Assembly (NCBI GenBank): GCA_041309145.1 | Contig: JBFZAG010000152.1 | Span: forward strand, 1-54,923 | Source of the DNA: Candidatus Omnitrophota bacterium | GTDB lineage: Bacteria > Omnitrophota > Gorgyraeia > Gygaellales > Profunditerraquicolaceae | Reading direction: 5' to 3' | DNA length: 54,923 bases | In this document: one piece after another, positions 1 to 54,923 of the stretch | Numbering within the stretch: the stretch's first letter is position 1 | Layout of the letters: each line of letters starts with the position of its first letter | Notes under the pieces: model-generated | Databases searched by the model: none | Seen by the model: only the letters and a program-made list of their open reading frames with translations | What the model was told of the DNA's origin: nothing | Translations under genes and position numbers: made by a program

Positions 1-2
1 GA

Positions 3-3000
3 GCGCTTTATTTCTTCAGGGAAGGCATTGTAGTCCAGATCGGAGCTGTTCTGCTTGGCAGGTGGACCGGCGGCTCTTTGGGCGCCTGGATGTATCGGAC
101 ATTGAACGACCAGAAGGATGGGGGCCATGTGAAGAAATACCAGATCGGCCTGGCGGCTTTGTTTATTCTGTCCTTGTTTGGGATCTCGCCGCTGGGGGTT
201 TTATTCCTTATTCCCGCCTATGCGACCGCGTTTATCTTGTGGAAAAGATATTCCTCTCAATTATACGCCCATCACCCGCAGCGCCCCCATCCGCTTATGA
301 CGGGAGTATTATTGGTGGGAATGGTTTTATTCGCGGGCTTTGTTCCCGCGGTAAGCCTGGATATGTTGTTGAGCGGCTTGCTGGTGGCGGTGTTTATCGG
401 CGGAGTGGCAGGTTTTAGCTTGTTCGCCTGCATCGTTTCAGCTAAAGAGCATGATATCCTTGAGGGATTGAACCTCGGTTCCCGGCCGAGTAATTACGTC
501 GCCGTGGGGCGCGCTTTTGAACGCAGTTTCGGCAATTTGAAAGAAGGAAATGTCCCCGAGGCCGTATTGACGGCCAAGATGTTCTTTGAGATGCCCATTG
601 AGACCGAGATGAAACAAATGCTGAGCTTGGGCGACCCTATGGTTGATGATGTGCTCATGGGCACGGAATTCAGGAGATTCAACGCGATGGAGTTGGCGGC
701 TATGGGTTACGGAAATGAGTACCTGAGCCTGATAAACGCGATCGCCAGAAAAACCGGAGAAGGGACTTATCCCTATATGATAACGCGCAATCCCTACCTG
801 GACGGCGGAAATATCGTAGAATATCTCGTCGGCAATCCTTTTGGGCTGTGGGCTGTGCTTACCGCGGCGATGGGATTGCTGAGCTGGCGGGTGGTCAAGT
901 TCAGCGCCATGACCGGACAGCTTGATCAAGCCGTAACTCCGGAGCTTTACCAGGCAATAGGCCGGGTTGTTTTGATGTTCGGAGCTATTTCGATTTTAGC
1001 CGTAAATTTTGCTCCCGCCGGAATTATACAATTTGCGGTAGCGATAGCAATGGCCGGTATTACCGGAATATATCTGGGGCTGTTGATTTACAAATGGTTC
1101 GGCGGCCGTCCTCCTATGCTTGAGCCATATCGGAAAGTGCGCGGCTTCCAGAAGGATGGGGGAAAACCGGTTCAGACAAGGTTGCAAGCCCAGAATTTAA
1201 ATAACGAATTAGCGGAATTGTTATCCGCCGGTCCGGTCAAAGATTTTGTAATTCAGGAGATGGCCAAGAAAAACACGCTGTATCTCAATGACAGATGGGG
1301 AATAAGCATTCTGGACGGGATCGACAAAAACCGGCAGAATATACAAAGACAGGTTGGATTAATGGCATATTTTGAAAGAGGGCTGTTGATGCGTCCTTTT
1401 GTGAACTGGTTCGCCAAACCCGGTTCACGTATGCCGACAGTTTACAGCTTGATCGCCGAATCTTCTGTTCTTGGAGTACATCTGGCAGAAAAACAGGTTG
1501 ATTTCAAGAGAATGGGGATCAGCAAATCTCCGATCCCCGGAGGTTACGGCAGTCCGGCCTTCCGTTTGTCTACGGTGATGGAAGAAGCGGGATTCCCGAT
1601 GCGGGATAATCCGACAGAAGAATTTGTCGCGCCTTTAACCAAAGAGATCGCGGGGCTGATCGTTAAGGATGCCAGCGGAAGATTCCAGGCGCTGCCGGTT
1701 CCGTTTACGGAACAGCATATCCTGATCGACTGGGAAGGCCGGCCGATCGAGATGTGGCTGAGTGAAGGAAGGTATATTCGCCAGGAAATATTTGAATCGC
1801 TGTCGGGTATCGTCAATAAGCCCGGAGCGATCTTTATGGAAAGGCATCCTTTTGACAAACTGATGGAAGATGCCAGGCGCAATAAGTATGCGCCGGTCGC
1901 GCGGTATCATTCTCACCCGCTCAGGAACGAAAGCTTATTGCATCCCGCCTTGCTTCCGCTGCAGAGCATCCCGGATATCGTTATCGATCCGGCCGGCACC
2001 AGAGCAAAAATTTACACCTTTATCCATACTTCAGGCTCATCTCAGCAGCAGTTCCTGGAGAAAGACAGGCAGCTATGGGGTGTTAATATGGTCGAGGAGA
2101 ATCATGACCTTTTTGCCATGCTCAAGAATAAAAACTATCAAAAGGCGCGGCAAGAAATTATCAATCAGTATTTTGCCGTACAAGAAGTCTCTTTGATCAG
2201 CCTTGACGGCGGGATCTTTGAGCCGTTTGCGCCTATCGATAATTTCCGAAGAGCGTTTTACGCAAAGATAGACGAACTGGCCCGCCCCATATTCGGCGAT
2301 CTGGTCGGCACTCCTCTTTGGCAGGATTATGTATTTTTCAGCTGGGCCATTGTCGCGTCGACCCTGTTGTTTGCCATGCGCTATCATTACCGGGACGGAA
2401 TGGTTAAACATCCCGGTTTAAACGATCAAGCCAAACAGCCATATCTCAACCATCGCATCGCAGAGGGGCTATTCAACCATCCTCTGATCAGTTTTTCAAT
2501 ACGCTCCGCGGTTTCTTTGGCAGTAATCACTTTCCTGCCCCTGGAGCATGTCACCTTCATATCCGGGATGGTCTGTTTTATTCTGTCATTATGGTGCGGA
2601 CAGGCGGCGGGGGTCTGGTTATACAAGGCGCAGGGGGGGACAATTTCACCTGTGGTGAGAGAGCAGAAGGATGGAGGGAGAAAGCGCGTTGAACACGGGC
2701 TTTCGGATAAGGCGCTGGAAATGGGCAAGCGAGGGTATCGGTTAGTATATACGCCGCCGGTTCTGGGTAAATTGAAACTCGGCGTCCTGGAATTGCCGCA
2801 AACCAAAAAAGACGGCGACAAGGATGCGGGCGCGCTGGTCGGCGGGAATATGGCTGTTAAGGAAGGCATTCATGTTGAGGCCGCGGATAAGAAAAGAGAC
2901 GGGGGAGAAGTTAAAAAGCCGGCTGAGGAGATTTTTGCGGAAGACGGAAGCCTGGCGGCTATTTTTGCGGATACGAAGAGATCGGTAGAGAGATTCACGC

Positions 3001-6000
3001 CATTTTTAACGGATAATAATATAGCATTCCAGCCGGCGTTGACTTTCGGCAGAAAAGGCCAGAAGGCAGAAGATATCCATTATCAGCGCCCGGCTCCCGG
3101 GCAGCATAGGCCGCGCATAGTGCTTATGTTAGTTCTGGAGGGTAAGATCAAAGCCCGGGCGTATACCGTTTTAGACGAGTTTGTCGCCGAGAGGATTGTT
3201 GAGTCCGGCAATTTGATCATGTTTACCCAGGCTTATTATATTGAGTACCTGGAAGATACCAGGATGCTGGAGATCAAACAGGGGCCTTACCCCGGGGATA
3301 AGAAGAGGGACCGGGTTGTCCTTAGAGAGATCAAAGACGGCGGCAAGGCTGTCGGAGCGACAGTGAACACTAACGGAAAACAGCGCAAGAGTATTATCGA
3401 TATAACCGTGAATTTGGTGAAAAAACAGTTTGACGGTAAATTTATCGGTGCGCACAAAACTTACAATAAGATCATAGATCTCAAGAATCTCGCTTTTGCC
3501 GCTAAACAGGAATCTCTGTTCAACAGCGGGCAGATCAAACAGCCTGATTCCCGCGGGCCGCCCCGATCTTCCGAAGCAAATGAATTATTCCGGAACAATT
3601 ATTTGAAATGGACGGTGATCTTAAGTATTTTCACCGCTTCTTTCTTAACGTCCTCAGCAGTAATCCTGTCGCATTTTACCCTTGCGTCAATTTTGTTCAG
3701 CCCGTTTTGTTTTATCTTGAGCCTGGGCGGCGCCAAATTCTTCTTCTCGACTATTCTGACCTTGCTGGCGGCCAAACCGGTCCTGAATAAGACCCCCTAT
3801 AATGAAAAATTCTGCACGAATGTTCTTCCGAAAACATTTGAAAAATTACCTTCTCTTGCAATTGTCGTTCCTATAAAGGACGTTTCGAACCGCATTGTTC
3901 TGGAGACCCTGAGAAGAGCGGTCCTGGAAAGAGCGGATTATAAACAGGCGGGAGGCAAATGCTGTATTGTGGCGATCGATGACGACCTTTCAGTGGAAGA
4001 GGCGAATAGGTTGGGTTCGAGTACCCAAAAAGAACTGGAAAGGATCAATTTCTACCGCGCAAACAATATCGCTATCGTGGTTAGCCCCAGAGACATCGAT
4101 AGAAAAGGCAAGTTCGGCAAGCCTATCGCCATGAATTACATGCGGGAAGCATTGAAGAGCAATAACCTGCGTGGAGGCTATGTCGAAGGCGGGGCGAAAT
4201 TGGAAGAAGACGCTATCGTACTTCTTCTGGACAAGGATACCTATATTGCTCCGGGAGTCAGCAAGTTCATAATGAAAGAGTTTCAGGATGCCCAAAGATT
4301 GGCGTATATCCAGTGCCGCTGCGAACCTTATAACTTAAGTGAAAATTATTACACAAAAATTGTCGGATATATGACTACCCAGTATTATGATCTGGCTTTT
4401 CCGGCAACCAGCTATTTAGGGTCGCTTGTTCCTTTGGTCGGCCACGCGGTGTACCTGAGAGCTAAATTCTTTGACTGGAGCGAGAACAGGGTCAGCGAGG
4501 ATCTGGACCTTGCCATGCGCCTGGTCACCAAAGGGTTTTACGGGAAATATATGGATCTGCCTCCCGAGATGTCCTTCACGGAATATGTGGCCAATAATTT
4601 TGAAGAAGAAGCGATGCATACCCACAGGTATGTGTACGGAGCTCTGCAATTCGTTTTTAATCCGATCACTCAGTGGCACAAAAAAGGAATTATGAGCTCG
4701 CAGGTGAAGGAGTTCCTCAATTCGCCTCATATGCCCTGGTATATTAAGGTCGACCTTCTTATCTATATAGTAAATCTTTTCTCCCACCCCAGTATCTGGA
4801 TATTTTTATTCCTGGTTTTTCCTTTCCTGCCCCCGCATCCTTTATCCGCTGCCGGGCCGATCATCTTTTACTTTGTCATGGGAACCTGGGCGTCGGTCAT
4901 GGTCAACAGGGCCAGAGATGTAAGCCGGACCGAGAGGGGAATCATGGGAGAAATATTTTTTCATCTGAAATACGCTCTTCCTTACGGGTTCTCGGTTTCT
5001 TCCCACTCCTGGTACGGTTTTAAGGGTTTCCTGGATTTCGCCTTAGACAGAAAACCTAAATTCCGCAGCTCCGCAGCGGGCGAAAATTTGCCTGACTATT
5101 CTCTCCGGGAAGCGATCGCCCAGTCAAGATATTTAGCCAGAAGCCTCACGGAAAGCGGGCTTTTCCTGGCGCTGGTAGTTATTTCCGGGTTCCGCATTTT
5201 GGGGGCGGATATTCAGTTTATCGCCCTGACAATTTGGGCATTGGGAAATTATTTTGTCTGGCAGAACCTGATGAATCCGATCCTGGTAAAAAGCCTGGGC
5301 CGGGCCTCCAGACACGGATTAAAACAAATTAAATCCGGACTTCATTTAACCCGCTTGGAAGATTCTAAAGACCAAAAAGTTTTTGATATGCGCACTGCCG
5401 CCCAGGATAAAGCTGATCGGGACGGCGGGCAATACCTTGCTCAGGCTGTCGAACCGAAACCTGGTTTCGGAGCGCTGGTCAGGACCTTAGGCTCGGTTTC
5501 TTTTGTCATGCTCAAGGGAGGGCTCTGGGGCGGGATCGAACCTTTTACCCGCTACAAGATCCAACAGCGGCTGATGCGCGCTTACGCCATATTCGAAGGG
5601 CCGATAAACTATGAGACCATTGATGAGGTCATTAGGCGTTGGGGGCACACCTCATTTACCTATGCGCTTAGGGATCTGGAAGATTCCGGCGATTTTGACA
5701 GAGAAGATATTGAATGGGGAAAGTTCCTGGTGAGCCAGAAAGATGGCCGGGAATTCGCGGCCTGGTTTAAAGAGCTCAAAGCCCGCTATCCGCAAAATCC
5801 TTTCTTGAAAGAATTTGACCTTTGGCTGCAATACAGTTTAAAAGGGTCCCAGAATCTGATGCTTATCCGCAAGGTCTCGCGCCAGGAAGTATTAAAAGAA
5901 TTCAAACTGGATGCCGAAAAAGCAACAGTATTACTAAAAGGGAGAAATCCTTTTGTCGTGGATGAGCAGGATTTTCTCAAGGCCGCGGTGGTCGGCGCAA

Positions 6001-9000
6001 CCGATATCTTTGCGGCGCATCAGCGAAGCCTTAGGCAGGTGGTCAAAGACCGGTATCAATATGCCGGCCGCCTGGCCAATTTCGAGGATATGGTCAAAGC
6101 TAACGGTTTCTCCGTTGACAAGTTCGGAAAATTCTTTAACGCGGTGCATTGCGCTTCCAGCGGGGAGGAGCTTGACATCGAATTCAGCCTGATGAAAGAG
6201 AATGAGATTAAATACTTCGCGGATCGGCTGGCCAGATTTGTTAGCCGGCGCCGGGATCTCGACTGCGGCGAAATAGATATTTTTAACATCGAGCGGAACC
6301 TGATAGCCAGGCCGGAAGCGCTGTCCGGCGCCCGGGGCAAATTGCGCTTGGCCCTTGATACCCTGTTTGATTCCAATAAGTTCATCGAAGGGCTTGCGCC
6401 GGCTTTACAGATCTTTGACCTTAAGAGCAAAGCCTTGCCGTATGATTTTAAGATCGTCATCAAGGATGACGCGGAATTTCTGGGAGGGTTTGATGAAAAA
6501 TCCAAAAGCGTGTTCATCAACACGGCAATATTTGAGACCGGGCCGCCCCAGGTGATCGCTTTTATAGTCCTCTTAAACGCCTACAAACTTACCTATCCTG
6601 CCAAACCCGATGAAGTAGACGCGGCGGTCGTCCGCGAGGTCTACCGGCAAGCCGCCTACAGCAAAGATCCTTCTGATTCTATCTTTGTGCAGACCCGTAA
6701 TTACCTTATTGCCTACCTTCGATCAAATCAAGACGCTCAAGCGAGTTCCTGGCTCGGGCAATTAGATGAATTAAACCGGATCATGGCCCTGCGCCGGCCT
6801 GAGCTTCTTGATAATCCCGCGGAGTTAACCGGGCTGTTCAATTATCTCATTCGCCTGCGCGTTATCGCTTATAATCCTGAAAGCTCGGCTGAAAAGAAAG
6901 AGTACCTGGTTAATGGCAACCCGCTTTATGCCTGGTTTATGGCGGTCAGGGCTGACCGGCCCGCGGCAACAGTCAGTTTCAATAATCCGCAAACCCAGGA
7001 CCTGGAAAGTATTTTTGAACGTTCCGAACATCCGGCCGGATTCTGCGATCTCTGCAATAACCTCAAGATCAAGATCGAAGAAATAGCTCATATGGCCACG
7101 ATCCAGGCGATAAACAAACAATGGTGGATCAGGCCGAACCAGTTCCCGATTTTTAATAACCACGTGCTGTTATTGCCGCTTAAAGAAGGCCATGAAGTAG
7201 AAAAAACTCCCCAGCGGCTTATCCCGGCCTACATTGAAGACCTGCTATATATCAGCAATAAATACCCGCTGATGAGGATCTTCTTTAACAGCTACGGCGC
7301 CGGAGCTACCCAGGGGCATTTTCACGGCCAGGGAATCTTTAACCGGGAGCTGGTCCCGGAAAGATACAACCAGGAATATTTCAGGACCGTCAACGGCGTA
7401 AAGATCAGCCTGCTCAAAGATTATCCGGCCATGTGCCTGGTATTTGAATCCCAAAATACCAAAGAACTGGCTGAGCTGGTTCACCGGCTAAGCGATATCC
7501 TGCTTAAGACCGGCAAGCCGCATAATGTTTTATTCATCAAGGGCAAGCTCTATTTGTTCCTGAGGAACAAAGAAGTGCCGGCAAACTTTCCGCGGGTCAG
7601 GTTCGGGACGCTGGAAATGTGCAGCGAAATGATCCTGCCTTTCTGGGTCGATTATTACCGGACAGAGGAAAAGATCAAGGCGGCGGTATTTGAAGTGTTG
7701 AACGCCATTAAGTCGGACGAAAAGAAAACCCTGGCCCAAAAACTGCAAGAGCCTAAACCGGCCACCCTGCATAATATACTGCTTAACTTCTACAAAAAAG
7801 AGCTTTATGAAGGCGTTCTGAACAAAAGCGGTTTCGACGCAATAGAAATCCAGGTGCGGGATATTTTCGTCAACGTAAAAAAAGCCGGTATTAATATTAT
7901 CCGGCCGGAATCATTAGATCCGATGGGCAGTTATGTGGATGATAGCCTGGGACAAAAGATCAGAGACGCGCTTGTTGACATTTCTTTTAAAGCCGAGGAT
8001 CTCGAGCGCTTATTCCAGATATATGAAGCCCTGGAATATTTAGCCCCGAGGCAAGAGTTGCGCCAAGCGGATATTTTGATCCTCCTGGGAAACGAAAATC
8101 TGGAAGTATTAGAAAAAGCCGCCGAAGTGGCCGCTTGGGCCGACCAGGTTATTGTTTCGGGCTTCAGGGGAAGGCTGACCGAGGACTTGATCGAGAACGC
8201 GCAAGCCCGGTACGGCAAAGATTTATTATCCGGAAAAGATGAATCGGCTATAAGCGAGGCAGAGGTTATGGCTAAGATCTTAATAGCCAAAGGTGTTCCG
8301 GAAGAGAAGATCAAGCTGGAAGCAAGATCCAGGAACACCAATGAAAATGTGCAGTATACCAGGGAGCTGATCGAGCGGGAAAACCTCAAGCATGACACGG
8401 TGATCGTCATGCAGACCCCGCTGCAGCAGCGCCGGGCGGCGTTCGGGTTTAAAACCTTTTTCTTCGCGAATACAGAAGTGATCCATTACGCCTGGGGCAT
8501 ACCGGATGAATACGGCATGATCGATCCCGCTAAACGCAGAGTGCTCTGGACTGAGATCATCAATGAGATCGAAAAGATAGCCCTGTACGGAAATTTGGGC
8601 CTTCATTTCTATGATTTTGATCTATCGGAGTTTCCGGAGCATATCAGACGATTGCTCAAGATCAGATTAGCTTCCCGGATCGACCATACCAATTTAAAAG
8701 CGGACGCCACTGAACAGGAGATTACCAGGACCTGCCAGGAAGCAAAAGATCACGGGTTTGCCTTGGTAGCGATCCGGCCTCAGATGAGCGGAATTACTGC
8801 CAGTGAACTCGAGGGCTCTCAAGTTAAAGTCGGGCCGGCAATAGGGTTCAAGAATCTTATTACTGCGGCTGACAATGCTGCGGATCAGGAAAAAGCTTTA
8901 AAAAGATACGATATCTCAATAGAAGAAAAGTTCGAAGAAATCCGGGATTCGATCTCAGTTATAAGGAGACATGATCTCGGTTTTGAGATCGATTTTGTGA

Positions 9001-12000
9001 TCAATCTGTACAAAATGCTGGTTGAGAATAATAGCGATCATGTTGAAGCAGAGATCAAGATTCTTATTGAGTCTGTGCGCAGCCTGGAAAGGCCGGGAGA
9101 GCATATTATTGTTAAAGTCATTTTTGAGAATTGCTATTTAAGCGACGAACAGAAACAAACAGTATGCGCCTGGGCTGGGAAATACGGGGCGGATTTCGTA
9201 AAAACCTCTACCGGGTTCGGCCTGGCCGGAGCAACAGCCCAAGACGTATCTCTAATGAAAAAGAATATTGATCCGGCTATGCAGGTCAAGGCCGCCGCGG
9301 GGATTAGAAATCTTAAAGATATGTTTTCCATGCTCAACTCCGGAGCGTCCAGGATCGGCACCAGCGCGGGAAATGCGATCATTGCAGAAGTGGATAATTC
9401 CGGAGCGAAAAATATAGACGGCGGTCATGTGTTGGCCATAAACGGAGAGCACGGCGCGGGCAAAAGCACTCTGGCTAAAGAATTGGCAAAGATCACCGGC
9501 CTGCCGATTTTCAGCGGCGGAGCGATCATGCGCGGATATGCCGAAAAGAGGGGGATGAGCGTTAAAGCTTATACGGAAAAGTTCCTGATCCTGCCGGAAA
9601 ACGCCGAAGAGAATAAAAAGATCAATAATGCCATTGACCGGGCTCAGGAATTTGCCATACACAACGGCAATATTATTACCGAAAGCAGCCTGGGCGCATA
9701 TTACGCCGCGAAACACAAGGCTGATCTGGCTGGGCGGAATGTGAAGGTAACCAGGATCCTGCTGGTAGCTGATTCCCGGGCCAGGGCAGAGCGTTCAGTG
9801 CGGGGCATTTTGAACGGAACCCGTTCTCAAGATGAAATGATGACGGTGGAGAAAAAAGAGCGGGAGTTGATCGAAAGAGACGCTTTTGACCGGAAAAATC
9901 TTTTGCAGCTAACTGGCAACGTCTTTGATATTTTCGATACCCTGAATTATGACCTGGTGATCAATGTGACCGAGAAGAATCTGGAAGATGTTCCGACAAT
10001 GGCCAGAGCTATTCTCGTCTTTGCCGGTTACCGGGAGGAAGAAAGAGGAGTTCTGACAACCGATAAAGTTTTTGACGTCGCCGTATTCAAACTTAGATTA
10101 AATCCCAAAGAAATCGAGCTGATTGTTTCTCTGCAGAAAAAATTCAGCAACATAATGTCCTGGTCGGGCAAAGACGGCATTGTCAGGATCAACGGCAAAA
10201 AAGCGCCGCAAGCTAAATTCAGGCCGGTTGCCACCCATAAAAAACTGGCGGAGCAGGGATTTGCAGCGGTTATTCCTTTTGGCAATCTTTTCTGGCATCC
10301 TCACTATGTTGTTTACCGCTCCGGAAAGCTGTTTTATCGAAAAGGCGAGAAAAGAAATATCGCCAAAGGATATGAATACCCGAGCCTTGTTTTTTATAAA
10401 AACGGTACTGTGGGATTTAAAGCAATTAATTTTAATCAAAAAAACGGCTGGTGGAATAATAACAAAGCTCGCATCCGGACCGTTATAAGCGCTCCGACGA
10501 TAATAAAAGACAGCAAAATACTTGACCTCGAAGGAGTTCATTTTGAAGACATAAGGCACGTTTTCAGATGTCCCAAGATATTGGAGGGTCAGGATAAATG
10601 GTACGGAAGTGATATTTATTTAGGCAGAGAATTACTTTATTCCGACAGCCTGGCAAGATCACGCGCGTTTAAGGGAGAAGCCATAGAGGTGTCCTTAGAC
10701 AGGTATGACCTGACCTGGGAACAAATAGAAGAGGCTTTATCTGATGCCGGTTACAGCTTGGTTGAAAATCCGGGAGATGTCCGCTCGCGCGGCCAAGTTT
10801 ATCTGGATAAGGCATCCAATAAGATGGTTATTATAATTAAATTCTCTCAATATCCTCAAATGATCATGGCTTTGGACCAGGGGAATCAGCTCGTCTTTTA
10901 CGCTTTCTCCGGAAAATCCAGCAGAGAAGGTTTGACATTGGGCCAGATCCAGGAGTATCTGAAGGCGCAAGGGATAAAAGATGCAATGATCTTATGTAAC
11001 GGCAGCGATGTGAGTATGGAACATAACAATAAAGTAGTCTTGCCGACATGGAACAAGAGGAAAGCTTTTACCGCGATGATCTTTATTTATCCGTCAGGAA
11101 AAAAGAAAAATGAAAAGCAGGACGGCGGAGAAGATCAAGTAGTAGATAATAAGAAAGATTACGGCATTCTCAGGACGGATAAATGGCTTAAGCACCAGAG
11201 CAGAGTGGAGCAGGTTTACAACGGTGATTTCTACGGAGTGATCCCGGTAACGATACAGTTTGTGCCTTCTTTACTTTGTAATTTCGTATGCTGGGGCTGC
11301 ACTTACGCTGACCTTAAAGAAGATCCGAGGAATCATAATTCCGGATTGACGAGAAAACTTTCTTCCCAAGAAAAATTGATGGATTACAGTTTGATGAAAG
11401 AAGCGATCGATAAGCTTCGCAGGGATGGGGTCGAGGCGATAATCTTTACCGGCGGCGGAGAACCGACCATGCATCCTCAGCTGATCGATATTATGGAATA
11501 CGCCAGAAAGAAGGGCTTGAGAGTGGGGCTGTTCACCAACGGAAGCCTTTTGACCAAAGAAAAAATTATCCGGCTTTTAAATCTCAATCCCAGGTTTATC
11601 AGGATAAGCATCAATGCCGGCACAGCTCAAACTTATAATGCCATTCATGGGTTGCCTGAGGATAGCGGAACGCTTGACACGGTGCTCGGCAACCTGGAAT
11701 TCTTAGCTAAAGAAAAGGCAAAAAGGGAAGCGGAGATCATAAGCAGGCTTAAAGCAGAAGGTCGCAACGAAGAGGAGATCGATGCTTTTATAACCCACAA
11801 TGTCACTAACGTGAGCGTAGGTTTTATTGTCAATCCTTTAAACGCCAAGGAAGTAGAGATATTAGCCGGAAAATTAAAAGCGATTTATCAGAAAGATATT
11901 CGCGGCGGGATCAATTATTTCCAGATCCGCCCTACGGTAAATTATGAGCGCGGCAAACAGTATCCCAAAGATCTGGAAGAAAGAATGAGCAAGCTTCAGC

Positions 12001-15000
12001 AACAATTCCCGGAGGAAGTCGAATTATGGCGAGAGTTCATGTTCAACGGCAAGCAATTCCCCGAATCAGTCTGGGAAGAGGCTTTTAAGGAGATCGAGAA
12101 TATCCAGGAAGAAAGAGACGGCAGATTATTCATTAAGGATACCGCGATCCAATTAAGCGTTCCCGTTCAGAAATTCAAGGATATGCCTAAGATCAGCATG
12201 AAATCTTACGATAAATGTTTAGCCTGCTCCTGGGTCGCGTTCATTACTCCGCCTCAAGCTGCGGTGACGATCTGTTCGGAATGGGGCGGGACTGAGGATT
12301 TTATCATGGGTAATTTACAGGATCAGGATCTGCAAGAAATCTGGCAGAGCGAGAGAAGGAGAGAAGTGCTTGATCTGGTCAATGCCGGAGCTCTCCATAA
12401 GCGATGCCCGCCGATCTGCGCCTGCCATGAATTAAACATTGTTTTAGCCGCCCTGGAAAAAGAAAAATCAGGGGAAAATCTTGAAAAGTTCAAAAGGATC
12501 GCCGAGGAATACGTCGAGCGCAATCCCAGGAATGAGGACGATTATTTTATCTGCTCCATAATCCCCATAACCCCTCGAATTATGAAAGCCCTGGGCAATT
12601 TCATCGAAAGAATTACCGAAACGATCAAAAATATTAAAGCTGTTGCTGTGCCGCTTTTATGGGAAGGCAGAATCGATTGGATCAAAAAATTCGGGACAAA
12701 AGAAGCTTCTTGCGCGATTTGCGGGAACAGGGACTTTGCGGCGATAGGCAAGATCAGGATAAACGGAAAAACATTGTATATCGTCAAATGTGCTGCTGAC
12801 GGTTTCATGTGGCTGAACCCGCAACCGCAAAGCGAATTTTACGATTCTTTATATTCGAAAGAATATTTTGAAAAGAACAGTAAAACCGAAGAATTATCAG
12901 AGCAGGTGGGTATTCTAGAGGATACCAATCCGGAAATAATAGTCAGGCGCAAAAACGACGCAAAAGCCAGGGTTGATGAGTTGGAAGCTGCTCTCGGCAG
13001 GAAAGGAAAGGTATTGGAGATCGGGTTTGCCAGCGGTTATGTATTGGAAGAGCTTAACAGGAGGGGTTGGGATTTCGAGGGCAATGAAATATCCGAATAT
13101 CAGATCAAGATCGCGCAAGAAAAAGGCCTGGGTGAGCATGTCAGATTGGGCAGTCTGCAGGATTTACATTATCCCGCCGAGAATTTTGACGCCGTGTTGC
13201 TTTACGACCTTCTGGAACATGTTCCCGATCCCAAAGGATATATGGAAGAAGTCCGGCGTATTTTAAAGCCGGGTGGAATAGTGATCATCAGAATGCCTAA
13301 TACGCCTGAAAGCGGACCGCAACTGCACCTTATCGATCATATAAGCCATTTCTCGGAAAAAACCTTAACGTTGCTTTTAAATAAGGTCGGATTCGAAGTG
13401 CAGGCTGTAAATGCTACCGGTATTTTTAAAGCCTCAAAAGATAGAGTGATTAATAATATTACCGTGATCTCTCAAAAGACGATCAGCAAAGACGGCGGTT
13501 TATACGAAGAAATCCGGGATAAAGACGGCAAACTGGCAGCTTTTATCGTTAATACCGCAGCTAAGATCGATGGCAAATTCGTTCCTTTAACCCAGGATAC
13601 CAGCCTGGCGTTCCAGCTGGCCATCAATCAGGGCAAAAAAGGGGAAAAAGGCAAAGCAATCCATTATCATACTCCCGCTCCCGGACAGAGCGCGCCCCGC
13701 CAGGAGATCCTGATCGTTCTGGAAGGAAAGATCAAGGGTCTGATCTATGATTTGAACGGCGCCTTTATAAAGGAAGTCCTGGTCAACAAAGGAGAAGCTA
13801 TCCAGTTCACCCAGGCCCACAATATCGAGTTTATGGAGGATGCGACTATCCTGGAGATCAAGCAGGGGCCGTTCCCTGGGCCGGAAAAGGATAAGGTGGT
13901 ATTTGCGGCCCGGGACGGCGGATCATCCGGAGTAATTTCGAGGCGCCATAATGTTAACAGCAAGTTCAGCCGTATTCCCTGGTTGATCAAACAGATGACA
14001 GAAGAAGAGATCCAACGCGTGGTCGCCGGATTGCCGTTGACAGTTCCCGCGTATGTAGAGCTCCATCCCTACTATTACCAGAACGAAGCGAATTTCCCCT
14101 GCAATAACGATTGCCGCCATTGCACCAGGCGTATGGATAAGTTCGCTCTGCACAAGTCCGGATGTATCGGCACCATTCCGGAAAAGATGCTGGCTTTGAT
14201 CCCGGAATTCAACGGCAAGCGGGTCCATGAATTTGTGATCGCCGGCAACAGCACTGAACCCCTTTTATATCCGCGGATCGACGAAGTGATCAGAAGGATC
14301 AAGGATTCCGGTTCATCTCTGAGGCTTTACAGCAATTTTTATTACGGCGACAAGCTGGTAGAGGTGGCGTCTTACCTGGATGACCGGGATCTGATCAAGA
14401 TCAGCCTTGACGCGGGAAGTGACCAAGCTTATTACGCGACGCATCGTCCCTTAAACCATGACCGCACGGCCTTTAGCCGGATTCTGAACCACGCTGAAAA
14501 CTTACTTGAGGCCCGAGACGATAATGCCGGTAAGTTTGAATGCATGATCGGTTTTCTGATGACACAGCTGAATACCGCCAGGAAAGACCTGGAATATATC
14601 GTCAGATGGGCCGCACGCCACGGGGTTGACTCTATCGGTTTCATCCGGCCTCTCGCTCCTACCGAGCATAATGAGGAGTTTTATCCCTTAACCGAGCAGG
14701 ACATGAAAAGAGTCCAGCGGCAGATGTTGACGATCGCCAAAAAATACGGGGATGATATAGAGATCGTCTTCAGCCTGAAAGAATCCATTCCTCCGGAAAG
14801 ACAATTCCCTGCCTGCCATTATTGGAAGATGGGCGCGATCCTCAGCTCCCGGGGGATCTTTACTCCCTGCACCGCTACCGCGGAAGGACGCCATATCGGA
14901 TCATTCGGGCTGGGCAACATCAACGATGATAATTTTGATTTCTGGGGGTTCTGGAGTAATCAGAATAAATGGCCGGATATAGACGTCAGCCTGTGCCCGG

Positions 15001-18000
15001 AATGCACCAGGGGCGAGATGCAGTTCAATGATTATATCCACGGGCGGATCAATGGTTTGCTTGACGGCGGGTCAGCCGTGCTGGACGAACAAACCGCCCG
15101 GCAATATATCGACGCGGGTTGGAAGTTCGATTTCAAGAGAACTCTTCGCGCTGCCTACAAGCGGGAATGGAAGAAAACACTCCAGACAAAAGCAAAAAAT
15201 ATTGTTGCCAAGACTTTGATCGGAAACAACTGGTTTAATCGCGAGAGTAAGGAGTTCATCTCTTATGTTATCCATCCCGACAAAGATATGGCCGATAGGC
15301 TTTACGATACGGCAAGAAGTTTTAAGTCCCTGATGCCCGAAATAAGCTTAGACAAGCTGGGCGACGCCACTTTCGATAATATTCCGGCTATGTCAGCCTG
15401 GTATCAGGCCCCCAGTACTTACCACATCACGGTTTTTGCGATAAGAGGGACGATCGCCGAGGATAAGGCCAATGTTTTATATCAAAAGGTCGCCGCTAAA
15501 AAGAGTGATTTGACTGCAGCGCTTGCGGGTATACCGTCTTTCACAGTGTTCGTTGAAGGGTTGATGCTGACCGACAACGGGACCCTCTTAGCCAAAGGCA
15601 TTGTCACCAACGGCAATCTTTTCAAAATTAAGAGAGTGCTTAAACAGTTCAGCGCGCCCATTGATCCGGCTTTCGCCGCTCAGCCGACTCTGCCTTTTGT
15701 CCATATGAGCCTGGCTCGGATAGTCGGCAAAATTGATCCTAAAAAGTTCAAAAATCTTAAGTCCAAGATTAAGGGTAGAAAGTATACGGAGTTCGGCCGG
15801 TTTAGCGTCGACTCAATTCGATTCGCCCATTCAGATGTTTATCTAAAATGGGCAGACAGCGACTACACCATGTTTAAGCTCAAGGACGGCGGCGAAAAAA
15901 CGTTAGCTGAAAGAATAAAGGATAACGAGGCAATATTGAACAGGCGTTTCTTCGGATTGACTGAGACAGTTGTGCTCAAGATAGACGAACTGGGTAAAAA
16001 GGAGGCAAATAATCCTCAACAAATGGCAACTCTTGAGGAAATTCTCAGCGGAATAGAAGAAGTTAAGGAAAGCTTGTTTAAGGACGATATGGAACAGCGC
16101 CTAGAAGCGTTACGACGGCTCAAAGATATGGGTAAAAAGTCTGTTTTGGAGCATTCCGGGGCTGAAGAGATGCTTGATTTTGTCGATTTTCATGTTCACA
16201 CTTTCTTTAGCGACGGATTATATTCGCCCGCCTTTATAGTTTATCTTGCCTGGAAAAAAGGACTGAAAGCGATCGGAGTGGTCGACCATAATACTGCCCG
16301 CCATTTCGAGGAAGCTGTCAAAGCAGCGCAGATACTCGGGGGCATCACGGTTATTCCCGGTATAGAAATGGATATTTCCACCAAGCCGAATGACGGTAAG
16401 AACTTCCTGGAGTTCGTCCACATTATTGCTTATTTTCCTTACGGCTCAGGCATCATAGGAAGAAGTGATGAAAAAGAATTTCTTGACTGGCTAGAAGGAT
16501 TCAGGGGGAGCGATTTCTGGAAGGCGGCGGAACTGCGCAGGCGGATGAACAATAAGAAGCAGGAAATGATCCGCCAGCGGTTGAATGGGAGCATATATTA
16601 CAAAGATTTGAAGCCTGTCGCATTGTCGGATATTTTTCGGCATTCTCCAGACCACGCGAGCTGGTTCCAACTGGCTGGGCTGCTCTCTGAAAATGAAACG
16701 TACAAAAGCGGGCTCTTTTCGAATGTCCCGCAGAATATGGTAAGGGAATATTTAGTTAGGGATTTAACGAAAGCGGAAGAGAAAAAGAAAGATGCAGCTA
16801 AGAGAAAATCCGCAGATCAGATAAAGGAAGAGGCGGAAAAGATTTCCGCTGAGATTGTCGCTGGAAAATTCGAACCGAAACATGTCCGCGGATTCTATTT
16901 CGAAGAAAATAAGTTTGGCAAAGAGGAGCTGCGCAGACCCGCTGATTTCTGGAAGAAAGGAGGGTTCGGGCTTGATCTTGGAGAATTTTGTGCGCTTGTG
17001 AATAAATGGAATGCCCTAGCTGTCTTAGCCCATCCCATAGAAGACAGGAATTATTGGGAAGGCAAAAAACGTGATTATAAGGAAGCGACAACCGCGAAAA
17101 AGGTAGAGATGCTCAAAGAGGTGTTGCAAACAATAATCGCCAGCTATCCTGAATTCGCGCATACGCTTAAAGGCGTGGAAATATACAGTTCTAAATTCCC
17201 GGCCCGGTCCGACATGAATGTTTTTGAAGCGCTTATCAAAGATATTTTCGGAGAGAGCATTATCTTCATTCTTGGCAGCGACAGCCACTATAACAATAAT
17301 GAGCCTGATGAAAAAGGCGTCGAAATGGCCACCGGCAAGGGCGGCAATCTAAAAGAGATAAATAAAGAGCTGGCCCCGGGACTGTTCGAGAGCTTCATGA
17401 AAGTGTCCGGAGATCTTATGAATAAGGATGGGGGGCAAAAGATAGAGATTGATAAAAACGTCTGGCTTGATGTGGAAAAAAATGAGCTTGTGATAAGGAG
17501 ACGTCTTCGCGATCCGTGGATAAATTATTTTGGTATTTTTCCCAATCAGCTGTTTGGGAAGATCACCCATACCGCCGCAGGCACAACGTGGTTCAAAGAG
17601 GCTCTAAAGAATCGTCTGACCAGAGAAATCATTTTAGGGAGCGCCAAGGATTCTATCGGAAGATGGCTTTATATTCGCGATAATGAAACCGGAAAGTTTT
17701 TCTCCCCGACTATAAGGCCGACTACGGGCATAACGCTTGATTTCTATGAGTGCCGACACGGTTTGGGTTATACCATAATTACAGGAGAATATCTGGATCT
17801 CCGTTGCACGATAACGTATTTTATCCCTAAGAAAAAAGGAATCAAGGGGAATATTGAAGTGCAATCAGTTATTATTGAGGATTTAAGCGGCAGGAAAAGA
17901 GATCTATCTGTTTTCTCTTACCGGGAATTTGTTAATGATTCCGCCTTAGAAGAAATTACCCAAATCCAGAACACCGCTTATATTACTGATGAGTTTGTTC

Positions 18001-21000
18001 AAAAAGGGAATAAGATCATTTGGTGCTTAACCGGCAGAACTCGGAATAATCCTAATAAGCCTTTATATTTCTTCGCTTCGACTGAAAAAGCGGTCGGATT
18101 TGACACTAATCTAGTCACATTTACGGGAGAAGATTCTGATTTGCACAATCCGGAAGCAGTTAAAAACGGAAAATGTAAGAATTCTGTCGCTGATACGGAT
18201 TCTGTTGTAGGCGTTTTACAGGTAAACCTTGAGTTGGAAGGAAAAGATAAGAAATCGCTCGCCTTCATTCTAGGAGCAATAGAACAAAAGATTGATCAAG
18301 ATAAGGTCGATAATATCAAACCTGATAAATTGACACAGTCACTGGCAAGTTCATTGCTTAACGATTGGCGGAAAAATACGGAAAATAAGACCGCCCAGGA
18401 AATAAATGCCATAAAAGACCATTTTAACGATAAATTATCGGTTTTTAAGTGCCGGTTGCCGAAAAGCGAAATCGCCATGGAGCACATGATCAATGTCTGG
18501 GATGCTTATGATGTCTTGATCAATCATCTATTTTCCCGTTCCATCGCGGATTATGCCTCCGGCCTGAGCCGGCCTAATATGGGGACCAGAGATTCTGCGC
18601 AGGATATTTACGGACTGGTCCAATTAGACCCGAAAAAAGCCCGTAAGAGGATCCTGGATCTATTCAAGTATGCTCAGCTGGAAAAGGGCAATTGTTTCCA
18701 TCAGTTTAATGTCATAGATAAAAAGGGTGAAGGGGAAACTGACTTTTCCGATGATCATCTCTGGATCATATTGGCGGTAGTAGTTTATATAAAAGAAACC
18801 GGCGACTTCGGAATTTTAGATAAAGAGATCGGTTATGCCGATAACAAGAATAAAAAAGAAACCGTTTATAAGCACATGTTCAGGGCAATTGAGTACACGA
18901 TGGGGAACTGCGATCCCGAAACAGGCTTACCCTGGATGCTCAGGGCTGATTGGTGCGACGCTTTTAATCCTCTTTACAAAGGGCATCTGGCCGCGGCCTA
19001 TAGAAAGAAAGTCGGTAAGCTTGAGAAGAAAGGTTATACGCGCGACGAAGCGGTCAAGATCGTAATGAAGGATTCCAAGGCTACCTCTGCCATGGTCGCA
19101 ATGATGCTGGTTTTCATGGCCAAAGAATTAAGAGAAATAGCGGACAGGTCTAATAAGCGGTCCGGAAAAAAATATTTAGATAATGTTATCAGCAAAATGA
19201 GCCAGAATATAAACAAGCGCGCCTGGTTCAAAAACGGGGCGGACGAAGGTTGGTATGCCATGGGCACAGATTTTAACGGAGAATTTTTCGGAACTCCTGC
19301 CAAAGATGAAGTCAATATCTGGCTACTGCCGCAAGTCTGGGCATTGCTTTCCGGAGTTGCAGATAAGAAGCAGGCTAGAAAAATAATTAAATCTGTGGAC
19401 CGATATCTTTTTGGAAAAAATTACGGGTTGCTTTTGTTCAGCCCGGCGTACAAAACTAAATGCCCCGAAGGTTTTAATATTACTTATTACCCTGCTGGAA
19501 TGAAAGAGAACGCGGCAAACTTCTGCCATGCTAACGCCATGGCGATCGCAGCTTTTGCGCTAAAGACGGATGAAGGCGACATGGTTTATAAATGGTATAA
19601 AGCGTTATTGCCTCCAGAAGCCTGTAAGAAGCTGGGGGTGAATAGATATTTAGCTCCTCCGAATACGCATGCCCAGTTACGTACCGGGCCCGAATACAAG
19701 ATCAGCGGAATGACAAAAGGCTCGAGGCTTACTGGAACTGCCAGTTGGAGCTATTGGGGGGAATGCCAGTATATTTTAGGAATAAGGCCGGAATACGATG
19801 GTTTAGTGATCGATCCCTGTTTGCCGTCGAAATGGGATTTAAGTAAAAAACCAGTAATAATATTAAGAAAATTCCGAGAAGTTACCTATGAGATATCGAT
19901 AAAGAAAGACAAAGGCGTAACCAAGGGGGTGAAATCAATTCTTGTCGATAATAGAAAAATTTCCGGCAAGAAGATCACTTTCCAGAATGGCAAAAAGAAT
20001 GTCAAAGTCTCAGTAATTATGGGCAGAGACGGCGGTGAAAAGATCGATACCGCTTTTGAAAAAGGATTTTTTATTTTAATTGCAGGGAAAGCGGTTTCAA
20101 AAGAATTGGCTGACCGGAAAGGTAGCAATGATGTGGGCGCGCTGGTCGGCGGGAATATGGTTATCAGGGAAGGAATTCATGTAGAGGTCGCTGACAAGAA
20201 GAAAGACGGGGGAAAGAATTGGGTTGCGATCGATACGCTGAATCAGAATAAGCTCGATGAATCTTCCCTTAAAAATAACCCCGCGTTGTTTGTTTATGGC
20301 CCAACCATGGTTGCGGGATGTCCGTTCAATAAAGAAAAGGGAGGCGAAGAGTTCCTGGATACCGCGCAAAGTATTACGAAAGCATTAAAGGATATTTTCG
20401 GCGACCAGGTGTCTGTGTACGAGACTAACCATATGCATTGCACGATAGGAGCCATCAGGGGGGGAGATTACAAAAATCCCGGCAAAATTCTTACCTCGCT
20501 TGATCCGGCGGATATTGATTCGATGCAAAAAGTGTTGGAATCGGGCAGTTTTTTTAAGATCAAGCTTGAAAGCGTTATCATTGCTTCACAGGGCGAGATC
20601 CTGATATTAGGTCAGGGTTTTGATCCGGGTTCGTCTTCCGTTATGTCGGAAATACGGGTCGGGCTGTCTGAAAAGGCGCATTTCGATATACGGTCGCATA
20701 ACCGCGGAAACCGGGCGCATGTTGCAATAGGATATTTTAAGGCAATGCCGCGGCAGGCTGATCTGGAATTGTTCAAAAGCCGGGTTGAAGCCATGCTTTC
20801 CGGGCGCGCAGCCGGCAAAGACTGGTTTGCCGAAGTTGAAGTTACCCGTTTCCTGCTGGCGCATTATGCTCATCGGAGCCTTAACCGGATCGCCGCAAGC
20901 GTTGAATTCAAGCTGGGCGCTCGATCATCCCATAATGCAAATGATATTCATCAGATCTTGATCGAAAAAGCCGAAGGATCGCCTTTAGATACGACAGGAG

Positions 21001-24000
21001 CGCTACGGGAATGGCTGGAAGAAAAAATCAGGCTCGAGAACAAGACCGGGCAGGAGCGGATTTTCCGGCTGGAGCAGCTTGTTTCCGTCATCCGCAAACA
21101 GGGGTTGGTAGACGAAGATGATGCTCGGAAACTTTTATCGATGACCGGAGCTGACGGCGGTATTTCCGGTCGCGCGAAGGGATCTATTCTAATATCTGAA
21201 GCCGCTGCCAGGATAGCTTCTTTGTGCGCTACCGGCGCCTCGGAGAAGATCTTTGTAGCATTCCCGTTCAACGAGCGGGAAGATAACAGGAGCGACTTGG
21301 AAATCAGGGTGCCTGTTGCGTGCACGGAGGCAGACCGGCTCCTGATCGCGGAGTTTATTCTGGCGCGAGTCCTGAATGTTATGCTCGTTAACGCCGGCCC
21401 CGAAGCAGTCATTTCCGCGCCGGACGGCTGGCAGAAAATTCTTGCCGCTACCCGGGATAGGTCGTTCTATTTCCGGAAAGCCGGGAAAAGCCTGGCCGGG
21501 TATTATGGAACTTTCTCTTTGAGGATCGAGGGCTTCGACAAAGCCCCGAAAATAGAGGCGATCAAGCATTCAGCGGCAGGGTTTTCGCTGCTTCACGGCG
21601 GATCAAGCGGAGTCTTCCTGGGGTTTGATTTTGGCGGCACCGGCATTAAAATGGCTTTCTTGGCCCAGGGCCAAGAGAAATATATAGGGAAGATCACCCC
21701 CGGGGTTTACTCGTTCAAGGACGCCGATGATTATGTCGGTTTTATCCGGAAAGCTTTTGAAGAGGGAAAGCAGGCTTTACAGATTCAGGCGAAGACCGGA
21801 AAAGTTGACGGGATCGGCGTTTCCTGGAATACGTCAACCCGGGGCGATGAGCCGGTATTGGGAGGTAAACAGGCCGACAAATTAAAGACAGGCCGTAATA
21901 ACGGTCCGTTCGATCTCGGGATGACCATACGCGCGATCGCCGAAGAAGTTTTCGGGAAAGATGTCCAGGTCACCATCCGCAACGACGGTGATTGCGGGGC
22001 GGCGCAGGCTGTATTTGCGGCCGGAAAGATCAACAATGTGACTTATTTAGGTCTTGGGTCGGGAGTGGCATTCGGCCAGATCGATGAAGCGGGGCGGACT
22101 GCGCGCGGATACGGGGAAGCGCATTTTGCCCGGATAGTTCTCGGCGAAGATCAGGTCGCGGAATTTGGGACGCCGGGAGCGCTTTCTTATTATGTCGGAC
22201 AGGCCGGATTTGTGCGGATCGCTCAGGAGCTCGGCCTTATTCCTGCCAACACGCTGACTTTCGAGCAGATGTCCTCGGAGGTGTTCAAGGTTATTTCTTT
22301 GGCAAACAGCGGTAATGCCGATGCCATGGAGCTTGCAAAGATCATGGGGGGTTATCTCGGGGAAGGGATCTTGGAGCTTAGCCGGGCATGGCCCGTAGAA
22401 ACGGTGGTCGTTGGCGGCGGGTTGACAACGGGCGAGTTTGGACTGACCATGACCCGCGCAGCCCAGGCAAGCATCTTTAAGGACGATCCGGCGTCTCCGC
22501 TCAGGGTGATCCGCTATCCCGAGGAATCTTCCGGGGTCAGCTCGCTCGGCGCAGCCAGGGTTGCCCAGGCGCGGTATTATCATCTTCGCCAGCGCAGCAA
22601 GCTGAAAGAGGCTCTCGCGCGGGAATACGACGCGTATCTGTTCGATGTCGATGCGACTGTAACTTTGAAGAACGACCTGTTTTCTCCGCAGATAATCGAG
22701 ATGCTTGTTAGTCTCGCGGCGGCCGGGAAATATGTGGTATTGTGTTCCGGCCGGCCTTTCGTTGCCAACGAGGAAGAGCGGAATGAGGGTAAACACGATA
22801 TGAAGGAAGTTTTTGATGCGCTTACCCGCGTTGCCCTTACCCGCGGGGCGTTGGCTGAAATACTTCCGCGGATCTTTTTTGTCTGCGGCAACGGTACGTA
22901 CGTGGTGCGGGCAACGGATCTTTCATCCAGGGAATGGATGCGCGGCGAGCCGATCTTTACGCTTGAACAGCAGCAAGAGATCTATGACGCGCTGAAAGCG
23001 TCTCCGAAAGGCGGCAAGGTGCGCCTGATCGAACACGGCCAGGAAAAGATAATGTTCGCCATTAAATTGCATAAGGATTGTTCTAAAGAAGAGCGCGCCG
23101 CTCTTCGGGCCGCTCTTGAGGAGATCGCCGGACAATATTTTCCCGGCCGCTTCCATATATTGGAGAGCAGGTATACCTTTGACATCGTCGCGAAAGACGC
23201 GGACAAATACATGGCCATCGAATACCTGGCAACCGCGCTGGGGATCCCCGAGCACCGCATCGCCGCAGTAGGCGATTCCGGGACAACGGAAGGGAATGAT
23301 TTCCGGATAACTAACCGCCGGGGAGGGTTTAGCGTGCTTCGATCAGCGGGAACCGACGAGCAGGTGAGCGTGCCTTCCGCTACGGGGTTGGTTTTTGCGT
23401 CTGCCACCGAGTTTGTGCTGAAGGGTTTTCTTTTGAAGGCGCAGCAGCAGGCAAATGAGCGGAAATTAATGGAGGCGCTCCTGCGTTTCGCGAATACGGC
23501 TGCCGGTAAGGATCAGCAGAAGAATGTTGAAGGCGAATCAGTCTTGTGGGAGCTTGAGAAAAATGATTTTATCGCGCTTCTCGGCAGTTTCGTTCTCAGG
23601 GAGAAAGCAGAAATCAATCTCAGAATACGCGACGGGCCGAACGGCATGGCTTTATCCCGCGTTATCAGCCGCCTCAATAAGTTCGCTGTTTCCGCCGCTT
23701 TTCAATATTATCTGCGCTGGCATAACCGCCCGGATCTGGAATGGAAAGCAGGGCTTTTTGTCTACGGCAGCAATTCCAAAGGTTGGGCGGTCAACGGCTC
23801 TGATTTTGATTTCGCACTAGTTACTGACGAAGATATGTTAATTTCGGAACGCGATGAATTGTATCATTTCCTCAGAGATATTATCGCTTGCTTAGGTTTC
23901 GGCAAGGTTTCTCCTGCCATACAGACTTTCCCATTCTCCGGATTAGCCGGCACGCTTTCAAGTAAAATGGACCATAACCGTTTCAACGAATTGATGCTGT

Positions 24001-27000
24001 TCGCCGGTTCTCCCGAACTCGCGCTTAAAGTTGACGCGGCTAAACAGTCTTTGTTCCGCGATCTGGCAGAGCAATTCGCATTTAATAGCCTGGCAGTGAA
24101 TGAGAAAATGACGCGGCATATCAAAAAGAGCCCGGGGGCTTTGAGAGATATCAGCCGCTTGATCTGGCTGGGGCAGATTTATTTATTGATCACCAAAGGC
24201 AGGTTTGTCCAGGATCCGTTGGTTTCATCAGAGATCTTCAGTCTGGCTGAACGGGAGCGGATTTCGAACGCCCTCGATTTTCTCCTGGAAGTCCGCGATG
24301 AGCTGGATCGCGCTTCTTTGTCCCGCGGCATTCTTGATGATCAGGCCTGCGAGCATTTAGCCGGAAATTCGCCGTGGGCCAGCTCGCCCAAGGAAATCAA
24401 AGACAGGTTCATAATACATACAAACGACATCAGGGCGATCAAAGAACGGATAATAAAAACAATTATTGAGGCTCTTCCGGCAGAGGTCAAATCCGGTTTT
24501 AATTGCCTTTTTGACGCTCAGGGAATATTTAATCATAATCTATCTGTTCAGGAATACCTGGAATATGCCGGAGGTTCGACAGCGCTGAGATACGCTATTG
24601 CTCTTCATTGCATCCATGAGGAAGTCCTTGGCTTTCTTTCTCAGGGGGCCAACTGGTCTGTCCGCCACGCCTTGGCTCAGAATCCCCGCGCGACCCCGAA
24701 AATTCTCTCCAGCCTGGCGCTCGACAGATCTTATGAGGAACGCGACGTCAGGCTCATGGTTGCCAGGAACAGCCGGACGCCCATGAAGACCATTACCCGT
24801 CTTTTGAACGATAACGCGGAAGTGGTCAGAAAAGAGGCTGCCAAGAGCCTGGAAAACAGGCTGATGAGCGGATTATCAAAAGAAGAGAAATTAGTCATGC
24901 TCCTTTTTCCCAACACCCCGAAACCTTTGGATCTGCCCGAGCATCGCAGGGTCAGGGAAAAATTCGGGGAAGACTTGTGCCAGGTCTGCGAGCGGGAGAT
25001 GCAGACATTCGACGATGTCCTGCGCCATATCAATTCGATCATCGATCATCTGGAACTTCCCTTGCTGTTTACGATCAACCAGGAAGGCGGCCGCCTGAAT
25101 GAGTTCAACACTCATCATACCCTTACTGCCGGGAATATGGGTTTGGCCGCGATCAGTGATCTTGAAGAAGCGAAAAGGTATACCTATCTTGCCGCGTCAA
25201 TCATTGCCGGAGAGCTTCGGGCATCGGGAGTAGCGTGGAATTTCGCGCCGGACGCTGATCTCATTGCGGCTTATAGAAACAGGGACGTCGGGACTCGTTC
25301 GTTCGGCAGCGATCCCGTTCGCACCTCAGCTCTTACCGCAGAATACGTAAGAGGAATGCAGGATAACGGGGTTATAGCTACCGCGAAACATTTTCCCACT
25401 TATGGCAGGATCGAAACCGACGCCCATGCCGGTTTATGCACTATTTCTTCGGACCCGTTGGACCTCGAGCCTTACAAGGCGGCAATACAGGCCGGAGTTG
25501 AATCTATCATGCTCGGCCACGTAATCGTGAAAAATTGGGATGCCCAGCGCCCGGTCAGCGTTTCCCCGGAAGCCATTCGAATGATCAGGGAGGATCTCGG
25601 ATTCGCGGGAACAATCGTCACCGACGGTTTGAGCATGGGAGCTTTAGAGGAATATTATAAACAAAAGGGGAGCGATTCAACCCAGGCCGCGGTCGACGCT
25701 TTCGCTGCGGGCGCCGATATTCTTCTTTATGTCCAGGATTTTACCCATAAGAGGACAAAAGAAGAGCAGGCTCAGGGAGACGACCGCAAGATGGCGGATT
25801 TCAGAAGGATCCGCGATGCGGTCAGAGCGGCAGCTGCGAAGTTCAGCGAAGAAAGGATAAATGCGTCATTCCGCCGGCTTATCAGCCTTATGATCCGCTA
25901 TGGGATATCGGAACCGCTTTTGCCTGAGAACCGAAAGTTACTGAAAACTCCGGAATCCGCTCTTGTTATGGAACGGATCGCCGAACTTTCCGCGACGCTG
26001 GTAAAAAATGATTATTCTGTCCTGCCGTTGGATCCCGGAACAGGCCGGATCCTGGTAGTGAGCATTATTCCCGGGATGACCGCGCTCACCGATAAGACCT
26101 GGTATACCCCCTGTTCTTTGTTCCCGTTCATCCGGGAGTTTGAACCGAATGCCCGCGATCTGCCGGTCAATTTGCTCTATGATAAGGAAACTAAAACATC
26201 CCCCGATATCAAGGCCGAACTCGAAAAAGTCTTGCGGGCTGCCGAGGAAGCGGACATTATCATCGTCCAGACCTATAATGCCTATCTTCCGGACGTGATC
26301 ACGGGATCCCGCGACCAGCTTGAGATCGTCAACGCCTTGTTGCGGCAATACGCAGGGCAGAAGAAGGTGGTTGTGGTATCCACCGGCGCTCCGTACGATG
26401 TTATGGAGTTCCCCGGGGTTGCCGCGTTTCTCGCGGTTTACAGCCCTTCGCCGGTATCGCTGGCCGCCGCAGGGAAAGCGATCTATGGTCGGATACAGCC
26501 TTCAGGCCGTCTGCCGGTAGCCATTCCGGGGTTATTTCCGCTGGGAAGCGGCTTGACTTACTGGCAGTATGAAAGTTTGCGCGATCATATCTTGGAAAAA
26601 TACGGAGTTGATCCTTGTTTCCTTAATATTCCCCAGGCTTACGGATCGCATGCCGAAGGGCCCATGCTTGACGATCATCTCAGGTTGATGCTGCGCAGGC
26701 TGGAATCGCTTGTCAACGGCAGCGACGCGGGCGTGCCCGAAGGATGGCAGAGGGCGGCTATTCGCAACCAGAATCTGTTGAAAGATTATATTTTCCTTCA
26801 TGACTCGGCAAAAGCCCAGGTTATAAAAATATTCATTAATGACCAGGAGAAAAAGCGCGCGGAATATGAATCCGCAGACAACGATGTAAGAAAAGATCCG
26901 GCGCGCACGCGCATTACCTTCTCCGGCCACGAAGAGCTCGCTTACAGGATGGTTAACGGCCGGGTTTCTGAGCTCCTGGCTCAGATGATCAAGCTGCACG

Positions 27001-30000
27001 GGCTCAACGACGTCTTCCGCAAAGCTCACGGCAATGTCGCGCTTCTGCGCCAGGCTTATGATAATGTCTACGCCGCGCTCAAGGGAGACCGGGATAATAT
27101 TGACCTGGCGTTTATCGCCATGTATCTTGATACGGCCAGCAGTTTAAAAGTCCGCGAGGCAGGCCAGGCGCCTTTCAGCGAAGAAAAAGAATTTTTGAAA
27201 GGTTACAGTGCCGGGAAAGCGGCATTTAGAGAGTCATTTATACTGGATTCATTGGAAGATCAACTGCCGGAAAGCCCTTCTAAGAATACTTTATTCGAAC
27301 AGCGTTTCTTTGCCCGGCGGGTTCACGATCTTTATGCTCCGTTCGCCGCAACTCTCGGGCTGACGGCGCTAGCCTTCAGGCTGCAGAAGCGCGCGGCTCT
27401 GTATATCGGGGAATCCAGGGGCGCAGGGCTTGATACAGGCGTTTTATTAAGGCAGCTTTCGGATAAAATAACTGCGCTTTTGTTGTTGCCGAGCGAAGAA
27501 CAAATTGAGACGGAAAATGAGATGGCCGAAGTTTTCATCCCTCTGGCAGGCTACATCCAAAGCCAGGGAGCGCGTTACGCCCAACTGGACAAGCAGATGC
27601 GGGAGATCCTCGGCCGATACGAGGCGTTTAAAACGGCGCGCGCAGGTTATGTGCAAAAGACGCAGGAGCTGATCTTCGGATTAGTCGATGTGAAAGCGGC
27701 AAAGGCAGCTTTAGAGCAAAAGCTTTCTCTGGTCGAGACGTTCCGCGGCCGCGAATTGACCGCCGCCCAAAAAGAAATTCTGGCAGAGATAAACTTTGTC
27801 TATATCCCGCTGGCTTATCGCCTTGGTTTCGATTCTCTGGCTTCGAAACTGCGCAACAGCTGTTTTACCCTCACTTCACCCGTTTTATCAAAGGCCATTG
27901 AAGATGCCTTCGCTGAATATTATATCGAACCTCAAGGAATTTGCGCCAGCGTAAGTTTTAATATCAAACAAGCTCTTGAGGGAGCCGCGATTTCCAGATT
28001 TGACAGCAGAATAAAAGAAGCCCTCAGTATTTACCTGCGGCTGAACAAAAAATACGGAATACCTTTGGACCCGGAAGAAATAAAGGACTACAACAAGTGT
28101 TACGCGTATGTTCTCGGGTTGCTCCAAAATGGCGCTGAGATCGCCAATGATTATATCGGCCTGAGGATCCTGAAACAGGGGATCAAGATAGACGATATCT
28201 GCGCGAAAGTAGAAGCAGCGGGGTTCCCGCTTAAAGAAAAACGCGAGACTCTCCAGAACGGCATTATCCGGGCAAACTGTTTCTTCCGCCTTCCGGAAAT
28301 TTATCCGCTCGATCCGTCAATGCCGTATTCGAAACGGTACTTTGAACTTCAAATATACGAAGAATCGACTTTCGTTTTCTCGAAGGCCGAATACGGCGAA
28401 TATAAATTGCGCGGCCATTCGCCGCAGGGCTCGGTTTTCAGCGAAGATCAGCTAAGCGCTTTGCGCGCGTGCACAACTGAGGAAGAGCTCGAAGCCCAGC
28501 TGTTCGAAATAATTAAAAAGAACCACGGAAAAGACGGCGGGGAAAAGATCAATATTGTTTTCAGCATGGGCGGGACGAAGTTGGCTATCGCGGCTGTAGA
28601 CCGGATGGCGAATATTCATTATTTGTCGGAACTGAAGTGGCAGGAAAAGTTCGGAAAGCCGGTTAAGACGGTTTCAGCGCATAAAGTCGAAGATGTGATG
28701 ATCCAGGAGATCTTACAGCTTGTTCATTCCTTGCCGCTTAACCCGCGCCAGATAGGAAAAGCAGGTATTGCTTTTGCCGGACCGGTGGATATGGAACAAG
28801 GAATAGTCGGTACGCCTTTTGCCGCTCCGAATCTGCCGTTCGACCATTATCCTCTCAAGAAAAATCTGGAATTCCTTTTGAGGAGGGAATTGAGAAGAAA
28901 GATCAACGTGCAGATCACAAACGATTGCATTTCCGCTTTATTGGGTGAGCTTTCCCCGAAAGGGGCGTTGTATAAAAGCGGAACGGGCATGGTATTTATT
29001 ATCGGCACCGGAGTAAACGGAGCCGCGGCTAAGAACGGAAAAGTACACTTAGGAAATTTCAATGAGATCCAGGAGCTGGGCCATAATATTGTTTTGACTT
29101 CCGAAGAAAAATACATTTATACCGGGTTTGCCACCAAAGGCAGGCATCCTCTAGATGAGAATGGCCAGCCGGTCCGGAATGATCTCGATGAGCTGCTTTC
29201 CGGCCGCGGCCTGGAACGCAGATTAAAGGCTCAAGGTTATTCTCATCTGGAGATCACCGAAAAAGCCATTAAGGGCGACAAGAAAGCGATCGAGCTTATT
29301 CAGGCTTACGCCAGCGATCTGGGCCTGGCGCTGGCCGCGTTCATCCATGCTTATCTCAACGAAGATTTCGTGCGGAAGATAGTCTTGGTATCTTCGGTGG
29401 GAGAAAAGTTCGCTAAAGGGTTAAAAGATGAATCCGGGAAAGACCTTTTTATTTTAACTGTCAGGAAAGCGGTTTCAACCGAATTGGCCAGCCGGGGAGT
29501 GGAAAAACTAAAAGCGGACAGATTAGCCAGAGGCATCAGGCGTTCCCGGCTGGATTATAAAAGGGAATTGATAGCTTTCAGCCAGGACGGCGGCAAGAAA
29601 TTCGGGGCGCTGGTCGGCGGGAATATGGTTGTCAAAGAAGGCGTTCATGTTGAGGTCGCAGAGAAGAAGAAAGACGGCGGTGATATAGCTAAGACCGAGG
29701 TTAAACTTTCTCCTCATGAGGCGACAGAAATACTGCGCAAACACATTGCGGAAACTGTATTGCCAGGGCTGGACTTCGAGTCTTCCTACAGATTTTACAA
29801 GTTTTTGCTGAACGCGCTTTTGAACCAAAAGAATATTTATTTTATCGCCGCGGGCAGGAGCGGCCAGGCCGGCACTATTTTCGAGATCCTCACCGATATT
29901 ATGCAGTATGCTTTCCAGGAGCTTAACGAAGAGCGCCTGACCAAGTCAATTTACCGGATCGACACAGAAGATGATTATCCTCCGGTCAGAAAAGGGGATC

Positions 30001-33000
30001 TGGTGATCGTGATCAGCGGCTCCGGATCGACCCCGTCAGTCAATTTGTATGCCCAGGACGCCAAAGGGCAAAAGGCGGATATCGTAGCGATTACCGCCAA
30101 GCCCCAGGCGGAGATCTGGCAAAAATTAAACCCCAAAGCCGTCATAGAAATAAAAGGGGTGACAAAAGCTGACAGTCAGGCCGCCTCGGTCGAGCTTAAA
30201 GAAGAAATCGAGCGTTTTAATAAGGCCGCTCCGATGGGCACCAGTTTTGAGCTTCCGGCCGCGCTATATTTATTGAGCATGGTGGAATGTTTGGGCACCA
30301 AGATCAAAACAGCGGATAAGTTAGAATTTATCATTCGCGGTTATTTCGCAAAGCTGCTGGACAGCCTTCAAGGGGAAGCTTTCAAGGAGTGCTGTTCGGA
30401 AGACAAGATCGCCCAGGCGGTCAGTTTGATCAACGAAGTAAAGAACAGGAACAAGGATAAGATCAACAAAGCCCTGGATGTCCTGGAAAAGGCCAGGTTC
30501 GCAGGAGCTTATTCCCGAAAAGAATTTGACCTGGCGATCACCTCTTTAAAAGAAGTCAGGGACAGCCACCCGGCGAAAGTGTATATTTCCGGGGACGGGA
30601 TCAGCCATAAGATAGCGCTTATGTTCATGACCCGTTTGCGCCATCTCGGCGTTGCCGTGGAAGTGGCCGGAGCCCGCCATGTCCAGACGGAATTGCGCAA
30701 GGACGATGTGGCGATCATTATCGGCGCCTATACCAGGGAAGACAGATTCCGGCACGTGCTGGAAACCGCTTTGGCAGTAGGAGCCAAGACGATCATTATT
30801 GCCGGCAAATACGATCCGGAATTAGAAGCCAAAGTCAATGTCGCCTTCTTTGTTAACGGGACCAGGCGCATTCCTCCGGGGCTAGATTTCGCTCAGGTAA
30901 TGGTCCGGGGAATGAAAAAGCCGTTCAAGCCCAGCACCATGCTGTTCTGGGCTAAGGCATTGATATTGACCGATGTATTTATCTCGCAAATGGGCAAAGT
31001 CGAGAGCCACGTCCAGTGGCCGCTGGAATACCCGGCTTTGACTTCATTCAAGCCCTATGCCAGAAGAACACTGCCCAATGCTCAGCAGTATAAGGCTATA
31101 ATTGAAGATCTGGGTGGTAGCAGTAATTTGGCTGATCTGGGAATTGATTTATGTCGTTTGAATATATTCATGAGCCCGGGTTTGCAGGCTATATCCGGAG
31201 TGGCACGGGGAGAATTGACTTTATTCGTTAATCCCAATATTTGCCGGGCTCCTCCGGAGCAGAGGAAAGTCATCCTGCGCCACGAACTCTTCCATTTGCT
31301 TGATCCCGAAAAATCCGAAGCCGAGATCCAAGAATTCACCATCGCTTATCTTATCGAACACAATCTTTTAGCCAGCCATATTGATTTCCTGAAAAATTCC
31401 GGCTGGCTGGTTGTTGACGAAGCCTGGCTGGTCCGGCTTGAAACCGCATTGGCCCGCGACGGCGGCGATGCCGAGCGCGAGCGGCCGCTGGAATCAAAGC
31501 AGGCGCAATTGTTTGAGCTGGCCCAGGAAATAATCGGACCGGGCTATACCAAAGTCGTTATTCAGGGTAAAGCGGGAAAGATCCTGAATGCGATAATAAC
31601 GCTGGTCAATATCCTTATTCTTTCCGCTGAAATATATGTCAGCGCATTTATCATCTCGTTTCTGGCCGGAACGGTATTCGGGCCGTCTTTTGCCTTCTTT
31701 GACTTTTTTGTTTCCGGGATAGCCGCCCTGGCGATCGCCTCATTCGTTGTTTTAGCCGGGTCAGTGAAAAAAATAGCCCGGCCGCCGTTTCTGGTCATCT
31801 CCTGGCCGTTTTACGCTACCTTCGACGCCCAAAGCATAAAACAAAGGATCATTGAAGCCGGCAGAAATGCTCCGGTGTCTGTTCAGAAAAATCTTTTCAT
31901 ACAATTATGGATGCCGACCAAGAAGATCGGAAAGATCGAAAAGCGCGGAAGATTGCTGGAGGACTTTGAGTTTACAAATATTATTTCCGGAGAGACGGCC
32001 ATAGTCCTGATAGTCGACCGGTCCCGCCCGGCAGAAGACAGCAATATTCTTTCCCAGTTCATCTCATTAGAGCAAATACTCGCTGATCTTTCCAGGGAAA
32101 AAAGAAAAAACGATCCGGTAACGGAGCCAGGTTCAAAGGACGGCGGAGCAGAAGTGGTCGCGGTCAAGCCAGCGGATGATGTCTGGCAAAAATACCGGAT
32201 TTTTGATTTTACTCCGGAAAAGGCCGAAGAGGATTTCCGGGGTATTAAAAATCTGATCGCCGGAAAGATCATGGATAAGGCCCTGGCTAAAGTCTATCCG
32301 GATGTGTCAGCTGGCCAGGCCGAGAAGATCATCATCGAATTCGCTCTCCATGTCGGCGCGGCCGCTTACTATAAAGTTACCTATAAAACAGGATCGTGGG
32401 AAAGAACCTTGTTCGCGGGGGTAAAGTCTTACCATGACTTTAACAGCAGGCAACTTTTAACCTGCAGCGAAAAAGGGATCAGGTATTATCAGGAGATACT
32501 GCGGGATCTGGGAATGGTCAATTCCATTATTCCGGCTTTCTGCGCCCGGCCGGGGATCGCCGCGGCAATTTCCGGTTATGAGCAAATGAGCGGGCTGGGA
32601 GTTCTCGGAGATGAAATGGAGATCGTTCGTCCGGTAATGAGCGTTGAGTTCTTGAGCGGAGATGACGGTATTTCCGCGTTCAAGGCCAGAACACAAGCTT
32701 ACCAACAGTTGACTCCGGAAGCCGAACAAGCTGTAAAGCTGGCGATGAAGCCGTATATTGTTTTATTCGCCGAATCTTACAATACCAAAACCGGGCTGGT
32801 TTGCGCGGATATGTCTTTGATCAATATTATTTTTACCCAAGATGGCCCGAAGATCGGAGACATTTCCGATGTTGACCCCGGACAGCCCCGGTTATCGAGA
32901 ATTAACCTGGAGGAATTTAAAAATAAGCTGAAAGGCTTCCATGGCCTGGAGAGAAGAGCGAGCATCAAGAGCCTGATCGAAAAAAACGAAATAAGCCAGG

Positions 33001-36000
33001 ACTTGTTCTCCATATCCGATAAATTGATCGATGAGGCTTTAGAAGAAGCGCTGGCTCAGCGCCCGGATTTAAAAGATAAATTAGGGCTGAAAGATCCTAA
33101 AAAAGACGGCGGTCAAATAGGCGCGAGCGCTAAATCTAGAAACAGCCTGGGCGCTTTGGTAGCCATGATATTAAGGGGATACGGGGTGGGTAGACCTACC
33201 GTGGCAGGTGGTCCCACCCCCTCCTTAAGCTCTCAGAAAGACGGGGGGAAAGAAAAGGCAAAGAAAACAATTGCTGTTGCCGCTCAAGAAAAGGATCTGC
33301 GCGAGCAGCATATCGCGGACCAAAGGAAAATGCGCCGGCGGGACCTTGCCGAGATCATCTTATGCCCGATAGGAATAACCGCTATTTTACTGGTGACCCT
33401 CGGCAAAAGCATAGGGTATGTTCCGGCGTTTTTAGTAGCGCTGGCCTATGTGGGATCTGTTTTTGCCAGAGCGGCAGTGACCGACGAGATCCACTGGTAC
33501 AGCCAGGAATTGGGAAAATGGAACCTCAAGATAATCGATTGGCCAAAACTCGGGCAATTCTTATACAACAACTTAGAGGGGCTGTTTATCTTTACTTTGA
33601 TCAACGGCTTAATTTTGTGGACTTGCCTGGACTACGCCCACCTGGCCAACGACTTCACCATCTGGGCGATCCAATTGCCGGCCAACGTGATCTTAGGCGC
33701 TTTTTACTCAAAGTTCAACCGCATCCGGCAAGGTTTCGGCAAAGAAGCTCAGTCAAATGAAGTGTTCAAAGACGTGACCTTGAACATCGGATCGGCGTTC
33801 TTTATGCAGATATTTTACAATTACCTTTTTACCTTTTTACCGATGGATACTCAAGGGGTAAACGGTATATACCAGGTTATCCGCAAGGCTATCAGCCAAA
33901 CCTGGAGCATGACCATCGATTACCGTTATCCGAAGCTGGTGATCAGGAGAAAACTCGGCAACATCAAACTCTATATTCCTTTTAACTATAAAGAGTTCCA
34001 TAATGCCGTAGAAACTCCCGGAGGGATCGTGATCAAGACCAAAGTGATCAACGCTTCCCGCCTGGCTAAAGATCTGGCTGACGATATGCTAGTCGGGATG
34101 GGCTCTTTGGTGGAGCGGATGAAAAAGGAGTATAAAGGCAAAGATCTGTCAAAAGACGCGGATCTTGACGCTATGCTGGCCGAGATCCGCAGGTCGTTCT
34201 TGCAAAGCAAAAAGGCCAAAGACGGACAGCCGCCCCTTATGGTAAGCACCGCTAATATCGACGGGCTGATGAAATTCCGGGAGAAATTAGCTAATCAATT
34301 TGTCAAGCAGGGGATCCCGCTTAAGATCAATACGATCAGCGAAAAAGCTCTTGTCCGCAAGCTTGATGTCGACAGGGAAGAAGACCGGCCGGAGGAGATC
34401 AACCGGTTTATAAAGGAACATCTGACGGTCTATGAAAGAATAGGACGCGCCAAAACAGACCAGGTTTACCGGACCCGCCTGGCCATGGCTTCTTTGTTCG
34501 GAGGAAAGAAAAACCGCCGGGCAGAGTGGTGGCAGCAAAACCTGGGCGCAGAAGACGTGGCTGAAGAGGAAGTCTTATTGCTGGCGGTTGATCGGTCGAG
34601 ATTGCCCGCCCAGGTGCAGGAAGAATTAAAAGACAAAAATGTCATCGTTGACCGGGTAGCCGGAGCGATAATTTTATTGACCACCGGAAAAGATAAGTCA
34701 TTGTTCGACCTTACCTATGAAGCGAGCATGGCGATCTTCTGGCTGCTGGGTTTTAATTCCCCGACCATAGCTTATCTTAAGGAAAAAGACCCGGAAACTT
34801 TCGGAAAAGAATTTATAACTTACATCCAGGCCTGCCATAAGCCGGTGAACATCGAACTTTTCGGCTGGAGCCATCGCGAGATCCTGGAAGGGATATTAGC
34901 CCAAAAGACCATGGATTTCATGGCCAGGATCGGAGAGACCGAAAGTATCGCCTACAAGAAATTCATCACTTCTTTTTCCGAGCTGGGAGCTATCCCGGTC
35001 ATAATCGACCGGTTGGATTTTCCCTTCCGGAAGCTGAGCCGCTTATATTTTGTCCGGCGCTACCTGGAAGAAACCGGGCTTAAGATCACCGCCGAAGAGC
35101 TGATCCAGCGGAACGCCACCGAGCTATATTCCGATTTCTGGAGCGCATTGTTTGATCACGATCTAGAGATGGCCGAAAGAAACAGCAACGGTTTCTGGAA
35201 GAAGTTAAAAGCCAGGCTGAATTTATCTTCTCAAAAAAGCGACACAGACAACAAAGCCGCTTTACCTAAGATCAGAAGCATCGGTTCCGGCATTGCCCTG
35301 ATTTGCTCAACCTTCCGTGGCTGGTGGTGGGCAAATTACCTAAGGGCAGCCGGAACCGTAAATTTTAAAACGAGTGGCGACCAGCCGCAACAAGACGGCG
35401 GCCGGATCATCCCGATCATCGTGAAAAGCGATGTGGTTAAAATGGGGATTTACAAGGTGTTGGAGGCTCTTCCCGGAAAGAAGCTGACCCGCTTGGAGAT
35501 CGAAAAAGCCACCGGCCTTAAGACCGGAGTGGTCAAAAAGGAATTGCGGAGATTGCGCAAGGCTGGGATCGTGGCGCAGGATAAAAAAGGTAGGGATTTT
35601 CAATACGGTCTGAGCAAATCAGCCAGGGGAAAAGACCGCATAGAGCTGCTTCAAAAGAAAGGTTTTATTGTCCTGGAAGATGACCTAAGGGAAATAGTCC
35701 GGGAGTTTAAGGCCGAAAAAGGGGGAAAGATCTCCAGGGCGGAAGTTGCCCGGATGCTCAGAGATGAGAATAAGATCAACAGAAACAGAAGGTCGATCGG
35801 CCGCTTATTCGCGGATGTATTCCTGGAGGATGAGATTTCCGTCCAGGAGATCCGGGAGGAGTATCTTAAAGCTAAAAGTTATTCCAAGACGGCTCAGGCC
35901 TTCAAGGAGAAAGGTAAAATAATCGACAGGAACACTATCTCGCGGATAATCAACGAAAAGAACCTCGGATCCAGGTCAGCCTATCATCGCCAAACCGCTC

Positions 36001-39000
36001 TTGCGGATTTAGACCGCGGCTTGGTCCAGGGAATGGGCAAGCCGTTTAGCGCCGCCAATATCTTGAACCGGGAACAGAAAACCGTTACCCGCAATTCCAA
36101 TATCTGGAAAGGGCTAAAGGAGCTTGGGGCATTTTTAGATCAATATCCTTTGAGCCCGGAAGAAAGGATCGCGGCCAGGAGATTGCTTTTGCAGGCCGCG
36201 GATTCCCGGGAGTTTATTATTGACAGCCGGTTCGCTGAAGATAAGACTCTGGGGAGCCTGGAAAATGCCGGCCTTCTTGAGCCGATCAGCCGGAGCCAGT
36301 ATATATTGGCGGAAAAAGTCGAAGAGTTTCTCTTTACCCGCAAGATCATTGATGCCAGGCGCGAATCCGCCAAAGTCTATCTGGCATTTTTACTGAAAGC
36401 TGAGGGAAAGAATGCCAGGGAAATCGCTGCGGCTCAGGAAGCGCCGATCAAACGGGTAACCAATAATTATTTCCTGATTTTGGCCAAAGCCGGGCTGATC
36501 GAGCATAAGAAGCCAGGTTTTTACAAAGTCACTCTTGAAGGGCAAAGGTTAATAGCGGATAAAATATTTGTCAGCGCTCAAAACAAAAACATGTTCGCTC
36601 AGGCTAAAGCCAGGAATCTGGATGCGCTGAAGCTTTTAAGAGTGCTGGCGCTGCTCGCAGAGAAAGTGGCAATAGCCAATATCGCTCAAAAGCTGGGCAT
36701 GGAACAGTCTGCGCTAAAAAAAGAATATCTGCGCTTCTTGGACAGGGAAGCCGGCCTGATCATGTTGTCCAGGTATCAGGATAACCAGGGGGGGTGGCGC
36801 GAAGAGTATAAGGTGTCAGGCCGGGGAAAGAGGCTGGCAGACAGCATTGATCCCAAGTTAAAGCAAAGTATTCTGGGTTGGTTGGCCAAGGCTGATCAGG
36901 ATGGCGGGATAAAGATCATCGGTTTGGCCGGCATTGTGGGAAGCGGGAAAACCGAGGTCGCTGCCAGGCTGACGGAATTGCTGGGCGATGAGGCGGAAAT
37001 AATCGAGATGGATAAGGTGGGAGATCAAGCCCGGGAAGACAGGAAATACGATATTGCCGGAGCATTCGGCCGGGGAGTGATCAGCGGCTCGGGAAAAGAA
37101 GTGGATAAGGAAATGTTGAGGATGCTGATCTTAGGAGACCTAAAACAGATCAAGATCCTCAATAAGATCCTTTTTTCGCGGATGGAAGAGATCGCCATGA
37201 CGCGTATCGAAGAGGCGCGGTCAGAGCAAAAGAAGTTCGTAGTCATCGAAGCGGCGGTATTGCCGAATTTGAAGAGCTTGTATTCCTTATGCGATGAAGT
37301 CTGGCTGGTTGAAGCGCAAGATTCATTAAGGCGTCAGAGGTTATTGAAAAGAGGAAAAAGTTTGGATTGGATCTTAAAGTTCGAAGGCTTGCAGAAAGAC
37401 GCCTTAGAAGAATTAAACCGGAAACCCGGCATACGCCATATCAACAATAACGGCACCACCGCCGATCTAAAACTGGCTGTTTTCAAGGCTCTGGCCGAGT
37501 TTAAGAGTAAAGACGGCGGAATGATCCGGCCGGTTGCGCTGATAATCCTGGACGGCTGGGGATATAAAGAAGATGGTTCCGATAACGCGATCTTTCGGGC
37601 CAGAAAGCCGACCTGGGATAAATTGATCGCCAAACACCCGTATACTTTCCTGGAATCGTCGGGATTAGCCGTAGGTTTGCCGGACGCGGAAATGGGCAAT
37701 TCCGAAGTCGGCCATTTGAATATCGGCGCCGGAAGAGTGGTTAAACAGGGAGTGGTGCGGATCAACGAAGATATTTCCAGAGGCACATTCTTTGCTAATC
37801 CCGCTTTGAAGGCTGCCAGCGAATTTCTTAAGGCCCATCCGGATAACAGCATCCACTTTATGGGGCTGATCTCCAACGCGGTAGTCCATTCCGATATCAA
37901 GCATTTGCATGCCTTATTGGAATTCGCCAAACGGGAAGCAATTACCAACGCATATATTCACGCTTTGACTGACGGACGGGATTCCCCGGCTCAAAGCGGA
38001 GCGACCTGGATGGCTAACCTTAAGGAAAAGATTAAAGAGGAAGGCAATGGCGAGTTTGCTTCGGTAGTCGGCAGATATTACGCCATGGACAGGGACAACC
38101 GCTGGGACAGGGTAAAGCTGGCCTACGAATTGTTCACCGAAGGCCAGGGTAATCCGGCTAAGGATGCTTTAGCCGCAATAGAAAATTCATACCGGGAAGG
38201 GCTGACTGACGAATTTATCAAGCCTATCGTTATCACTAGAGATGATGATAAGCCGGTGTCAACGATCAAGAATAATGACGTGGTTGTATTTTTCAATTTC
38301 CGGGCTGACCGGGCCAGGGAGATCACCCGGGCATTCATGGAAGACGATTTCGCGGGTTTTAAGCGTAACCTAAGACCCAATGTCAAATGGCTGTGCATGA
38401 CCGAATACGATAAAGAATTTTATAAGTTTAATGATCTCTCGGTAATCTTCGGCCCGGAATACGTCAAAAATAATTTAGGCGAATATATATCAGCACAGGG
38501 TTTAAAACAGCTGCATATAGCGGAAACCGAGAAATTCGCCCACGTGACCTTCTTCTTTAACGGCGGAAGGGAAAAACCGTTCGAGAACGAAGACCGGATA
38601 TTGATCCCTTCCCCTAAAGAGGTGGCTACGTATGATCTAAAACCGGAAATGTCCGCTTATTTGGTTACAGAGCAATTACTCAAAAGAATACAAAGCGAAG
38701 TCGATGATTTTATCGTTTTGAATTACGCTAATCCGGATATGGTCGGCCATACCGGGAAAATGGTTCCGACCATTCGGGCCATAGAGGTGGTCGACGAATG
38801 CCTGGGCAAGGTCCTGGCAGAACTGGCAAAACATAACGGGATCGCCCTGATCATGGCTGACCACGGAAATGCCGAAGAGATGGCCGGAGAGCATCAGACA
38901 TCCCATACCCTTAACCCTGTTTTCTTTATGCTGGTAGACTCCGCGAACAGATTAGGCAAGATCAAGTTGCGCGAAAAAGGGGCTTTGTGCGATGTCGCTC

Positions 39001-42000
39001 CGACAGTGCTGGAGATCATGGGGCTGGAAAAACCGCGGGAGATGACCGGAGCAAGCTTGATCTTCAGAAATAAAAATTTTGGCTCGGATGAAAGCGGTTT
39101 CCTTAAAGACGGCGGGGAGCGCCAGACAGAACTGGCGGATTTTTCACTTAATATGACAATTGCTAATTCCCGTTTAGCTATTAAAGAAAACTTGGGAGTC
39201 GCTGAACTGATGCTCCTTGATGAATTTGAGCGTTTCGCGGCCCAGGTAAAAGCCGTGTCTATTACGAATCCCAGGATAAGAACCGACCGCCAAAAGTATA
39301 ATTACGAAGGTATTGTGTTCATTGAATTGCGGGAAATTACTCCGGGCTTATTTTCTTACCAGGAAGATGCCGGCATTAAGAAGAGACTGACAAAAACAGA
39401 TTTTTACAGGCTGATAGCCGGAAAGCTCTCTCAAAATTATAAAAAAGCAGATGCTTTTGCCTGGTTGAGAGAAGGGAAAATTAAATACGCGATAAACGGA
39501 AAATTTGCGGAGATCGATGCGCAAGATAAAATTGTCCAGAGCGCTTATCCGATGGCCGAGTACGAGCCGGGGTATATCAATCTTTATCTGTTGCTTGAGA
39601 TCATCATGCTGGCTAAACAGGGTTTTATCGGAATGAAGGAGTTATCGCGGCTCGAATGGAAAGCGATTTTTAATCCCGGGGTTTGGAAAAGCAAGGAAAC
39701 ATACCGCGAAACCGATTCCCGCGGTTTTGAGCAGGTTATCTGGCACCGACTTTTCATACCCTCAGAGATACTTAAAGACTTCATCAGCCGTTACGACAAG
39801 ATCAACCGGGATTATTGGTGGCTGGTAAGAGTCGATCCGTCAGGAAAGATCCTGGAGACTAACCCGGCTTTCGGATCCTGGCTGATGGATATCGCCCGGG
39901 AAAACGAAAAAGACGGAGGCAAAGATCTTCTCATTGAAGAAATCAACAGATCCACGGCGCAGGAGTTAGAGGCTTTAGGAAAAAAATTGGCTTTAAACGA
40001 GTATCAAGGGTTAGCAAATTTTGACCCGCGGACCCAGGCGGAAATAGCTTTTGCTTTCCTGAAACGGTTGTCCGCGGTTATGTCCCAGGAGGAAAGGGTA
40101 TTCCGGATACAAGCCGCCGATATCAAGCCTGTCAATTTTTTCGATCTTATCATTGCCCTTCCTGAAATGCTTAGGCTAGCCGGCAGATTGTTCGGGGGAA
40201 GGGAGTCCCGTTCCCGCTATTCTCCGGATACAATACGCCGCCAAGCTTTCATCACCAGCCAAGAACTTCGTCCTTTACAGGAAAAATACGGATTTGCCTA
40301 CGGCCGGACCTTCTCCGGTATGATCAATAGAATTGCTATCTTCCTGGGTATTAGTGAAACTGTTTTGATCGGCAAGCCGGATGTGCTGGCATTGTTGTAT
40401 TTGAATTCTTTTATGGTGAAAATAGGCGATAATCTTCTGGATAAGAAGCTGAAAGACGAGTTTATCCAGATGGAATCACAGGGACAAACAGTAACTAGGG
40501 AGCAGCTTGAGCGTCTATCAGGATTAGCCGGAGAAGTCACGCTTCGAACTTACGTAATTGCCGATTCAGTAGGTTCAACCCCGATGCTCCGGGCCCTTAA
40601 TACCATGCTCTATGAAGCCATGCTTTCCGTTTTTGACGATCAACGCAAAGTTCAGGCAGAAGACAGGACTGGTATTGATGGGGTCGCCGGTAATCACTAC
40701 ATAAAGAATTCTCCTGCCTACGTATTCTATGATTATGTTTTACGCCAGAATTATCCGGTTGATCAGAGCGTAGAGGATAGCATTAAACATTTTAATGGCA
40801 TGATGGAGTTTATGCAGATGGCTGATGATTTGAAAGATTTTGCGCAGGATCTGGGCCGCCAGCCAAATGCGGTGGTAGCTGCTGCTGTCGAAACCGGAGT
40901 ATACCCGCAATTGCGCGCCGCAATTATGCATCAGCAATGCCCGGTCGATCCTTTTGTGCGTTATTTATGGCTGAGAAAGAATTTTCCGGAAGCGTGGAAG
41001 AGGTTTTATGAAGCGTATGAAGCCAGCGCCGACAGATTTAATCGTTTTATGGCTGAGAAACAGCTTCAAGGTCTGGATAAAGACGGGGTTTTGTGGTGTT
41101 TCAGCATCATGGGGAAACCGAAAACATTCTTCAAAAAACAGTTCCCCGGGATATTGCGAGAGATTGTATTCGGAGCGCATCAGCCGGATGGGGGAGATAG
41201 CTCCGGTATCAACGCTATTGAGCGCGCAAAAAGATGGATACCTTTCTTTATTTTTGTCGGGCCGCTGAGCCTTATGGGCATACCTTGTTTGTTGCTACTG
41301 GGATCAATAGCTCCGGTTTATCTGGCTTTTGTCTATCTGGCATTTATTCCGGCCTCACTGGTTATTTCCAACGTGATCGTGGCAAGATTCGCAGATTTTT
41401 TGCTGCCCCGGACCTCTTTTGAGCGGGATAGTTCGACCAAGACTTTGTTCGGCAGGAGAAAAGTGATGTTTGCCGCCAGCATAATATATGCGGACGCAAC
41501 GTTTGTTTGGCTGGGCGTTCTGCTCTTGGCTCCGCAGTTTGCTTTACCGGCCTTTATTGTTTATCACGCGATGAGCGTTTTCTTCTTTGTGCGGATGCTC
41601 CTGGGCGTCGGGGAAGTTAAGGCCCGGATGACGGTGGCCAACAATTTTATTCCGGTTTTTCAGGGCGTACCGGGCTTTCTGAAGTTTGTGGATTCCCTGC
41701 TGGATTGGCGGGAACTCTCCAGAAATTATTCCAAAATATACGAGTATATTCTTTCCATCGGGGGCTTATTGTCGGGAATTCTGTTTATACCCGCCGAAAT
41801 CGCAGTGGATCTGCTTATCGGCAATAAAGCGGTGCTTGATGAAAAATACAGCATCTTGCAGGCGGTTAAGGGCGGGCATAATAAACTGACGGTATATAAA
41901 GGAGTTCACTTGTTCCTTTCTCAATATGCCGTGGCCCGTGTCACCGGGAACGCCCATGCGGCCCGGATTATCGAACGCGAGGCAATCAAGGCGATCCTCG

Positions 42001-45000
42001 ATGATGACATAATGGATATTGCCGAAGATACCTTCGAGAATAATTTCTTCCTGATGGATGAACAAGCGGCCAGAGAATTCCTGCGTAATCTCGATAACCT
42101 GGACGGCCTGGAACCTTGCGGAACTTGCGATTTCTGCGCCACCCTCAAGCCGTTGCCTTCATTGGAAGAGTACTATCTGCAGCAGAAAGCGCTTTTGGAG
42201 TTGCGTTTGTCCCACGCCAAGGGCAGGATCAAAGTCATTATTTTCGACCTGGATAAAACATTGTATTATTCCTCGGATTTGATGAGACGTTTTGTTGACC
42301 TTCTGGCCGAATATGTTATTGCGAATAAAAAAGACGTTGCCGCAGAAGATGTCAAAACGTTGCTCCGGGAGAACAAAAGCTATATCGCCACTCTCGCGCA
42401 TTACGGGCTGGACGCAGAATCCGCGCGCACTTATCTGTACGACAATATCGATCCGGCGAAGTACCTGAAACCAAATTATGTCCTGCGCAGGACGCTTTTG
42501 GAATTGAAGAATCAATACAGTCTGGCGGTTCTTACCAATAATTATAAATGTGTTGCCGAAAAGATATTAAGCGCCCTGTCTCTCGAGGATTGTTTCTCGG
42601 CGATTATCGGCCAGGAGCAATACGGGTTAGGCCAAGAGAAGCCGCATCCCGAGGCATTCACGACTGTCCTGGATTATTTGGATGTCGATCGAAACCAGGT
42701 GGTTATGGTCGGCGATGAGCTGGAGCAGGACATCAAAGCCGCTCAACGGATGGGCATTAATGCCATTTTGGTCAGTCGCGCCGGCGAAGATATTATCAAG
42801 AATGTGCCGGCAATATTGACGGATCTGGAAAAACAATATTCTTCCGGCAAGATCAAGGATGTTTCTCCTTTGCGCAACCGATTTACCTCTAAGATGGTGT
42901 TTAATCAAAGGAAGTCTTTCAGCTTACTGGGTAACGATAATAGCCGGGAGCTGAGTGATGAATGGGCAACCGCAATGCTATTAGGTAACATTTTTGGCAT
43001 GATGCTGGTAGGGGGTATTTTCTGGGCGCTCGACTTGCCGTTGTCCATGGGTGTTTTAACCGGGGCAATATTAGGTTATGGCTTAGCCCGATTTGCTCCG
43101 TTTATCAATCTCTATTTGACTCATCGCAGGGATTTCAGGTTCATGGAAAGAGTCCTGGATCGGGATTCCCGGGATATTTCGGATGAAATGTTGCAAATGG
43201 CGGCACCCGCATTCGGGGGATTGACCGAAAAATGCCAGCTTAAAATCATCAAAACCTGGCTTTCAGAGGGGCAAAGAGAAAAGGTGCGCAGGTTAATTTT
43301 GACCCCGGGCTGGGAGATATTCCGCAAGAAGACGCTGTTTTTCCAGCTGCCGGATGATGTCCGGAAAGAAATTGACTTCCGGATGATAGAACTTTCCGAG
43401 AAAGACGGCGGAAAAGAAGAAAATCGCCAAGAATTCGTTTTAAGATCGGAAGAAGATTTCAACCATATGCAAAAGCAAATAATCATACTTTTGTTCGAAA
43501 AAGATTTTCTGCATTATCGGGGCTTTCTTGGCGTGCTTAAATTTGCCCGTCATTACAGGATTATTCCTTCGGAATTATATAAAATATTAAAAATAAAAAG
43601 CTCATTATTCGAAGAAGATCTGGGGGGTCAGGAAACGGTTACATCTACCGTGGCAGGTGATCCCGTTTCTCCCCCCGCTTCTTTGAACAAAGACGGCGGC
43701 AATGACGATCAAACAGAGTTGAAGTGGATGGGGAATTGGCTGAGAGCCGTGGAAAAGGATTATCCCGGCGCAACAAAACGGGCGATCAAAACCAAGGTGC
43801 TCTGGTTAAACCAGATGAGCGGCAGTAAAAAAGACGACGCCCGCAAAGAGTTCGTCAGCCGGGTGGGAAGTATCAGGATGGCTAAATATCTGGTAGCGCT
43901 GGAAAGGATCCGGGGATACGCCCAGGCAGTCCTGGCCGCGGATAAGGCAGTCGAAATTCCGCTGATCTCTTATATCCCGATCCCTCCGGCCAAGATGAGG
44001 CGCAGGGTGATCGACGAATTGATCGAGAAAGAGGCCCGGATCAGCAAGAAGAACGCGGAACTTCTTCTGGATCCCACGGCTCTGGAAACGCGCTGGGATG
44101 AGATTTTCGATCCTTTAAGCGAGATCAAAAGAAATGTGTTCAGGGCGATCAACCGGAACGTGGAGAAAAATAAACCGGGGTTGCCTGTTATCGCTGAGCC
44201 TGACCATCAATTTGTGACCGCCTATATCCTGTTCCTGGCTCGGAACAACCAAATAACCACCAAATATAAGATCGACCAGTTCACGGCTTCGACCTTCGGG
44301 GAAATGTTGGAGTTATACAAAAAGGCTGTCGCCAAGCAATCGTACAAAGGCGGCCAATATAATAAGGAAGAAAAAGAGAAGTTAGAAAAAAAGATATTTT
44401 TAAAGAGAGTTCCGGTCCCGGAATTGAGCCGGAGGTTCCAGGTATTCTACGCGCTCCGGCAAAAAGGGGTTGAAGCAAACCCGGCCATGCAGGTAGCTGT
44501 GGCCTCGGATTTCAGGATAAGCAACCAAGTTTATCTGCACCTGCGCAAACAAAAAGATCCTTCAGGGGAACCGTTTACCCAGTCCCAGGCTGCTTCGATC
44601 GCCGCGGCCGCGGAACCCGTGGAAAGCGCGTACCAGGCCATTAAATTGCTGGAACAAGGCGAAAGCAGGAATATTGCCTCTGAGCTGGCTACTTCTTCAA
44701 GTCCTAAAAAGGCGATCAAGATCTATCTTATGCTCAAAGAAAAAACCAGCCTGCCAATGACCCGAATGCTGAAGATCGCTCTTAAGGCCGCCAGCCAAAA
44801 CGCGAATTTGGCGATCAAGAGAAACGAGCTGGACGGGGGATCAGCTTTACGCAAGGCTGAACTGGAATCTGATATAAATCATTTGCGGGAACTTCTTATC
44901 GGCAAGAACCGTTCTCTGGCTCCTCCGCAGAAGAACGCTTTAGCCCAAAAAGACGGCGGTTCAATTGTTCCCCAAAATTTTCTCTCGCTTTGGCAGGCTC

Positions 45001-48000
45001 TTGCCGAAAATAACAGTTTAAAAGATATTTTAGGGATCAGCCATTTGCAGTCAGTCCCGGACAAGGAAGAATATTTGCGTTTAGCTCTTGCCCGGGCAGC
45101 CAATGTTTTATCCCGCCCAACAGATGAAGTTCGCGCCTTTAAAGAAGTTTTCTTTGAAGACAATACGGTCATCCTCAGCTATGTCTTTTCCAAAAAACAG
45201 GTCTTAGTCCGGATCGCTCCCGATAATTTCGCGGATCACCTTACTGATACAGCTAAAATAATTTCTTTCTTCGGCCAGGGAACACGGGCGGATATAATTG
45301 CTGATCCCCAAGAAGTGAAGTCCCTGCTCAAAGAATTGCGTTTATACCGCAGCTATCCGCAGCTATACCAGATAGTTTATAAATTAAATTCTTCAGACCC
45401 GGCCATTGTGGTGGAAGCAATCCGCAGCCTGGAGGCATTACTGACAAAGCCGGTCCTTAAAGATGAAGCCCAGCGCCTTCTGGTGGCCGCATTGGGGATA
45501 GATAATTATCAGGTCCAGCGCCTGGCCCAGGAAATACTGAATAACGCTTTTAGCGGCCGTCCGGCAAGGTTTCCTAAGGCGCAACAAACCATGATCGCCG
45601 CATTAGGAGAAAAATTATCTTTAGCTAATATAGTTATCAAGGTCGGATTTAATCCTCTTAGACAAAAAGACAAGCTCCTGCGTTTCAAAGCCCAGCTGGC
45701 TTGCTCCAGCAATTACTCTAAAAAGATAACTTTTTATGACCTGGCTATAACCCCGGAAAGCGATGATTCCCTGAAACTGGCAGTAGCGCAAGCCGGCAGT
45801 TTGATCGAAGCCAATATGGGAATTGTCAATCTGGCCTTGCGAATAAGCCGGAATAACGGCCGCAGCTGGGAATATGTTGCCGGCTATGGGGCCAATGCGA
45901 CGATATTCTTTCAGCCGGATATTAAAGGCACAATGATCTATCAGGTCTGGCCGGCGCAGCTGGGGGTGTATGACCGATCGGGCCAGGTAAGCTATGATGA
46001 AACCGGAAGGGCTGTTCCCGGAAATTTCCAGACTGTTGAGAACATATTGCCGGAACTGAAGGCCCGAGGTTATACCAAGATCTATCTGATGGGCATCTAT
46101 CAATTGGACAAGCCGGAGAATATTATCGGCCAGGTCGGTCCGGACGCCTCATTGTTCTCTCCTTTAAGCTTCAGGGTGAGCAAAGAATTAGGCGGGGAAA
46201 AAGGGTTGGAAAAATTGATCAAAAAAGCCAGGGAGCAATTCGGCATAGGCATACTGGTCGATATTATTCCTCATGTGAACCAGAATTTCCGCGATCTTCC
46301 TGAATGGGCCATGGTTAAAGTCCGCAGAGGCACAGACAATAAGATCATCCGCAGGCTGGCTACTGACGGAGCGATCAACCATGAAAACGGCCTGCCCGTA
46401 GAGTGGCATGATTCAGTGATGCTGAACTGGCGGGACAAGCGGGTAGCCCAGGCTTACGCAGAGCTGTTGAAGCGTTTAGCCAAGCTGGGAATACAGGGGG
46501 TCAGGATCGATGTCGCCCATAACTTCGGATCAATGCTACCGGTGGATAATGGCTTGAAGAGCAAGCAAAAGCTTTTCGGCCTGGTTACTTCCTGGGAAAG
46601 GAACGAGTCCGGCGGGTTTAAAATCGTCAACGCCTGGGATAATGATCAGGCTAACCCGATCTTGCTGTATCTGGTTTCCCAGGTCAACCGGGAATATCCC
46701 GAATTCTTGTTTATCGGAGAAAACTACGGCAAGTACGTACAGGTGATCAAATCCGGAGTGGTCCCCATGGATTCCGGGACCCATGATGATCTGGAAAAAG
46801 TCATTCTGAAACAGGCTTCGGTCAAAGCAATCCTGAACGGACACTTCCGCTGGCTGTTCGCTGATCTGCCGCAAGGAAGCCAGCTGGTTTCGGCCCTGGA
46901 AACCCATGATTATTTCCGGGCCATGGATAAATGGCAAAGCTACGGAGCGCAAAAAATAAAAGCAGCGATCTGGGCCTGGCTGGCGACCACCCGGGGAGCG
47001 ATCTCGGTCTACAACCGCCAGGAGATCGGCGAGGTCCACAGGATCCGGATCGACAATTACACCAAGCATGATTACCAAGAAGCCGACCAACAGCGCTACT
47101 ACGCTCAGCTGGAATTTGAAAATAAATTCAAGGAAACCATCCAGGAATTTTACGGCCGGGCATTGAAATTGTATAAAGATCATCCCGCTATCAGCCAGGG
47201 GGCGAATTACATATTCGAAACGGATAACGACCGGGTATTCGCGATCGCCAGGTACGATGAAAAAGAAAACTTCATATTTGTAATAAATATGGGTTGGGAA
47301 ACCACCAAAGTTCACATAAATCTTTCAAGCCTCTGGCCGGCTTTAGGGGTCGTTGATTCAAGAAATGAATTTTACCAAGTCGCGGACCTGGAAAACAAAA
47401 TTCAGGAAATATTCACCGGAGAAGAATTAAGAGCGCAGAATATCGAAGTCACCCTCACTTCTTACGGAATTTCAATTGTAAGCGTCAAACCGGCCTTAGA
47501 AAACAGCGGCACTCGGCAGGACGGAGGCAAAGAGGATCTAGTTATTATCGCTTTGCGGGACGCTATAAATCGTTACGCATCCCAGGAGCGGGCTGTACGC
47601 ACGTCGGCCAACTACGCTTTTGTCCAGCTTGAGGAAGCGGTCCTGGAAAACGATCAAAGCAAGTTTAACGAGCGTTTTATTCAGCTGGCCAAGTTCGTTG
47701 AAGGCGAAGAGCGCTTCGGCGATCTGTACGCCGGAGACCTGACTTTGCTGATGCATGAATTATTGGGCAAGCACGCGGATAAAGAGGATACGGTCAAAGG
47801 CCTTTTGTCCCAAGCCGCGCAAACTTTTAAAGACGCGACAGCAAAAACAGTAATTGAAAAAGTGATCCGCTGGATAGACATAGGAGTCGTGGTCTCTGTA
47901 TCTTCTGAAGCAGCGCCTGTTTCCAAGGCAGGAGGCATGGCCAATGTGGTAGGAGAGAAGACCCAGGAGCTGGCCAAATCAGGATTAAAGGTCTACATTG

Positions 48001-51000
48001 TCAGCGACCTTTATCAGGATACTGAAAAAGGCCCGGGCCAGAGGGTATATTCCAAGGAAGAAACTATACAAAAATACAATATCCGATATACGGGCAAGAC
48101 TTTGTCGGTCTATATGGGCAGGCACGGCCAGTTCCCCGCAGGACTTGCCAGGACCAAGATCAACGGGGTTGAATATTTATTATTGGACCATCCTGCTTTT
48201 GCCGACGCGCTATACGGCTCAGGGGTATCAAAAGAGCACGAGTTGCTGCGGTCGATATTCCTTTGTTTCGGGGCCCTGGAAGCATTAAAAGCCAGCCACG
48301 TATATCCGCAGATCGTGATCGGCAATGACTGGATGTGCGCGCCTTTAATGGCCCACTTGAACTCAGCGCGTTCCGCGTATAAACATGATCCGCATTTCAT
48401 AAATACAACAACGATCGGCTGGGTGCATAACAACGGCCAGGATTACCAATTCAAGGTAGGGCGTTTCCAGGATGGAATCGACCTGTTGAGCAACCTGGGA
48501 TTGCCCGCGGAAGATTTCGGCTGGTTCATTGACCCGCACCGTTCGGAATTAATAAATCTTATGGCGGCGTTTATCCGGCATTCTCATTTCGTAGTGGCGG
48601 TAAGTCCGGGTCAAATGCAGGATTATCTGCGCAGCGACGATAAAGGCTGCGGAGAAGGCCTGAGCCATATTTTGCGGGAAAAATGGCAGCAGAAAAGGTT
48701 GTTCGCTATCACTAACGGCGTAGATATCCATAAGATCCAGGGAGAGTGGTTCGGCAAAACACTCTTTGACATACATTCCCAGCGGGATCTGGGAAAAATG
48801 TTAGCCGCCGCAAAAAAAGCTAAACAGCAAGCCCGCGAGGTCATTGCCGATGCCGGATTGTTCTGGCCGGCTTCCGGAGGAAGATCGAGCTTCCTGAACA
48901 AGCGGCATATGGTGGTCAATATGGTTTCCCGGATCACCGAGCAGAAAGGCATGAATTTAGTCGCGCCGTTTGTCCGGCGGGTGATCTCCAGCGGCAGATA
49001 TCCCGAAGTGGTTTTTGTATTCGGGGGCAACGGCGAACGTTTCTGGATGGACCGCTTGAATGAGCTGGTTTACGAATTCCCCGGCAAAGTAGGTTATTCC
49101 AACGGCTTTTTGCCGGATCCGCACCCGCTCAAGGTCTATCAGCGCACCTTCCTGGCCGGCGACCTGTTCATCGCTTTTTCAGTATGGGAACCGGGAGGGA
49201 TCTCTCCCATGGAGGCTCTTGCCTTTGGCGTGCCCTGTTTTGTCTCTGACAAGCAAGGCCTTAAATCTACGGTTAAGACCATAGCCATTCCGGAGTTTAA
49301 CCATATCCCCGGTCTTGACCGGGAGGAAAAAGGTTTTAACGGAGCGCGGGTTCCTGTGTACGAGTGGGATGTTAATTATACCCTGGATAATATAATGTCC
49401 GGCTTTGACCGCCTCTACCGGATGTGGAAGAACAGAAAAACCGACAAAAAATGGAATGAAATGACGATCAACGCGCTGCTCTCGGATAACAGCTGGGAAA
49501 AGTCGGTCAAGGATGTCGAGAACTTATTTAAATACGCCGTAAGCGGCAGCGAAGAATTTTACAATAGATTTTTTCCCGAAGAAAGCCCGGAAAATAAAGA
49601 CGGCGGCGATATCGATCCGATCGTGATTGTTTCGCCGGCGGCGCAGCCTATTTCTTCCGTAGGCGGAATGGATAGAGTGGTCAAAGATATTGCGGTCAGG
49701 CTTGCGGAACGAGGCCACGAGGTGATTATTATTACCCCGCTCTACAAAGATGAGTGGATCGAAAGAATAGCGCATTTAACTGATGCCCAAAGCTATGTGC
49801 CTCCCGAGGAGTTGATAAGAAGATATCAGATCGATTTCTCCGGCCAGGAGAAAGCCAGGTTCAAAATCGGCGGTAATGATGTCTCTTCGGCGGAAGTCGG
49901 CCGGACAAACATAGACGGCGTGGAATATCTCGTGCTCAGAAATAAAGATATCGCCTCTCTTCAGGGCGGCTCTTTTATGGGATATGTCCCGGATCCCGCC
50001 CAGTTTTTGCCGCGCTGGGTATCGCGTTCCTCAATCGCATTTTCCCTGGCCAGCTTAGAGGCAATAAGGACACTCGGCATTTATCCGCGCATCATCGTGG
50101 GCAATGACTGGATGTGCGGGCCTATGGCCGCGTATCTTAAATCTTCCGGATGGCCGTATGCCGGAGATCCTCATTTTGCCTATACGCACAGCATTGCCTG
50201 GGTGCATAACGCAGGCCCGGGATATCAATTCCTGGCCAGCCGTTTTGACCCTTCTACCAAATACGATTTGTTGCTTGATCTGGGATTGCCTGAGCAAGAA
50301 TTGAAATCTTTCGTTGATCCTCATAACCCGAACATGATCAATTTTCTCGGGGCAATGATCCAGAATTCAGATTACGCGGTTACTGTAAGCAAGGGGCAGA
50401 TGCAGGCATTCCTTGAAGAGCCTTTTGGGGTCCATGAACAGTTAATCCAGAAGTCGCGGGAGCGCAGGTTATTTGCAATTGAAAACGGGATATTCCAAAG
50501 AGAAAAGCAAAGAGAGTGGTTTGGGTTATCGGCCTTTGACATTGCCCCGCAGAATACCGCCGCGTTTTTAGATTCCGCCTATAAACAGAAGGCCTTAGCC
50601 CGCAAAAAGATTTTTGACGGTCAATTGTTATACTTCCCGGCCTATGTGGAGAGACACACTCATTATTATGGCATTCCTGAAGAAGTATATCAAAGATACA
50701 ATTCTTTGCCTGCCCGGATAAGTAGAGGGATGGAGTCTGTTCTAAGCGGGGTTTCCGGCCGCACAGATGAAAGTGATTTTGTGGTCACTATGGTCTGCCG
50801 GATAACCGGACAAAAAAATATTCCCCAGGTATGTGATTTTGCAAAGATCATCCTGAATGACAGAAGATATAACTCTGTGAAGTTTATTTTTGCGGGCGAA
50901 GGCGACCGGTATTATATGAAATGGCTTCTTGGGTTAGCCGCAGACTACCCCGAACGGGTGAGGTATTCCTATTCATTTGTGACAGAAGAAACAAAGAATT

Positions 51001-54000
51001 CGGTCTTGCTTTCCGGAGACCTCTTCATTTCTTTCGCGAAATGGGAACCAGGAGGTATCGCAGTCAAAGAAGCGCTTGCCGCAGGGAATGTCTGCCTGGT
51101 ATCTGATGTCGGCGGACATAAGTCTTCAGTTATTTCTGGATTCAACGGCAGCCGTTTTTCCGTCCTTGAATCCGAGCACAGGACTGTCCGGGAAATGATC
51201 GTGCCGGAGTTCGACAAGCTGTTTTCATTATGGCAGGAAAGAAAAACCGACAACAGCTGGAATACCATGGTCAAAAACGCCTTGTTCTCTGACAACCGCT
51301 GGGACAGGTCGATGGTCGACATCGAAAACCTCTTTAATTACGCGGTTACCAGTGGCGAAAACACGAAGCAGCCGGACGGAGGAAAAGTAAAAAATGACGT
51401 GTCGAAATGGCTGTTAGTGTTTGATTTTGACGGGACCATGACTGATCTTGACAAAAAGAGCGAATATTTTGAGAAAGTTCCTCCGGCTTTAGAGAATGCC
51501 TTGATCAGAGCGAGGAATAAGGGAGCCAGGATTGCGATATTATCGGGAAGAGCCCCCAACTTTGTTTATGATCAATTAAACCAGAAGACACAGTTATTGA
51601 GCGAGCTCAAATACTCCGGACAAGTAGCGTTTTTGGGAGAGCTGGGCGGCCATATCGCTTATTGCACTGACCGCTGCGAGTTCGTCAAAGACTCGGATTA
51701 TTCGCTGGAGCTTTCCGAAGAGTTAAAAGCTAAGATCTTAGAGAAGATAAAAAACAAATTGACCGAGCTCGGGCTTATCGACCATCTGGTAATGCAGGGA
51801 ACTGTCGGGAAAATCATCCTCAATGACCGCAAGCAGTCGTCGCGCACGCTGAAGTTCGAAGGAAAAGAGTTTGAAGCTTATGCCCCGGAGATCTTTGATT
51901 ATCTCAAAAGGGAACTGAAAGCCGACAGTGTCTATGTGTTCAACAACAATAATGTCGCCATCGACATTGGTTTGACCGCCAAAGGGCTGGCTTTAAAGGA
52001 ATTTGCCGGGAGAGCCAATATCGCGATAGAAAACATATTTATAGCCGGAGACAGCGGCAATGACCTGGATATGCTTTATCTGGTGTTCGAAGGAGCGATT
52101 GGCGCATTTGTCAAAAATTTTGAGGCGATCCCCGAAGATCTTAAACCTAAACTGATTTTAGTCAAAAATCCCGAAGAATTAGGTTGGCTTCTCGAGAAGA
52201 AGTTCGATCTCAAAGACGGCGGAAACCAGATACCATTTCCTTTCCCCAACCTGTTTGATAACCAGCGCGGCTGGAACGATCCGGAATGGCTGGAGGCTTA
52301 TTTAGTGGCGGGCGCGCTGCTCAAGGTCGCGGATGACGTTAACGCCGGCATTCCAGCGGAGCAGATCGCGGAAGCAGCAATCGGGGAGTTCGCGGATCAC
52401 GGTCTTGCCGCAGACCGGGAAAAGATCGTTCAGCGACTGGAAGGCTTGCGTCGCAGAGGACTGATCCGGAACAGCGATAATAATATGGCGATCCGTCCGG
52501 AGAGCACGGTTTATCTGAATGTCGAACCGCGGGTGGTGGCGGTCTGGGCGGATGACTTTAATTATATCCAGTCGGATATCGAGCGGGCGATCGTCGCCGG
52601 AAGGAACGAGCTTTTAAACACCATAGACGCTTACAGCGGGATAGTCGCGCAATGGCCGGAATACCCGGTTGAGGCCAAATATCCGGTTTTGCGCGCGATC
52701 GTCCAGATGAGCCGGCCGGGGCAGAAAATTCTGGTTGATTGGCTGTCCAGCCGCGGTTTTTCGAACCGTACTTCCCTAGTGGATGCGATCCTGCTCATGC
52801 TGGATTTTGAAAATGCCAGAAAAGACTGGCTGTCATACCGCGCGCCCCAGCTTTTGGGCCGGAACATTTATCTTGTGGCCGCGGAGATCTCTTTGCTGGC
52901 CGGCGGACTGGGCCGGGTGATGCAGTATCACGGGACCGCGATGCACCAGCTTTGCGCGGGCAAAGCCAAAGTCATCTATGTCGAACCGGATTATCCTTTT
53001 ACCCGCGATCAAACAGGTAAAGTCATTGATCTGCATTTTGATAAACTGGCTATACCTGTGCGCGGGATCAGGAAGCTTGATCAGCGTTTTAGCACCTTCG
53101 TAGCCGGCAAACCCGTAGAGTTCGAAGTGTCTACCGGGATAAACAGCCTGGGGGTTCCGGTATATATGATCAAAGATGTCCCGGGCTATTATGTGAATAT
53201 TCTTTACGAATACAGCACTCCGGAATCACCGGCTTCTAATTTCGAGTTCACCGAATTTTTCACCAAGGCAACGCTGGAGTTGATCCGCTATCTGGAAGTC
53301 CGGGAAAAGCGCGAGCAGGGCTCCGCGTATAAAGCGCCGCTGGTTGACGCTAACGACGGCCAGGCCCTGCCGCTGGTGGCCTGGCGCCGTATTTTTTACG
53401 GAGAAAAAGAAAAAATTGTGCGGGGGGATTCTTCAGAAGAAGATATTACTGACGCCTATGAGATATTGCGCGACGCGGTATTTTGCGGCACAACCCATAC
53501 TTACCGCAACCGGGTCATGATCGGCGGAGATATCAAAGCTTTCGGTTTGCCATTCTTGAAAGCCGCCGGAGTTTCCGATGAATGGCTGTGGATATTTTTG
53601 CGCAAAGAGCTTGAAGGCTCGCTGCTGTGGGATTTTACCAGCGCCGGGCTGCGCTGCGCTGACGTGGCCAAGGGGGTAAGCGCCATCCACGCTTACGAGA
53701 TGAATGCCCGCGATCCTTCGGTCAGGCTTTTCGGCTTGACGAACGGAGATAACCGTTTATATTCCTCAGAATATTTCCGCCAGGCGCTCGCTCAGGCCGG
53801 CTGCGTTGATTATGAAGACGCTTCCGGCGAGCAGGTCGCCGCGGCCAAGCGGATCTCCAAGGAAGCGTTGGGGCTTAATCCGAGCCAGATGGTCATTTCT
53901 TATTCCGGCAGGCTGGTCCCGGAAAAAGCCGGACAGGAGCGGGCTTTCTTTGAATCCAATATCGAGGCCATGGTCAAGGCCGGCATCCAGGTTATTATTT

Positions 54001-54923
54001 ACGGCAATGCCCAGCCCTATGAAGCCAGCCAGCGCATCGCTATCAGGCTGGAACAATTAGCCCAAAGACTGGAGCGCAGCAATTATCCGGGCAGATTCGT
54101 TTTGAAAACAAAATTCCATATCGAAGAGCAGCGCGCTTTGCTGGCCGCCAGCGATATCCAGATCCAGGATTCCGACCGCTACACCGGAGCTTCCGAATAC
54201 ACCGAGGCGGATGTTTCCGCCAATGCCGGGCTGCAGATGGGCGCGCCATTCTGGGAGGGGATCATCCAGCACCAGGGAGCGGTGATCAACCGCCGGCTCC
54301 AGAAAGGAAACACCCTGATCCCGGCAACTTCCGCTCCTCAGTCTTACCTGGATATCATTTTCTGGGCCAACGATGAATTCAAAGCCAACCGTTTAAGCAA
54401 GTATCAGGCCCAATCGATCAGATTCAGCCGGATCCTGGAAGCTTCTCTTACCGCCGGAGAATATTTGCGGCTCTGGAACGCCGCTTTCCATAATAAAAGG
54501 CCTAATTTCACCCGCCCAAGAATTTCCGGAGAGGTCTACAATACCGAGCCAATAGCCCTAACCGCGTATCTGGAAGAAGGAGAGCGGGCTATTGAGAAGG
54601 AGGGCAATACATTCTTTATTAAGGGAAAGGTTGAGGAATTGCGGGAAAATCTGGAATTATCAGTAGCCATAAATCTGGAAACTTTTGATGATGTCTATTC
54701 CGGCATCGGCCGCCGCGGGGTCGTGCCTTTCGAGATGATCAGCGTCAAGCTGGTAAATGAGTATGGGCTGGTTTTGCCTCTTAGCGTCAAGCGGGCCACC
54801 CACAGCAAAGCGGAATATTACCTTATTATCCCCAAAGACCTGGCGCTGCCCTTTGAAGGAAATCTGGAGATAACTTCCGGAGTCTGGAAAGTCGCTTTGC
54901 CAATGAAAATAATCGCCCAAGAG
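3..54923 (+). CDS. Single giant multi-enzyme ORF, partial at both ends (>18,307 codons); mosaic of enzyme-like, membrane and DNA-binding modules separated by a recurrent K/R/Q-D-G-G delimiter
   Basis: Manual translation of + frame 3 runs from nt 3 (ALYFFREGIV...) to nt 54923 (...LPMKIIAQE) without TAA, TAG or TGA. The ORF track lists no + strand ORF in this frame, as expected if the frame never closes inside the window. All recognisable enzyme signatures listed below lie in this one frame. Confidence 0.9.
126..1163 (+). other. Module bounded by DGG sites: polytopic membrane segment, no enzyme motif recognised
   Basis: Long hydrophobic runs: IGLAALFILSLFGISPLGVLFLIPAYATAFILW (144-242), LMTGVLLVGMVLFAGFVPAVSLDMLLSGLLVAVFIGGVAGFSLFACIV (about 294-440), FGLWAVLTAAMGLLSW (840-887) and VVLMFGAISILAVNFAPAGIIQFAVAIAMAGITGIYLGLLIY (966-1091). 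Confidence 0.5.
1600..2060 (+). other. Tentative JAMM/MPN+-like metalloisopeptidase motif set
   Basis: KEIAGLIV (Glu codon 1644-1646, resembling the E-x2-G-x-L element), a beta-strand-like APVARY followed by HSHP (1908-1919), then SIPD (1965-1976). Canonical spacing is H-x-H-x7-S-x2-D. Here 16 residues separate the second His from the Ser, so the call is weak. Confidence 0.3.
2829..2906 (+). repeat. Copy A of conserved 26-aa peptide GALVGGNMAVKEGIHVEAADKKRDGG
   Basis: Codon-by-codon translation. It shares the identical 23-nt string gcgctggtcggcgggaatatgg with copies B and C. It ends in DGG and is preceded by a degenerate KKDGD (D-G-D codons 2811-2819). Confidence 0.85.
2907..3344 (+). other. 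Cupin-fold module, copy 1 (146 aa, bounded by DGG on both sides)
   Basis: EDIHYQRPAPGQHRPRIVLMLVLEGKIKARAY...GNLIMFTQAYYIEYLEDTRMLEIKQGPYPG. It is a clear paralog of 13500-13922 (shared IHY[QH]xPAPGQ..PR, LEGKIK, ILEIKQGP[YF]PG). Confidence 0.5.
3609..5290 (+). other. Membrane-embedded family 2 glycosyltransferase (GT2, processive-synthase-like architecture); catalytic part about 3846-4660
   Basis: TM runs lie before (3609-3775) and after (about 4749-4905 and 5157-5290) a GT-A domain. Motifs: LPSLAIVVPIKD, CIVAIDDDLS, LLLDKDTYIAPG (DxD), RVSEDLDLAMRL (ED) and HRYVYGALQ (in the position of the QxxRW motif). Confidence 0.7.
7020..7700 (+). other. HIT-superfamily (GalT branch) NDP-hexose phosphorylase/nucleotidyltransferase-like domain (GDP-hexose phosphorylase-like)
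   Basis: FCDLCNN (7041-7061), NQFPIFNNHVLLLP, and FFNSYGAGATQGHFHGQ with the H-x-H-x-Q signature at 7317-7331. This resembles the NSxGAxATxNHxHFQ motif of GDP-L-galactose/GDP-D-glucose phosphorylases. Confidence 0.5.
8067..8600 (+). other. DUF218/YdcF-like domain
   Basis: ADILILLGNENLEVLEKAAEV...SEAEVMAKILIAKGVPEEKIKLEARSRNTNENVQYT...DTVIVMQTPLQQRRA. The E-x-R/S-S-R-NT-x-EN signature is typical of DUF218. Confidence 0.5.
8667..9395 (+). other. deoC: Deoxyribose-phosphate aldolase (DeoC) domain
   Basis: LASRIDHTNLKADATEQEITRTCQEAKDHGFALVAIRP..., VKVIFENCYLSDEQK, GADFVKTSTGF (Schiff-base Lys codon 9201-9203), GATAQDVSLM, VKAAAGIRN and GASRIGTSAG. Confidence 0.8.
9426..10020 (+). other. P-loop nucleoside-monophosphate kinase, archaeal-type cytidylate kinase-like
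   Basis: It starts directly after NIDGG with HVLAINGEHGAGKSTLAKELAKITGLPIFSGGAIMRGYAEKRGMSVKAYTEKF (Walker A plus an SGGxxxR-like NMP-binding element). Confidence 0.55.
10230..11090 (+). other. Possible phosphodiester glycosidase (NAGPA/DUF2233)-like domain
   Basis: Weak resemblance only: ISAPTIIKDSKIL..., ALDQGNQLVFYAFSGKSSREGLTLGQIQEYLKAQGIKDAMILCNGSDVSM (compare the GxTLxELAxxLxxLGxxxAxNLDGGGS pattern). Confidence 0.25.
11240..12450 (+). other. Radical SAM domain 1 with Cys-rich C-terminal extension
   Basis: CNFVCWGC (CX3CX2C, 11277-11300), AIIFTGGGEPTMHP and GLRVGLFTNGSLL. C-terminal cysteines occur in KCLACSW and RCPPICACH (about 12213-12430), suggesting a possible auxiliary Fe-S (SPASM/twitch-like) region. 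Confidence 0.75.
12700..13450 (+). other. Zn-ribbon plus class I SAM-dependent methyltransferase
   Basis: CAICGN...VKCAADG is followed by GKVLEIGFASGYVLEEL (motif I, about 13005-13050), FDAVLLYDLLEHVPDP and ILKPGGIVIIRMPN. Confidence 0.7.
13500..13922 (+). other. Cupin-fold module, copy 2 (141 aa, bounded by DGG on both sides)
   Basis: AIHYHTPAPGQSAPRQEILIVLEGKIKGLIYD...GEAIQFTQAHNIEFMEDATILEIKQGPFPG. It is a paralog of 2907-3344. Confidence 0.5.
14040..15050 (+). other. Radical SAM domain 2
   Basis: FPCNNDCRHCT (CX3CX2C, 14100-14123), VIAGNSTEPLLYP and LRLYSNFYYG. Additional C-terminal cysteines occur in FPACHYW, TPCTATAEG and LCPECTRGE. Confidence 0.7.
15280..15880 (+). other. 2H phosphoesterase (LigT/cyclic phosphodiesterase)-like domain, copy 1
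   Basis: Two H-x-[TS]-x motifs: STYHITVF (HITV, 15423-15434) and PFVHMSLARI (HMSL, 15702-15713). Confidence 0.5.
16180..17300 (+). other. PHP (polymerase and histidinol phosphatase) family metallophosphoesterase domain
   Basis: FVDFHVHTFFSDG (HxH, 16191-16199), LKAIGVVDHNT, VIPGIEM, AVLAHP and ILGSDSHYNN. Confidence 0.7.
17436..20020 (+). other. GH94-type glycoside phosphorylase (cellobiose/chitobiose phosphorylase-like) module
   Basis: TRDSAQDIYG (about 18585-18610), DDHLWIILAVVVYIKETGD, LPWMLRADWCDAFN (18945-18968, in the position of the DWND motif), [53 protein letters not shown]. Confidence 0.75.
20037..20135 (+). pseudogene. Internally deleted remnant of a ROK-kinase module (only N-terminal EKI... 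and C-terminal ...FILxxxKAVSxELAxR retained), still in frame
   Basis: EKIDTAFEKGFFILIAGKAVSKELADRKGSNDV aligns with the start (EKINIVF, 28542) and the tail (FAKGLKDESGKDLFILTVRKAVSTELASRG, about 29409-29500) of the intact ROK module. Shared nucleotide strings include ggaaagcggtttcaa. Confidence 0.55.
20136..20213 (+). repeat. Copy B of conserved 26-aa peptide GALVGGNMVIREGIHVEVADKKKDGG
   Basis: Codon-by-codon translation. It shares the identical 23-nt core gcgctggtcggcgggaatatgg with copies A and C. Confidence 0.85.
20260..20900 (+). other. 2H phosphoesterase-like domain, copy 2 (second motif degenerate)
   Basis: NHMHCTIGAIRG (HCTI, 20436-20447) and NRAHVAIGYF (HVAI, 20718-20729, with Ala replacing Ser/Thr). 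Confidence 0.35.
21609..22575 (+). other. ROK/ASKHA sugar kinase-like domain, copy 1
   Basis: GVFLGFDFGGTGIKMAFL, TIRNDGDCGAAQAVF, VTYLGLGSGVAFGQIDEAG...GEAHF and VVVGGGL. Confidence 0.65.
22630..23400 (+). other. HAD-IIB (Cof/sugar-phosphate phosphatase-like) domain, copy 1
   Basis: YLFDVDATVT (DxD, 22644-22652), VVLCSGRPF, FDIVAKDADKYMAIEYL and AAVGDSGTTEGNDF. Confidence 0.65.
23650..24200 (+). other. Pol-beta-superfamily nucleotidyltransferase domain (GlnD/DUF294-like)
   Basis: GLFVYGSNSKGWAVNGSDFDFALV (G-S ... D-x-D signature), followed by a helical region. Confidence 0.45.
24640..24860 (+). repeat. HEAT/leucine-rich-variant-like helical repeats
   Basis: VRHALAQNPRATPKILSSLA / VRLMVARNSRTPMKTITRLL / EVVRKEAAKSL show a periodic pattern. 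Confidence 0.35.
25056..26560 (+). other. GH3 glycoside hydrolase (NagZ/beta-hexosaminidase or beta-glucosidase-like), N- and C-terminal domains
   Basis: LPLLFTINQEGGRLNEF, AWNFAPDADL, RSFGSDP, ATAKHFPTYG (about 25386-25408), ESIMLGHV and GTIVTDGLSMGAL (about 25611-25650). The C-terminal domain has ADIIIVQTYN, VVVVSTGAPYD, GRLPVAIPG. Confidence 0.8.
27280..28420 (+). other. Weak RelA/SpoT-like (alarmone synthetase-type nucleotidyltransferase) resemblance
   Basis: LYAPFAATLGLTALAFRL and VYIPLAYRLGFDSLASKLRNSCF (compare the YAPLAxRLG element), NDYIGLRI and YFELQIYEESTFVFSKAEYG (compare the EVQIRTxxMHxxAExG element). Motif spacing is imperfect. Confidence 0.2.
28542..29500 (+). other. ROK family sugar kinase module, copy 2 (starts directly after KDGG)
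   Basis: EKINIVFSMGGTKLAIAAVD, GIAFAGPVD, QITNDCISALLGE, MVFIIGTGVNGAAAKNGKVHLG...ELGHN. Confidence 0.75.
29604..29681 (+). repeat. Copy C of conserved 26-aa peptide GALVGGNMVVKEGVHVEVAEKKKDGG, inside a 29-aa unit (29595-29681) flanked by DGG on both sides
   Basis: Codon-by-codon translation: SQDGG|KKFGALVGGNMVVKEGVHVEVAEKKKDGG|DIAK. It has the same 23-nt core as copies A and B. Confidence 0.85.
29780..30990 (+). other. Tandem SIS (sugar isomerase/sugar-phosphate binding) domains
   Basis: SIS 1: NIYFIAAGRSGQAG...GDLVIVISGSGSTPSV...ADIVAITAKP. SIS 2: KVYISGDGISHKIALMF...DDVAIIIGAYTRED...GAKTIIIAG. Confidence 0.7.
31090..31450 (+). other. Small HExxH (zincin-like) putative metallopeptidase segment
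   Basis: GELTLFVNPNICRAPPEQRKVILRHELFHLLDPEKSE, with HELFH at 31281-31295. No further metzincin or gluzincin element was recognised by eye. Confidence 0.3.
31560..31800 (+). other. Transmembrane cluster in DGG-bounded module 31467-32147
   Basis: ILNAIITLVNILILSAEIYVSAFIISFLAGTVFGPSFAFFDFFVSGIAALAIASFVVLAGSV. Confidence 0.5.
33355..33840 (+). other. Transmembrane cluster at the start of DGG-bounded module 33249-35402 (remainder unassigned)
   Basis: ILCPIGITAILLVTLGKSIGYVPAFLVALAYVGSVFARAAV, LEGLFIFTLINGLILWTCL, FTIWAIQLPANVILGAFY and IGSAFFMQIFYNYLFTFL. Confidence 0.45.
35403..36890 (+). other. Module of repeated winged-helix / HTH DNA-binding-like domains
   Basis: VKMGIYKVLEALPGKKLTRLEIEKATGLKTGVVKKELRRLRKAGIVAQDKKGRDFQYGLS; ISRAEVARMLRDENKINRN; KSYSKTAQAFKEKGKIIDRNTISRII; AKVYLAFLLKAEGKNAREIAAAQEAPIKRVTNNYFLILAKAGLIEHKKPGFYKVTLEG; LKLLRVLALLAEKVAIANIAQKLGMEQSALKKEYLRFLDREAGLIMLS. 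Confidence 0.5.
36909..37500 (+). other. coaE: Dephospho-CoA kinase (CoaE)-like module (204 aa between DGG sites)
   Basis: It starts directly after QDGG with IKIIGLAGIVGSGKTEVAARL...EIIEMDKVGDQA (compare the CoaE N-terminal pattern xxIGLTGGIGSGKS...DADxxA). VVIEAAVL and EVWLVEA follow. Confidence 0.7.
37521..39080 (+). other. gpmI: 2,3-bisphosphoglycerate-independent phosphoglycerate mutase (iPGM) module, with its own Met directly after KDGG
   Basis: MIRPVALIILDGWGYKEDGSDNAI..., LPDAEMGNSEVGHLNIGAGR (catalytic Ser codon 37701-37703), FMGLISNAVVHSD, ALTDGRDSP, RYYAMDRDNRWDR, FNFRADRAREI, ETEKFAHVTFFFNGG, NYANPDMVGHTG, MADHGNAE and APTVLEIMGL. Confidence 0.9.
40300..40900 (+). other. Possible isoprenoid-synthase-fold segment (weak)
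   Basis: FMQMADDLKDF (DDxxD, 40824-40838), with an upstream degenerate Asp-rich element MVKIGDNLLD. There is no other support. Confidence 0.2.
41235..41820 (+). other. Transmembrane cluster at the start of DGG-bounded module 41196-43412
   Basis: WIPFFIFVGPLSLMGIPCLLLLGSIAPVYLAFVYLAFIPASLVISNVIVARF, VMFAASIIYADATFVWLGVLLLAPQFALPAFIVYHAMSVFFFVRMLLGV and ILSIGGLLSGILFIPAEIAVDLLI. Confidence 0.5.
42225..42790 (+). other. HAD-IA hydrolase (phosphatase) domain, followed by another TM pair at about 42966-43118
   Basis: IKVIIFDLDKTLY (DxD, 42246-42254), LAVLTNNYK, GQEKPHPEAF, VVMVGDELEQDIKAAQRMGINAILV. The following TM pair reads ATAMLLGNIFGMMLVGGIFWALDLPLSMGVLTGAILGYGLARFAPFINLYL. Confidence 0.75.
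46030..47480 (+). other. GH13 alpha-amylase-family catalytic domain
   Basis: All four GH13 conserved regions are in order: GILVDIIPHVN (His codon 46272-46274), GVRIDVAHNF (nucleophile Asp codon 46509-46511), LFIGENYG (Glu codon 46719-46721), LETHDY (His-Asp codons 46905-46910). Confidence 0.75.
47880..49540 (+). other. glgA: GT5 glycogen/starch synthase-like domain, copy 1
   Basis: IGVVVSVSSEAAPVSKAGGMANVVGE (compare the GlgA pattern SEaaPfaKtGGLaDV), IVIGNDWMCAPL, WVHNNG, ITNGVD, VSRITEQKG and WEPGGISPMEALAFGVPCFVSDKQGLKSTV. Confidence 0.8.
49620..51350 (+). other. GT5 glycogen/starch synthase-like domain, copy 2 (tandem paralog of copy 1)
   Basis: IVIVSPAAQPISSVGGMDRVVKDIA, IIVGNDWMCGPM, WVHNAG, IENGI, VCRITGQKN and WEPGGIAVKEALAAGNVCLVSDVGGHKSSV. 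It is collinear with copy 1 over its whole length. Confidence 0.75.
51405..52190 (+). other. HAD-IIB sugar-phosphate phosphatase-like module, copy 2
   Basis: WLLVFDFDGTMTD (DxD, 51423-51431), RIAILSGRAPNF, IDIGLTAKGLAL and FIAGDSGNDLDML. Confidence 0.7.
52863..54490 (+). other. GT35 alpha-glucan phosphorylase-like GT-B domain (divergent)
   Basis: The order of elements matches bacterial/archaeal alpha-glucan phosphorylases: AAEISLLAGGLGRV, VDANDGQALPL, CGTTHTYRNRV, AKGVSAIHAYEM, FGLTNGDNRLY, VISYSGRLVPEKA, VIIYGNAQPYE, ASDIQIQDS..TGASEYTEADVSANAGLQMG. The usual EASGTSGMK (PLP-Lys) string is not evident. Confidence 0.45.

What the first reader, a model, noticed from the sequence alone, without database searches (positions are those of the whole stretch)
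3..54923. The entire 54.9-kb window is one stop-free reading frame (>18,307 codons, open at both ends)
Frame 3 of the + strand contains no TAA, TAG or TGA from nt 3 to nt 54923. The other five frames break into the short ORFs in the track, the longest being 259 aa. Three of 64 codons are stops, so a non-coding frame should close every few dozen codons. I found no intergenic spacer, start context, promoter-like AT-rich gap or terminator hairpin region anywhere in the window, and the gene must extend beyond both edges. ORFs of this size are extremely rare in prokaryotes. Giant ORFs have been reported in a few uncultivated lineages such as Omnitrophota, but I cannot assign this one. The ORF track does not show this frame, so an ORF caller that requires both a start and a stop would miss it.
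Basis: seen in the sequence. Interest (0 to 1): 0.9.

Follow-up and report, generated by a model that had tools for sequence, protein, structure and literature searches.

The report
Giant multi-enzyme gene fragment, Omnitrophota
The whole window is a real, conserved piece of one of the giant genes already known from Omnitrophota bacteria; it strings about 40 complete, gene-sized enzymes and membrane segments into one reading frame, joined by a short recurring Asp-Gly-Gly motif that may mark the long-sought cutting points.

Summary
Frame 3 of the + strand has 0 stops in 18,307 codons; the other five frames have 465-1,091 each (chance about 1e-367). It is not an artefact: six independently assembled relatives, five of them named Candidatus Omnitrophota MAGs, are stop-free over their whole fetched length. 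They share 39-73% amino-acid identity with the window, and dN/dS is about 0.1.

This kind of gene is already published: the Omnitrophota giant ORFs, in particular the Archaeovorin or multi-enzyme metabolic class. The window is a new member of that kind.

The product is not a repeat adhesin. It is a chain of about 40 gene-sized units. Many are complete enzymes with native termini, including cellobiose phosphorylase, iPGM, CoaE, DeoC, a NagZ-like GH3, ROK kinases, SIS, glycogen synthases, radical SAM, methyltransferase and HAD. There are also about 24 transmembrane-like helices.

The units are joined by a (K/R)DGG motif:
- DGG occurs 39 times against 5 expected.
- No DGG lies inside a Pfam domain.
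- Units are gained or lost between genomes at these sites.
- Other lineages use other junction peptides, such as SSS[SP]-hydrophobic.
- A DGG conserved inside standalone iPGMs is erased in this copy.

I did not find this motif in the papers I read. It gives candidate cleavage points for the proposed, untested, polyprotein-like processing. No protease was found in the window.

The parts
3..54923 (+). One continuous reading frame, 18,307 codons, open at both window edges; an internal fragment of a giant gene
   Evidence: 0 stops; relatives equally open; dN/dS about 0.1
3..116 (+). Unit 1 (aa 1-38), cut by the window edge; followed by the KDGG junction at nt 114-125
   Evidence: the L006 homology block starts at aa 38
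126..800 (+). Unit 2 (aa 42-266), 3 TM-like helices; ends at a DGG that is RDGG in L006
810..1154 (+). Unit 3 (aa 270-384), 2 TM-like helices
1164..2204 (+). Unit 4 (aa 388-734), no family match
2214..2669 (+). Unit 5 (aa 738-889), 2 TM-like helices
2679..2897 (+). Unit 6 (aa 893-965); ends with mini-element GALVGGNMAVKEGIHVEAADKKRDGG (copy 1 of 3)
2907..3335 (+). Unit 7 (aa 969-1111): WbuC/RmlC-like cupin, copy 1, with DGG on both sides
3345..5420 (+). Unit 8 (aa 1115-1806): membrane-embedded family-2 glycosyltransferase, 4 TM-like helices
5430..9416 (+). Unit 9 (aa 1810-3138): composite of weak DUF4922/HIT-like, DUF218/YdcF and a full-length deoxyribose-phosphate aldolase (aa 2886-3130)
   Evidence: deoC equivalog 148 bits, cutoff 117
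9426..11120 (+). Unit 10 (aa 3142-3706): (d)CMP-kinase-like P-loop starting right after DGG, plus a weak NAGPA match
11130..13490 (+). Unit 11 (aa 3710-4496): radical SAM/SPASM plus SAM-dependent methyltransferase
13500..13913 (+). Unit 12 (aa 4500-4637): cupin, copy 2, with DGG on both sides
13923..15062 (+). Unit 13 (aa 4641-5020): second radical SAM; the paralog alignment to unit 11 starts at the DGG in both copies
15072..15884 (+). Unit 14 (aa 5024-5294), no family match
15894..17426 (+). Unit 15 (aa 5298-5808): PHP phosphoesterase domain
17436..20027 (+). Unit 16 (aa 5812-6675): full-length GH94 cellobiose/chitobiose phosphorylase; KDGG ends at aa 5811 and RDGG starts at aa 6675
   Evidence: PDB chain residues 8-811 of 811 align to aa 5823-6674
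20037..20204 (+). Unit 17 (aa 6679-6734): 56 aa, carrying mini-element copy 2
20214..21152 (+). Unit 18 (aa 6738-7050), no family match
21162..28532 (+). Unit 19 (aa 7054-9510): composite of ROK, HAD-IIB, nucleotidyltransferase/GlnD-like, GH3 NagZ-like beta-N-acetylhexosaminidase (aa 8351-8851) and a weak HD match; 2 TM-like helices
28542..29585 (+). Unit 20 (aa 9514-9861): ROK sugar kinase (GlcNAc-kinase-like), starting 4 aa after KDGG
29595..29672 (+). Unit 21 (aa 9865-9890): 26-aa mini-element lying between two DGG motifs (copy 3)
29682..31457 (+). Unit 22 (aa 9894-10485): two SIS domains (6-phospho-3-hexuloisomerase-like)
31467..32138 (+). Unit 23 (aa 10489-10712), 2 TM-like helices
32148..33104 (+). 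Unit 24 (aa 10716-11034), no family match
33114..33239 (+). Unit 25 (aa 11038-11079), 42 aa
33249..35393 (+). Unit 26 (aa 11083-11797), 3 TM-like helices
35403..36899 (+). Unit 27 (aa 11801-12299): several weak winged-helix matches
36909..37511 (+). Unit 28 (aa 12303-12503): dephospho-CoA kinase; its P-loop starts right after QDGG
37521..39107 (+). Unit 29 (aa 12507-13035): full-length cofactor-independent phosphoglycerate mutase. The native Met is the first residue after KDGG and the catalytic motifs are intact. The DGG conserved in standalone enzymes is replaced by NAV at nt 37875-37883
   Evidence: equivalog 650 bits, cutoff 331
39117..39911 (+). Unit 30 (aa 13039-13303), no family match
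39921..41186 (+). Unit 31 (aa 13307-13728), no family match
41196..43403 (+). Unit 32 (aa 13732-14467): 5 TM-like helices plus a HAD phosphatase (aa 14076-14257)
43413..43691 (+). Unit 33 (aa 14471-14563), 93 aa
43701..44831 (+). Unit 34 (aa 14567-14943), no family match
44841..44951 (+). Unit 35 (aa 14947-14983), 37 aa; the homology blocks to L001, L004 and L006 begin here
44961..47519 (+). Unit 36 (aa 14987-15839): GH13 alpha-amylase-family domain
47529..49598 (+). Unit 37 (aa 15843-16532): glycogen/starch synthase (GT5 + GT1), copy 1
49608..51374 (+). Unit 38 (aa 16536-17124): glycogen/starch-synthase-like, copy 2; absent in L006 and replaced by a paralog in L001 and L004
51384..52214 (+). 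Unit 39 (aa 17128-17404): HAD-IIB / sucrose-6-phosphate-phosphatase-like hydrolase
52224..54923 (+). Unit 40 (aa 17408-18307): GT5-like unit cut by the window edge. Its homologs exist as standalone 800-1,500-aa proteins with Sec signal peptides. It is probably about 40 aa short of its end

Best explanation
IDENTITY. The window is an internal fragment of at least 18,307 codons of a genuine giant gene from an uncultivated Omnitrophota bacterium. It belongs to the published 'Archaeovorin' / 'multi-enzyme metabolic cluster' class.

ARCHITECTURE (shown). The frame is an in-frame concatenation of about 40 gene-sized units.
- Many units are complete enzymes with native N- and C-termini and intact catalytic motifs.
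- Together they cover glycan breakdown (GH94 phosphorylase, GH3 NagZ-like, GH13), sugar phosphorylation and isomerisation (two ROK kinases, SIS), glycogen-type synthesis (two or three GT5 units, a GT2), sugar-phosphate and nucleotide housekeeping (iPGM, DeoC, CoaE, CMP-kinase-like, HAD phosphatases), and radical-SAM and methyltransferase chemistry.
- About 24 hydrophobic helices, in about 10 clusters, are interspersed among them.
- About half of the units have no known family.
- Units are joined almost without linker by a protein-level motif, [polar]-[K/R]-D-G-G.
- Between related genomes, whole units are present, absent or swapped exactly at these junctions.

MECHANISM (inferred). The gene is read as one translational unit. 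It delivers a fixed-stoichiometry, membrane-associated set of carbohydrate-processing enzymes, doing the job an operon does in other bacteria. I think the junction motif is most likely a recognition site for endoproteolytic release of the units, meaning polyprotein-like maturation. I put that step at roughly 40-45%. The alternative is that the chain stays intact and DGG is only a hinge.

CONFIDENCE. The confidence value refers to the identity and the unit-junction architecture, not to cleavage.
For: REAL AND CONSERVED
- 0 stops in 18,307 codons.
- Six relatives are equally open, at 39-73% aa identity.
- dN/dS is 0.08-0.16 with dS at least 1.8.

TAXON
- All five genome-collection loci are Candidatus Omnitrophota MAGs.
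- Related partial proteins are labelled Omnitrophota by NCBI.

CLASS
- The Pfam content (PF08323, PF00534, PF04055, PF00480, PF08241, PF13419) matches modules 1 and 2 of the published catalogue.
- TM-like helices are present, as the literature describes.

UNITS ARE WHOLE PROTEINS
- iPGM aligns end to end with 510-aa standalone GpmI at 52-55% identity. The native Met directly follows KDGG, and the match exceeds the NCBIfam equivalog cutoff.
- GH94 aligns to PDB chain residues 8-811 of 811, exactly between KDGG and RDGG.
- DeoC is full length.
- CoaE, ROK and the CMP-kinase-like unit start 0-7 aa after a DGG.
- The cupin unit aligns end to end with hundreds of 130-145-aa standalone proteins.
- The last unit matches standalone 800-1,500-aa proteins from the KDGG onward.

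JUNCTION MOTIF
- DGG is the top over-represented tripeptide: 39 found, 5.1 expected, P 1e-21. KDGG occurs 21 times against 0.37 expected.
- DGG is also top-ranked in L004 and L006.
- 0 of 39 sites lie inside a Pfam domain (P about 1e-6).
- 7 of 8 independent homology-block boundaries lie within 20 aa of a DGG; none of 100,000 permutations did as well.
- DGG is conserved at orthologous junctions while the flanking residues diverge.

POINTERS TO SPECIFIC RECOGNITION
- Other lineages use other junction peptides: SSS[SP]-hydrophobic in P0165 (26 found, 2.9 expected, P 1e-16) and in P0149 and P0158, and GDTFRTSSEPSL in P0303.
- The DGG conserved inside 105 of 119 standalone iPGMs is fully replaced (NAV) in the embedded copy.
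- 'Empty' tandem DGG junctions occur in L006.
- Peptidase domains occur in such giants: M50 in L004, and C39 and S8 according to West-Roberts et al..
Against: - No peptidase domain was found anywhere in the 18,307 aa.
- The motif lacks the upstream hydrophobic pattern of classical C39 double-glycine substrates.
- Three relatives (L002, L003, L005) have almost no DGG, so the motif is not universal.
- Not every enzyme boundary carries a DGG. Units 9 and 19 contain several enzymes each.
- The iPGM 'avoidance' is a single case. It is shared with P0002 and P0303, whose lineage uses another junction peptide, so it could be inherited rather than selected in this genome.
- TM helices were called with a simple hydropathy window only.
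- The taxon rests on homology, because the window holds no marker gene.
- The gene's start, stop and total length are unknown.
- There are no expression or proteomic data for this gene.
Confidence: 0.85

Rival explanations
1. Uncleaved tethered mega-enzyme. The chain stays in one piece as a membrane-anchored 'metabolon', and (K/R)DGG is only a preferred flexible hinge between folded units.
For: Gly-Gly is intrinsically flexible. The AlphaFold model gives low confidence for the junction flanks. No protease is present in the window. The literature reads many such giants as membrane-anchored multi-domain proteins.
Against: Passive linkers are normally variable in sequence and length. Here a 3-4-residue motif is kept at 39 junctions and at orthologous junctions of diverged genomes. 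Other lineages keep a different but equally strict peptide. Junctions are nearly linker-free: the native Met directly follows GG. From my own knowledge, GH94 phosphorylases work as homodimers, and that would be awkward for units embedded in one chain. An internal DGG has been removed from iPGM.
Confidence: 0.35
2. Evolutionary scar. The DGG-coding sequence is the footprint or substrate of the DNA-level process, such as microhomology recombination, that inserts and deletes units. It has no role in the protein.
For: Units are gained and lost exactly at junctions. L006 carries tandem 14-aa 'empty' junctions. The core is often GAC GGC GG.
Against: The GAC and GGC preference is a general Asp-Gly / Gly-Gly codon-pair effect, not specific to the motif (Fisher p 0.56 and 0.10). 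The Lys codon and the last Gly codon vary freely. The amino-acid motif persists across relatives whose synonymous sites are saturated. That indicates selection on the peptide rather than on the DNA.
Confidence: 0.12
3. Assembly, polishing or chimeric artefact that has fused separate genes into one frame.
For: None beyond the general caution that very long ORFs in metagenome assemblies deserve a check. No reads are available here.
Against: Six independent assemblies from different studies keep the same frame open over 13.8-22.7 kb, with collinear homologous units. All units lie in one frame with 0 stops, while the other frames have normal stop density. dN/dS is about 0.1.
Confidence: 0.02
4. 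An ordinary operon read under a non-standard genetic code, or a giant NRPS/PKS, or a repeat adhesin.
For: Those are the usual explanations for very long bacterial ORFs.
Against: All three stop codons are absent from this frame and normally frequent in the other five, so no reassignment is needed or indicated. Independent genes would not share a single frame. No condensation, adenylation, ketosynthase, RTX or Ig-like repeat domain was found. Internal protein repeats are minimal, and DNA tandem repeats are essentially absent.
Confidence: 0.01

Closest known systems
Omnitrophota giant genes, 'Archaeovorin' type (West-Roberts et al. 2023, bioRxiv 10.1101/2023.11.21.568195; type protein: the 39,678-aa protein of Ca. 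Velamenicoccus archaeovorus)
   Same: A single ORF of tens of kilobases in Omnitrophota, with numerous TM regions, large unannotated stretches, and glycosyltransferase, methyltransferase, glycoside-hydrolase and SAM-enzyme content. Post-translational cleavage was proposed for these genes, with the cleavage points unknown.
   Different: The window shows no SecA DEAD-like, C39, S8 or NUDIX domain, but the gene's ends lie outside the window. The (K/R)DGG junction motif, and the fact that units are whole enzymes with native termini, are not described in that paper.
'Multi-enzyme metabolic cluster' class of Omnitrophota (Gorgyraeia) long proteins, Pfam modules 1 and 2 (Nielsen and Lui 2026, bioRxiv 10.64898/2026.06.07.730766)
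   Same: Many distinct Pfam families tile the chain and none dominates. Starch synthase PF08323, GT1 PF00534, radical SAM PF04055, ROK PF00480, methyltransferase PF08241 and HAD PF13419 are all present. The protein is membrane-associated and its sequence is divergent.
   Different: Phosphoglucomutase and response-regulator domains were not seen in the window. That paper contains none of the words motif, linker, cleavage or polyprotein.
Viral polyproteins (for example of picorna-, nido- and alphaviruses), cut at short consensus sites, several of them after Gly-Gly (my own knowledge; not tested here)
   Same: One ORF encodes many complete functional proteins separated by a short, lineage-specific consensus peptide that ends in small residues.
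   Different: This is a cellular gene some 10-50 times longer. No protease was identified in the window and no cleavage has been shown. The units are metabolic enzymes rather than replication or structural proteins.
Double-glycine leader peptides processed by C39 peptidase domains (bacteriocin/ABC exporters)
   Same: There is a Gly-Gly pair at the putative scissile position, and C39 domains are reported in Omnitrophota giants.
   Different: The conserved hydrophobic positions upstream of GG (my own knowledge of the leader consensus) are absent. Position -4 relative to the cut is K/R and position -3 is an invariant Asp.

Membership tests
Omnitrophota giant ORFs (Seymour 2023; West-Roberts 2023) | Uninterrupted ORF longer than 20 kb | tested here: met
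   54.9 kb with 0 stops, open at both ends
Omnitrophota giant ORFs (Seymour 2023; West-Roberts 2023) | Encoded in an Omnitrophota genome | tested here: met
   All five genome-collection relatives are Candidatus Omnitrophota MAGs at 39-64% aa identity. Related partial proteins are named Omnitrophota. This rests on homology only, because the window holds no marker gene.
Omnitrophota giant ORFs (Seymour 2023; West-Roberts 2023) | Numerous transmembrane regions | tested here: met
   24 non-overlapping segments with a 19-residue Kyte-Doolittle mean above 1.6, in about 10 clusters. This is a simple hydropathy method, not DeepTMHMM.
Archaeovorin type (West-Roberts 2023) | Divergent SecA DEAD-like helicase domain (present in most full-length members) | tested here: inconclusive
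   Not found in the 18,307 aa, but the gene extends beyond both edges.
Archaeovorin type (West-Roberts 2023) | C39 (or S8) peptidase domain near the N-terminus | not testable with these tools
   The N-terminus of the gene lies outside the window and the source contig was not recovered. No peptidase was found inside the window.
Archaeovorin type (West-Roberts 2023) | Glycosyltransferases, methyltransferases, glycoside hydrolases, SAM enzymes, peptidases and NUDIX | tested here: inconclusive
   GT2, GT4 and GT5, a methyltransferase, GH94, GH3 and GH13, and radical SAM are present. No peptidase or NUDIX was found in the window.
Multi-enzyme metabolic cluster class (Nielsen and Lui 2026) | At least 10,000 aa, with many distinct Pfam families and none dominating by copy number | tested here: met
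   About 30 distinct families, each in at most 2-3 copies
Multi-enzyme metabolic cluster class (Nielsen and Lui 2026) | Module-2 sugar-metabolism Pfams (PF08323, PF00534, PF04055, PF00480; also PGM/PMM and PF00072) | tested here: met
   PF08323, PF00534, PF04055 and PF00480 are present. PGM/PMM and response-regulator domains were not seen in the window.
Polyprotein (viral sense) | One ORF encoding several complete, independently functional proteins | tested here: met
   Full-length alignments of iPGM, GH94, DeoC, CoaE, the cupin and the last unit to standalone proteins
Polyprotein (viral sense) | Short conserved peptide at the junctions | tested here: met
   (K/R)DGG at 39 junctions, never inside a domain, and conserved in orthologs
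Polyprotein (viral sense) | A protease that recognises the junction | tested here: inconclusive
   None in the window. Peptidase_M50 lies in frame in the relative L004, and C39 and S8 are reported in the literature. No link to DGG has been shown.
Polyprotein (viral sense) | Demonstrated cleavage into mature products | not testable with these tools
   Needs proteomics or biochemistry.
C39 double-glycine leader substrates | GG at -2/-1 together with conserved hydrophobic residues upstream (-4, -7, -12) | tested here: not met
   GG is present, but -3 is an invariant Asp, -4 is 62% K/R, and positions -15 to -5 have background composition. The leader consensus comes from my own knowledge.
NRPS/PKS megasynthases; repeat adhesins | Condensation, adenylation, carrier or ketosynthase domains; or tandem Ig/RTX/cadherin-type repeats | tested here: not met
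   No such Pfam families; minimal internal repeats

The most novel reading that the evidence does not exclude
These giant Omnitrophota genes are true cellular polyproteins. The chain is translated once and then cut at lineage-specific junction peptides ((K/R)DGG in this lineage, SSS[SP]-hydrophobic or others elsewhere) into some 40 separate enzymes and membrane proteins. A single giant ORF would then replace operons as the unit of co-expression, and units would be shuffled in frame at the junctions. The 39 DGG sites in this window would be the first concrete map of the cleavage points that earlier papers said was missing.
Probability: 0.4. Interest if true: 0.85.

Novelty: new member of a known kind. 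Interest (0 to 1): 0.6.

Why it matters
Giant genes of Omnitrophota are the longest protein-coding genes known, and what becomes of their products is an open question. [quoted passage not shown] A survey of huge proteins listed unknown protease motifs and an origin by gene fusion as the main unknowns (PMC11573180).

This window adds one more such gene, which is expected. It also shows unusually clearly that the chain is built from whole, native-length enzymes joined by a strict short motif, and that the units are exchanged between genomes at that motif. That turns 'are they cleaved, and where?' into a concrete prediction that can be checked against existing proteomes or with a two-unit construct. 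It also gives a rule for cutting giant proteins into units for structure prediction and annotation.

Tried and rejected
1. Nucleotide-level signal at the junctions (Shine-Dalgarno-like, recombination core or RNA site). GGAGG is not used, and the GAC and GGC preference equals the general Asp-Gly / Gly-Gly codon-pair bias. Rejected.

2. Classical C39 double-glycine leader. The upstream hydrophobic pattern is absent. Membership rejected, but cleavage after GG by some other protease is not excluded.

3. The duplicated 140-aa unit as a hidden protease. It is an RmlC/WbuC-like cupin. Rejected.

4. A protease anywhere in the window. Pfam at E up to 0.1 on every unannotated unit, NCBIfam and PDB-sequence searches found none.

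5. Repeat adhesin, NRPS or an alternative genetic code. Rejected.

6. Embedded RNAs, tRNAs or real antisense genes. None found.

7. Recovering the source contig or the gene ends. The best genome hit was only 64% identical and the metagenome scan gave a 57-73% relative. The source contig was not found.

8. A 5,000-aa query in the word-indexed protein search returned only one local hit, P0001, a HEAT-repeat giant without DGG. This was uninformative.

9. Fused-operon origin. The standalone homologs of the last unit sit among unrelated genes (L007, L009), so there is no evidence for a pre-existing operon with the same gene order.

10. V. archaeovorus papers held in the library gave no data on the size of the mature product.


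Full report
OBSERVATION

Frame 3 of the + strand (nt 3-54923) contains no TAA, TAG or TGA in 18,307 codons. The other five frames carry 465-1,091 stops each, and their longest open stretch is 291 codons. The ORF tool cannot list the giant frame because it has neither a start nor a stop inside the window. At the stop density of the other frames, the chance of such an open frame is about 1e-367. Base composition by codon position is coding-like. There is no AT-rich gap, no Rfam family, no tRNA and only one trivial tandem repeat. Weak promoter-like and terminator-like matches occur at about the shuffled expectation.

IS THE FRAME REAL?

A scan of one genome per species found five related loci, all from Candidatus Omnitrophota MAGs, at 39-64% amino-acid identity. 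A metagenome scan found a sixth relative at 57-73%. Every one of these loci is stop-free in the homologous frame over its whole fetched length (13.8-22.7 kb) and open at both ends, even though their GC content runs from 34.5% to 57%. Homologous blocks are collinear. They have dN/dS of 0.08-0.16 with saturated synonymous divergence. The relatives remain open for at least 3,333 aa beyond both window-equivalent ends, where they encode further sugar enzymes. An assembly or polishing artefact, a chimeric join or a recoded operon is therefore very unlikely. The source contig itself was not recovered, so the gene's true start, stop and length remain unknown.

WHAT THE FRAME ENCODES

It does not encode a repetitive adhesin or a megasynthase. 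Pfam, NCBIfam and PDB-sequence searches show a succession of unrelated enzymes:
- a membrane-embedded GT2
- DUF218/YdcF
- a full-length deoxyribose-phosphate aldolase (above the equivalog cutoff)
- a CMP-kinase-like P-loop
- two radical SAM units, one with SPASM
- a SAM methyltransferase
- a PHP phosphoesterase
- a full-length GH94 cellobiose/chitobiose phosphorylase
- two ROK sugar kinases
- HAD phosphatases
- a GH3 NagZ-like hexosaminidase
- two SIS domains
- dephospho-CoA kinase
- a full-length cofactor-independent phosphoglycerate mutase (650 bits against a cutoff of 331)
- a GH13 domain
- two glycogen/starch synthases
- a further GT5-like unit

A simple hydropathy scan gives 24 TM-like helices in about ten clusters. 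Internal repetition is minimal: the two synthases, a 140-aa unit present twice, and a roughly 25-aa mini-element present three times. About half of the chain matches no family, even at relaxed thresholds.

THE JUNCTION MOTIF

The tetrapeptide KDGG occurs 21 times against 0.37 expected, and DGG occurs 39 times against 5.1 expected. In an unbiased ranking of all tripeptides, DGG is by far the most over-represented in the window (P 1e-21; the next independent one is about 1e-5). It is also the top tripeptide in relatives L004 and L006. The consensus is [polar]-[K/R]-D-G-G-x, with background composition further upstream.

None of the 39 sites falls inside a Pfam domain (P about 1e-6). The sites cut the chain into 40 units with a gene-like size distribution, and where a unit is a known enzyme the motif sits at its native termini:
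- The initiator Met of iPGM is the residue directly after KDGG, and the native C-terminus lies 14 residues before the next KDGG.
- GH94 aligns to PDB chain residues 8-811 of 811, exactly between KDGG and RDGG.
- CoaE, the second ROK kinase and the CMP-kinase-like unit begin 0-7 residues after a DGG.
- The duplicated 140-aa unit is flanked by DGG on both sides in both copies. It is an RmlC/WbuC-like cupin, and most of its 773 homologs are standalone 130-145-aa proteins aligned end to end.
- The last unit has standalone homologs of 800-1,500 aa. They start with a Sec signal peptide and a spacer, and their homology to the window starts exactly at the KDGG.

UNITS ARE THE EVOLUTIONARY MODULES

Homology blocks between the window and its relatives begin and end at DGG sites. 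Seven of eight independent boundaries lie within 20 aa of a site, while only 8.8% of the chain does, and none of 100,000 permutations did as well. L006 has the same unit order but lacks thousands of residues of intervening units. Where a 870-aa block is missing, it carries three DGG motifs in tandem 14-aa repeats. At orthologous junctions DGG is conserved in the window, L001, L004 and L006 while the flanking residues diverge.

IS THE SIGNAL IN THE DNA OR IN THE PROTEIN?

The motif is mostly coded AAA GAC GGC GGN and avoids GGAGG, so it is not Shine-Dalgarno-like. The GAC and GGC preference is the same in non-motif Asp-Gly and Gly-Gly dipeptides (Fisher p 0.56 and 0.10), and the first and last codons vary freely. 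I therefore reject a nucleotide-level signal or a simple recombination scar. The peptide itself is under selection.

THE MOTIF IS LINEAGE-SPECIFIC

Three relatives (L002, L003, L005) have almost no DGG. Embedded copies of the cupin unit in other Omnitrophota multi-unit proteins are flanked either by DGG (P0150) or by SSS[SP] followed by a hydrophobic residue (P0149, P0158, P0159, P0160, P0165). In the 6,428-aa P0165, SSS is the top tripeptide (26 found against 2.9 expected, P 1e-16) and recurs at gene-sized spacing. P0303 repeats a third peptide, GDTFRT[ST]SEPS[LP], four times. Strict but lineage-specific junction peptides are what one would expect of recognition sites that co-evolve with a reader. 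They are not what one would expect of passive linkers.

A HINT OF SITE AVOIDANCE

105 of 119 standalone iPGMs carry a conserved internal DGG (GLLSDGGVHSH). The window's copy has NAV there and keeps the neighbouring His. The few standalone exceptions change only one residue. This is a single case. The same replacement is present in P0002 and P0303, which use another junction peptide, so it may be inherited rather than selected in this genome.

HOW IT MOST LIKELY WORKS

Shown: a real, conserved giant frame made of whole enzymes and membrane segments joined by a selected short peptide, with units exchanged between genomes at the junctions.

Inferred: the gene acts as one translational unit that supplies a fixed set of membrane-associated enzymes for glycan breakdown, sugar activation and glycogen-type synthesis. 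This agrees with the roles proposed in the literature.

Inferred with moderate support (about 40%): the junction peptide is an endoprotease recognition site and the chain matures like a polyprotein. West-Roberts et al. proposed cleavage by C39 or S8 domains but had no cleavage points. A Peptidase_M50 domain lies in frame in relative L004.

Against cleavage: there is no peptidase in the window, the motif does not match the classical double-glycine leader pattern, and there are no experimental data.

The main rival is an uncleaved tethered mega-enzyme with DGG as a hinge (about 35%).

COMPARISON WITH WHAT IS KNOWN, AND NOVELTY

[quoted passage not shown] The Archaeovorin type was described in 10.1101/2023.11.21.568195. 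The 'multi-enzyme metabolic cluster' class, with the same Pfam modules, was described in 10.64898/2026.06.07.730766. The window is a new member of that known kind.

The junction motif was not found in the papers I could search:
- The 2026 preprint contains none of the words motif, linker, cleavage or polyprotein.
- Searches for KDGG plus Omnitrophota, and for polyprotein plus Omnitroph*, returned nothing relevant.

This absence holds only for the library searched.

LIMITS
- TM calls are crude.
- The Pfam coordinates used are those of the best-scoring stretch only.
- Calling all 39 DGG sites 'junctions' is partly circular where the neighbouring units are unannotated.
- Several comparison proteins are fragments of longer ORFs.
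- The taxonomic assignment rests on homology.

Noticed in passing
window 37875-37883 (aa 12625-12627): The DGG of the iPGM motif GLLSDGGVHSH, conserved in 105 of 119 standalone enzymes, is replaced by NAV in the embedded copy. The same replacement occurs in the fused relatives P0002 and P0303. It could be avoidance of the junction motif inside a unit.
   Followed up: partly
window 2829-2906, 20136-20213, 29604-29681 (aa 943-968, 6712-6737, 9868-9893): A roughly 25-aa mini-element, GALVGGNMxVKEG[IV]HVE[AV]A[DE]KK[KR]DGG, occurs three times. One copy is a 26-aa 'unit' lying between two DGG motifs. L006 has a counterpart, GAMVGTILKEGEMGRETADN..RDGG, twice. Its function is unknown.
   Followed up: partly
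L006 about nt 18233-18331 (aa 6078-6110): Three DGG motifs sit in tandem 14-aa repeats (DGG[SN]ADARRVASSR) exactly where the window carries a 870-aa starch-synthase plus HAD block. These are 'empty' junctions.
   Followed up: partly
L004 about nt 18362-18805: A Peptidase_M50 (site-2-protease family) domain, 42 bits against a cutoff of 27, lies in frame inside the relative's giant ORF, about 1,900 aa downstream of the window-equivalent end.
   Followed up: no
P0165 (6,428 aa), P0149, P0158, P0159, P0160 (Omnitrophota partial proteins): A second junction peptide, SSS[SP] plus a hydrophobic residue, recurs at gene-sized spacing. In P0159 it directly precedes a starch-synthase N-terminus. L002 and L005 likewise over-use SSP/GSP-type motifs.
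   Followed up: partly
P0303 (3,592 aa): A third repeated junction-like peptide, GDTFRT[ST]SEPS[LP], occurs four times, each just before or after TM-like segments.
   Followed up: no
P0122, P0123, P0128, P0130, P0143; window 52224-54923: Standalone homologs of the last, GT5-like unit carry classic Sec signal peptides. In the window this unit shares a TM-free stretch with glycogen synthases and a HAD phosphatase, which would be expected in the cytoplasm. The topology is unresolved.
   Followed up: no
L010 148-4437 (P0124): A complete 1,429-aa gene with its own start and stop: a signal peptide, then three units separated by RDGG and MDGG. It is a small natural model for testing junction cleavage.
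   Followed up: partly
P0188: A 916-aa partial protein with FDGG junctions and the same cupin unit is labelled as archaeal (Candidatus Culexmicrobium profundum / archaeon GB-1867-035). This could be mis-binning, or a wider distribution of the architecture.
   Followed up: no
L011 3968-13978 (downstream of P0002): The end of a related multi-unit ORF is followed by a PilZ gene, a sugar ABC importer (a solute-binding protein and two permeases) and glycoside hydrolases. This echoes the carbohydrate-import neighbourhoods reported for giant genes.
   Followed up: no
window, whole frame: There is a strong codon-pair bias. Asp is coded GAC in about 80% of Asp-Gly dipeptides but in 36% of cases elsewhere. 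The first Gly of Gly-Gly is GGC in about 52% of cases, against 36% overall.
   Followed up: yes
window 22047-22796, 37334-37948, 46536-47315 (- strand): The three longest antisense ORFs (204-259 aa) have no Pfam match. They are probably by-products of the low stop density of the frame opposite a coding frame.
   Followed up: yes

Follow-up and report, generated by a model that had tools for sequence, protein, structure and literature searches.

Asp-Gly-Gly as a lineage-specific delimiter between enzyme modules of an Omnitrophota-type giant protein

The window (the whole stretch of DNA analysed, 54,923 nucleotides) covers 18.3 kaa from the interior of an Omnitrophota-type giant multi-enzyme gene, in which the tripeptide Asp-Gly-Gly (DGG) is a real, lineage-specific delimiter between modules. 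Frame +3 (residue i being encoded by nucleotides 3i to 3i+2) contains no stop codon in 18,307 codons and is open at both ends of the window. The enzymes encoded by this single frame are complete and of native length; they belong to sugar, glycogen, glycolytic and nucleotide metabolism and are joined to clusters of membrane-anchoring helices. Taken as a whole, the [K/R/Q]-D-G-G motif is read here as a selected peptide punctuation between modules, most likely an endopeptidase site cut after Gly-Gly, a reading considered about equally likely to be right or wrong.

Enrichment of DGG and its placement at module junctions

A recount of the frame gave exactly 39 DGG sites, none missing from and none additional to those of the original prediction, with the residue before the Asp also as claimed (K 21, R 5, Q 5, L 4, P 2, I 1 and A 1; Table 1). 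The expectation of only a handful by chance held, with 5.1 sites expected from independent residues, 6.1 when dipeptides were preserved, and a mean of 5.07 and maximum of 14 in 2,000 shuffles. No other tripeptide of the frame exceeded its expectation as strongly as DGG (P = 1.5e-21), and among the tetrapeptides KDGG ranked first (21 observed, 0.37 expected, P = 1e-29), while no enrichment was found for the near-cognates EGG (0.3x), NGG (0.25x), GGG (0.3x), DGA (0.16x), DGE and DGN (both zero). In ordinary genomes used as a comparison, DGG was at expectation (5 observed, 6.1 expected). At least 34 of the 39 sites have a unique sequence context, three sites lying in a repeated 29-aa mini-module and two in paralogous cupin-like modules. 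Gly and Pro did not occur directly after the motif (P1'), and L, F, Y or W stood there at a single site (P = 0.002).

Domain parsing placed the sites between enzymes, with 0 of 39 inside the 24 recognised domain envelopes that make up 34.6% of the protein (P = 6.6e-8). The proposed inter-site lengths of 146, 141, 204, 280, 351, 532, 693, 592 and 867 aa were reproduced, and the GH94, iPGM, CoaE, DeoC, CMP-kinase, GT5 and HAD modules were full length in comparison to PDB chains or NCBIfam profiles. Native termini were indeed found next to the motif, for example at the GH94, iPGM, CoaE and DeoC ends (0–15 aa away). Some junctions are without DGG, as segments of 1,332 and 2,460 aa each contain several enzymes. 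Structures predicted for the junction regions had low confidence. It had also been suggested that the four L-DGG sites could be chance occurrences; this does not apply to the site at nt 801, which lies at a conserved junction, and may apply to that at nt 2205.

Table 1. DGG sites and modules in the window. For sites, the residue number is that of the Asp and the slash marks the end of the motif; L and P numbers denote related proteins.
Feature	Residue (aa)	Position (nt)	Strand	Context
Stop-free ORF piece		3..54923	+	internal to giant multi-enzyme ORF; enzyme domains along whole frame
K-DGG/HVKKYQ	39	117..125	+	4-TM module next; RDGG at aligned L008 junction
L-DGG/NIVEYL	267	801..809	+	aligned L008 module ends FSRDGG, then different module
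K-DGG/KPVQTR	385	1155..1163	+	motif alone
L-DGG/IFEPFA	735	2205..2213	+	motif alone
K-DGG/RKRVEH	890	2670..2678	+	after TM pair
Mini-module copy 1, GALVGGNMAVKEGIHVEAADKKRDGG	940-968	2820..2906	+
R-DGG/EVKKPA	966	2898..2906	+	mini-module copy 1 end, cupin-like module start
K-DGG/KAVGAT	1112	3336..3344	+	end of 146-aa cupin-like module; weak cupin fold matches
R-DGG/QYLAQA	1807	5421..5429	+	membrane GT2 segment end
I-DGG/HVLAIN	3139	9417..9425	+	DeoC aldolase end 3 aa upstream; CMP-kinase-like P-loop begins 1 aa downstream; aligned L008 junction RKDGG
Q-DGG/EDQVVD	3707	11121..11129	+	between NAGPA-like and radical-SAM modules
K-DGG/LYEEIR	4497	13491..13499	+	SAM-methyltransferase end 18 aa upstream; second cupin-like module next; aligned L006 junction QRDGG
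R-DGG/SSGVIS	4638	13914..13922	+	second cupin-like module, 141 aa, ends
L-DGG/SAVLDE	5021	15063..15071	+	~106 aa past radical-SAM 2; boundary status uncertain
K-DGG/EKTLAE	5295	15885..15893	+	precedes PHP-domain module
K-DGG/QKIEID	5809	17427..17435	+	GH94 phosphorylase start 9 aa downstream
GH94 cellobiose/chitobiose-phosphorylase module, 867 aa		17436..20036	+	full length vs solved structures; PDB 3qde residues 8-811 of 811 = aa 5823-6674
R-DGG/EKIDTA	6676	20028..20036	+	GH94 native C-terminus 0-2 aa upstream
Mini-module copy 2	6709-6737	20127..20213	+
K-DGG/KNWVAI	6735	20205..20213	+	mini-module copy 2 end
A-DGG/ISGRAK	7051	21153..21161	+	motif alone; opens 2,460-aa DGG-free multi-enzyme segment
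K-DGG/EKINIV	9511	28533..28541	+	ROK kinase start 6 aa downstream; in P0158, DGG 1 aa ahead of same ROK strand
ROK-family sugar kinase module, 351 aa		28542..29594	+
Q-DGG/KKFGAL	9862	29586..29594	+	ROK C-terminus ...RELIAFSQ immediately upstream; same junction: DGG in P0154 and P0158, AASPV, SSSP, AAGLEE or AGAEE in other lineages
Mini-module copy 3, 29 aa	9865-9893	29595..29681	+	DGG at both sides; related DGG-bounded peptides in L008
K-DGG/DIAKTE	9891	29673..29681	+	mini-module copy 3 end, SIS module next; DGG at aligned junction in P0152, P0163, P0164, P0211
R-DGG/DAERER	10486	31458..31466	+	many homologue alignments stop here, most without DGG
K-DGG/AEVVAV	10713	32139..32147	+	after TM-cluster module
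K-DGG/QIGASA	11035	33105..33113	+	motif
K-DGG/KEKAKK	11080	33240..33248	+	end of 45-aa inter-site peptide
Q-DGG/RIIPII	11798	35394..35402	+	precedes winged-helix array
Q-DGG/IKIIGL	12300	36900..36908	+	first position of CoaE profile lies 2 aa downstream
CoaE (dephospho-CoA kinase) module, 204 aa		36909..37520	+
K-DGG/MIRPVA	12504	37512..37520	+	CoaE end 3 aa upstream; iPGM opens with retained Met; DGG at this junction also in P0007 and L008
iPGM (cofactor-independent phosphoglycerate mutase) module, 532 aa		37521..39116	+	1ejj residues 4-510 of 511 = aa 12509-13021
K-DGG/ERQTEL	13036	39108..39116	+	iPGM native C-terminus 11-14 aa upstream; DGG at aligned P0007 end
K-DGG/KDLLIE	13304	39912..39920	+	L008 orthologue of module likewise ends ...LDGG
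P-DGG/DSSGIN	13729	41187..41195	+	precedes 5-6 TM cluster
K-DGG/KEENRQ	14468	43404..43412	+	motif
K-DGG/NDDQTE	14564	43692..43700	+	motif
L-DGG/SALRKA	14944	44832..44840	+	motif alone
K-DGG/SIVPQN	14984	44952..44960	+	amylase-containing module start; L004, L007, L008 homology blocks begin here; DGG few residues away in L004 and L008
Q-DGG/KEDLVI	15840	47520..47528	+	APDGG aligned in L004; absent from L007 and L008
GT5-a (693 aa), GT5-b (592 aa), HAD-IIB (280 aa) modules		47529..52223	+	each DGG-bounded
K-DGG/DIDPIV	16533	49599..49607	+	GT5-a end 15 aa upstream, GT5-b start 4 aa downstream; L008 junction SSRDGG
P-DGG/KVKNDV	17125	51375..51383	+	GT5-b end 9 aa upstream, HAD-IIB start 8 aa downstream; L006 junction TRDGG
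K-DGG/NQIPFP	17405	52215..52223	+	terminal GT5-like module start; same junction: DGG in L004, L006, L008, P0123, P0124, SSP instead in L007, P0125, P0126, P0138
Terminal divergent GT5-like module, 900 aa		52224..54923	+	cut by window end; stand-alone gene elsewhere

Conservation, replacement and level of selection

Three stop-free giant ORFs from metagenomes were likewise enriched in DGG, with 11 observed and 2.8 expected in L004, 11 and 2.0 in L006, and 21 and 3.2 in L008. In these homologous giants DGG is kept at orthologous junctions although the module order is shuffled. Fourteen of 16 homology-block ends fell within 25 aa of a DGG of the window (null 1.7), and 11 of the 15 DGG of the relatives within aligned blocks coincided with one of the window. 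DGG borders the units shuffled during evolution. Further proteins of the DGG type are P0007, P0123, P0124, P0152 (in which TreT, ROK+TPP and OtsA are bracketed by DGG), P0154, P0158, P0163, P0164 and P0211.

In other lineages the same orthologous junctions carry A-S-S-P-V/I (SSP/ASPV), A-A-G-L-E-E or A-G-A-E-E instead, and two tiny residues are present in every variant. DGG is only one among several lineage-specific delimiters. Of 88 related multi-module proteins, most (approximately 66) had no tripeptide in excess, so processing, if real, would not extend to all proteins of this class.

It is the peptide, not the DNA or RNA, that is under selection, as the Ser of the SSP delimiter is encoded by both TCN and AGY codons. 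The same follows from the GAC-GGC codon bias of the DGG sites, which is a general dipeptide-context effect, being equal at non-junction DG (p = 0.34) and GG (p = 0.08) dipeptides, and from an Rfam search and RNA folding, which gave no match and no unusual folding.

Possible cleavage after Gly-Gly

The most likely function of the delimiter would be recognition by an endopeptidase with narrow S2/S1 pockets, which would cut after Gly-Gly and free modules with N-termini a few residues from the native start and C-termini with a short ...x-D-G-G tail. Such release would resemble that of polyubiquitin (...LRGG followed by M...) and of viral polyproteins cut at GG followed by any residue. The best candidate enzyme is the C39-type (double-glycine) peptidase domain reported for full-length giants, which would be located outside of the window. 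C39 peptidases cut after GG, GA or GS (PMC10885120), and full-length Omnitrophota giants are reported to have C39 domains close to their N-terminus, with cleavage points that the authors describe as unknown (bioRxiv 10.1101/2023.11.21.568195). The long proteins of Omnitrophota also include a 24-protein C39 architecture cluster (10.64898/2026.06.07.730766). Canonical C39 enzymes require a hydrophobic pattern at −4/−7/−12 (PMC10885120); unlike the double-glycine leaders of these enzymes, the sequences upstream of DGG lack this pattern and show no match to such a leader.

Alternatively, DGG may be a standardised hinge in a giant protein that stays uncut. Counted against cleavage are several linkers of just 4–6 residues between two folded domains, the DGG-free junctions noted above, and the outcome of the peptidase searches. 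Searches across the window's 18.3 kaa with Pfam (cut-off E ≤ 0.001 over the whole frame and E ≤ 0.1 in segments lacking annotation), NCBIfam and phmmer against the PDB found no peptidase domain. Apart from one transglutaminase-core domain (L008), none was found either in related giants and fragments of the DGG type, approximately 30 kaa in all. Of the original interpretation, the structural half (conserved enzyme junctions) is strongly supported, while the functional half, cutting into 35–40 products, is putative. In favour of cleavage, the replacement of the delimiter by lineage at orthologous junctions is the pattern expected of cleavage sites which co-evolve with a protease. Cleavage after Gly-Gly is suggested as the best reading of the sites; the cutting itself, the bond concerned and the protease responsible are all inferred.

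The conserved DGG marker probably indicates where the protein gets cut. Dozens of complete metabolic enzymes are found in one bacterial protein, parted by the same three residues.

Enrichment of DGG and its position between enzyme modules

The window can be read through in frame +3 as 18,307 codons without a stop, continuing past either end, whereas the other frames carry 465-1,091 stops each. The translation of this frame holds exactly 39 in-frame Asp-Gly-Gly (DGG) tripeptides, with the residue preceding Asp being K at 21 sites, R at 5, Q at 5, L at 4, P at 2, and I and A at one each. The count, coordinates and preceding-residue tally of the original prediction were thus reproduced exactly, and the excess over shuffled sequence that it had anticipated was borne out: 5.1 DGG are expected from composition and 6.1 when dipeptide frequencies are kept, with a maximum of 14 across 2,000 shuffles of the window protein. 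No tripeptide is more over-represented than DGG (P=1.5e-21), and no tetrapeptide more than KDGG (21 against 0.37 expected). The near-cognates EGG, NGG, GGG, DGA, DGS, DGE and DGN occur in the window protein at expectation or well below it, and DGG itself is at its expected frequency in the ordinary genomes used as a control. The Gly-Gly pair is invariant at 39 of 39 sites, and the residue that follows (P1', taking the presumed cut to lie after GG) is nowhere Gly or Pro and hardly ever bulky hydrophobic. Spacing from one DGG to the next has a median of 350 aa, with peptides of 13-76 aa ending in DGG also recurring.

A chance or compositional origin of this count, or one from a few duplicated linkers, can be given practically no credence. 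Three of the sites do lie in a repeated 29-aa peptide (the mini-module) and two in paralogous modules, and about 5 of the 39 would be expected by chance. However, at least 34 sites have unique contexts, DGG enrichment arises independently in relatives from other metagenomes, and the level of significance (P~1e-21, with shuffles never above 14) rules such an origin out. The delimiter is real and functional at the peptide level, and both it and its lineage-specific variants are apparently undescribed.

To place the sites relative to enzyme modules, domain searches (Pfam, NCBIfam and PDB sequences) were performed on chunks cut regardless of DGG. These returned 24 domain envelopes covering 34.6% of the window protein: GT2, DUF218/YdcF, DeoC, a CMP-kinase-like P-loop protein, NAGPA, radical-SAM (two), SPASM, SAM methyltransferase, PHP, GH94, HAD-IIB (two), a GlnD-type nucleotidyltransferase, GH3, HD/RelA-like, ROK, SIS, CoaE, iPGM, HAD-IA, alpha-amylase and GT5 (two). 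None of the 39 sites lies inside one of these envelopes (P=6.6e-8), in agreement with what had been predicted. The well-known enzymes align end to end and stop at the delimiter (see table), with full-length matches to PDB chains and equivalog profiles identifying the units as complete proteins. The claim that several modules begin with their native N-terminus right after GG also held, as the iPGM module retains its Met directly after GG and the CoaE profile begins almost at once. Junction status is independently supported by domain or comparative criteria at 19 of the 39 sites, the remainder lying between unannotated regions. The proposal that DGG falls where one enzyme ends and the next begins is strongly supported, with the ends of recognised enzymes abutting DGG, but it does not extend to every junction, as two multi-enzyme stretches of 1,332 aa and 2,460 aa are free of DGG. 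The DUF218-DeoC block of the first of these starts at a DGG in the related metagenome locus L008, which suggests that delimiters can be lost or are optional.

Coordinates of modules and other features in the window and in locus L008 (amino acid i of the window corresponds to nt 3i to 3i+2; DGG sites are numbered by amino acid)
Feature	Position	DGG boundaries	Remarks
GH94	aa 5823-6674	DGG at 5809 and 6676	matches a cellobiose phosphorylase (811 residues) from residue 8 to 811
iPGM	aa 12509-13021	DGG at 12504 and 13036	aligned to PDB 1ejj residues 4-510 of 511
CoaE		DGG at 12300 and 12504	profile from 2 aa past DGG 12300 to 14 aa short of DGG 12504
DeoC and P-loop kinase		DGG at 3139	DeoC ends 3 aa upstream, kinase starts 1 aa downstream
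Mini-module	nt 2820-2906, 20127-20213, 29595-29681	third copy DGG-bounded on both sides	26-29 aa, GALVGGNMxVKEGIHVEVADKKKDGG
Mini-module-related peptides, L008	aa 140-162, 497-527	DGG-bounded	GAMVGTILKEGEMGRETADNRLYRDGG
Tandem units, L008	aa 4012-4042	each unit delimiter-ended	three 14-aa units ADARRVASSRDGG, directly before the terminal GT5-like module
Stretch without DGG	nt 5430-9425 (aa 1810-3141)		DUF218 and DeoC
Stretch without DGG	nt 21162-28541 (aa 7054-9513)		ROK-like, HAD-IIB, nucleotidyltransferase, HEAT/LRV repeats, GH3, HD/RelA-like
Winged-helix/HTH-like region	nt 35403-36908 (aa 11801-12302)	DGG-bounded	weak matches throughout (TrmB, HTH_45, ArsR-like, PaaX)
iPGM motif variant	aa 12621-12630 (nt ~37863)		GLISNAV[V/I]HS
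Minus-strand ORFs opposite the giant frame	e.g. nt 46536-47315, 22047-22796		up to 259 aa

The mini-module has no match in Pfam and was modelled as a low-confidence coil, and a word-indexed protein search with the mini-module together with the cupin-like region returned nothing. The notion that the mini-module is ubiquitin- or ThiS-like was dropped as unsupported. Structure models were likewise unusable for aa 870-1114 (AlphaFold mean pLDDT of 44, with a weak cupin resemblance at most). From its profile matches, the winged-helix/HTH-like region resembles a series of wHTH domains of the DNA-binding type, embedded in a metabolic giant protein. The minus-strand ORFs are most likely non-coding by-products of the composition of the long sense ORF.

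Conservation, module exchange and other junction marks

A metagenome scan with the 3'-terminal 2,465 aa of the window identified five loci of 55-72% identity on contigs of 86-897 kb, all completely stop-free over 6-8.9 kaa. DGG is enriched in L008 (21 against 3.2 expected), L004/L005 (11 against 2.8) and L006 (11 against 2.0), with no enrichment in L007 (2 against 1.9). The blocks of homology shared with these loci have 16 ends, of which 14 are no more than 25 aa from a DGG of the window (median 6 aa), as opposed to 1.7 under the null, a value of 14 being reached in none of 10,000 randomisations. Conservation of DGG at the junctions of homologous giant ORFs, which the original prediction had proposed as a check, was confirmed: DGG is retained at orthologous junctions despite a different neighbouring module at sites 39, 267, 3139, 4497, 13304, 15840, 16533, 17125 and 17405. 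Site 267 is the L-DGG at nt 801 that had been suspected of being a chance occurrence, and it proved instead to be a conserved junction. DGG is also found at both ends of the iPGM of P0007, a protein on an Omnitrophota MAG fragment.

Module order differs among the window, L004, L006, L007 and L008, with the homology blocks starting and stopping at DGG; this extensive rearrangement among related giants indicates that modules are shuffled like cassettes within a single ORF. The modules at window aa 38-269 and 2654-3147, for instance, are neighbours in L008, and L007 has the final two blocks of the window in reversed order.

An exhaustive HMMER search with aa 9514-10713 yielded 555 relatives, among which multi-module proteins 1-5.9 kaa in length were numerous. 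Among the 88 of at least 1,000 aa, proteins of the DGG type were P0152 (9 against 0.6 expected), P0154 (8 against 1.1), P0211 (5 against 0.6) and P0164 (4 against 0.4). In P0152, DGG brackets TreT, a ROK module with trehalose phosphatase, and OtsA. At the junction represented by window site 9891, DGG was present in four of the five matches that reach the aligned position. The only named close relatives, P0007 (54%) and P0132 (55%), come from Omnitrophota/Omnitrophica MAG fragments. Neither the window nor the loci contain a marker gene. A scan of the GTDB representative genomes with CoaE-iPGM and its flanks returned ordinary iPGMs alone and did not recover the window, and an exact-match search of IMG/VR for the source contig was likewise negative. 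In a catalogue of 5.8 billion protein clusters no match exceeded about 1.7 kaa, and in a representative library none exceeded about 6 kaa. The giant ORFs thus seem to be missing from protein catalogues even though their contigs are public, and standard homology searches would miss them, retrieving fragments or stand-alone homologues only.

Other lineages carry other marks at their junctions. L007 contains, over aa 688-6084, 14 copies of [A/V]-S-S-P-[V/I] against 1.2 expected, and the same junction can be found with either mark, reading KVSSPVASRSYI/IPYPFPD in L007 and KDGG/NQIPFPFP in the window (here and below, a slash between residues denotes the junction or cut). P0149 has nine copies of AASPV (SPV 16 against 0.8 expected), and P0157, P0184 and P0252 are also of the SSP type. 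A-A-G-L-E-E is repeated in seven proteins (P0215, P0221, P0222, P0245, P0246, P0248 and P0281) and A-G-A-E-E in three (P0217, P0254 and P0274). The small-residue pair at these marks is AA, AG or SS. The ROK module illustrates the exchange: its C-terminus (...YERELVAFTP) is followed within 0-15 residues by DGG, AASPV/SSSP, AAGLEE or AGAEE, depending on the protein, and on its N-terminal side DGG/, AGLEE/ and AGAE/E adjoin the first strand. P0146 (3,592 aa), which shares a 90% cluster with the closest relative of the window iPGM, carries an 11-residue motif, DT[F/S]RT[S/T]SEPS[L/P], four times (aa 147, 204, 1637 and 3328), and this may be a further, longer type of delimiter. As about three quarters of the 88 surveyed relatives of at least 1,000 aa showed no enriched tripeptide, such punctuation is lineage-specific and not universal.

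Homologues of the terminal GT5-like module (window aa 17408-18307) were found in P0121-P0130, P0134, P0140 and P0141. In P0123-P0126, proteins of ordinary size (1.4 kaa) with signal peptides, the module is flanked by DGG or SSP, and in P0122 it is a plain stand-alone gene. The stand-alone and 1.4-kaa homologues have N-terminal signal peptides, and the homologues share a conserved N-domain of about 330 aa (WVNLSPxEKDRI, RKYFSGG) and a C-terminal GGIDFNPxxL element. An AlphaFold model of this N-domain in P0123-like proteins reached a pLDDT of 51 and gave no fold match. Such features are odd on glycogen-synthase-like proteins, and suggest an extracytoplasmic role.

The window iPGM carries a variant motif (see table) in place of GLxSxGGVHS, which usually has Gly-Gly and often DGG. 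The variant is shared by its closest relatives P0001, P0007, P0010, P0011, P0014, P0021 and P0023; some of these are triple fusions (enolase-iPGM-PPDK) about 1,725 aa long and free of DGG. The change from SxGGVHS to SNAVVHS in the window clade was considered as a sign that DGG is avoided inside modules, but was dropped as evidence, since fusion proteins that lack DGG delimiters have SNAVVHS too and the D varies from one iPGM to another.

Level of selection on the delimiter

At the 39 sites, the Asp codon is GAC in 33 (38% overall) and the first Gly codon is GGC in 27 (36% overall), and the same bias is present in relatives. With modules acting as shuffled cassettes whose ends lie at DGG, this could be read as a DNA-level scar or target, that is, a translated recombination or insertion site GACGGCGG used for pasting gene cassettes. 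Such an origin is very improbable and largely refuted, since D-G and G-G away from the junctions are equally biased: in pooled DGG-type giants, GAC makes up 81% at non-junction D-G and 87% at sites (p=0.34), and GGC 61% at other G-G and 73% at sites (p=0.08). There is also no constraint on the third codon position of the second Gly, and the flanking bases are uninformative beyond the K/R/Q codon. In the SSP delimiter of L007, moreover, Ser is drawn from both codon families (TCA, TCT, TCG, AGT and AGC), which can be explained only by selection at the peptide level. The nucleotide signal was therefore rejected. It should also be noted that, in the window together with L004, L006 and L008, Asp before Gly is GAC in about 81-87% of cases and in 34-44% elsewhere, and that the first Gly of Gly-Gly is mostly GGC with GGT nearly absent. 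This codon context may result from avoidance of GGAGG/GGTGG-like or TG-G contexts.

A signal acting on the RNA or during translation, such as mRNA processing, a ribosomal pause or release independent of a stop codon, would allow modules to separate without a protease. Transcript cleavage has been raised as a possibility for the giants (West-Roberts et al., 2023), Gly-Gly and Ser-Pro could affect elongation, and the sequence is compatible with pausing. Against this, an Rfam search of the window found no family, the predicted RNA folding energy is the same around DGG as around in-frame positions picked at random (p=0.45), and synonymous positions are free or accounted for by context. There is also no Shine-Dalgarno sequence with a start after the sites, Met following one site only and at zero spacing, and a cut, stop-less mRNA would yield non-stop transcripts. 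Very little weight can therefore be placed on a signal of this kind, and the codon controls, the free choice of Ser codons and the lack of an Rfam or folding signal allow both the DNA-scar and the RNA-signal explanations to be set aside.

Possible function and comparison with known systems

Judged from its size, domain repertoire, putative transmembrane (TM) clusters and named relatives, the gene is probably a member of the published class of giant Omnitrophota multi-enzyme genes (Archaeovorins, West-Roberts et al., 2023, bioRxiv 10.1101/2023.11.21.568195; class 1 'multi-enzyme metabolic clusters', Nielsen and Lui, 2026, bioRxiv 10.64898/2026.06.07.730766). Like the window, these giants have an ORF that runs without a stop for over 10 kaa and is tiled by GT5, GT1, ROK, radical SAM, methyltransferase, HAD, PGM-type and GH domains, with interspersed TM helices that are putative in the window. 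The window has the sugar-centred Pfams PF08323, PF00534, PF00480, PF04055, HAD and methyltransferase, besides which it carries GH94, GH3, iPGM, CoaE, SIS, DeoC and amylase, and a hydropathy scan gave about eight clusters of TM-like segments. Its closest iPGM relative, P0001 (locus L011, on contig QYPY01000035.1 at nt 1-13978), is the 3' end of a giant ORF cut short by its contig. Downstream of this are PilZ, a sugar ABC transporter (SBP plus two permeases) and several glycoside hydrolases, a setting that has been described for the giant genes of Omnitrophota. Both papers give domain content and speculate on C39/S8 cleavage with no junction motif, to which DGG is added here; the cleavage points were stated to be unknown (West-Roberts et al., 2023). 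Among the papers that could be searched, none brings up DGG or polyprotein in connection with Omnitrophota.

Cleavage after Gly-Gly is the best-supported mechanism for the delimiter, and on the sequence comparisons we would give it about an even chance. It is favoured by the occurrence of an exact motif between complete, unrelated enzymes, by selection at the peptide level and by lineage-wide switching from one motif to another. The two tiny residues that are always present (GG, AA, AG or SS) and the restricted P1' correspond to the protease-site pattern of polyproteins. Short linkers need not be an obstacle to cleavage, as the zero-spacer junction KDGG/MIRPVALII between CoaE and iPGM mirrors LRGG/MQIFVKT of polyubiquitin. 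It is suggested more tentatively, as a possibility short of even, that much of the carbohydrate, glycolytic and cofactor metabolism of this free-living or episymbiotic bacterium is a single translation product, cut in a virus-like manner at a lineage-specific code (DGG here; ASSPV, AAGLEE or AGAEE elsewhere). Polyprotein processing, instead of operons with stop and start codons, would then give stoichiometric enzyme sets, the punctuation code would co-evolve with a dedicated protease specific for small residues, and DGG-bounded cassettes would be swapped between genomes.

The literature on Omnitrophota giants points to a C39 peptidase as the candidate cutting enzyme. C39 domains have been reported in such giants, C39 enzymes cleave after GG, GA or GS (PMC10885120), and a C39 architecture cluster has been reported among 916 long Omnitrophota proteins (Nielsen and Lui, 2026). 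No peptidase was detected in the window by Pfam, NCBIfam and PDB phmmer searches of its whole length, or by relaxed Pfam searches of 20 unannotated segments. A Pfam search of about 30 kaa of relatives (L007, L008, P0152, P0154 and P0211) returned none but one transglutaminase-core domain, Transglut_core, which has a papain-like Cys-His-Asp fold and lies between HAD and CoaE in L008 (aa ~7142-7240, E=1e-6). A sub-threshold match to the same core was found in the window (aa ~10150-10235, E=0.07), and these two are the sole protease-fold candidates in the sampled sequence. C39, S8 and SecA-like domains were detected neither in the window nor in the sampled loci, all of which are internal fragments.

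The nearest functional analogues would be viral polyproteins cut at GG/X, polyubiquitin, double-glycine leaders with their C39 peptidases, and MARTX arrays. Viral polyproteins cut at Gly-Gly include those processed by coronavirus PLpro (LXGG/), ASFV pS273R (GG/X), adenain and alphavirus nsP2. As in the DGG giants, one long ORF carries a lineage-variable motif with tiny P2 and P1 residues at junctions of unrelated proteins, and small spacer peptides lie between some sites. Unlike these, the window comes from a cellular host, encodes housekeeping metabolic enzymes and yielded no protease within the sampled ORF, cleavage being inferred here; the DGG lineage also has a conserved Asp at P3 and K/R/Q at P4 rather than Leu. 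Polyubiquitin and ubiquitin-like (Ubl) precursors are processed by DUBs at ...LRGG/M... and resemble the window in their head-to-tail units without spacer, with GG adjoining the strand (in some cases the Met) that opens the following unit. The units of the window, however, are unrelated enzymes of 100-900 aa and not repeats of one beta-grasp domain, and domain searches detected no Ubl or DUB domain. In MARTX toxins, arrayed effector modules are freed by a cysteine protease domain of the toxin itself, the C80 CPD, which cuts after Leu; these toxins also carry RTX repeats. They share with the window a very large bacterial protein, cassette modules shuffled between strains and short linkers with cut residues, but the modules here are metabolic enzymes and not toxins, and C80 CPD and RTX repeats are absent from the domain searches of the window. 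Double-glycine leaders cut by the C39 domains of PCAT/AMS transporters likewise have GG at P2-P1, with GA and GS tolerated, but the C39 domains canonically act on short leaders at the N-terminus that form an amphipathic helix (PMC10885120), whereas the DGG sites are internal and repeated. The hydrophobic periodicity at -4/-7/-12 (-15) is absent upstream of DGG, where the profile shows K/R/Q before Asp only. The window thus differs from C39 sites in the leader helix, from polyubiquitin in the Ubl fold and from MARTX in CPD/RTX.

Two other readings at the protein level have to be weighed against cleavage. DGG may be an uncleaved, standardised hinge or connector (a helix break, flexible turn or docking element) that lets neighbours fold and move independently, with the giant staying intact as a membrane-tethered metabolon. 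Uncleaved multi-enzyme fusions such as AROM, CAD, FAS and the PKS/NRPS megasynthases, which also place several pathway enzymes on one polypeptide, would be the model in that case, although their linkers are variable without a recurring exact motif and they hold far fewer unrelated activities. The small, turn-forming character of DGG, SSP, AAG and AGA is typical of flexible linkers, the protease search of the window and relatives was negative, many related giants without delimiters are presumably functional, the putative TM-helix clusters along the ORF suit a tethered assembly, and the three tandem DGG-ended units of L008 (ADARRVASSRDGG) resemble an extended linker. A hinge is the main rival reading but is considered less likely than cleavage, and it explains poorly the exactness of the motif and the joint switching of lineages. 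Linkers between unrelated domains normally vary in sequence and length, whereas one exact tripeptide stands at more than 30 junctions of unrelated enzymes. The near-cognates EGG, NGG, DGA and DGS are depleted, entire lineages have changed over to a different exact motif, and the switching between Ser codon families in SSP indicates a strong peptide-level constraint. Exactness, near-cognate depletion and lineage-wide switching point to recognition by a trans-acting factor. Such recognition could also go beyond simple hydrolysis, to transpeptidation or ligation (with a ubiquitin-like C-terminal GG conjugated after cleavage), another modification, or an Asp-Gly isoaspartate switch. A peptidase specific for Gly-Gly would not by itself account for the strictly conserved Asp, no dipeptide isomerises more readily than Asp-Gly, short DGG-ended peptides recur, and the mini-module tail ...HVEVADKKKDGG is loosely like those of Ubl, ThiS or MoaD. 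This is quite improbable, as the searches found no ThiS, ubiquitin, E1-like or JAMM domain, the mini-module is a predicted low-confidence coil, and the SSP, GLEE and AGAEE marks of other lineages have no chemistry in common with DGG.

Giant Omnitrophota genes were already known, and the lack of information on cleavage points prevented the giants from being split for structure prediction (West-Roberts et al., 2023). The delimiter supplies concrete, testable candidate cut sites, and the finding is of high interest as it turns the open question of whether and where the giants are cut into specific, checkable predictions. For annotation and structure prediction, giant ORFs can now be divided computationally at DGG, SSP, GLEE or AGAEE. 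Neo-termini at defined positions can be sought in (meta)proteomes already at hand, and two-module constructs for protease assays become possible. If cleavage were refuted, an exact three-residue connector among unrelated enzymes would be an unusual design rule for megadalton metabolons, and DGG would still be a useful marker of module exchange. If cleavage is confirmed, the giant would be the first polyprotein of a cellular organism to combine housekeeping enzymes with a site code of the viral kind.

Follow-up and report, generated by a model that had tools for sequence, protein, structure and literature searches.

A predicted MPN/JAB-like module with an incomplete zinc site between DGG junctions of a giant Omnitrophota open reading frame

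It is still open if the giant proteins of the Omnitrophota are cleaved, at which sites and by which enzyme. C39 and S8 domains have been described near the N-termini of such proteins, self-cleavage has been proposed, and the cleavage points were stated as unknown (West-Roberts et al. 2023, 10.1101/2023.11.21.568195). Here, we analyzed a stretch of 54,923 nucleotides from Candidatus Omnitrophota bacterium, referred to as the window, in which an H-S-H-P motif had been noticed inside a long open frame. The initial annotation had tentatively read this motif as part of the zinc site of a JAMM/MPN+ isopeptidase cutting after Gly-Gly, which in a protein punctuated by Asp-Gly-Gly (DGG) sites would make a self-contained processing system. 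The locus thus raises the question whether the segment carrying the motif is the enzyme of these junctions.

The whole window is occupied by a single open frame on the forward strand (frame +3, nt 3–54923), which comprises 18,307 codons without a stop and is open at both window ends; all features given below lie on the same strand. The frame represents an inner portion of a giant gene of the "multi-enzyme" type of the Omnitrophota, whose product combines many enzymes and is membrane-tethered. Among the Pfam matches along the frame are GT2, radical SAM/SPASM, methyltransferase, DUF218, GH94, GH3, two ROK domains, iPGM, CoaE, HAD, GT5 and GT4, and the neighbors of the HSHP-bearing module are sugar-metabolising enzymes. 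Open reading frames in other frames or on the minus strand beneath the segment (nt 1544–1882, 1635–1916 and 1870–2196) are unsupported, protein-level conservation being that of frame +3.

The DGG junctions are real. The product of 18,307 residues contains 39 DGG tripeptides compared with 5.0 ± 2.2 expected. All of them fall outside the Pfam envelopes, and of 19 domain starts, 6 have a DGG 1–10 residues upstream. The codon GAC is used at 33 of the 39 sites and GGC at 27 of 39 (backgrounds 38% and 36%), and GACGGCGG occurs in the coding frame only, never on the opposite strand. A signal at the nucleotide level behind the tripeptide was considered and rejected, with Asp before any Gly being encoded by GAC in 29 of 37 cases and Gly before Gly by GGC in 34 of 65.

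Two of these junctions delimit the module. The upstream one (nt 1155–1163; aa 385–387, context FQK-DGG-K) directly precedes it, and the stand-alone homologues P0004 and P0006 begin at or just past the aligned position. At its closing end lies a further DGG (nt 2205–2213; aa 735–737, ISL-DGG-I), which is kept as F-DGG in the relatives P0001, P0003 and L002; in the stand-alone homologues, the C-terminus coincides with this aligned position or is no more than about 10 residues away from it. The homology unit between them covers nt 1164–2213 (aa 388–737, 350 aa) and was defined by six matches of an exhaustive HMMER search, the family alignment and free-standing genes of 324–342 aa, which have their own start and stop and span the same stretch between both DGGs. 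A helical, poorly conserved N-terminal part leads into the predicted MPN-like core, after which comes a helical C-terminal part that includes a last strand, with L-DGG at the very end. The module had been drawn from nt 1164 to 2678 in the initial annotation; its start holds, but this span reaches on to a second DGG, and the homology unit stops at the intermediate one at nt 2213. The rest of the span contains a second unit, detected by a hydropathy scan, in which a cluster of hydrophobic (transmembrane-like) segments is followed by EQK-DGG (nt 2312–2678; DGG at aa 890–892). By self-BLAST, the arrangement of transmembrane segments and QKDGG was also found at aa 17–41 and 275–387, and no second copy of the module was found within the window.

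The defining JAMM motif is E-x(n)-H-S/T-H-x7-S-x2-D (PMC300881). Translation of frame +3 confirmed the residues on which the isopeptidase proposal was built, namely Glu548 (nt 1644–1646) within KEIAGLIV (aa 547–554), H636-S-H638-P (nt 1908–1919) and S655-I-P-D658 (nt 1965–1976), together with the spacing of 16 residues between His638 and Ser655. Glu548 opens the strand EIAGLIV, which is where the JAMM topology carries its catalytic Glu, and 87 residues separate it from His636; HSHP terminates the strand APVARY. The canonical x7-S-x2-D after the second His, in which helix 3 carries the catalytic Ser and the zinc-binding Asp, is absent, with Leu646 at +8 and Ala649 at +11, and Ser655 and Asp658 follow His638 only at +17 and +20. 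The latter pair was rejected as the canonical S-x-x-D, as the core model and hhalign place it at the start of the strand DIVIDP, aligned with VAVVVDP of Rpn11. In the hhalign register it is aa 644–650 (S-L-L-H-P-A-L, nt 1932–1952) that correspond to this part of the motif, with His647 paired with S119, the catalytic Ser of Rpn11, and Leu650 with D122, its zinc-binding Asp. Residue shuffles of the 18,307-aa product yielded on average 0.015 copies of H[ST]HP each; H.H.{5,20}S..D, a relaxed pattern, was present in 22% of them and, with an upstream Glu added, in 19%. Because the relaxed pattern is this frequent, the full motif taken as a string match is not beyond chance; the conserved block around HSHP exceeds chance.

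The family of the module is very rare and unannotated, and its members are either parts of giant open reading frames or free-standing proteins of 324–459 aa. When 1.84 billion representatives were searched exhaustively with HMMER, six matched, and a seventh relative (L002) came from one MAG contig. Word-indexed homology searches returned nothing, or P0005 only; for further relatives, a first genome-contig scan gave none, a second L002 only, and metagenome and viral contigs none. Five copies are of the giant-ORF type (the window copy, P0001, P0002, P0003 and L002). The record of P0001, the closest homologue, is named Candidatus Omnitrophota bacterium, and in L002 a Peptidase_M54 module adjoins the MPN-like module. 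Free-standing family genes occur in other phyla, and one of their neighborhoods is rich in defence-type genes. In the neighborhoods examined of three stand-alone homologues (P0005, P0006 and P0056), no ubiquitin-like partner was found. The neighbors of P0005 have no homology to other parts of the giant protein, hence there is no operon-to-fusion correspondence at that locus.

Across this family the zinc site is incomplete and not conserved. In the alignment of seven sequences, position 636 reads H/R/R/R/H/Y/I and position 638 H/H/H/H/F/S/Y, and both His residues are present in the window copy only. In place of HSHP, four relatives have RSHP (P0001, P0002, P0003 and L002), and the others HSFP, YTSP and ISYP. 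Glu548 is kept in P0001, P0002 and L002 and replaced by a non-acidic V, L or I in the stand-alone P0004–P0006, and position 658 reads D/E/E/E/E/T/D. The sole invariant residues, Tyr635, Pro639, Leu646, Pro652 and Phe673, are all of structural type, only Tyr635 and Pro639 lie in the HSHP region, and the alignment contains no metal-binding or nucleophile residue conserved across the family. All six members whose sequence covers the hairpin region share Q-x-x-L-I-D-x-E-G in this hairpin as well as an Arg.

A predicted MPN/JAB-like alpha/beta core was delimited at nt 1635–2027 (aa 545–675) from an AlphaFold2 (AF2) core model, Foldseek searches of PDB and BFVD, and the hhalign register. In the model, the strand EIAGLIVK is followed by a hairpin, an extra hairpin (QHILID/PIEMWLS) and two helices, and then by the strand APVARYHS, a Pro-rich loop and the strands DIVI(DP) and RAKIYTFIH. 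This model (mee897cb877cc) reached a mean pLDDT of 63.9 with strands at 70–89 and a pTM of 0.59; it is one medium-confidence model built from seven sequences with the HSHP-bearing copy as target, and the motif may have steered AlphaFold. The first, longer model, which covered the whole module at pLDDT 49, yielded no MPN match, and its Foldseek matches were meaningless. For the core model, all 50 of the 50 PDB matches listed were JAMM/MPN proteins or complexes containing them, with TM-scores of 0.2–0.37; the best was PfJAMM1 (5ld9; E 1.5e-3, probability 0.99), none reached E ≤ 0.001, and the others included Rpn11, CSN5, Sst2/AMSH, BRCC36, Cap3, a bacterial DUB and EMC8/9. Among the top BFVD matches are a phage protein labelled "Metalloprotease" (E 6e-5, TM 0.48) and entries labelled "JAB domain-containing protein" and "Deubiquitination hydrolase".

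Profile comparison points in the same direction. The family profile aligned with Rpn11 and CSN5 (references 100% identical to 4ocl_B and 4f7o_A) with an hhalign score of 30.3, in register over the strand-5/strand-6 block (YxSxP...VIDP), compared with a mean of 12.6 (sd 2.3, maximum 20.5) for 200 column shuffles. The register was unchanged without the window row (26.7) and for three stand-alone homologues without an intact HxH (20.3). The signal also extends over the second block (VIDP), and the terminal YY-strand is aligned with low posterior confidence. As absolute values, the probabilities given by hhalign are low (29%, 12% and 1.8%). At the level of sequence families, Pfam Prok-JAB reached 13.7 bits where the cut-off is 25 (E 0.059), over profile columns 49–76 of 114 only, and E was 0.17 in the 350-aa context. 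None of six homologues matched Prok-JAB, so that the window copy alone touches it, below threshold. Against a genuine Prok-JAB alignment the family profile gave a probability of 0.5%, and Rpn11 as positive control aligned its E...HSHP...S..D in register. Searches of NCBIfam, PADLOC and PDB sequences with the single sequence or the family profile yielded no significant match, nor did the family profile find a PDB chain. We conclude with moderate confidence that the core is probably MPN/JAB-like, the fold being a predicted one. The JAMM/MPN reading is thus supported in part, as a probable likeness of fold, with a fold-level match but no significant sequence-family match; a functional JAMM/MPN+ isopeptidase is not supported, given the variable ligands and the lack of a canonical S-x-x-D.

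The JAMM/MPN+ zinc isopeptidases (Rpn11, CSN5, AMSH/Sst2, BRCC36, AfJAMM and PfJAMM1; PF01398 JAB, PF14464 Prok-JAB) resemble the module in predicted alpha/beta fold and order of elements. Its Glu starts strand 2 in an E-x-x-G-hydrophobic context (EIAGLIV compared with EVMGLMLG in Rpn11), its H-S-H-P ends strand 5 with an aromatic residue before it and a hydrophobic-DP strand after it, and its C-terminal helical extension and YY-type last strand are reminiscent of Rpn11 and CSN5. Unlike these enzymes, the module has no family-level sequence match, His647 and Leu650 stand in for Ser and Asp, the connecting segment is 6–8 residues shorter and Pro-rich, and the His and Glu positions vary among homologues. 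A decayed zinc site on an MPN-like fold, which is predicted here, would be shared with the MPN-minus pseudo-enzymes (Rpn8, CSN6, KIAA0157/Abraxas, eIF3f/h, Prp8 Jab1/MPN and EMC8/9), several of which are among the Foldseek matches. MPN-minus proteins have a scaffolding or partner-binding role. They retain a remnant of the HxH strand, WY-x-[ST]-x, with which RYRSHP, WYHSFP, WYYTSP and RYISYP of the module family can be compared. The module differs from them in its DGG-bounded location inside a giant membrane-tethered, polyprotein-like open reading frame and in its separate, very small sequence family, and no active MPN+ partner was identified for it.

On balance, we consider it more likely than not that the segment is a decayed, non-catalytic MPN-like module within a DGG-bounded unit of about 350 residues, and not the enzyme of the DGG junctions. 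HSHP would then most likely be what is left of a JAMM zinc site that no longer works, the fragments of the motif kept would differ from one family member to another, and this copy would have exchanged the zinc-binding Asp for Leu650 and the catalytic Ser for His647. Because the motif is fragmentary among members and both of these residues are replaced here, the conserved role of the family would be non-catalytic, as judged from non-conservation in only about 8 sequences; it may be an MPN-minus-type binding or assembly module, held near the membrane by the flanking hydrophobic segments. Counter to decay, the window copy has Glu and HxH, and His647 might, in principle, supply a third ligand. The similarity could also be a coincidence, that is, an unrelated alpha/beta fold with a chance HSHP, to which a single R-to-H transition leads from the RSHP found in relatives; the MPN-like model and the hhalign signal would then be short-motif artefacts. 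The absence of significant matches in the sequence searches, the near-zero Prok-JAB probability, the shuffle frequency of the relaxed motif, the low model confidence and TM-scores and the first model without an MPN match are all consistent with this, but MPN/JAB proteins dominate the Foldseek lists from two independent libraries, and the register persists without the window sequence and with homologues lacking an intact HxH and includes the second block. We regard coincidence as rather unlikely, though deserving of weight.

A working, atypical JAMM metalloprotease, in which Glu548 would activate water and His636, His638 and a substitute ligand (His647 or Glu643) would hold the zinc for cleavage after K-D-G-G, appears improbable to us. 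It would account for Glu and HxH at the topologically right places of the predicted fold and for the excess of DGG junctions; characterised JAMM enzymes do cut after a C-terminal Gly-Gly, and the window holds no other recognised peptidase at E ≤ 0.05. Against it stand the replaced Asp and Ser and a Pro-rich loop of 18 residues, which in the model leaves no room for an S-x-x-D helix. Moreover, four of the five giant-ORF-type copies, which have DGG junctions too, read RSHP and have thus lost a zinc ligand, so that junction processing in such proteins cannot depend on the HSHP site. What known JAMMs recognise ahead of Gly-Gly is a beta-grasp domain, whereas unrelated folds precede DGG here, and the P4 residue of the junctions is Lys, not hydrophobic. 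The GG-specific protease at the heart of the proposed processing system is therefore not supported. That this copy is the one still-working member of a decaying JAMM-derived family, cutting the polyprotein after K-D-G-G, is in our view quite improbable; if true, enzymes such as iPGM, CoaE and ROK kinases would be set free with N-termini resembling native ones, and the gene would encode a bacterial polyprotein that processes itself by means of an internal Gly-Gly metalloprotease. Highly improbable, finally, is an active hydrolase of another kind, using the MPN-like scaffold on a non-Gly-Gly substrate, perhaps a glycan- or lipid-linked amide. The sugar-metabolising surroundings and the conserved hairpin and Arg would fit such an activity, but no metal-binding or nucleophile residue is conserved across the family, and similarity to characterised hydrolases is confined to the MPN fold.

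For cleavage after Gly-Gly, the evident alternatives are Peptidase C39, the double-glycine leader peptidases, and the other proteases reported in giant Omnitrophota proteins. Canonical C39 substrates are hydrophobic at −4, −7 and −12, unlike the DGG junctions here with Lys at −4. No peptidase family, C39 (PF03412) included, was found in the 18,307 residues when searched as 19 consecutive pieces of 1000 aa at E ≤ 0.05; the ends of the gene lie outside the window. C39 and M54 peptidases do occur in related giant genes. With the probably decayed MPN-like module as a weak protease candidate, the search for the junction enzyme is redirected to the C39, S8 and M54 modules of related giant genes. The module itself defines a very rare, probably MPN-derived and previously unannotated family that is common to giant open reading frames and free-standing genes in other phyla.

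Frame +3 of the window (nt 3-54923) contains 18,307 codons with zero stops and is open at both ends. Its product is a row of ordinary cytoplasmic enzymes broken up by clusters of hydrophobic segments, with GT2, radical SAM/SPASM, methyltransferase, DUF218, GH94, GH3, two ROK kinase, iPGM, CoaE, HAD phosphatase, GT5, and GT4 domains. 'Multi-enzyme' giant genes have been described in Omnitrophota (10.1101/2023.11.21.568195; 10.64898/2026.06.07.730766), and the enzyme array of the window matches this type. The module studied here (aa 388-737, nt 1164-2213) has its nearest homologue in RKY40432.1, an incomplete protein from a Candidatus Omnitrophota MAG. By self-BLAST, a hydrophobic-segment unit ending with G..G.W.Y, about 15 residues and then QK-DGG was detected three times within the first 900 residues (aa 17-41, 275-387, and 767-892; nt 51-125, 825-1163, and 2301-2678).

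No tripeptide of the product exceeds its expected count as strongly as DGG, which leads by a wide margin (39 vs 5.0 ± 2.2 expected, z = 15; for example at nt 117, 1155, 2205, 2670, 9417, 28533, 36900, 37512, 49599, and 51375). Lys occupies position -1 at 21 of the 39 sites, and the junction motif of the giant ORF is K/Q-K-D-G-G. Pfam envelopes take up 31% of the residues, yet not one DGG falls within them (P = 5e-7), and a DGG 1-10 residues upstream of a domain start was found in 6 of 19 cases (random mean 0.64, maximum 5 in 5000 trials). Such sites often precede native-like N-termini, namely those of iPGM (DGG-M-IRPVALIILDG), CoaE (DGG-IKIIGLAGIVGS), ROK, a cytidylate-kinase-like domain, GT5/GT4, and Hydrolase_3. 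Throughout the window, Asp before Gly is encoded by GAC in ~80% of cases, compared to 38% GAC overall, and GGC is favoured for Gly before Gly; since this general codon-pair context accounts for the codon bias at DGG, the signal lies at the peptide level. A DGG stands on either side of the studied module, and free-standing genes (324-342 aa), each with a start and stop of its own, span this same interval. The premise of the initial annotation that the DGG junctions are real thus holds, and cleavage points or linkers are the candidate roles of the sites. Also, a cassette of 26-33 residues, GALVGGNM[AV]xxEG[IV]HVE[AV]A[DE]KK[KR]-DGG, is present in three copies (2823-2906, 20115-20213, and 29595-29681), each with a further DGG 29-76 residues upstream, so that two junctions bracket a short conserved peptide.

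For the module, a JAMM/MPN+ isopeptidase cutting after Gly-Gly had been proposed from three strings, all of which are in frame on the + strand: Glu548 in KEIAGLIV (nt 1644-1646), H636-S-H638-P (nt 1908-1919), and S655-I-P-D658 (nt 1965-1976). Shuffled products of equal size contain H[ST]HP 0.015 times on average, and the relaxed pattern needed for the proposal (HxH, 5-20 residues, SxxD) occurred in about one fifth of the shuffles. Taken bare, the strings are weak evidence. Pfam Prok-JAB gave a partial, sub-threshold match to the window (13.7 bits, cut-off 25; profile columns 49-76 of 114), the end of which coincides with HSHP, and the module had no match in NCBIfam, PADLOC, or the PDB sequence library. 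An exhaustive HMMER search of 1.84 billion representative proteins yielded six relatives in total (P0001-P0006), and one further copy was found on a 2.7-kb MAG contig, itself a single open frame (L002). None of the relatives matched Prok-JAB, and the family profile matched no PDB chain. The family profile reached 0.5% probability against a true Prok-JAB alignment of 16 AfJAMM-like proteins (each PF14464), to which the window sequence alone was aligned over 13 columns around HSHP, while yeast Rpn11 as positive control had E, HSHP, and S..D all in register. An unrelated fold bearing HSHP by chance, with which these sequence searches are consistent, is rather unlikely in view of the following fold comparisons.

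For the full module, AlphaFold gave an unusable model (pLDDT 49); modelling of the core (aa 521-737) was better, at pLDDT 63.9 overall and 70-89 in the main strands and C-terminal helices. All 50 PDB matches listed by Foldseek for the core were JAMM/MPN proteins or complexes holding them (chain identities confirmed for many), including PfJAMM1 (E 1.5e-3, prob 0.99), Rpn11, CSN5, Sst2/AMSH/STAMBPL1, BRCC36, Cap3, a bacterial Ubl-deubiquitinase, DSY2949, and EMC8/9. In the viral library, a phage 'Metalloprotease' was the top match (E 6e-5, TM 0.48), followed by 'JAB domain-containing protein' and 'Deubiquitination hydrolase'. Because the Foldseek scores were marginal (TM 0.2-0.37), they were counted as consistency among matches and not as a strong match, and the motif in the input may have biased the AlphaFold prediction. 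As a line of evidence separate from the model, hhalign placed the family profile (A6) in register with Rpn11 and CSN5 (references 100% identical to 4ocl_B and 4f7o_A), pairing 'aPi.rY.S.P' with 'vvGWYHSHP' and 'eiViDP.G' with 'vavvvDP'. The score was 30.3, compared to 12.6 ± 2.3 (maximum 20.5) for 200 column shuffles, 26.7 after removal of the window row, and 20.3 for the three stand-alone proteins without intact HxH (A8), with the same register in all three real comparisons. Greedy extension paired the terminal 'YYxIEE' strand of the family with 'YYSLNIDY' of Rpn11 at low posterior confidence. Taken together, the module core probably adopts an MPN-like fold.

Of the proposed zinc site, Glu548 and HSHP stand at canonical MPN positions (EIAGLIV vs EVMGLMLG in Rpn11). 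The Glu-to-His spacing is similar in BRCC36, so that the long spacing is not in itself disqualifying. The remainder of the site was not recovered: in the MPN register, the catalytic Ser S119 of Rpn11 corresponds to His647 and its zinc-binding Asp D122 to Leu650, and the connecting segment is Pro-rich and, relative to Rpn11, shorter by 6-8 residues. The S-I-P-D string, previously read as S-x-x-D, sits at the start of the next strand in both the model and the hhalign register. Thereby, the module departs from the defining JAMM motif E-x(n)-H-S/T-H-x7-S-x2-D (PMC300881).

In the family alignment, which is unambiguous around the motif, ARYHSHP of the window is replaced by ARYRSHP in P0001, P0002, P0003, and L002, and by LWYHSFP, LWYYTSP, and IRYISYP in the stand-alone proteins P0004, P0005, and P0006. 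Both putative zinc His positions vary, the first His being absent from the nearest giant-ORF relatives. Glu548 is retained in the close group and is non-acidic (V/L/I) in the three stand-alone proteins, and the residues at position 658 are D/E/E/E/E/T/D. Tyr635, Pro639, Leu646, Pro652, and Phe673 are invariant, and all are of structural type. P0005 is located close to ClpB-like, FHA-like, TPR, and CHAT-protease genes (L001). A free-standing homologue of the module, P0056, on a 138-kb contig of a Bipolaricaulota MAG (L007/L008:10001-11029), is surrounded by an MmeI-like restriction-modification gene, an NTP-transferase/HepT toxin pair, an HNH endonuclease, a PIN toxin, and a UvrD/PDDEXK helicase-nuclease; this neighbourhood looks like a defence island.

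The HSHP motif is real and probably marks genuine, remote JAMM ancestry, while the zinc site is incomplete in the window copy and decayed across the family. The most likely reading, to which we give somewhat better than an even chance, is a non-catalytic module of the MPN-minus type. An active, atypical GG-protease, for which Glu548 and HSHP might speak, is improbable, and the self-contained processing system envisaged for it is not supported. A zinc His is absent from four of the five giant-ORF-type copies (P0001, P0002, P0003, and L002). As the proteins with these four copies have the same junctions, junction processing, if any, cannot generally depend on the MPN-like site. JAB/MPN domains and DGG junctions are mentioned in neither giant-gene preprint (10.1101/2023.11.21.568195; 10.64898/2026.06.07.730766), and no paper combining Omnitrophota with JAMM/MPN/JAB terms was among the top-ranked full-text matches.

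No recognised peptidase was found in the 18,307-residue product; C39 and S8 domains occur near the N-termini of related giant proteins (10.1101/2023.11.21.568195). The sole HExxH of the window (VILRHELFHLLDPEKSEAE; nt 31281-31295, aa 10427-10431) lies 55 residues upstream of the DGG at 10486, has no Pfam match, and could be a minimal metalloprotease-like motif. In the related giant-ORF fragment L002:1-2682 (MAG contig CAZBLX010000165, labelled uncultured Planctomycetia), the RSHP version of the MPN-like module ends with F-DGG and is followed by a DGG-bounded module whose Peptidase_M54 (archaemetzincin) match exceeds the gathering score (HELGHTFLGERHCGNECLM); farther along lies a second HExxH (IHEFIHW). 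P0003 (HIE14022.1) is an 814 aa fragment of another giant ORF; its record is assigned to Bathyarchaeota, probably through mis-binning of a short contig. It carries the MPN-like module, DGG, a segment homologous to window aa 39-258 and, farther on, DUF218, the matched window stretches being aa 604-737, 39-258, and 2672-2746. From this differing order, DGG-bounded modules appear to be rearranged as units.

Follow-up and report, generated by a model that had tools for sequence, protein, structure and literature searches.

The locus described here raises the question of how one reading frame can hold clusters of transmembrane helices interleaved with enzymes that use cytosolic substrates, and whether its product stays intact or is cut into separate proteins. 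The window, that is, the whole stretch of DNA analyzed, is the entire 54,923-nt contig C152 of a Candidatus Omnitrophota bacterium (GCA_041309145.1). This topology puzzle is already in print for giant Omnitrophota proteins. The available parts of two studies report scattered membrane helices and glycolytic enzymes predicted at odd locations, and leave open whether these proteins work as uncut megadalton chains and which face of the membrane their enzymes occupy (West-Roberts et al., 2023, bioRxiv 10.1101/2023.11.21.568195; bioRxiv 10.64898/2026.06.07.730766). The former study itself states that the cleavage points are not known (West-Roberts et al., 2023, bioRxiv 10.1101/2023.11.21.568195).

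Frame +3 runs on the plus strand from nt 3 to nt 54923 as 18,307 codons with no stop and is open at both contig ends; the remaining five frames contain 465-1091 stops each. Along the chain lie 28 non-overlapping Pfam domains from many distinct enzyme families, with nine hydrophobic clusters scattered between them. The window matches an internal piece of a giant Omnitrophota-type multi-enzyme gene, in which some 40 gene-sized modules are joined in frame. The ORF (at least 18,307 codons) lies well within the size class of Omnitrophota giant multi-enzyme ORFs, which have 7,000-10,000 aa or more, and ORFs of same-family relatives reach 68,606 aa. As far as the available source texts go, the window shares with the published 'Archaeovorins' or 'multi-enzyme metabolic cluster' class an ORF tens of kb long without a stop, scattered helices (roughly 1-2 per 1000 aa), and GT, GH, methyltransferase, radical SAM, ROK, and glycolytic-type domains; in this genome, too, a giant ORF on another contig is headed by a signal-peptide-like segment followed by a C39 domain. 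A SecA DEAD-like domain is a further feature of the class; no match to it was found in the window, which holds only part of its gene and does not include the gene's N-terminus.

The tripeptide Asp-Gly-Gly (DGG) occurs in frame 39 times on the plus strand between nt 117 and 52223 (first at nt 117-125, last at nt 52215-52223), against 5.1 expected, and is preceded by K, R, or Q in 31 of the 39 cases. The DGG flanking the membrane modules start at nt 117, 801, 1155, 2205, 2670, 3336, 5421, 31458, 32139, 33240, 35394, 41187, and 43404. Among the genome's 26 ORFs of at least 1400 aa, DGG is the top over-represented tripeptide (155 vs. 25.8 expected), while in 1472 ORFs of 200-999 aa it is depleted (67 vs. 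146.1 expected; 49th lowest of 4957). This depletion is only moderately specific: EGG, NGG, and DGA score 0.57-0.64 in ordinary ORFs, and DGG scores 0.69 in a genome of the SSP type described below. No DGG falls inside any of the 28 Pfam envelopes (11.6 expected; minimum of 3 over 2000 random placements), and for six of the 28 domains a DGG lies no more than 10 aa ahead of the start (random mean 0.64, maximum 4). Free-standing proteins homologous to module 4 (two, of 342 and 324 aa) stop at the DGG position, and related giant-ORF fragments retain DGG on either side of module 4 and of the GT2 module as well as between modules 2 and 3. The 15 residues upstream are hydrophilic on average. DGG is a genuine junction mark, as the first-pass annotation had supposed. 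Another ORF of this genome, complete at 1786 aa, carries 11 DGG, and three of its modules have hydrophobic stretches of 32-52 aa that were read by eye as hairpins with K/R flanks.

Sister genera of the same family have SSP[VIL] in place of DGG. Counts of DGG and SSP[VIL] are 39/0 in the window, 18/0 in G001, and 14/0 in G009, versus 1/19 in G013, 1/26 in G012, 4/34 in G019, and 0/5 in G014; the SSP[VIL]-type mark was seen in G012, G013, G019, G023, and G011. The window contains no SSP[VIL], RSExR, or DxAMTT, and no clear motif stands out in the initial 20 kb of many giants of relatives that are headed by C39. A YTP motif in G021 was rejected as a junction mark, being a tandem low-complexity repeat. 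In the available parts of the 2023 and 2026 giant-ORF texts, 'DGG' is absent and 'motif' occurs once in the former and never in the latter; neither mentions a junction motif of the kind that marks the window.

Hydropathy scans (Kyte-Doolittle 19-residue windows, the GES trapezoid, and profiles) recovered all eight hydrophobic clusters of the first-pass annotation (its coordinates follow ours after a slash) and a weaker ninth, cluster C, missing from its list. The clusters, all on the plus strand, fall in seven modules (2, 3, 5, 8, 23, 26, and 32). Cluster A (nt 138-440/144-440; module 2, aa 46-146) has three or four helices, its initial 35-aa uncharged stretch being ambiguous between one and two; cluster B (nt 825-1091/840-1091; module 3, aa 275-363) has two or three, with 5 K/R per 20 aa in its downstream flank; and cluster C (nt 2325-2621; module 5, aa 775-873) has two or three, the first weak. 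Clusters D (nt 3609-3734/3609-3775) and E (nt 4755-5273/4749-5290) are the two helices before and the four after the GT2 domain of module 8. Cluster F (nt 31581-31766/31560-31800; module 23, aa 10527-10588) is hydrophobic over 62 aa and was interpreted as two long helices in a hairpin split at GPS, and cluster G (nt 33348-33845/33355-33840; module 26, aa 11116-11281) has four or five helices, with 7 K/R per 20 aa in its upstream flank. Module 32 carries cluster H (nt 41235-41816/41235-41820; aa 13745-13938), with four helices and a doubtful fifth that is conserved, with charged E/D, in paralogues, and cluster I (nt 42969-43109/42966-43118; aa 14323-14369), a two-helix hairpin after a HAD domain. 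Helix counts are thus uncertain by one in five of the nine clusters (A, B, C, G, and H).

Compared with 200 whole-sequence shuffles, windows with a mean Kyte-Doolittle score of at least 1.6 were not in excess (24 vs. a shuffle mean of 27; reached by 149 of 200). No shuffle reached the observed values for adjacent window pairs at most 80 aa apart (10 vs. 2.3), windows scoring at least 2.2 (8 vs. 2.3), the longest D/E/K/R-free run (51 vs. 29.7), or D/E/K/R-free runs of at least 30 (6 vs. 0.58). What stands above chance is the clustering and the long uncharged runs, not the number of hydrophobic windows. Flank charge shows a modest excess over background. AlphaFold2 models computed without an alignment had a mean pLDDT of 36.4 (nt 126-2678) and 35.3 (nt 31467-33992), too poor for a fold search, so only their helix segmentation was taken, as a weak hint. 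An ESM Atlas search with modules 2 and 3 gave no usable match, and cluster sizes, roughly tallied across the giants of relatives, were too noisy for interpretation.

Module 8 (nt 3345-5429, plus strand) proved to be the DGG-bounded GT2 synthase-like membrane module that had been proposed. It matches Glyco_trans_2_3 with 67.8 bits, has a DGG on both sides, and is DGG-bounded also in a 49%-identical relative; its top homologue is labelled Candidatus Omnitrophica bacterium. In membrane-embedded processive GT2 synthases, helices flank a GT2 domain with DxD, xED, and Q/RxxRW-type motifs; the module has DKD and SED, with HRY at the place of QxxRW. A PDB sequence search with the module gave no matches.

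The cytosolic-type enzymes said to lie between the clusters are likewise supported by Pfam for the kinase-like, radical SAM, SIS, CoaE-like, and iPGM modules; the wHTH matches are weak (E 2e-5 to 6e-4, under the curated cut-offs). The Pfam matches comprise cytidylate-kinase-like/AAA_17, two radical SAM, SAM methyltransferase, GH94, two ROK, SIS, CoaE-like, iPGM, HAD, and GT5/GT1 domains, and the enzyme domains of the window are divergent paralogues of housekeeping enzymes. The plus-strand block between clusters E and F (nt 9426-31466) holds P-loop kinase-like, two radical SAM, methyltransferase, PHP, GH94, ROK, HAD, GH3, a further ROK, and SIS modules. Between clusters G and H (nt 35403-39116, plus strand) lie wHTH-like, CoaE-like (204 aa), and iPGM (532 aa) modules, the latter two beginning 2-3 residues past a DGG, and the last cluster is followed (nt 44961-54923, plus strand) by alpha-amylase-like, two GT5/GT1, HAD-IIB, and GT5-like modules. 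Residues 3-516 of the 532 in the iPGM module align to free-standing iPGMs at ~50% identity; a search of genome contigs with this module matched only housekeeping iPGMs from other phyla. Outside the seven membrane modules, the chain consists of soluble, cytosolic-type enzymes that lack an export signal. Judged by helix-to-DGG distances, a hydrophobic segment within ~40 aa of the module start is confined to modules 2, 3, 5, 23, 26, and 32, and the soluble enzyme modules therefore have no signal-like start.

The sidedness of these enzymes was assessed with a home-made, crude topology model built on approximate amino-acid frequencies. Run unrestricted, it called 20-83 spans, many of them false and located in soluble domains including radical SAM, and spans were therefore limited to the nine clusters. 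The restricted optimum was A3 B2 C3 D2 E4 F2 G4 H4 I2 with the N-terminus inside. Under two penalties, none of the 19 cytosolic-type domains lay outside, and under two stricter penalties, keeping all 19 inside cost 0.1 and 0.5 nats. In the optimum, three DGG marks face outward along with module 4 and the soluble portion of module 2, which would put these marks out of reach of a cytoplasmic protease. According to this rough model, an all-inside topology is best or near-best for the 19 domains, and there need be no paradox. Of the puzzle posed by the first-pass annotation, the clusters and the cytosolic-type enzymes are real, but the conflict between them is not compelling, since a self-consistent all-inside arrangement was found at no cost or within 0.5 nats, the kind of outcome that the annotation had itself named as speaking against its argument from topology. 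Helix parity, which had been offered as a test of an intact against a cut chain, cannot separate the two either: cutting by a cytoplasmic protease is possible only at junctions exposed to the cytoplasm and so requires the same parity, quite apart from the uncertain helix counts. Cutting lifts the parity constraint only if it precedes membrane insertion. The argument for cutting rests on the marks themselves: the enrichment of DGG, its absence from domain interiors, its place at homologue ends, its conservation in relatives, and the use of SSP[VIL] in sister genera.

For this gene, we regard as evenly poised the explanation that it encodes a giant multi-enzyme chain with even or hairpin helices and its enzymes inside, cut at DGG into modules. 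Modules would be joined in frame through a short mark read at the protein level, [K/R/Q]-Asp-Gly-Gly. The helices, mostly hairpins or even bundles, would insert co-translationally, and each cluster, or A, B, and C jointly, would bring the chain back to the cytoplasmic side, so that the ATP-, SAM-, and NDP-sugar-dependent domains would all remain inside. A site-specific protease would then cut at or beside DGG and free ordinary-sized enzymes and a handful of membrane proteins, including the GT2 synthase-like module. Slightly on the doubtful side of even, in our judgment, is the broader claim that such genes encode true bacterial polyproteins, with a lineage-specific protease acting at DGG (this genus, G009) or at SSP[VIL] (others) and with even-helix membrane cassettes, whereby any module order would leave junctions and enzymes on the cytoplasmic face. 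Viral polyproteins have short conserved cleavage motifs, such as those of picornavirus 3C or of the coronavirus papain-like protease, which cuts after LXGG. The window resembles them in its single frame, its many units the size of mature proteins, a short motif at each junction that varies among related lineages, and membrane units interleaved with cytosolic enzymes; it differs in being cellular and at least 10 times larger, and in that the search for its protease found none. A literature search on polyproteins returned only viral papers among the matches listed, and one on cleavage sites in giant Omnitrophota proteins found nothing.

A search for a cognate DGG protease found none, and two leads, C39 and JAMM, gained no support. 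C39 peptidases process double-glycine leaders. The likeness lies in a candidate cut after Gly-Gly and in the presence in this genome of a C39 domain containing Cys and His, on a 4868-aa ORF of another contig (weak PDB match to 6mpz, E 0.054). However, by eye there is no amphipathic leader pattern upstream of DGG, and the C39 domain, which sits behind a signal-peptide-like N-terminus at the head of this giant ORF, is probably on the outer face. It occurs in 23 of 41 genomes, both DGG- and SSP-type, and hence does not covary with the mark; C39 as the DGG protease is unsupported. Module 4 (nt 1164-2213) was rejected as a JAMM/MPN+ isopeptidase because its His ligands are not conserved: the JAMM-like HSHP is absent from all six homologues (RSHP in three, and HSFP, YTSP, and ISYP). 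Its Prok-JAB match is at E 0.17 (12.3 bits vs. a cut-off of 25), its spacing is HxH-x16-SxxD vs. E...HxHx7Sx2D of the JAMM zinc site, and its family profile matched no PDB entry at E <= 1.

The empty protease search, like the optimal or nearly optimal all-inside topology of the rough model and the three DGG marks that may face outward, favors an intact, membrane-tethered enzyme string on the cytoplasmic face, with even helix bundles and with DGG as an uncut hinge or a docking or modification tag; the available part of the 2026 preprint interprets its 'TM-only' class likewise (bioRxiv 10.64898/2026.06.07.730766). We consider this possible but less probable than cutting, given that DGG is replaced wholesale by a strict SSP[VIL] in sister genera, stands 1-10 residues ahead of native-like N-termini, and, within ordinary ORFs, falls into the bottom 1% of tripeptides. 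To our knowledge, simple linkers are not expected to retain a strict three-residue motif or to swap it wholesale for another.

A mixed topology, with some soluble modules (GH3, NAGPA-like, DUF218, amylase-like, and module 4) outside and acting on prey or envelope sugars, appears unlikely. Published TMHMM and DeepTMHMM runs, in the parts available, point this way for other giants, most detected domains being predicted as extracellular (West-Roberts et al., 2023, bioRxiv 10.1101/2023.11.21.568195), and the outward placement of module 4 and part of module 2 in our best model, together with the loose helix counts in five of the nine clusters, would allow it. However, GH3, NAGPA-like, and DUF218 share one inter-cluster stretch with radical SAM, kinases, and GH94 and must lie on the same side as these ATP/SAM-dependent enzymes, since no hydrophobic cluster separates them, and no soluble enzyme module opens with a signal-like segment. 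Highly improbable is a mark acting at the nucleotide or translation level (internal initiation, mRNA cutting, or ribosome skipping), with modules made separately and protease-free: the codon bias of DGG (GAC in 33 of 39 vs. a 38% background, GGC in 27 of 39; GAC in 17 of 18 in G001) speaks for it but can equally reflect selection for accuracy where the site is critical, no bias is seen in the third Gly codon or in the Lys codon ahead of the mark, DGG is as a rule not followed by a start codon, and the equivalent SSP mark draws its serines from both AGY and TCN codons and is therefore read at the protein level.

With an all-inside topology available here, published predictions of 'extracellular glycolytic enzymes' may be artefacts of helix miscounts. 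The membrane segments in this gene are part of discrete, motif-bounded modules, and the DGG marks give the exact residues at which neo-termini could be sought in proteomic data, which makes the question of a cut or an intact chain directly testable. If the polyprotein reading is true, it would amount to a shuffling grammar for an entire 'operon in one protein'.

A six-frame stop count revealed that frame +3 of the window is free of stops from nt 3 to 54923 (18,307 codons), compared with 465 to 1091 stops in the remaining five frames. Since this frame is open at both contig ends, the gene exceeds the contig in length. Long open frames likewise fill, or reach the end of, several further contigs of the same genome (1.93 Mb in 171 contigs, GC 0.49; the window is contig C152). 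Additional giant-ORF pieces on contigs C137, C109, C82, and C45 (loci L018-L024), which encode triosephosphate isomerase, malic enzyme, pyruvate phosphate dikinase, amylo-1,6-glucosidase, GDSL lipase, GNAT, and HEAT repeats, may be other parts of the window's gene or genes. On C137, one stop codon (nt 16971-16973) splits same-frame ORFs of 1578 and 5656 aa (L018 and L019); the arrangement could reflect neighbouring giant genes, stop-codon read-through, or a sequencing error.

The tripeptide DGG occurs 39 times in the translated window compared with 5.1 expected, in 31 cases as [K/R/Q]-DGG, and splitting after GG would yield 40 pieces that range from 29 to 2460 aa. None of the 39 copies falls within the envelopes of the 28 non-overlapping Pfam domains, which make up 29.8% of the chain (11.6 expected; minimum of 3 in 2000 random placements), and in 6 of the 28 domains the start follows a DGG by no more than 10 residues (for random placement, mean 0.64 and maximum 4). 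Three short DGG-bounded modules at nt 2679-2906 (76 aa), 20037-20213 (59 aa), and 29595-29681 (29 aa) share the C-terminal peptide V-[KR]-E-G-[IV]-H-V-E-[AV]-A-[DE]-K-K-[KR]-DGG; if the chain is cut, the 29-aa module would become a free peptide. Two modules far longer than the others, at nt 21162-28541 (2460 aa) and 5430-9425 (1332 aa), hold several domains each without an internal DGG or DGG-like variant and look like true multi-domain units. Elsewhere in the genome, a complete 1786-aa ORF (L016, contig C167, nt 34673-40030) with 11 DGG and no Pfam match resembles a small polyprotein. Of its 12 modules, three contain 32-52-aa hydrophobic stretches judged by eye to be K/R-flanked hairpins.

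The module borders are retained in relatives. Modules 4 and 5, used as a query against 1.84 billion representatives, returned six relatives. Two relatives of module 4 are free-standing proteins (342 and 324 aa) that end at the position of the window's DGG, and two are giant-ORF fragments that jointly retain DGG on either side of the module 4 homologue. In one of these two fragments, P0004, DGG is also retained at the module 2/3 junction, with an order (module 4, 2-like, 3-like) unlike that of the window. The GT2 synthase-like membrane module (nt 3345-5429), proposed in the first-pass annotation as a separate product if the chain is processed at DGG, is corroborated as a discrete DGG-bounded unit by a relative of 49% identity that carries the label Candidatus Omnitrophica bacterium and is also DGG-bracketed; a GT2 membrane protein of 932 aa that stands alone is a further relative (28% identity).

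The Pfam set comprises GT2, DUF218, P-loop cytidylate-kinase-like, NAGPA-like, two radical SAM (one with SPASM), SAM methyltransferase, PHP, GH94, two ROK, three HAD-type, GH3, SIS, CoaE-like, iPGM, and amylase-like domains and three GT5/GT1 glycogen-synthase-like units. The CoaE-like (204 aa), iPGM (532 aa), and Cof-type HAD (280 aa) modules have the typical lengths of the free enzymes, and residues 3-516 of the iPGM module align to free-standing iPGMs at ~50% identity. The window's enzymes are divergent paralogues rather than housekeeping copies; a separate CoaE gene in the genome scores 174.8 bits compared with 53.1 bits for the window's module.

Among the genome's 26 ORFs of at least 1400 aa, no tripeptide was more over-represented than DGG (155 vs 25.8), and DGG was depleted in the 1472 ordinary-sized ORFs (67 vs 146.1). 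This scarcity is only moderately specific: the DGG ratio is 0.46 here and 0.69 in a genome of the SSP type, and related tripeptides score 0.41-0.64 in the two genomes. Giant-ORF pieces of same-family relatives carry either DGG or SSP[VIL] as the mark, never both: the respective counts were 39 and 0 in the window (18,307 residues), 18 and 0 in genome G001 (5,178), 14 and 0 in G009 (5,694), 1 and 19 in G013 (12,588), 1 and 26 in G012 (11,023), 4 and 34 in G019 (33,330), and 0 and 5 in G014 (2,298). SSP[VIL] is present in G023 and G011 too. In a giant ORF of another related genome (L175, G010:C1:254100-274099), DNGG occurs 6 times vs 0.2 expected at irregular spacing (6 to about 1950 aa, one pair merely 6 aa apart) and may be another type of junction mark. 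Many first 20-kb pieces of relatives' C39-led ORFs show no clear mark.

A different giant ORF of the genome, whose N-terminal segment is signal-peptide-like, contains a C39 domain at residues 171-254 (36.9 bits) with both Cys and His present. C39 occurs in 23 of 41 related genomes, among them genomes of either mark type; it thus does not track DGG and is not supported as the DGG protease. Module 4 was rejected as a JAMM protease: its HSHP...SIPD residues score E 0.17 against Prok-JAB and are retained in none of the six homologues. Its family profile had no match in the PDB, and no cognate protease was identified among the C39 and JAMM-like candidates of the genome.

Hydropathy scans recovered all eight hydrophobic clusters of the first-pass annotation and added a ninth, weaker one (C). 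The nine are spread over seven modules bounded by DGG (2, 3, 5, 8, 23, 26, and 32). The 19-residue windows with KD of at least 1.6 are not above whole-sequence shuffles in number (24 vs a mean of 27). Their clustering (10 adjacent pairs vs 2.3), the very hydrophobic windows (8 vs 2.3), the longest uncharged run (51 vs 29.7), and the uncharged runs of 30 or more (six vs 0.58) were each reached in 0 of 200 shuffles. Three isolated windows in soluble domains, at aa 3745, 7113, and 7564, are probably buried strands of radical SAM/HAD folds, not membrane spans. From hydropathy, charge, and homologue comparison, we read 3-4 helices in A (nt 138-440), 2-3 in B (825-1091), 2-3 in C (2325-2621), 2 in D (3609-3734), 4 in E (4755-5273), 2 in F (31581-31766), 4-5 in G (33348-33845), 4 in H (41235-41816), and 2 in I (42969-43109); a fifth, doubtful helix in H is conserved in three paralogues, where it contains charged residues, and leads into a soluble domain that is itself conserved. 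The 20-residue cluster flanks contain 1-7 K/R vs a background mean of 2.6, so the positive-inside signal is modest.

Topology was modelled with a simple home-written semi-Markov model (transmembrane composition, K/R-weighted caps, spans of 17-27 aa), which over-calls spans within soluble domains when unrestricted. When spans were confined to the nine clusters, two penalties gave the free optimum A3 B2 C3 D2 E4 F2 G4 H4 I2, which has its N-terminus inside and leaves none of the 19 cytosolic-type domains outside; forcing all 19 inside at two stricter penalties cost 0.1 and 0.5 nats, and a solution in which A has 4 and B has 2 helices, both in-in, cost 2.7 nats. Given this consistent all-inside topology, the clusters alone are no argument for cutting. 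Nor would cutting free the modules from the parity constraint, as had been supposed, because a cytoplasmic protease requires junctions on its own side, and any soluble module after an odd cluster would first have to cross the membrane. The topology puzzle is a legitimate one, but the model offers a ready solution to it, and it does not discriminate between an intact and a cut chain.

The case for cutting rests on the mark as read from sequence: it is strict, sits at native-like termini, is conserved in relatives, is swapped for another strict mark in sister genera, and is scarce in ordinary proteins, the last with only moderate specificity. We give an even chance to a cut polyprotein with all enzymes inside. 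An intact tethered chain, which the all-inside topology would accommodate equally well and which these features of the mark speak against, appears less probable, though a serious contender. A truly mixed topology is unlikely; the model optimum leaves module 4, the soluble part of module 2, and three DGG marks outside, but no cytosolic-type domain, and helix-to-DGG distances in the window revealed no signal-like segment at the start of soluble enzyme modules. A signal at the nucleotide or translation level is very improbable: DGG prefers GAC (33 of 39 in the window, 17 of 18 in G001) and GGC, which may reflect accuracy selection at a critical site, but flanking codons are unconstrained, and the SSP serines come from AGY as well as TCN codons, which places the reading of that signal at the protein level.

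Seymour et al. (2023; PMC10066038) described giant ORFs with many helices, and West-Roberts et al. (2023; bioRxiv 10.1101/2023.11.21.568195) reported many helices in all full-length giants, disagreement between TMHMM and DeepTMHMM, and glycolytic domains predicted as 'extracellular', perhaps from an overlooked helix; they proposed C39/S8 cutting and stated that cleavage points are not known. A 2026 preprint (bioRxiv 10.64898/2026.06.07.730766) classed such proteins as membrane-anchored, with the bulk of the TM-only class on the cytoplasmic face. Both the topology puzzle and the alternation of helices with enzymes are thus known. We found no mention of a junction motif in literature searches or in the consulted passages of these texts ('DGG' has 0 matches in West-Roberts et al. 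and in the 2026 preprint). The window represents a genuine but ordinary case of a remarkable class already described, and the DGG mark is the useful lead that it provides.

Follow-up and report, generated by a model that had tools for sequence, protein, structure and literature searches.

Genomic context and module architecture

The window, by which we mean the whole stretch of 54,923 nucleotides that was analysed, is filled by one reading frame:

3-54923, plus strand: stop-free reading frame of 18,307 codons, open at both ends, with no stops in frame 3

Against this absence of stops, the other five frames of the 54.9-kb window contain 465-1,091. Pfam domains in the translated frame include GT2, DUF218, P-loop kinases, radical SAM/SPASM, methyltransferase, PHP, GH94, two ROK, HAD, GH3, SIS, CoaE, iPGM, alpha-amylase and two GT5/GT1 pairs, and a Kyte-Doolittle scan marks 22 hydrophobic transmembrane-like segments. 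The two radical-SAM regions and the methyltransferase that the first-pass annotation had placed in the same frame as the peptide described below are present, as is a SPASM domain. No peptidase family was matched in the window at E <= 0.01 (Pfam), and an NCBIfam scan of the modules adjoining the peptide named no peptidase or peptide maturase.

The closest relatives of the window protein are fragments from Omnitrophota/Omnitrophica metagenome-assembled genomes (MAGs), and, judging from its sequence, we take the window to be a fragment of an Omnitrophota multi-enzyme giant gene. Two sets of such giant ORFs have been described in this phylum, the 'Archaeovorin' type (West-Roberts et al. 2023, bioRxiv 10.1101/2023.11.21.568195) and a 'multi-enzyme metabolic cluster' class (bioRxiv 10.64898/2026.06.07.730766). 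The window ORF resembles those of both papers in running without stops far beyond 20 kb, as well as in its tiling of GT5/GT1 starch-synthase-like, radical SAM, methyltransferase, ROK, HAD and glycoside hydrolase domains together with transmembrane-like segments. Neither paper mentions a DGG motif at junctions, cleavage points or the 29-residue peptide (bioRxiv 10.1101/2023.11.21.568195 and 10.64898/2026.06.07.730766).

A DGG motif at module junctions

The tripeptide DGG, which the first-pass annotation had proposed as a delimiter of modules, bears out that description. It occurs 39 times in the window against 5.1 expected and is preceded by K, R or Q at 31 of the 39 sites, and the near-variants EGG, NGG, DGA and DGS occur just one or two times each. 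None of the 39 lies inside a Pfam match, though such matches cover 27% of residues (P ~4e-6), and position 1 of the cytidylate-kinase-like, ROK, CoaE, iPGM, GT5 and HAD profiles falls 1-10 residues past a DGG. In the iPGM module the original Met is kept directly behind the motif. Paralogous modules in the window have been duplicated as DGG-to-DGG units, and DGG also stands at junction-like sites in three other Omnitrophota fragments. A stretch of 2,460 residues with ROK, HAD, nucleotidyltransferase-like and GH3 domains contains no DGG.

An extended general junction signal was considered and rejected, there being little information across the 39 junctions outside positions -1 to +3. At the nucleotide level, the octamer GACGGCGG encodes DGG in-frame 26 times, compared with 5.8 +/- 2.2 times in synonymous shuffles, and does not do so on the other strand. 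The junctions may have a nucleotide-level or historical component.

A repeated peptide at DGG junctions

The first-pass annotation also singled out three copies of a peptide of the form GALVGGNM…KK[KR]DGG, at 2829-2906, 20136-20213 and 29604-29681. We recovered them at exactly these positions, all in the same frame. The copies (A, B and C) and the sequences around them are as follows:

2811-2906, plus strand: copy A, comprising an apparently decayed upstream DGD (2811-2819), KDA and the 26-residue core GALVGGNMAVKEGIHVEAADKKR-DGG (2829-2906)
2898-3344, plus strand: cupin-like module downstream of copy A, DGG to DGG (self-BLASTP with its paralogue, 44% identity, E = 2e-34)
20061-20117, plus strand: C-terminal ROK remnant upstream of copy B, a homologue of 29439-29495 ahead of copy C; the two form repeat family D6 (79% nucleotide identity)
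20118-20213, plus strand: copy B, comprising an apparently decayed upstream KGS (20118-20126), NDV and the 26-residue core GALVGGNMVIREGIHVEVADKKK-DGG (20136-20213)
28533-29594, plus strand: ROK-family sugar-kinase module upstream of copy C, DGG to DGG (Pfam ROK, 1.7e-19)
29586-29594, plus strand: upstream junction motif (Q)DGG of copy C, GACGGCGGC, which closes the ROK module (ROK profile match ends at aa 9784, DGG at aa 9862)
29595-29681, plus strand: copy C, the 29-residue unit KKF-GALVGGNMVVKEGVHVEVAEKKK-DGG (26-residue core 29604-29681, closing junction DGG 29673-29681)
29673-31466, plus strand: SIS (sugar isomerase) module downstream of copy C, starting at DGG

The three window copies form one 98-nt repeat family with 81-82% nucleotide identity, share 19 of 26 residues without change, and find one another in windowed self-BLASTP at E = 4e-12 to 7e-11. 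The run of nucleotides identical in all three measures 22 nt rather than the 23 nt first given (GCGCTGGTCGGCGGGAATATGG, 29607-29628 in copy C). Copy C is bracketed on both sides (SQ-DGG-KKFGALVGGNMVVKEGVHVEVAEKKK-DGG-DIAK) and copy A is preceded by a degenerate KKDGD, both as originally described; the aligned column in copy A, GACGGCGAC, differs by one base from GACGGCGGC in copy C. For copy B the nearest upstream DGG is 36 residues away, and the aligned position reads KGS. Copies A and B each form the C-terminal end of a longer DGG-to-DGG unit, of 76 residues for A (2670-2906) and of 59 residues for B (20028-20213). We read DGD in A and KGS in B, which align with the upstream DGG of copy C, as decayed DGG codons, and for this reason the DGG-bracketed 29-residue form looks ancestral.

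A count of five GALV tetrapeptides shortly after DG[GD] sites, to which the first-pass annotation had drawn attention, did not hold up: it is made up of the three homologous copies, with copy B not close behind a DGG, and two unrelated tetrapeptides (0.67 GALV expected). These two 'echoes', at aa 1823 (nt 5469) and aa 11050 (nt 33150), cannot be counted as relatives of the peptide, as a profile of the four known copies (the fourth is described below) scores nothing in them beyond the common tetrapeptide, and the 30 residues following the echo DGG sites do not align to the peptide above the level of random windows.

Further copies and their neighbours

As the first-pass annotation had suggested, we searched for the peptide in related genomes, and its DGG-bracketed 29-residue form recurs in one other Omnitrophota MAG. 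This fourth copy, DGG-KKT-GALVGGNMVVKAGIHVEVADKKK-DGG, is found in the protein L001 on contig JAPLLS010000098.1, which is itself one stop-free ORF with no other similarity to the 18,307-residue window. When 1.84 billion representative proteins were searched exhaustively by HMM, L001 was the sole match, in libraries from which the window's own protein is absent, such that giant ORFs may be under-represented in them. A scan of GTDB genomes gave one locus. No further copies were found in JGI metagenomes by two scans (protein-pattern and degenerate-DNA) or in IMG/VR, a word-indexed protein search with a 44-column alignment had no matches, and a local HMM built from the four copies detected no weak or degenerate ones. 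The first-pass view that the peptide corresponds to no known enzyme fold also stands, with no match to Pfam (E up to 10, peptide units), to NCBIfam or, by profile sequence search, to the PDB.

The neighbouring modules in the four contexts all differ, being a cupin (A), a 2H-like unknown module (B), SIS (C) and an unknown module (L001). The cupin-like module has a paralogue at 13491-13922 that is not preceded by the peptide and matches cupin_WbuC weakly (33.4 bits, below the cut-off of 42); for the module downstream of copy B, a search found no orthologues. The SIS module has an orthologue in the MAG protein P0002 that also starts at DGG and follows a different DGG-bracketed peptide of 23 residues. 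Among other short DGG-to-DGG units, the window has two (45 and 40 residues), P0002 has one of 23 and L003 one of 21. We considered the P0002 23-mer as a diverged homologue of the peptide and could detect no such relationship, the alignment with the window starting only at the downstream DGG. The modules adjoining the peptide do not appear to resemble proteases, and two of them have HxT/S pairs that, by eye, seem reminiscent of 2H phosphoesterases.

The ROK module upstream of copy C has profile position 1 three residues past a DGG, along with NCBIfam ROK/NagK-like matches. When the B unit is aligned to this module, the rest of the ROK domain beyond the short remnant is absent. The first-pass annotation had named one finding that would speak against a separate peptide, namely that it formed the C-terminal strand of a known domain such as the ROK-associated region; profile searches gave no such result. 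The ROK matches end at aa 9784-9788, some 80 residues earlier, with the DGG at aa 9862 in between. Membership in ROK was further rejected on the grounds that copies A and L001 have no ROK nearby and that the peptide of copy B is intact beside a neutrally drifting remnant.

Selection on the peptide

Pairwise dN/dS among the peptide copies ranges from 0.07 to 0.21, with dS of 0.43-0.77, and the changes comprise 16 synonymous versus 8 non-synonymous (omega ~0.16, binomial P = 1.1e-5), statistics drawn from 26 codons in four known copies that are not independent of one another. All amino-acid replacements among the copies are conservative (A/V, V/I, K/R, I/V, D/E and E/A). Between copies B and C, dN/dS is 0.94 in the ROK remnant versus 0.13 in the adjoining peptide. 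The peptide is under protein-level purifying selection, and no other junction-proximal sequence in the window is conserved where the adjoining modules are not paralogous.

Could the conserved element instead be one of nucleic acid, such as an RNA structure, an internal ribosome-binding site with an in-frame ATG or another cis element, to which the peptide is incidental? The 22-nt identical run, the use of identical codons at 10 of 17 invariant residues (2.6 expected from codon usage) and a G-rich GGCGGG located 3 nt before a conserved ATG are all consistent with such an element, which we nonetheless regard as extremely improbable. Folding energies are no better than those of shuffles (z = -1.2 to +0.7; individual values -0.85, 0.21, -1.18 and 0.67), the consensus fold has no informative covariation, and there is no Rfam match anywhere in the window, and on these three counts an RNA element was rejected. 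A promoter or internal start was likewise rejected, since copy C and its surroundings contain no promoter-like site on the plus strand, and GGCGGG, at 3 nt, stands too close to the ATG to act as a Shine-Dalgarno site. Moreover, the second half of the core has five four-fold sites, every one of which varies, and this variation, together with the dS values above and amino-acid changes that are few and conservative, places the constraint on the protein.

A second alternative is that the peptide is a by-product of giant-gene assembly, a small in-frame cassette that illegitimate recombination at GACGGCGG has moved or duplicated and that does little or nothing itself, in the manner of the Rickettsia palindromic elements. 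Homology between the copies starts and stops at the DGG codons, as would that of an insert flanked by a 9-nt direct repeat, and the copies occupy four unrelated contexts, a second genome included. The nucleotide-level conservation of the junction word and the duplication of other modules from DGG to DGG point the same way. However, selection at omega ~0.16 with conservative replacements only, while the adjoining remnant of copy B is neutral, does not suit a passive cassette, and neither does the lack of a palindrome or stable hairpin. Copy B also stems from a larger ROK-plus-peptide duplication rather than from insertion of the cassette only, and four copies are all that the collections searched yielded. 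We therefore consider this origin very improbable.

AlphaFold2, run on the alignment of the three copies, returned a hairpin with strands at positions 13-17 and 20-24 of a 32-mer at low confidence (pLDDT 55.7), and a prediction of the ROK-peptide-SIS context from a single sequence was uninformative (mean pLDDT 34). A beta-hairpin followed by a Lys-rich tail is weakly predicted. The peptide would be made up of a Gly-rich lead-in (GALVGG), a probable amphipathic beta-hairpin (NMVVK-EG-VHVEV) and the Lys-rich tail, and Cys, Ser, Thr, Tyr and Trp are all missing from its 26-residue core. The evidence supports the view that the peptide is a real, conserved and free-standing unit, a separately selected mini-module bounded by junction motifs.

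A possible role in processing of the giant protein

Whether the products of Omnitrophota giant genes, at 20,000 to over 100,000 residues, act as one chain or as cut pieces, and where they would be cut, is a question that these systems pose. Cleavage has been proposed, with 'information about cleavage points' described as lacking (West-Roberts et al., bioRxiv 10.1101/2023.11.21.568195). The DGG-delimited architecture offers concrete candidate cut sites for Omnitrophota giant proteins, and in this respect the junction motif is a larger story than the peptide itself.

The explanation that we tentatively prefer is that the peptide is a selected module of about 29 residues with a recognition or docking role associated with the junctions, the DGG motifs being candidate processing sites. 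Its ends would be set by [KRQ]DGG, the separator of full-length enzyme modules across the giant ORF. Segmental duplication would have copied it to at least three junctions of the gene, with copy B probably derived from a ROK-plus-peptide unit of which the ROK part decayed afterwards. C39 peptidases cut after Gly-Gly. We infer that the DGG junctions may be double-glycine processing sites, for which the likely enzyme would be a C39-type cysteine peptidase, domains of this type having been reported near the N-termini of full-length Omnitrophota giant genes (bioRxiv 10.1101/2023.11.21.568195).

If DGG is cut, copy C and the L001 copy would be excised as free basic peptides of about 3 kDa. Only copy C among the three window copies would be freed as a 29-mer (3.0 kDa), and A and B, having lost the upstream DGG, would stay as C-terminal tails of the 76- and 59-residue fragments. 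The computed monoisotopic masses for cleavage after GG are 3009.64 Da for the 29-mer KKFGALVGGNMVVKEGVHVEVAEKKKDGG, 6226.32 Da for the 59-residue B unit and 8162.45 Da for the 76-residue A unit. The doubly bracketed 29-mer furnishes the most diagnostic prediction, as the 3009.64-Da peptide exists only if both of its flanking junctions are cut.

The upstream DGG has been lost in two of the three window copies, and conservation therefore does not extend to release as a free 29-mer. Given that selection keeps the sequence but not this release, the peptide would most likely serve as an element that the processing enzyme, or else a partner of the processed modules, recognizes or docks on, with a diffusible product or RiPP core less likely. 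Moreover, among the junction-associated sequences of the window the peptide alone is conserved regardless of which modules adjoin it, and this makes it the strongest candidate for a cis element that serves processing or assembly.

A released bioactive or regulatory peptide, or a RiPP-type core, cut out at the flanking DGG and possibly modified by the radical-SAM/SPASM and methyltransferase modules, would agree with the bracketing of copy C and L001 on both sides, with a length of 29 residues ending in GG like that of peptides processed at double glycines, with the presence of radical SAM, SPASM and methyltransferase domains in the same ORF, and with the strong sequence conservation. We judge it quite improbable, as copies A and B keep the peptide intact despite the loss of the upstream site. 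The link to peptide maturation, raised as a speculation in the first-pass annotation, found no specific backing, for the radical-SAM/SPASM modules match only generic models (20-70 bits versus curated cut-offs of 170-650, e.g. 68.5 bits versus 380), the core lacks the residues named above that SPASM maturases usually target, and the copies lie 3,000-6,000 residues apart, unlike those of arrayed multi-core precursors.

The junctions might also be left uncleaved, with DGG serving as a structural boundary (a turn or cap) and the peptide as a hairpin spacer or contact element retained in the giant polypeptide. That no peptidase was found in the window favours such a linker, as does the stretch of 2,460 residues without DGG, in which ROK, HAD, nucleotidyltransferase-like and GH3 domains are evidently able to work fused, and published proteomics found peptides of a giant ORF with no processing reported. 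The junction is also a poor fit to the canonical double-glycine leader, the consensus of which, LSxxELxxIxGG, is hydrophobic at -4, -7 and -12. In general the junctions carry K/R/Q at -4 and D at -3, and the peptide in all copies carries K at -4, D/E at -7 and H at -12. On the other hand, 19 invariant residues of 26 and omega ~0.16 exceed what a passive linker needs, specific contact with a neighbour is unlikely given that the neighbours differ in all four contexts, and a four-residue motif placed precisely before natural N-termini, once with the original Met, has the look of a processing site. We consider a retained linker unlikely. Were there no processing, the peptide would be a minor, lineage-restricted linker motif.

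A more ambitious form of the processing explanation is that [KRQ]DGG marks real processing sites of a metabolic-enzyme polyprotein and that the 29-mer is the first defined 'spacer' product of such a polyprotein, a conserved hairpin that recruits or times the protease or tags fragments, and that has been copied between junctions by in-frame recombination at GACGGCGG. Taken as a whole, we hold this form to be rather improbable.

Comparison with known systems

The leaders cut by C39 peptidases at a double glycine in bacteriocin and RiPP export resemble the peptide in being 15-30 residues long and ending in Gly-Gly, as do copy C and the L001 copy at 29 residues, and C39 domains have been reported in full-length giant genes of the phylum. 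In contrast to these leaders, the window peptide is internal rather than N-terminal, does not show the hydrophobic pattern at -4, -7 and -12 (the general junction being [KRQ]-D-G-G), and is followed by an enzyme module of 600 residues instead of a core peptide. No C39 domain lies within the window, beyond both ends of which the gene extends.

The Rickettsia palindromic elements are alike in being units of ~90-100 nt that sit in-frame in unrelated coding contexts. The window unit differs from them in having no palindrome, in the strong purifying selection on its peptide and in being known from four copies.

Viral polyproteins include small peptides such as SP1 and SP2 of HIV-1 Gag, 3B/VPg of picornaviruses (three tandem copies in FMDV) and 2K of flaviviruses. 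The window peptide differs from these in its bacterial host, in the metabolic enzyme modules around it, in the putative status of its cleavage, in the distance of thousands of residues between copies and in having no sequence relationship to them. Even so, the viral spacers share with copy C and the L001 copy the arrangement of a short conserved peptide between two junction motifs, and with the window more generally the occurrence of more than one copy per polyprotein, together with possible roles in ordering or targeting processing.

Giant open reading frame and its DGG junctions

The window is spanned by a single open reading frame, the enzyme content of which is listed here.

3-54923, plus strand: frame 3, 18,307 codons, no stop codon, open at both ends
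Within it, by Pfam:
Glycosyltransferase-type domains: GT2, two GT5/GT1 starch-synthase-like pairs
Glycan-hydrolysis and related domains: GH94, GH3, alpha-amylase
Kinases: P-loop kinases, two ROK kinases, CoaE
Two radical-SAM regions with a SPASM domain, plus a methyltransferase
Further domains: DUF218, PHP, HAD phosphatases, SIS, a complete iPGM

Each of the five remaining frames contains stops by the hundred. As the frame is closed at neither end, the window represents an internal part of a larger gene. More than 25 recognisable enzyme domains are tiled along it, with hydrophobic, transmembrane-like segments clustered between them, and its only recovered relatives are fragments from Omnitrophota MAGs.

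The tripeptide DGG occurs 39 times in this ORF against 5.1 expected (e.g. at 3336, 9417, 28533, 36900, 37512, and 49599), and 31 of these sites have K, R or Q immediately before the motif. Aspartate precedes 39 of the 104 GG dipeptides, and EGG, NGG, DGA, and DGS are found only once or twice each. No DGG falls inside a Pfam match, despite 27% residue coverage (P ~4e-6). For six families with N-terminal profile starts, profile position 1 lies 1-10 residues past a DGG, and the iPGM module retains its Met directly after the motif. Two duplications also run from DGG to DGG: a cupin-like pair (2898-3338 and 13491-13916, 44% identical) and a GT5/GT1 starch-synthase-like pair (47520-49601 and 49599-51377, ~36% identical). 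Together, these observations indicate that DGG delimits entire fused enzymes. The motif likewise occupies junction-like sites in an Omnitrophota MAG contig (L001), in a MAG protein with an orthologous SIS module (P0002), and in a related JGI contig, L003 (Ga0193580_1009579, 1-11180; PGM/PMM, NUDIX, OMP-decarboxylase-like, and SIS modules). The coding region of L003 is divided among several overlapping ORFs in different frames, and these breaks could either separate genuine genes or stem from assembly frameshifts within a further giant gene.

Some domain borders lack the motif, since the stretch 21153-28532 (2,460 residues; ROK, HAD, GlnD-like nucleotidyltransferase, and N- and C-terminal GH3 domains) has none; some junctions there may have decayed, as in two of the peptide copies described below.

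A nucleotide bias accompanies the motif. The octamer GACGGCGG encodes 26 of the 39 DGG sites, always in frame and never on the reverse strand, compared with 5.8 +/- 2.2 sites in synonymous-codon shuffles. The Asp codon is GAC at 33/39 sites (38% background) and the first Gly codon GGC at 27/39 (36% background), while no bias is seen in the second Gly codon. In L001, all five sites have GGC for the first Gly; L003 is mixed. The bias may stem from common ancestry of the sites, from recombination at the octamer, or from a role at the RNA level.

A repeated peptide bounded by the junction motif

Three copies of a peptide of ~29 residues, with the 26-residue core GALVGGNM…DGG, lie in one common frame at exactly the positions given by the first-pass annotation.

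2829-2906, plus strand: copy A, aligned upstream motif DGD (GACGGCGAC)
20136-20213, plus strand: copy B, aligned upstream position KGS
29604-29681, plus strand: copy C, DGG on either side (GACGGCGGC upstream)

Their direct-repeat family (98 nt, 81-82% identity) ranks first in the window. They match one another in windowed self-BLASTP at E = 4e-12 to 7e-11, and share 19 of 26 residues; their longest identical nucleotide run is 22 nt rather than the 23 nt annotated. The double bracketing of copy C and the degenerate delimiter before copy A were correctly recognized. By nucleotide alignment, the latter differs from its copy C counterpart by a single base. Given DGD in A and KGS in B, the doubly bracketed form looks ancestral, with the upstream motif lost in these two copies. 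Two shorter GALV tetrapeptides proposed as relatives are present, but a profile of the real copies does not score them and their alignment to the peptide is no better than random-window level, and we discount them as copies.

Other short DGG-to-DGG units, unrelated in sequence, occur in the window at 33105-33248 (45 residues) and 44832-44960 (40 residues), and elsewhere in P0002 (residues ~271-299; a 23-residue unit directly before the SIS module) and L003 (3880-3960, 21 residues). Short peptides between junctions appear to recur in these genes. Two pre-junction tails, 33188-33215 and 43637-43664 (…TVAGGPTPSLSSQK-DGG and …TVAGDPVSPPASLNK-DGG), share 86% nucleotide identity over 28 nt, with protein similarity within random-window level.

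A wider search of genome, metagenome, and protein libraries added one locus and nothing beyond it. When GTDB representative genomes were scanned with the back-translated pattern, and 1.84 billion representative proteins were searched exhaustively by HMM, each search returned L001 alone (JAPLLS010000098.1, from a Lac Pavin MAG), a contig that is entirely one stop-free ORF and carries FLF-DGG-KKT-GALVGGNMVVKAGIHVEVADKKK-DGG-EKQ. The remainder of its 1,396 residues resembles no part of the window. No copy was found in two scans of JGI metagenomes, an IMG/VR scan, or a word-indexed protein search. The peptide looks rare, with the caveat that these libraries do not hold the window's own protein and may under-sample giant ORFs.

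Selection on the peptide and independence from its neighbours

By the Nei-Gojobori method, pairwise comparison of the 26 codons gave dS of 0.43-0.77, dN of 0.05-0.09, and dN/dS of 0.07-0.21. Counted against the consensus, there are 16 synonymous changes per 18.7 sites and 8 non-synonymous per 59.3, i.e. an omega of ~0.16 (binomial P = 1.1e-5 against neutrality), which disfavours a functionless recombination cassette. Amino-acid replacements are conservative throughout. An RNA element could be suspected from the excess of identical codons (10/17 against 2.6 expected from codon usage). However, no four-fold site in the core's second half is invariant, the region folds no better than shuffles, the consensus fold of the copies has no informative covariation, and the window has no Rfam match. 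The codon excess is thus consistent with moderate divergence and not with a signal at the nucleotide level; these tests speak against an RNA element and place the constraint on the peptide. The peptide is shown to be a lineage-restricted mini-module of ~29 residues that is selected at the protein level.

The peptide is also independent of the modules that adjoin it. Upstream of copy C, the match to ROK stops ~80 residues short of the peptide, with a DGG in between, and Pfam, NCBIfam, and PDB contain no matching family. The refuting case named in the first-pass annotation is thereby answered: the peptide is a strand neither of ROK nor of any known domain. Copy B is preceded by ~30 residues alignable to the C-terminal part of copy C's ROK, the remaining domain being gone. 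For the B-C pair, dN/dS is 0.94 in this remnant versus 0.13 in the adjoining peptide; B is thus a decayed ROK-plus-peptide duplicate of which only the peptide was kept. The cupin-like module following copy A has a paralogue at aa 4497 (weak WbuC-family match) without the peptide. The P0002 orthologue of copy C's downstream SIS module starts at a DGG but follows the unrelated DGG-bracketed 23-mer. At no other of the 39 junctions is the sequence upstream conserved unless the adjoining module is itself paralogous, and these sites hold little information outside positions -1 to +3, so the peptide is more than an extended junction consensus. Selection and module independence both support the annotated view of an independent conserved unit at junctions, one that spread by segmental duplication and has the junction motif as its ends.

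From the three-copy alignment, AlphaFold2 predicted a hairpin of two strands (NMVVK / VHVEV) with low confidence (pLDDT 55.7). Hydrophobic and polar residues alternate in each strand, which would make one face of the hairpin hydrophobic; ROK-peptide-SIS modelled from a single sequence was unusable (pLDDT 34). Two family-unmatched modules, 15063-15893 and 20214-21152 (the immediate downstream neighbour of copy B), each contain a pair of H-x-T/S motifs (HITV…HMSL and HCTI…HVAI) that are, by eye, reminiscent of 2H phosphoesterases.

Interpretation and comparison with known systems

We read DGG as a candidate protease site. Cleavage of junctions after GG would free a basic 29-mer from copy C (3009.64 Da) and from the L001 copy, whereas copies A and B would form C-terminal tails on 76- and 59-residue fragments; release is thus a candidate for, at best, one of the three window copies. 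As selection has kept the sequence of A and B though their upstream site decayed, we favour a recognition or docking element for a processing enzyme or partner over a diffusible product. An uncleaved structural linker is a serious rival. The proposed link to peptide maturation, by which the radical-SAM and methyltransferase domains would make the peptide a RiPP-type product, found no specific support: the radical-SAM matches are all generic, the usual target residues are absent from the core, and thousands of residues separate the copies. By itself the peptide is of moderate interest beside the junction motif; it is chiefly valuable because it offers the sharpest test of the larger finding, the segmentation of these giant ORFs by [KRQ]DGG.

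West-Roberts et al. 2023 (bioRxiv 10.1101/2023.11.21.568195) declared the cleavage points of Omnitrophota giant ORFs unknown and reported C39 (double-glycine) peptidase domains near the N-termini of full-length genes, with which the protease-site reading is consistent; Pfam found no peptidase domain in the window. The [KRQ]-D-G-G context does not match the canonical double-glycine leader consensus. Segmentation of giant ORFs by DGG is apparently unreported, neither motif nor peptide being mentioned in that study or in a 2026 preprint on the 'multi-enzyme metabolic cluster' class (bioRxiv 10.64898/2026.06.07.730766). The architecture of the window ORF agrees with that published for both the giant ORFs and this class.

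Follow-up and report, generated by a model that had tools for sequence, protein, structure and literature searches.

The window, by which the whole stretch of 54,923 nt is meant, is covered by one stop-free reading frame on the plus strand (nt 3-54923, 18,307 codons, translation table 11) that is open at both ends. The motif DGG occurs 39 times in this 18,307-aa frame, against about 5 expected, and five of its copies, at 44952, 47520, 49599, 51375 and 52215, set off five units, U1 to U5 (nt 44961-54923). The units, their junctions and their motifs are as follows.

44952-44960, plus strand: DGG junction before U1
44961-47519, plus strand: U1, 853 aa, GH13 (Pfam PF00128, low-confidence AF2 model, Foldseek)
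46257-46277, plus strand: GH13 region I, VDIIPH438V
46497-46520, plus strand: GH13 region II, GVRID517VAH, with D517 the predicted nucleophile (aligns to GFRMDV of a solved GH13)
46713-46730, plus strand: GH13 region III, IGE587NYG, with E587 the predicted acid/base
46899-46913, plus strand: GH13 region IV, ETH649D650Y
47520-47528, plus strand: DGG junction
47529-49598, plus strand: U2, 690 aa, GT5 glycogen/starch-synthase-type GT-B module plus a 120-aa helical extension
Plus strand, U2 motifs: SKAGGM 47922-47939; NDWM 48321-48335; HN 48426-48431; RITEQKG 48927-48950; WEPGG 49185-49199
49599-49607, plus strand: DGG junction
49608-51374, plus strand: U3, 589 aa, second GT5-type enzyme, beginning 5 residues past DGG
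Plus strand, U3 motifs: SSVGGM 49653-49670; HN 50205-50210; RITGQK 50796-50819; WEPGG 51042-51056
51375-51383, plus strand: DGG junction
51384-52214, plus strand: U4, 277 aa, HAD-IIB phosphatase (Hydrolase_3, TIGR01484)
Plus strand, U4 HAD motifs: I DFDGT 51420-51437; II SGR 51540-51551; IV GDSGND 52047-52064
52215-52223, plus strand: DGG junction
52224-54923, plus strand: U5, 900 aa, ending at the window edge (AF2, Foldseek, hhalign, homologues)
Plus strand, U5 family motifs: LAGGLGRV 52896-52919; NDGQ 53349-53363; TTHTYRNR 53490-53513; SGRLVPEKAG 53904-53933
54168-54212, plus strand: U5 family motif DSDRYTGASEYTEAD

An earlier note on this DNA had described five modules fused in series in DGG-delimited units, and the single frame, the DGG positions and the Pfam/NCBIfam matches bear this out. 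Every unit between DGG copies amounts to a whole enzyme and not a fragment. The DGG copies lie exactly at the native N-termini of units: the iPGM unit has its own Met immediately after DGG, the GT5 domain of U3 begins at unit residue 5, and stand-alone homologues of U5 align from the residues immediately following DGG. Additionally, DGG is found at the equivalent unit boundaries in the relative L004, and the gain and loss of units occurs at DGG boundaries. The unit N-termini and the gain and loss of units at DGG give indirect support to a polyprotein with putative proteolytic cleavage at this motif. Two minus-strand ORFs within U1 (45621-46103 and 46536-47315) had no family matches and are interpreted as shadow ORFs opposite the coding frame.

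U1 opens with a helical part (about aa 1-200), which is followed by a beta-sandwich (about 217-331) and the GH13 (beta/alpha)8 catalytic domain (about 340-745), and it closes with a beta domain. The Alpha-amylase profile PF00128 matches it with 36.2 bits (E = 5.4e-9), above the gathering score of 22. The segments IPH438, GVRID517VAH, GE587N and H649-D650 match the conserved regions of solved GH13 enzymes and are unchanged in three homologues, the most distant of which has 29% identity. The AF2 model was built from six sequences only and, with a pLDDT of 59, is too poor for a subfamily assignment, and the top Foldseek matches of this low-confidence model are all GH13. GlgE (5cgm) is the best sequence match among solved structures (E = 4e-4), and U1 was not assigned to GlgE, the match being weak and confined to part of the sequence. 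U1 has the GH13 catalytic regions in common with GlgE (GH13_3) and other GH13 transferases and hydrolases, and its region II carries a His three residues past the nucleophile (RxDxxH). This spacing is a feature of GlgE and of the transferase domain of the eukaryotic debranching enzyme. As points of difference, region IV of U1 is of the classical HD type, and the Foldseek matches of the low-confidence model lean to neopullulanase/TVAII-type enzymes.

U2 and U3 are matched above threshold by the two profiles of a GT5 enzyme, Glyco_transf_5 (PF08323; 114.4 bits and 9e-33 for U2, 93.9 bits and 1.6e-26 for U3) and Glycos_transf_1 (PF00534; 42.4 and 53.1 bits, respectively). Both align over their full length to solved starch synthases. 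Like GlgA and the starch synthases (GT5; PDB 3vue, 4hln, 6gne, 2qzs and 1rzu), they possess both domains of the GT-B architecture together with the invariant core. This core comprises the GG loop, the acceptor Asp-Trp, the His-Asn, the Arg/Lys phosphate pair and the donor-glucose Glu, residues whose roles are as described in PMC6086201, and it is invariant in 82 representative relatives, of which 13 are parts of proteins 1,500 aa long or longer. U2 keeps the Lys of the KxGG motif and U3 has Ser in its place, at a position that varies among the relatives too. The two modules differ from GlgA and starch synthases in their inserts of 100-200 aa, in a Met in place of the acceptor-site His and in their setting within a giant ORF, and they share only about 28-31% identity with an ordinary GlgA of 480 aa. 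A disabling effect of the His-to-Met replacement in "NDWH" was considered and rejected: the His of "NDWH" is a variable acceptor-site residue and the strictly conserved His belongs to the His-Asn motif (PMC6086201), which is intact here. The GlgA equivalog model (TIGR02095 / NF001898) gave 143.9 bits for U2 and 111.8 bits for U3, both below the cut-off of 328.45. Because these scores are so far under the GlgA cut-off, U2 and U3 may use another donor and acceptor than glycogen synthase does.

U4 is matched by Hydrolase_3 (1.9e-12) and by the HAD-IIB model TIGR01484, for which its 56.1 bits exceed the cut-off of 41.8. The models of specific sugar-phosphate phosphatases (of the sucrose-6F-P, trehalose-6-P and Cof types) did not reach their cut-offs in any of three cases: SPP gave 32 bits where 107 are required, Cof 51.6 where 137 are required, and PRK14501 17.5 where 634 are required. 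The first four modules had been annotated in the earlier note as a GH13 domain with all four conserved regions, two GT5 glycogen-synthase-like modules and a HAD-IIB sugar-phosphate phosphatase-like module. The GH13 and GT5 annotations agree with the PF00128 match and its invariant regions and with the PF08323 and PF00534 matches and their intact cores, and the HAD-IIB assignment is upheld by the TIGR01484 score and by motifs I, II and IV. Judged from their residues, the catalytic cores of the GH13, of both GT5 modules and of the HAD-IIB unit are intact. Catalytic residues are thus present in four of the five modules and are not missing throughout, a possibility that the note had raised against itself.

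The fifth module had been called alpha-glucan-phosphorylase-like, and this name has to be given up. In U5 a helical N-domain (1-205) precedes a GT-B core of the GT5/GT35 type (about 214-760), after which comes a C-terminal beta-sandwich (about 775-900). The Pfam/NCBIfam search gave a weak GT5 match (3.3e-5), PF08323 is a precomputed match on most U5 homologues, and hhalign against the GT5 modules gave a probability of 98.8% (E = 4e-17). The GT35 model TIGR02094 reached 15.3 bits, under its threshold of 191.7, and PF00343 did not match U5. The AF2 model of U5 has a pLDDT of 92, and Foldseek aligned it to 6gne, 3fro and 3vue with target-normalised TM-scores of 0.67-0.77; for starch/glycogen synthases these scores were 0.75-0.77 with an rmsd of about 5 A, versus a target-normalised TM-score of about 0.5 and an rmsd of about 13 A for GT35. 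The predicted fold of U5 is therefore nearer to GT5 than to GT35. With the alpha-glucan phosphorylases (GT35; GlgP/MalP) U5 shares the GT-B fold (Foldseek probability 1.0). The only GT35-like signal in its sequence is a weak match to the strand and loop of the active site, "...DxSxQxSxAGxEASGTxNMKxxxNGxL". This match is collinear over the EASGTxNMK segment, where the aligned U5 segment reads TGA[AS]EYTEAD, and it puts Asp at the position of the PLP Lys and Gly/Thr at that of the preceding Glu. The identification of U5 as a GT35 phosphorylase was rejected on the sub-threshold score, the missing PLP-binding Lys and the fold.

Compared with the GT5 core, the KxGG Lys of U5 is Leu (LAGGLG), the His-Asn is split (HTYRN) and the Glu is replaced by Thr/Gly (RYTGA). 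The acceptor Asp and the Arg/Lys pair are kept, and U5 has a large set of invariant polar residues of its own. U5 may be derived from GT5: it retains the Gly-Gly loop, the Asp for the acceptor and the Arg/Lys pair that binds phosphate, but neither the Lys that binds the donor nor the Glu for the donor glucose. Having lost these two residues, it would have a changed or a non-catalytic role in binding glucan or phosphate. The loss of canonical catalytic residues from U5 could be extended to the whole cassette, so that most of its modules would catalyse nothing and would serve a surface or adhesion protein as beads that bind glucan or give it structure, their likeness to enzymes being ancestral only. 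Every module scores well under the equivalog cut-offs and an adhesin is a frequent reading of giant ORFs, both of which are in line with this proposal, yet relatives with as little as 22-29% identity still have the GH13 triad, the GT5 core in both modules and the HAD motifs, and the invariant polar set of U5 also speaks against it. A bead-like role for the whole set is very unlikely.

The nearest relatives of the window are Omnitrophota MAGs and V. archaeovorus LiM. The association of GH13, GT5 and U5 recurs across independent Omnitrophota-type assemblies at 22-66% identity, and it has been maintained across deeply diverged relatives. The order in P0023 is GH13-GT5-100-aa unit-U5-GDE_C-GH13 (54-64% identity), and L004, L040 and L042 have the order GH13-GT5-GT5-U5-GDE_C-GH13 with DGG at the matching boundaries. 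In the more distant L024, L043 and L044 (22-34% identity), U5 has a gene of its own, and the next gene downstream begins with GH13-GT5. U3 and U4 are variable inserts, which the nearest relatives either lack or have at another position. U5 runs into an amylo-1,6-glucosidase (GDE_C) module and then a second GH13 in the closest relatives; an exact-match search of metagenome contigs with the end of the window gave no match, so the continuation of U5 past nt 54923 is drawn from these relatives only. Stand-alone U5 genes of 802-1,012 aa are found elsewhere, and those in Deltaproteobacteria and other MAGs are orphans with unrelated neighbours, outside glg clusters. The expectation that the modules are ordinarily separate genes in glg-type clusters thus holds for U5 as far as a stand-alone existence is concerned, but not for the cluster.

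The relatives also bear on the reality of the fusion. The source organism is uncultured, and the frame might in principle be an assembly chimera, or a set of distinct genes that only look continuous through errors of sequencing or frame, or through an unusual genetic code. Such an origin is extremely improbable: the 54.9 kb have no in-frame stop in the standard code, the identical fused order is found in independent assemblies from different studies, and the closed genome of V. archaeovorus LiM (Velamenicoccus) has a U5 homologue (56% identity) within an open frame that spans the entire 22.7-kb locus.

Giant ORFs with many enzymes have been reported from Omnitrophota as "Archaeovorins" (West-Roberts et al. 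2023, bioRxiv 10.1101/2023.11.21.568195). According to that preprint, GT5 is the commonest glycosyltransferase of these proteins, their cleavage points are stated to be unknown, and glycogen is proposed as a product made from degradation products. Nielsen and Lui (2026, bioRxiv 10.64898/2026.06.07.730766) record PF08323 in 153 long Omnitrophota proteins and define a "multi-enzyme metabolic cluster" class. The giant multi-enzyme class was delimited as one ORF of more than 10 kaa with many Pfam families, none of them dominant, with TM helices and from Omnitrophota; the ORF studied here exceeds 18,307 aa, has more than 25 distinct families and about 10 hydrophobic clusters, and is of Omnitrophota lineage. 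It shares with the published proteins GT5 (PF08323), GT1-group domains, ROK kinases, radical SAM, HAD, methyltransferases and TM clusters. The fusion belongs to this published class and is not peculiar to this genome, and the cassette adds one more example to Omnitrophota giant multi-enzyme genes that are already in print. The class is described as lists of domains, and neither the ordered block of GH13, GT5, (GT5), U5, GDE_C and GH13 nor the U5 family and the DGG unit boundaries are described in the portions of these sources that were available. Both the family of U5 and the GH13, GT5, U5, GDE_C, GH13 block, which recurs, are parts of alpha-glucan enzymology that lack annotation.

The earlier note had read the ORF as a carbohydrate storage and turnover pathway written as one protein. 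A GlgC-type NDP-glucose pyrophosphorylase (NTP_transferase), a branching enzyme (GlgB) and PF00343, the mark of a true GT35, had no match in the 18,307 aa of an ORF that runs past both ends, and the pathway claim fails for the window. Because sugar activation and branching are absent from the window, the cassette is an alpha-glucan-active set and not a full or self-sufficient glycogen pathway. Among the upstream modules that the note had listed, two ROK kinases, SIS, iPGM and GH94 were confirmed by profile, while the HIT-type NDP-hexose phosphorylase had no Pfam match even at E <= 1 and was dropped. The frame also carries radical-SAM enzymes, a CoaE-like kinase and a TrmB-like wHTH.

A cytoplasmic version of the storage and turnover pathway would have the fusion replace operon regulation and enforce a 1:1 stoichiometry, with the modules being the only copies in the cell. 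The ROK, radical-SAM, CoaE-like kinase, iPGM, SIS and TrmB-like wHTH modules need cytoplasmic cofactors, which fits this proposal, as do a hydropathy scan that predicted no TM helices inside U1-U5, the deltaproteobacterial U5 homologues, which are without a signal peptide, and the route from degradation products to glycogen suggested by West-Roberts et al. 2023. It is nevertheless an unlikely account, given that the pathway is incomplete in the window and that U3 and U4 come and go among close relatives, which argues against a fixed stoichiometric design. Additionally, a signal-peptide-like N-terminal segment is present in 10 of the 12 non-deltaproteobacterial U5-bearing ORFs with a visible N-terminus, and ORFs that begin with GH13-GT5 also open with a signal- or anchor-like segment. 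Because the N-termini of relatives are of this kind, a cytoplasmic pathway with enforced stoichiometry is one of several readings.

The same N-termini would suit a Sec-targeted precursor whose units would act on alpha-glucan, by building, binding or stripping it, in the periplasm, at the cell surface or inside an attached host or prey. TM helices or a signal peptide are present in 94% of long Omnitrophota proteins according to the literature, in which the metabolic content of a 147-kaa protein is assigned to the outer face. Chlamydiae secrete glycogen enzymes, and Criblamydiaceae and Waddliaceae have a glgA-glgB fusion (Chem Rev 2024, PMC11046441); secreted GlgA and GlgB that exploit host UDP-glucose would be a precedent. 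The likeness is that of a host-dependent bacterium of the PVC superphylum with alpha-glucan enzymes handled in an unusual way, by export or fusion, and it is a functional analogy only. The loss of donor-binding residues from U5 would also suit life without nucleotide sugars. On the other hand, the GT5 modules retain the nucleotide-sugar-binding residues, ATP-, SAM- and DNA-dependent modules lie in the same ORF, the N-terminus of this ORF falls outside the window, and the membrane topology of the block could not be read from the hydropathy scan. A Sec-targeted precursor is a possible explanation, with the odds clearly against it.

The reading that is preferred here, with a probability of about 0.6, is that of a conserved alpha-glucan-active cassette in a giant membrane-anchored multi-enzyme gene of the Archaeovorin or "multi-enzyme metabolic cluster" type. 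In this cassette the GT5 modules would lengthen an alpha-1,4-glucan using nucleotide-glucose, and the GH13 unit, together with the GDE_C and the second GH13 expected just past the window, would trim or transfer and debranch the glucan. The HAD-IIB unit would strip phosphate from a sugar-phosphate by-product or intermediate, and the units may act either tethered on the membrane-anchored chain or freed at the DGG junctions. Signal- or anchor-like N-termini are hard to square with synthesis that depends on nucleotide sugars, unless the modules face the cytoplasm or work inside another cell. The variable presence of U3 and U4, which are not conserved members of the block, and the lack of canonical catalytic residues in U5 also count against the cassette as preferred here. 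A more far-reaching combination would replace storage in the cytoplasm of the producer by an exported, DGG-processed set for making, binding or stripping alpha-glucan, either outside the cell or in an attached host or prey, much as Chlamydiae use secreted GlgA and GlgB. U5 would then be the founding member of a new GT-B family intermediate between GT5 and GT35, one that needs neither the canonical Lys/Glu nor PLP; this combination is speculative and rather doubtful.

The giant genes of Omnitrophota are among the longest known, and it is still debated whether they act as a single chain or as a large number of proteins, and also which side of the membrane the products work on. The activity, cutting and location of the units would distinguish real metabolism from a delivered tool kit and from a surface coat. 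The cassette is a small and well-defined test bed for this, with five enzyme-sized units and sharp DGG boundaries, of which four units have intact catalytic cores and simple assays and the fifth, U5, is also free-standing elsewhere.

The region at nt 44961-54923 is a real, conserved cassette of predicted alpha-glucan activity carried by a giant gene of a known kind. Read with the standard bacterial code, nt 3-54923 form a single stop-free frame of 18,307 codons that is open at both ends, and the longest ORF in any other frame of the window is 259 aa. Two minus-strand ORFs within the cassette region gave no family matches. The tripeptide DGG occurs in frame 39 times versus ~5 expected, and its codons vary from copy to copy across the window, so the motif is primarily one of protein sequence. 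As the earlier note stated, DGG copies bound five units in the last 10 kb:

nt 44952, 47520, 49599, 51375 and 52215, + strand: DGG copies splitting the last 10 kb into five units
nt 44961-47519, + strand: U1, 853 aa, Pfam Alpha-amylase (5.4e-9, over the gathering score)
nt 47529-49598, + strand: U2, 690 aa, Glyco_transf_5 (9e-33) plus Glycos_transf_1
nt 49608-51374, + strand: U3, 589 aa, Glyco_transf_5 (1.6e-26) plus Glycos_transf_1
nt 51384-52214, + strand: U4, 277 aa, Hydrolase_3 and S6PP, with a HAD-IIB subfamily model over cut-off
nt 52224-54923, + strand: U5, 900 aa, ending at the window end, a weak GT5 match with glgA and alpha-glucan phosphorylase models sub-threshold

Codon choice at the DGG sites is biased, with GAC for Asp at 33 of 39 sites versus 38% ORF-wide (p = 2e-9) and GGC for the first Gly at 27 of 39 versus 36% (p = 3e-5), which suggests that DGG may also be under a nucleotide-level constraint, e.g. 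recombination, RNA processing or translation. Lys precedes DGG at 21/39 sites, and a conserved peptide of ~26 aa, GALVGGNMxVxEGxHVExAxKKxDGG, immediately precedes DGG in three copies (window 2823-2906, 20130-20213 and 29595-29681).

The family assignments proposed earlier for the five modules are largely right (GH13, GT5, GT5 and HAD-IIB), the exception being GT35 for U5. All four conserved GH13 regions, as had been claimed, are present in U1 (IPH438, R515-x-D517-VAH, GE587N and H649-D650), are kept in an alignment with homologues at 65% and 29% identity, and fall on regions I-IV of solved GH13 enzymes in collinear but low-scoring alignments. In GT5 enzymes the donor is bound by a KxGGLGDV loop and the acceptor by Asp-Trp-(His/Gln), a strictly conserved His-Asn is located over the anomeric carbon, and a Glu binds O3 of the donor glucose (PMC6086201). 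The Gly-Gly loop, Asp-Trp, His-Asn, Arg/Lys pair and Glu are all retained in U2 and U3. These core residues are invariant in all 82 near-full-length U2 relatives from a 1.84-billion-protein representative search, including 13 in proteins that reach 1,500 aa or more. Wide variation in the same relatives is seen at two other positions, the KxGG Lys (Ser in U3) and the acceptor-site His (Met in U2 and U3). Because the core residues are kept and invariant in relatives, U2 and U3 look catalytically competent; they are not named GlgA because both score far under the equivalog cut-off of the NCBIfam GlgA model. U4 carries HAD motifs I, II and IV. Catalytic residues are present in four of the five modules, as the GH13, GT5 and HAD motifs of U1-U4.

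The fifth module had been called phosphorylase-like, and the U5 family profile does match GT35 phosphorylases among solved structures, weakly (E 0.06-2, its only matches) and over the EASGTxNMK segment; a single-sequence search of solved structures gave no match. GT35 membership is ruled out, since the PLP lysine position of this segment is Asp in U5, the phosphorylase model is sub-threshold and the fold is nearer GT5. An AlphaFold2 model from 25 homologues (pLDDT 92, pTM 0.93) predicts a GT-B core preceded by a helical N-domain and followed by a C-terminal beta-sandwich. In Foldseek comparisons this model superimposes better on starch/glycogen synthases (target-normalised TM-score 0.67-0.77, rmsd 5-6 Å) than on glycogen phosphorylases (~0.5, ~13 Å), and profile-profile comparison relates U5 to GT5 modules with 98.8% probability. 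U5 shares the acceptor Asp and Arg/Lys pair with GT5 synthases, whereas Leu replaces the Lys of KxGG, Thr replaces the donor-glucose Glu, and the His-Asn pair is interrupted (HTYRN). Alignment and predicted fold make U5 a divergent family that derives from GT5 and has invariant motifs of its own.

The U5 family is found both as stand-alone genes of ~800-1,150 aa with unrelated neighbours, whose conserved part starts at the residues that follow DGG in the window, and as part of long open frames in Omnitrophota MAGs. In the closed genome of Velamenicoccus archaeovorus LiM, a 56%-identical U5 lies in a frame open across the whole 22.7-kb locus (NZ_CP019384.1, ~75.2-97.9 kb); the junction motif there is not DGG, and no GH13 or GT5 units flank this U5 within 10 kb on either side. 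P0023, a 6,102-aa Omnitrophota fragment (54-64% identity), has the order GH13-GT5-[100-aa unit]-U5-GDE_C-GH13, where GDE_C is an amylo-alpha-1,6-glucosidase module. The order on RA.bin37-type contigs (57-66% identity; L004/L040/L042) is HAD ... GH13-GT5-GT5-U5-GDE_C-GH13-UDP-glucose dehydrogenase, and DGG marks the same boundaries there as in the window. A distant lineage (22-34% identity) encodes U5 separately, in a gene directly upstream of a long one beginning GH13-GT5. This retention of block order argues that the association of GH13, GT5 and U5 is old and conserved. In the sequences compared, U3 and U4 are variable inserts; at locus L041 a U4-like HAD-IIB lies elsewhere, between iPGM and GH13. 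In the two nearest relatives (L004:10010-15710; P0023 aa 3869-5766), U5, GDE_C and the second GH13 form one ~1,900-aa unit with no DGG between them, which suggests that the U5 unit of the window probably extends beyond nt 54923 and that the window ends mid-unit. Whole units come and go precisely at DGG boundaries: at aa 3765-3869, P0023 has a 100-aa unit without assigned function where the window (49599-52223) has U3 and U4. No DGG separates GH13 from GT5 in P0023. The more distant GT5-bearing P0024 (an Omnitrophota protein of 6,476 aa) has only two DGG copies and repeated R-S-E-x-R strings, e.g. ARSEMR, KRSEVR and IRSEAR.

The fusion is not peculiar to the source genome, because published classes of Omnitrophota giant proteins carry GT5. 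West-Roberts et al. (bioRxiv 10.1101/2023.11.21.568195) give GT5 as the most prevalent glycosyltransferase of the Archaeovorin class and speculate that degradation products are converted to glycogen, and Nielsen and Lui (bioRxiv 10.64898/2026.06.07.730766) define a "multi-enzyme metabolic cluster" class and report 153 long Omnitrophota proteins with PF08323. The earlier description of a pathway written as one protein is overstated, as Pfam searches found no NDP-glucose pyrophosphorylase, branching enzyme or true phosphorylase in the window, and a complete pathway with enforced stoichiometry is unsupported as stated.

A cytoplasmic location of the cassette would fit the ATP-, SAM-, nucleotide-sugar- and DNA-dependent modules of the same ORF. 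Against it, outside the Deltaproteobacteria, nearly all related ORFs with a visible N-terminus that carry U5 or GH13-GT5 start signal-peptide- or anchor-like, and the published topology predictions and "coat" proposal for V. archaeovorus indicate the outward side. A hydropathy scan, which does not fix topology, found no strongly hydrophobic segment within U1-U5, the nearest preceding one being ~640 aa upstream. Chlamydiae, which likewise belong to the PVC superphylum, secrete both GlgA and GlgB and draw on host UDP-glucose (PMC11046441), so an exported or host-directed action would be conceivable by analogy, though rather unlikely. Signal-peptide- or anchor-like starts occur in stand-alone and mid-size U5 or GH13-GT5 ORFs (L001, L003/L011, L012, L018, L020, L023, L024/L043/L044, L025, L027, L030-L032 and L036), several of which then show a conserved "...IHIQDAHTN..." head; deltaproteobacterial U5 genes are without such a start.

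Upstream of the predicted alpha-glucan cassette, Pfam identifies a GT2 synthase, DUF218, kinase-like domains, NAGPA, radical-SAM enzymes and methyltransferases, as well as PHP, GH94, GH3, two ROK, SIS, CoaE-like kinase, iPGM and HAD modules; the "HIT-type" module reported previously lacks Pfam support even at E<=1. Several DGG-delimited units of 270-760 aa likewise have no Pfam match at E<=1 (39108-41186, 31458-35393, 20205-21152 and 3-3335). The GT2 module (window 3336-5420) is of the "Glyco_trans_2_3" synthase type and is flanked by several hydrophobic segments, so the ORF that carries the cassette also contains a membrane-embedded polysaccharide synthase. The unit at window 35394-36899 has weak, sub-threshold TrmB/winged-helix matches, an unexpected passenger in a membrane or exported protein.
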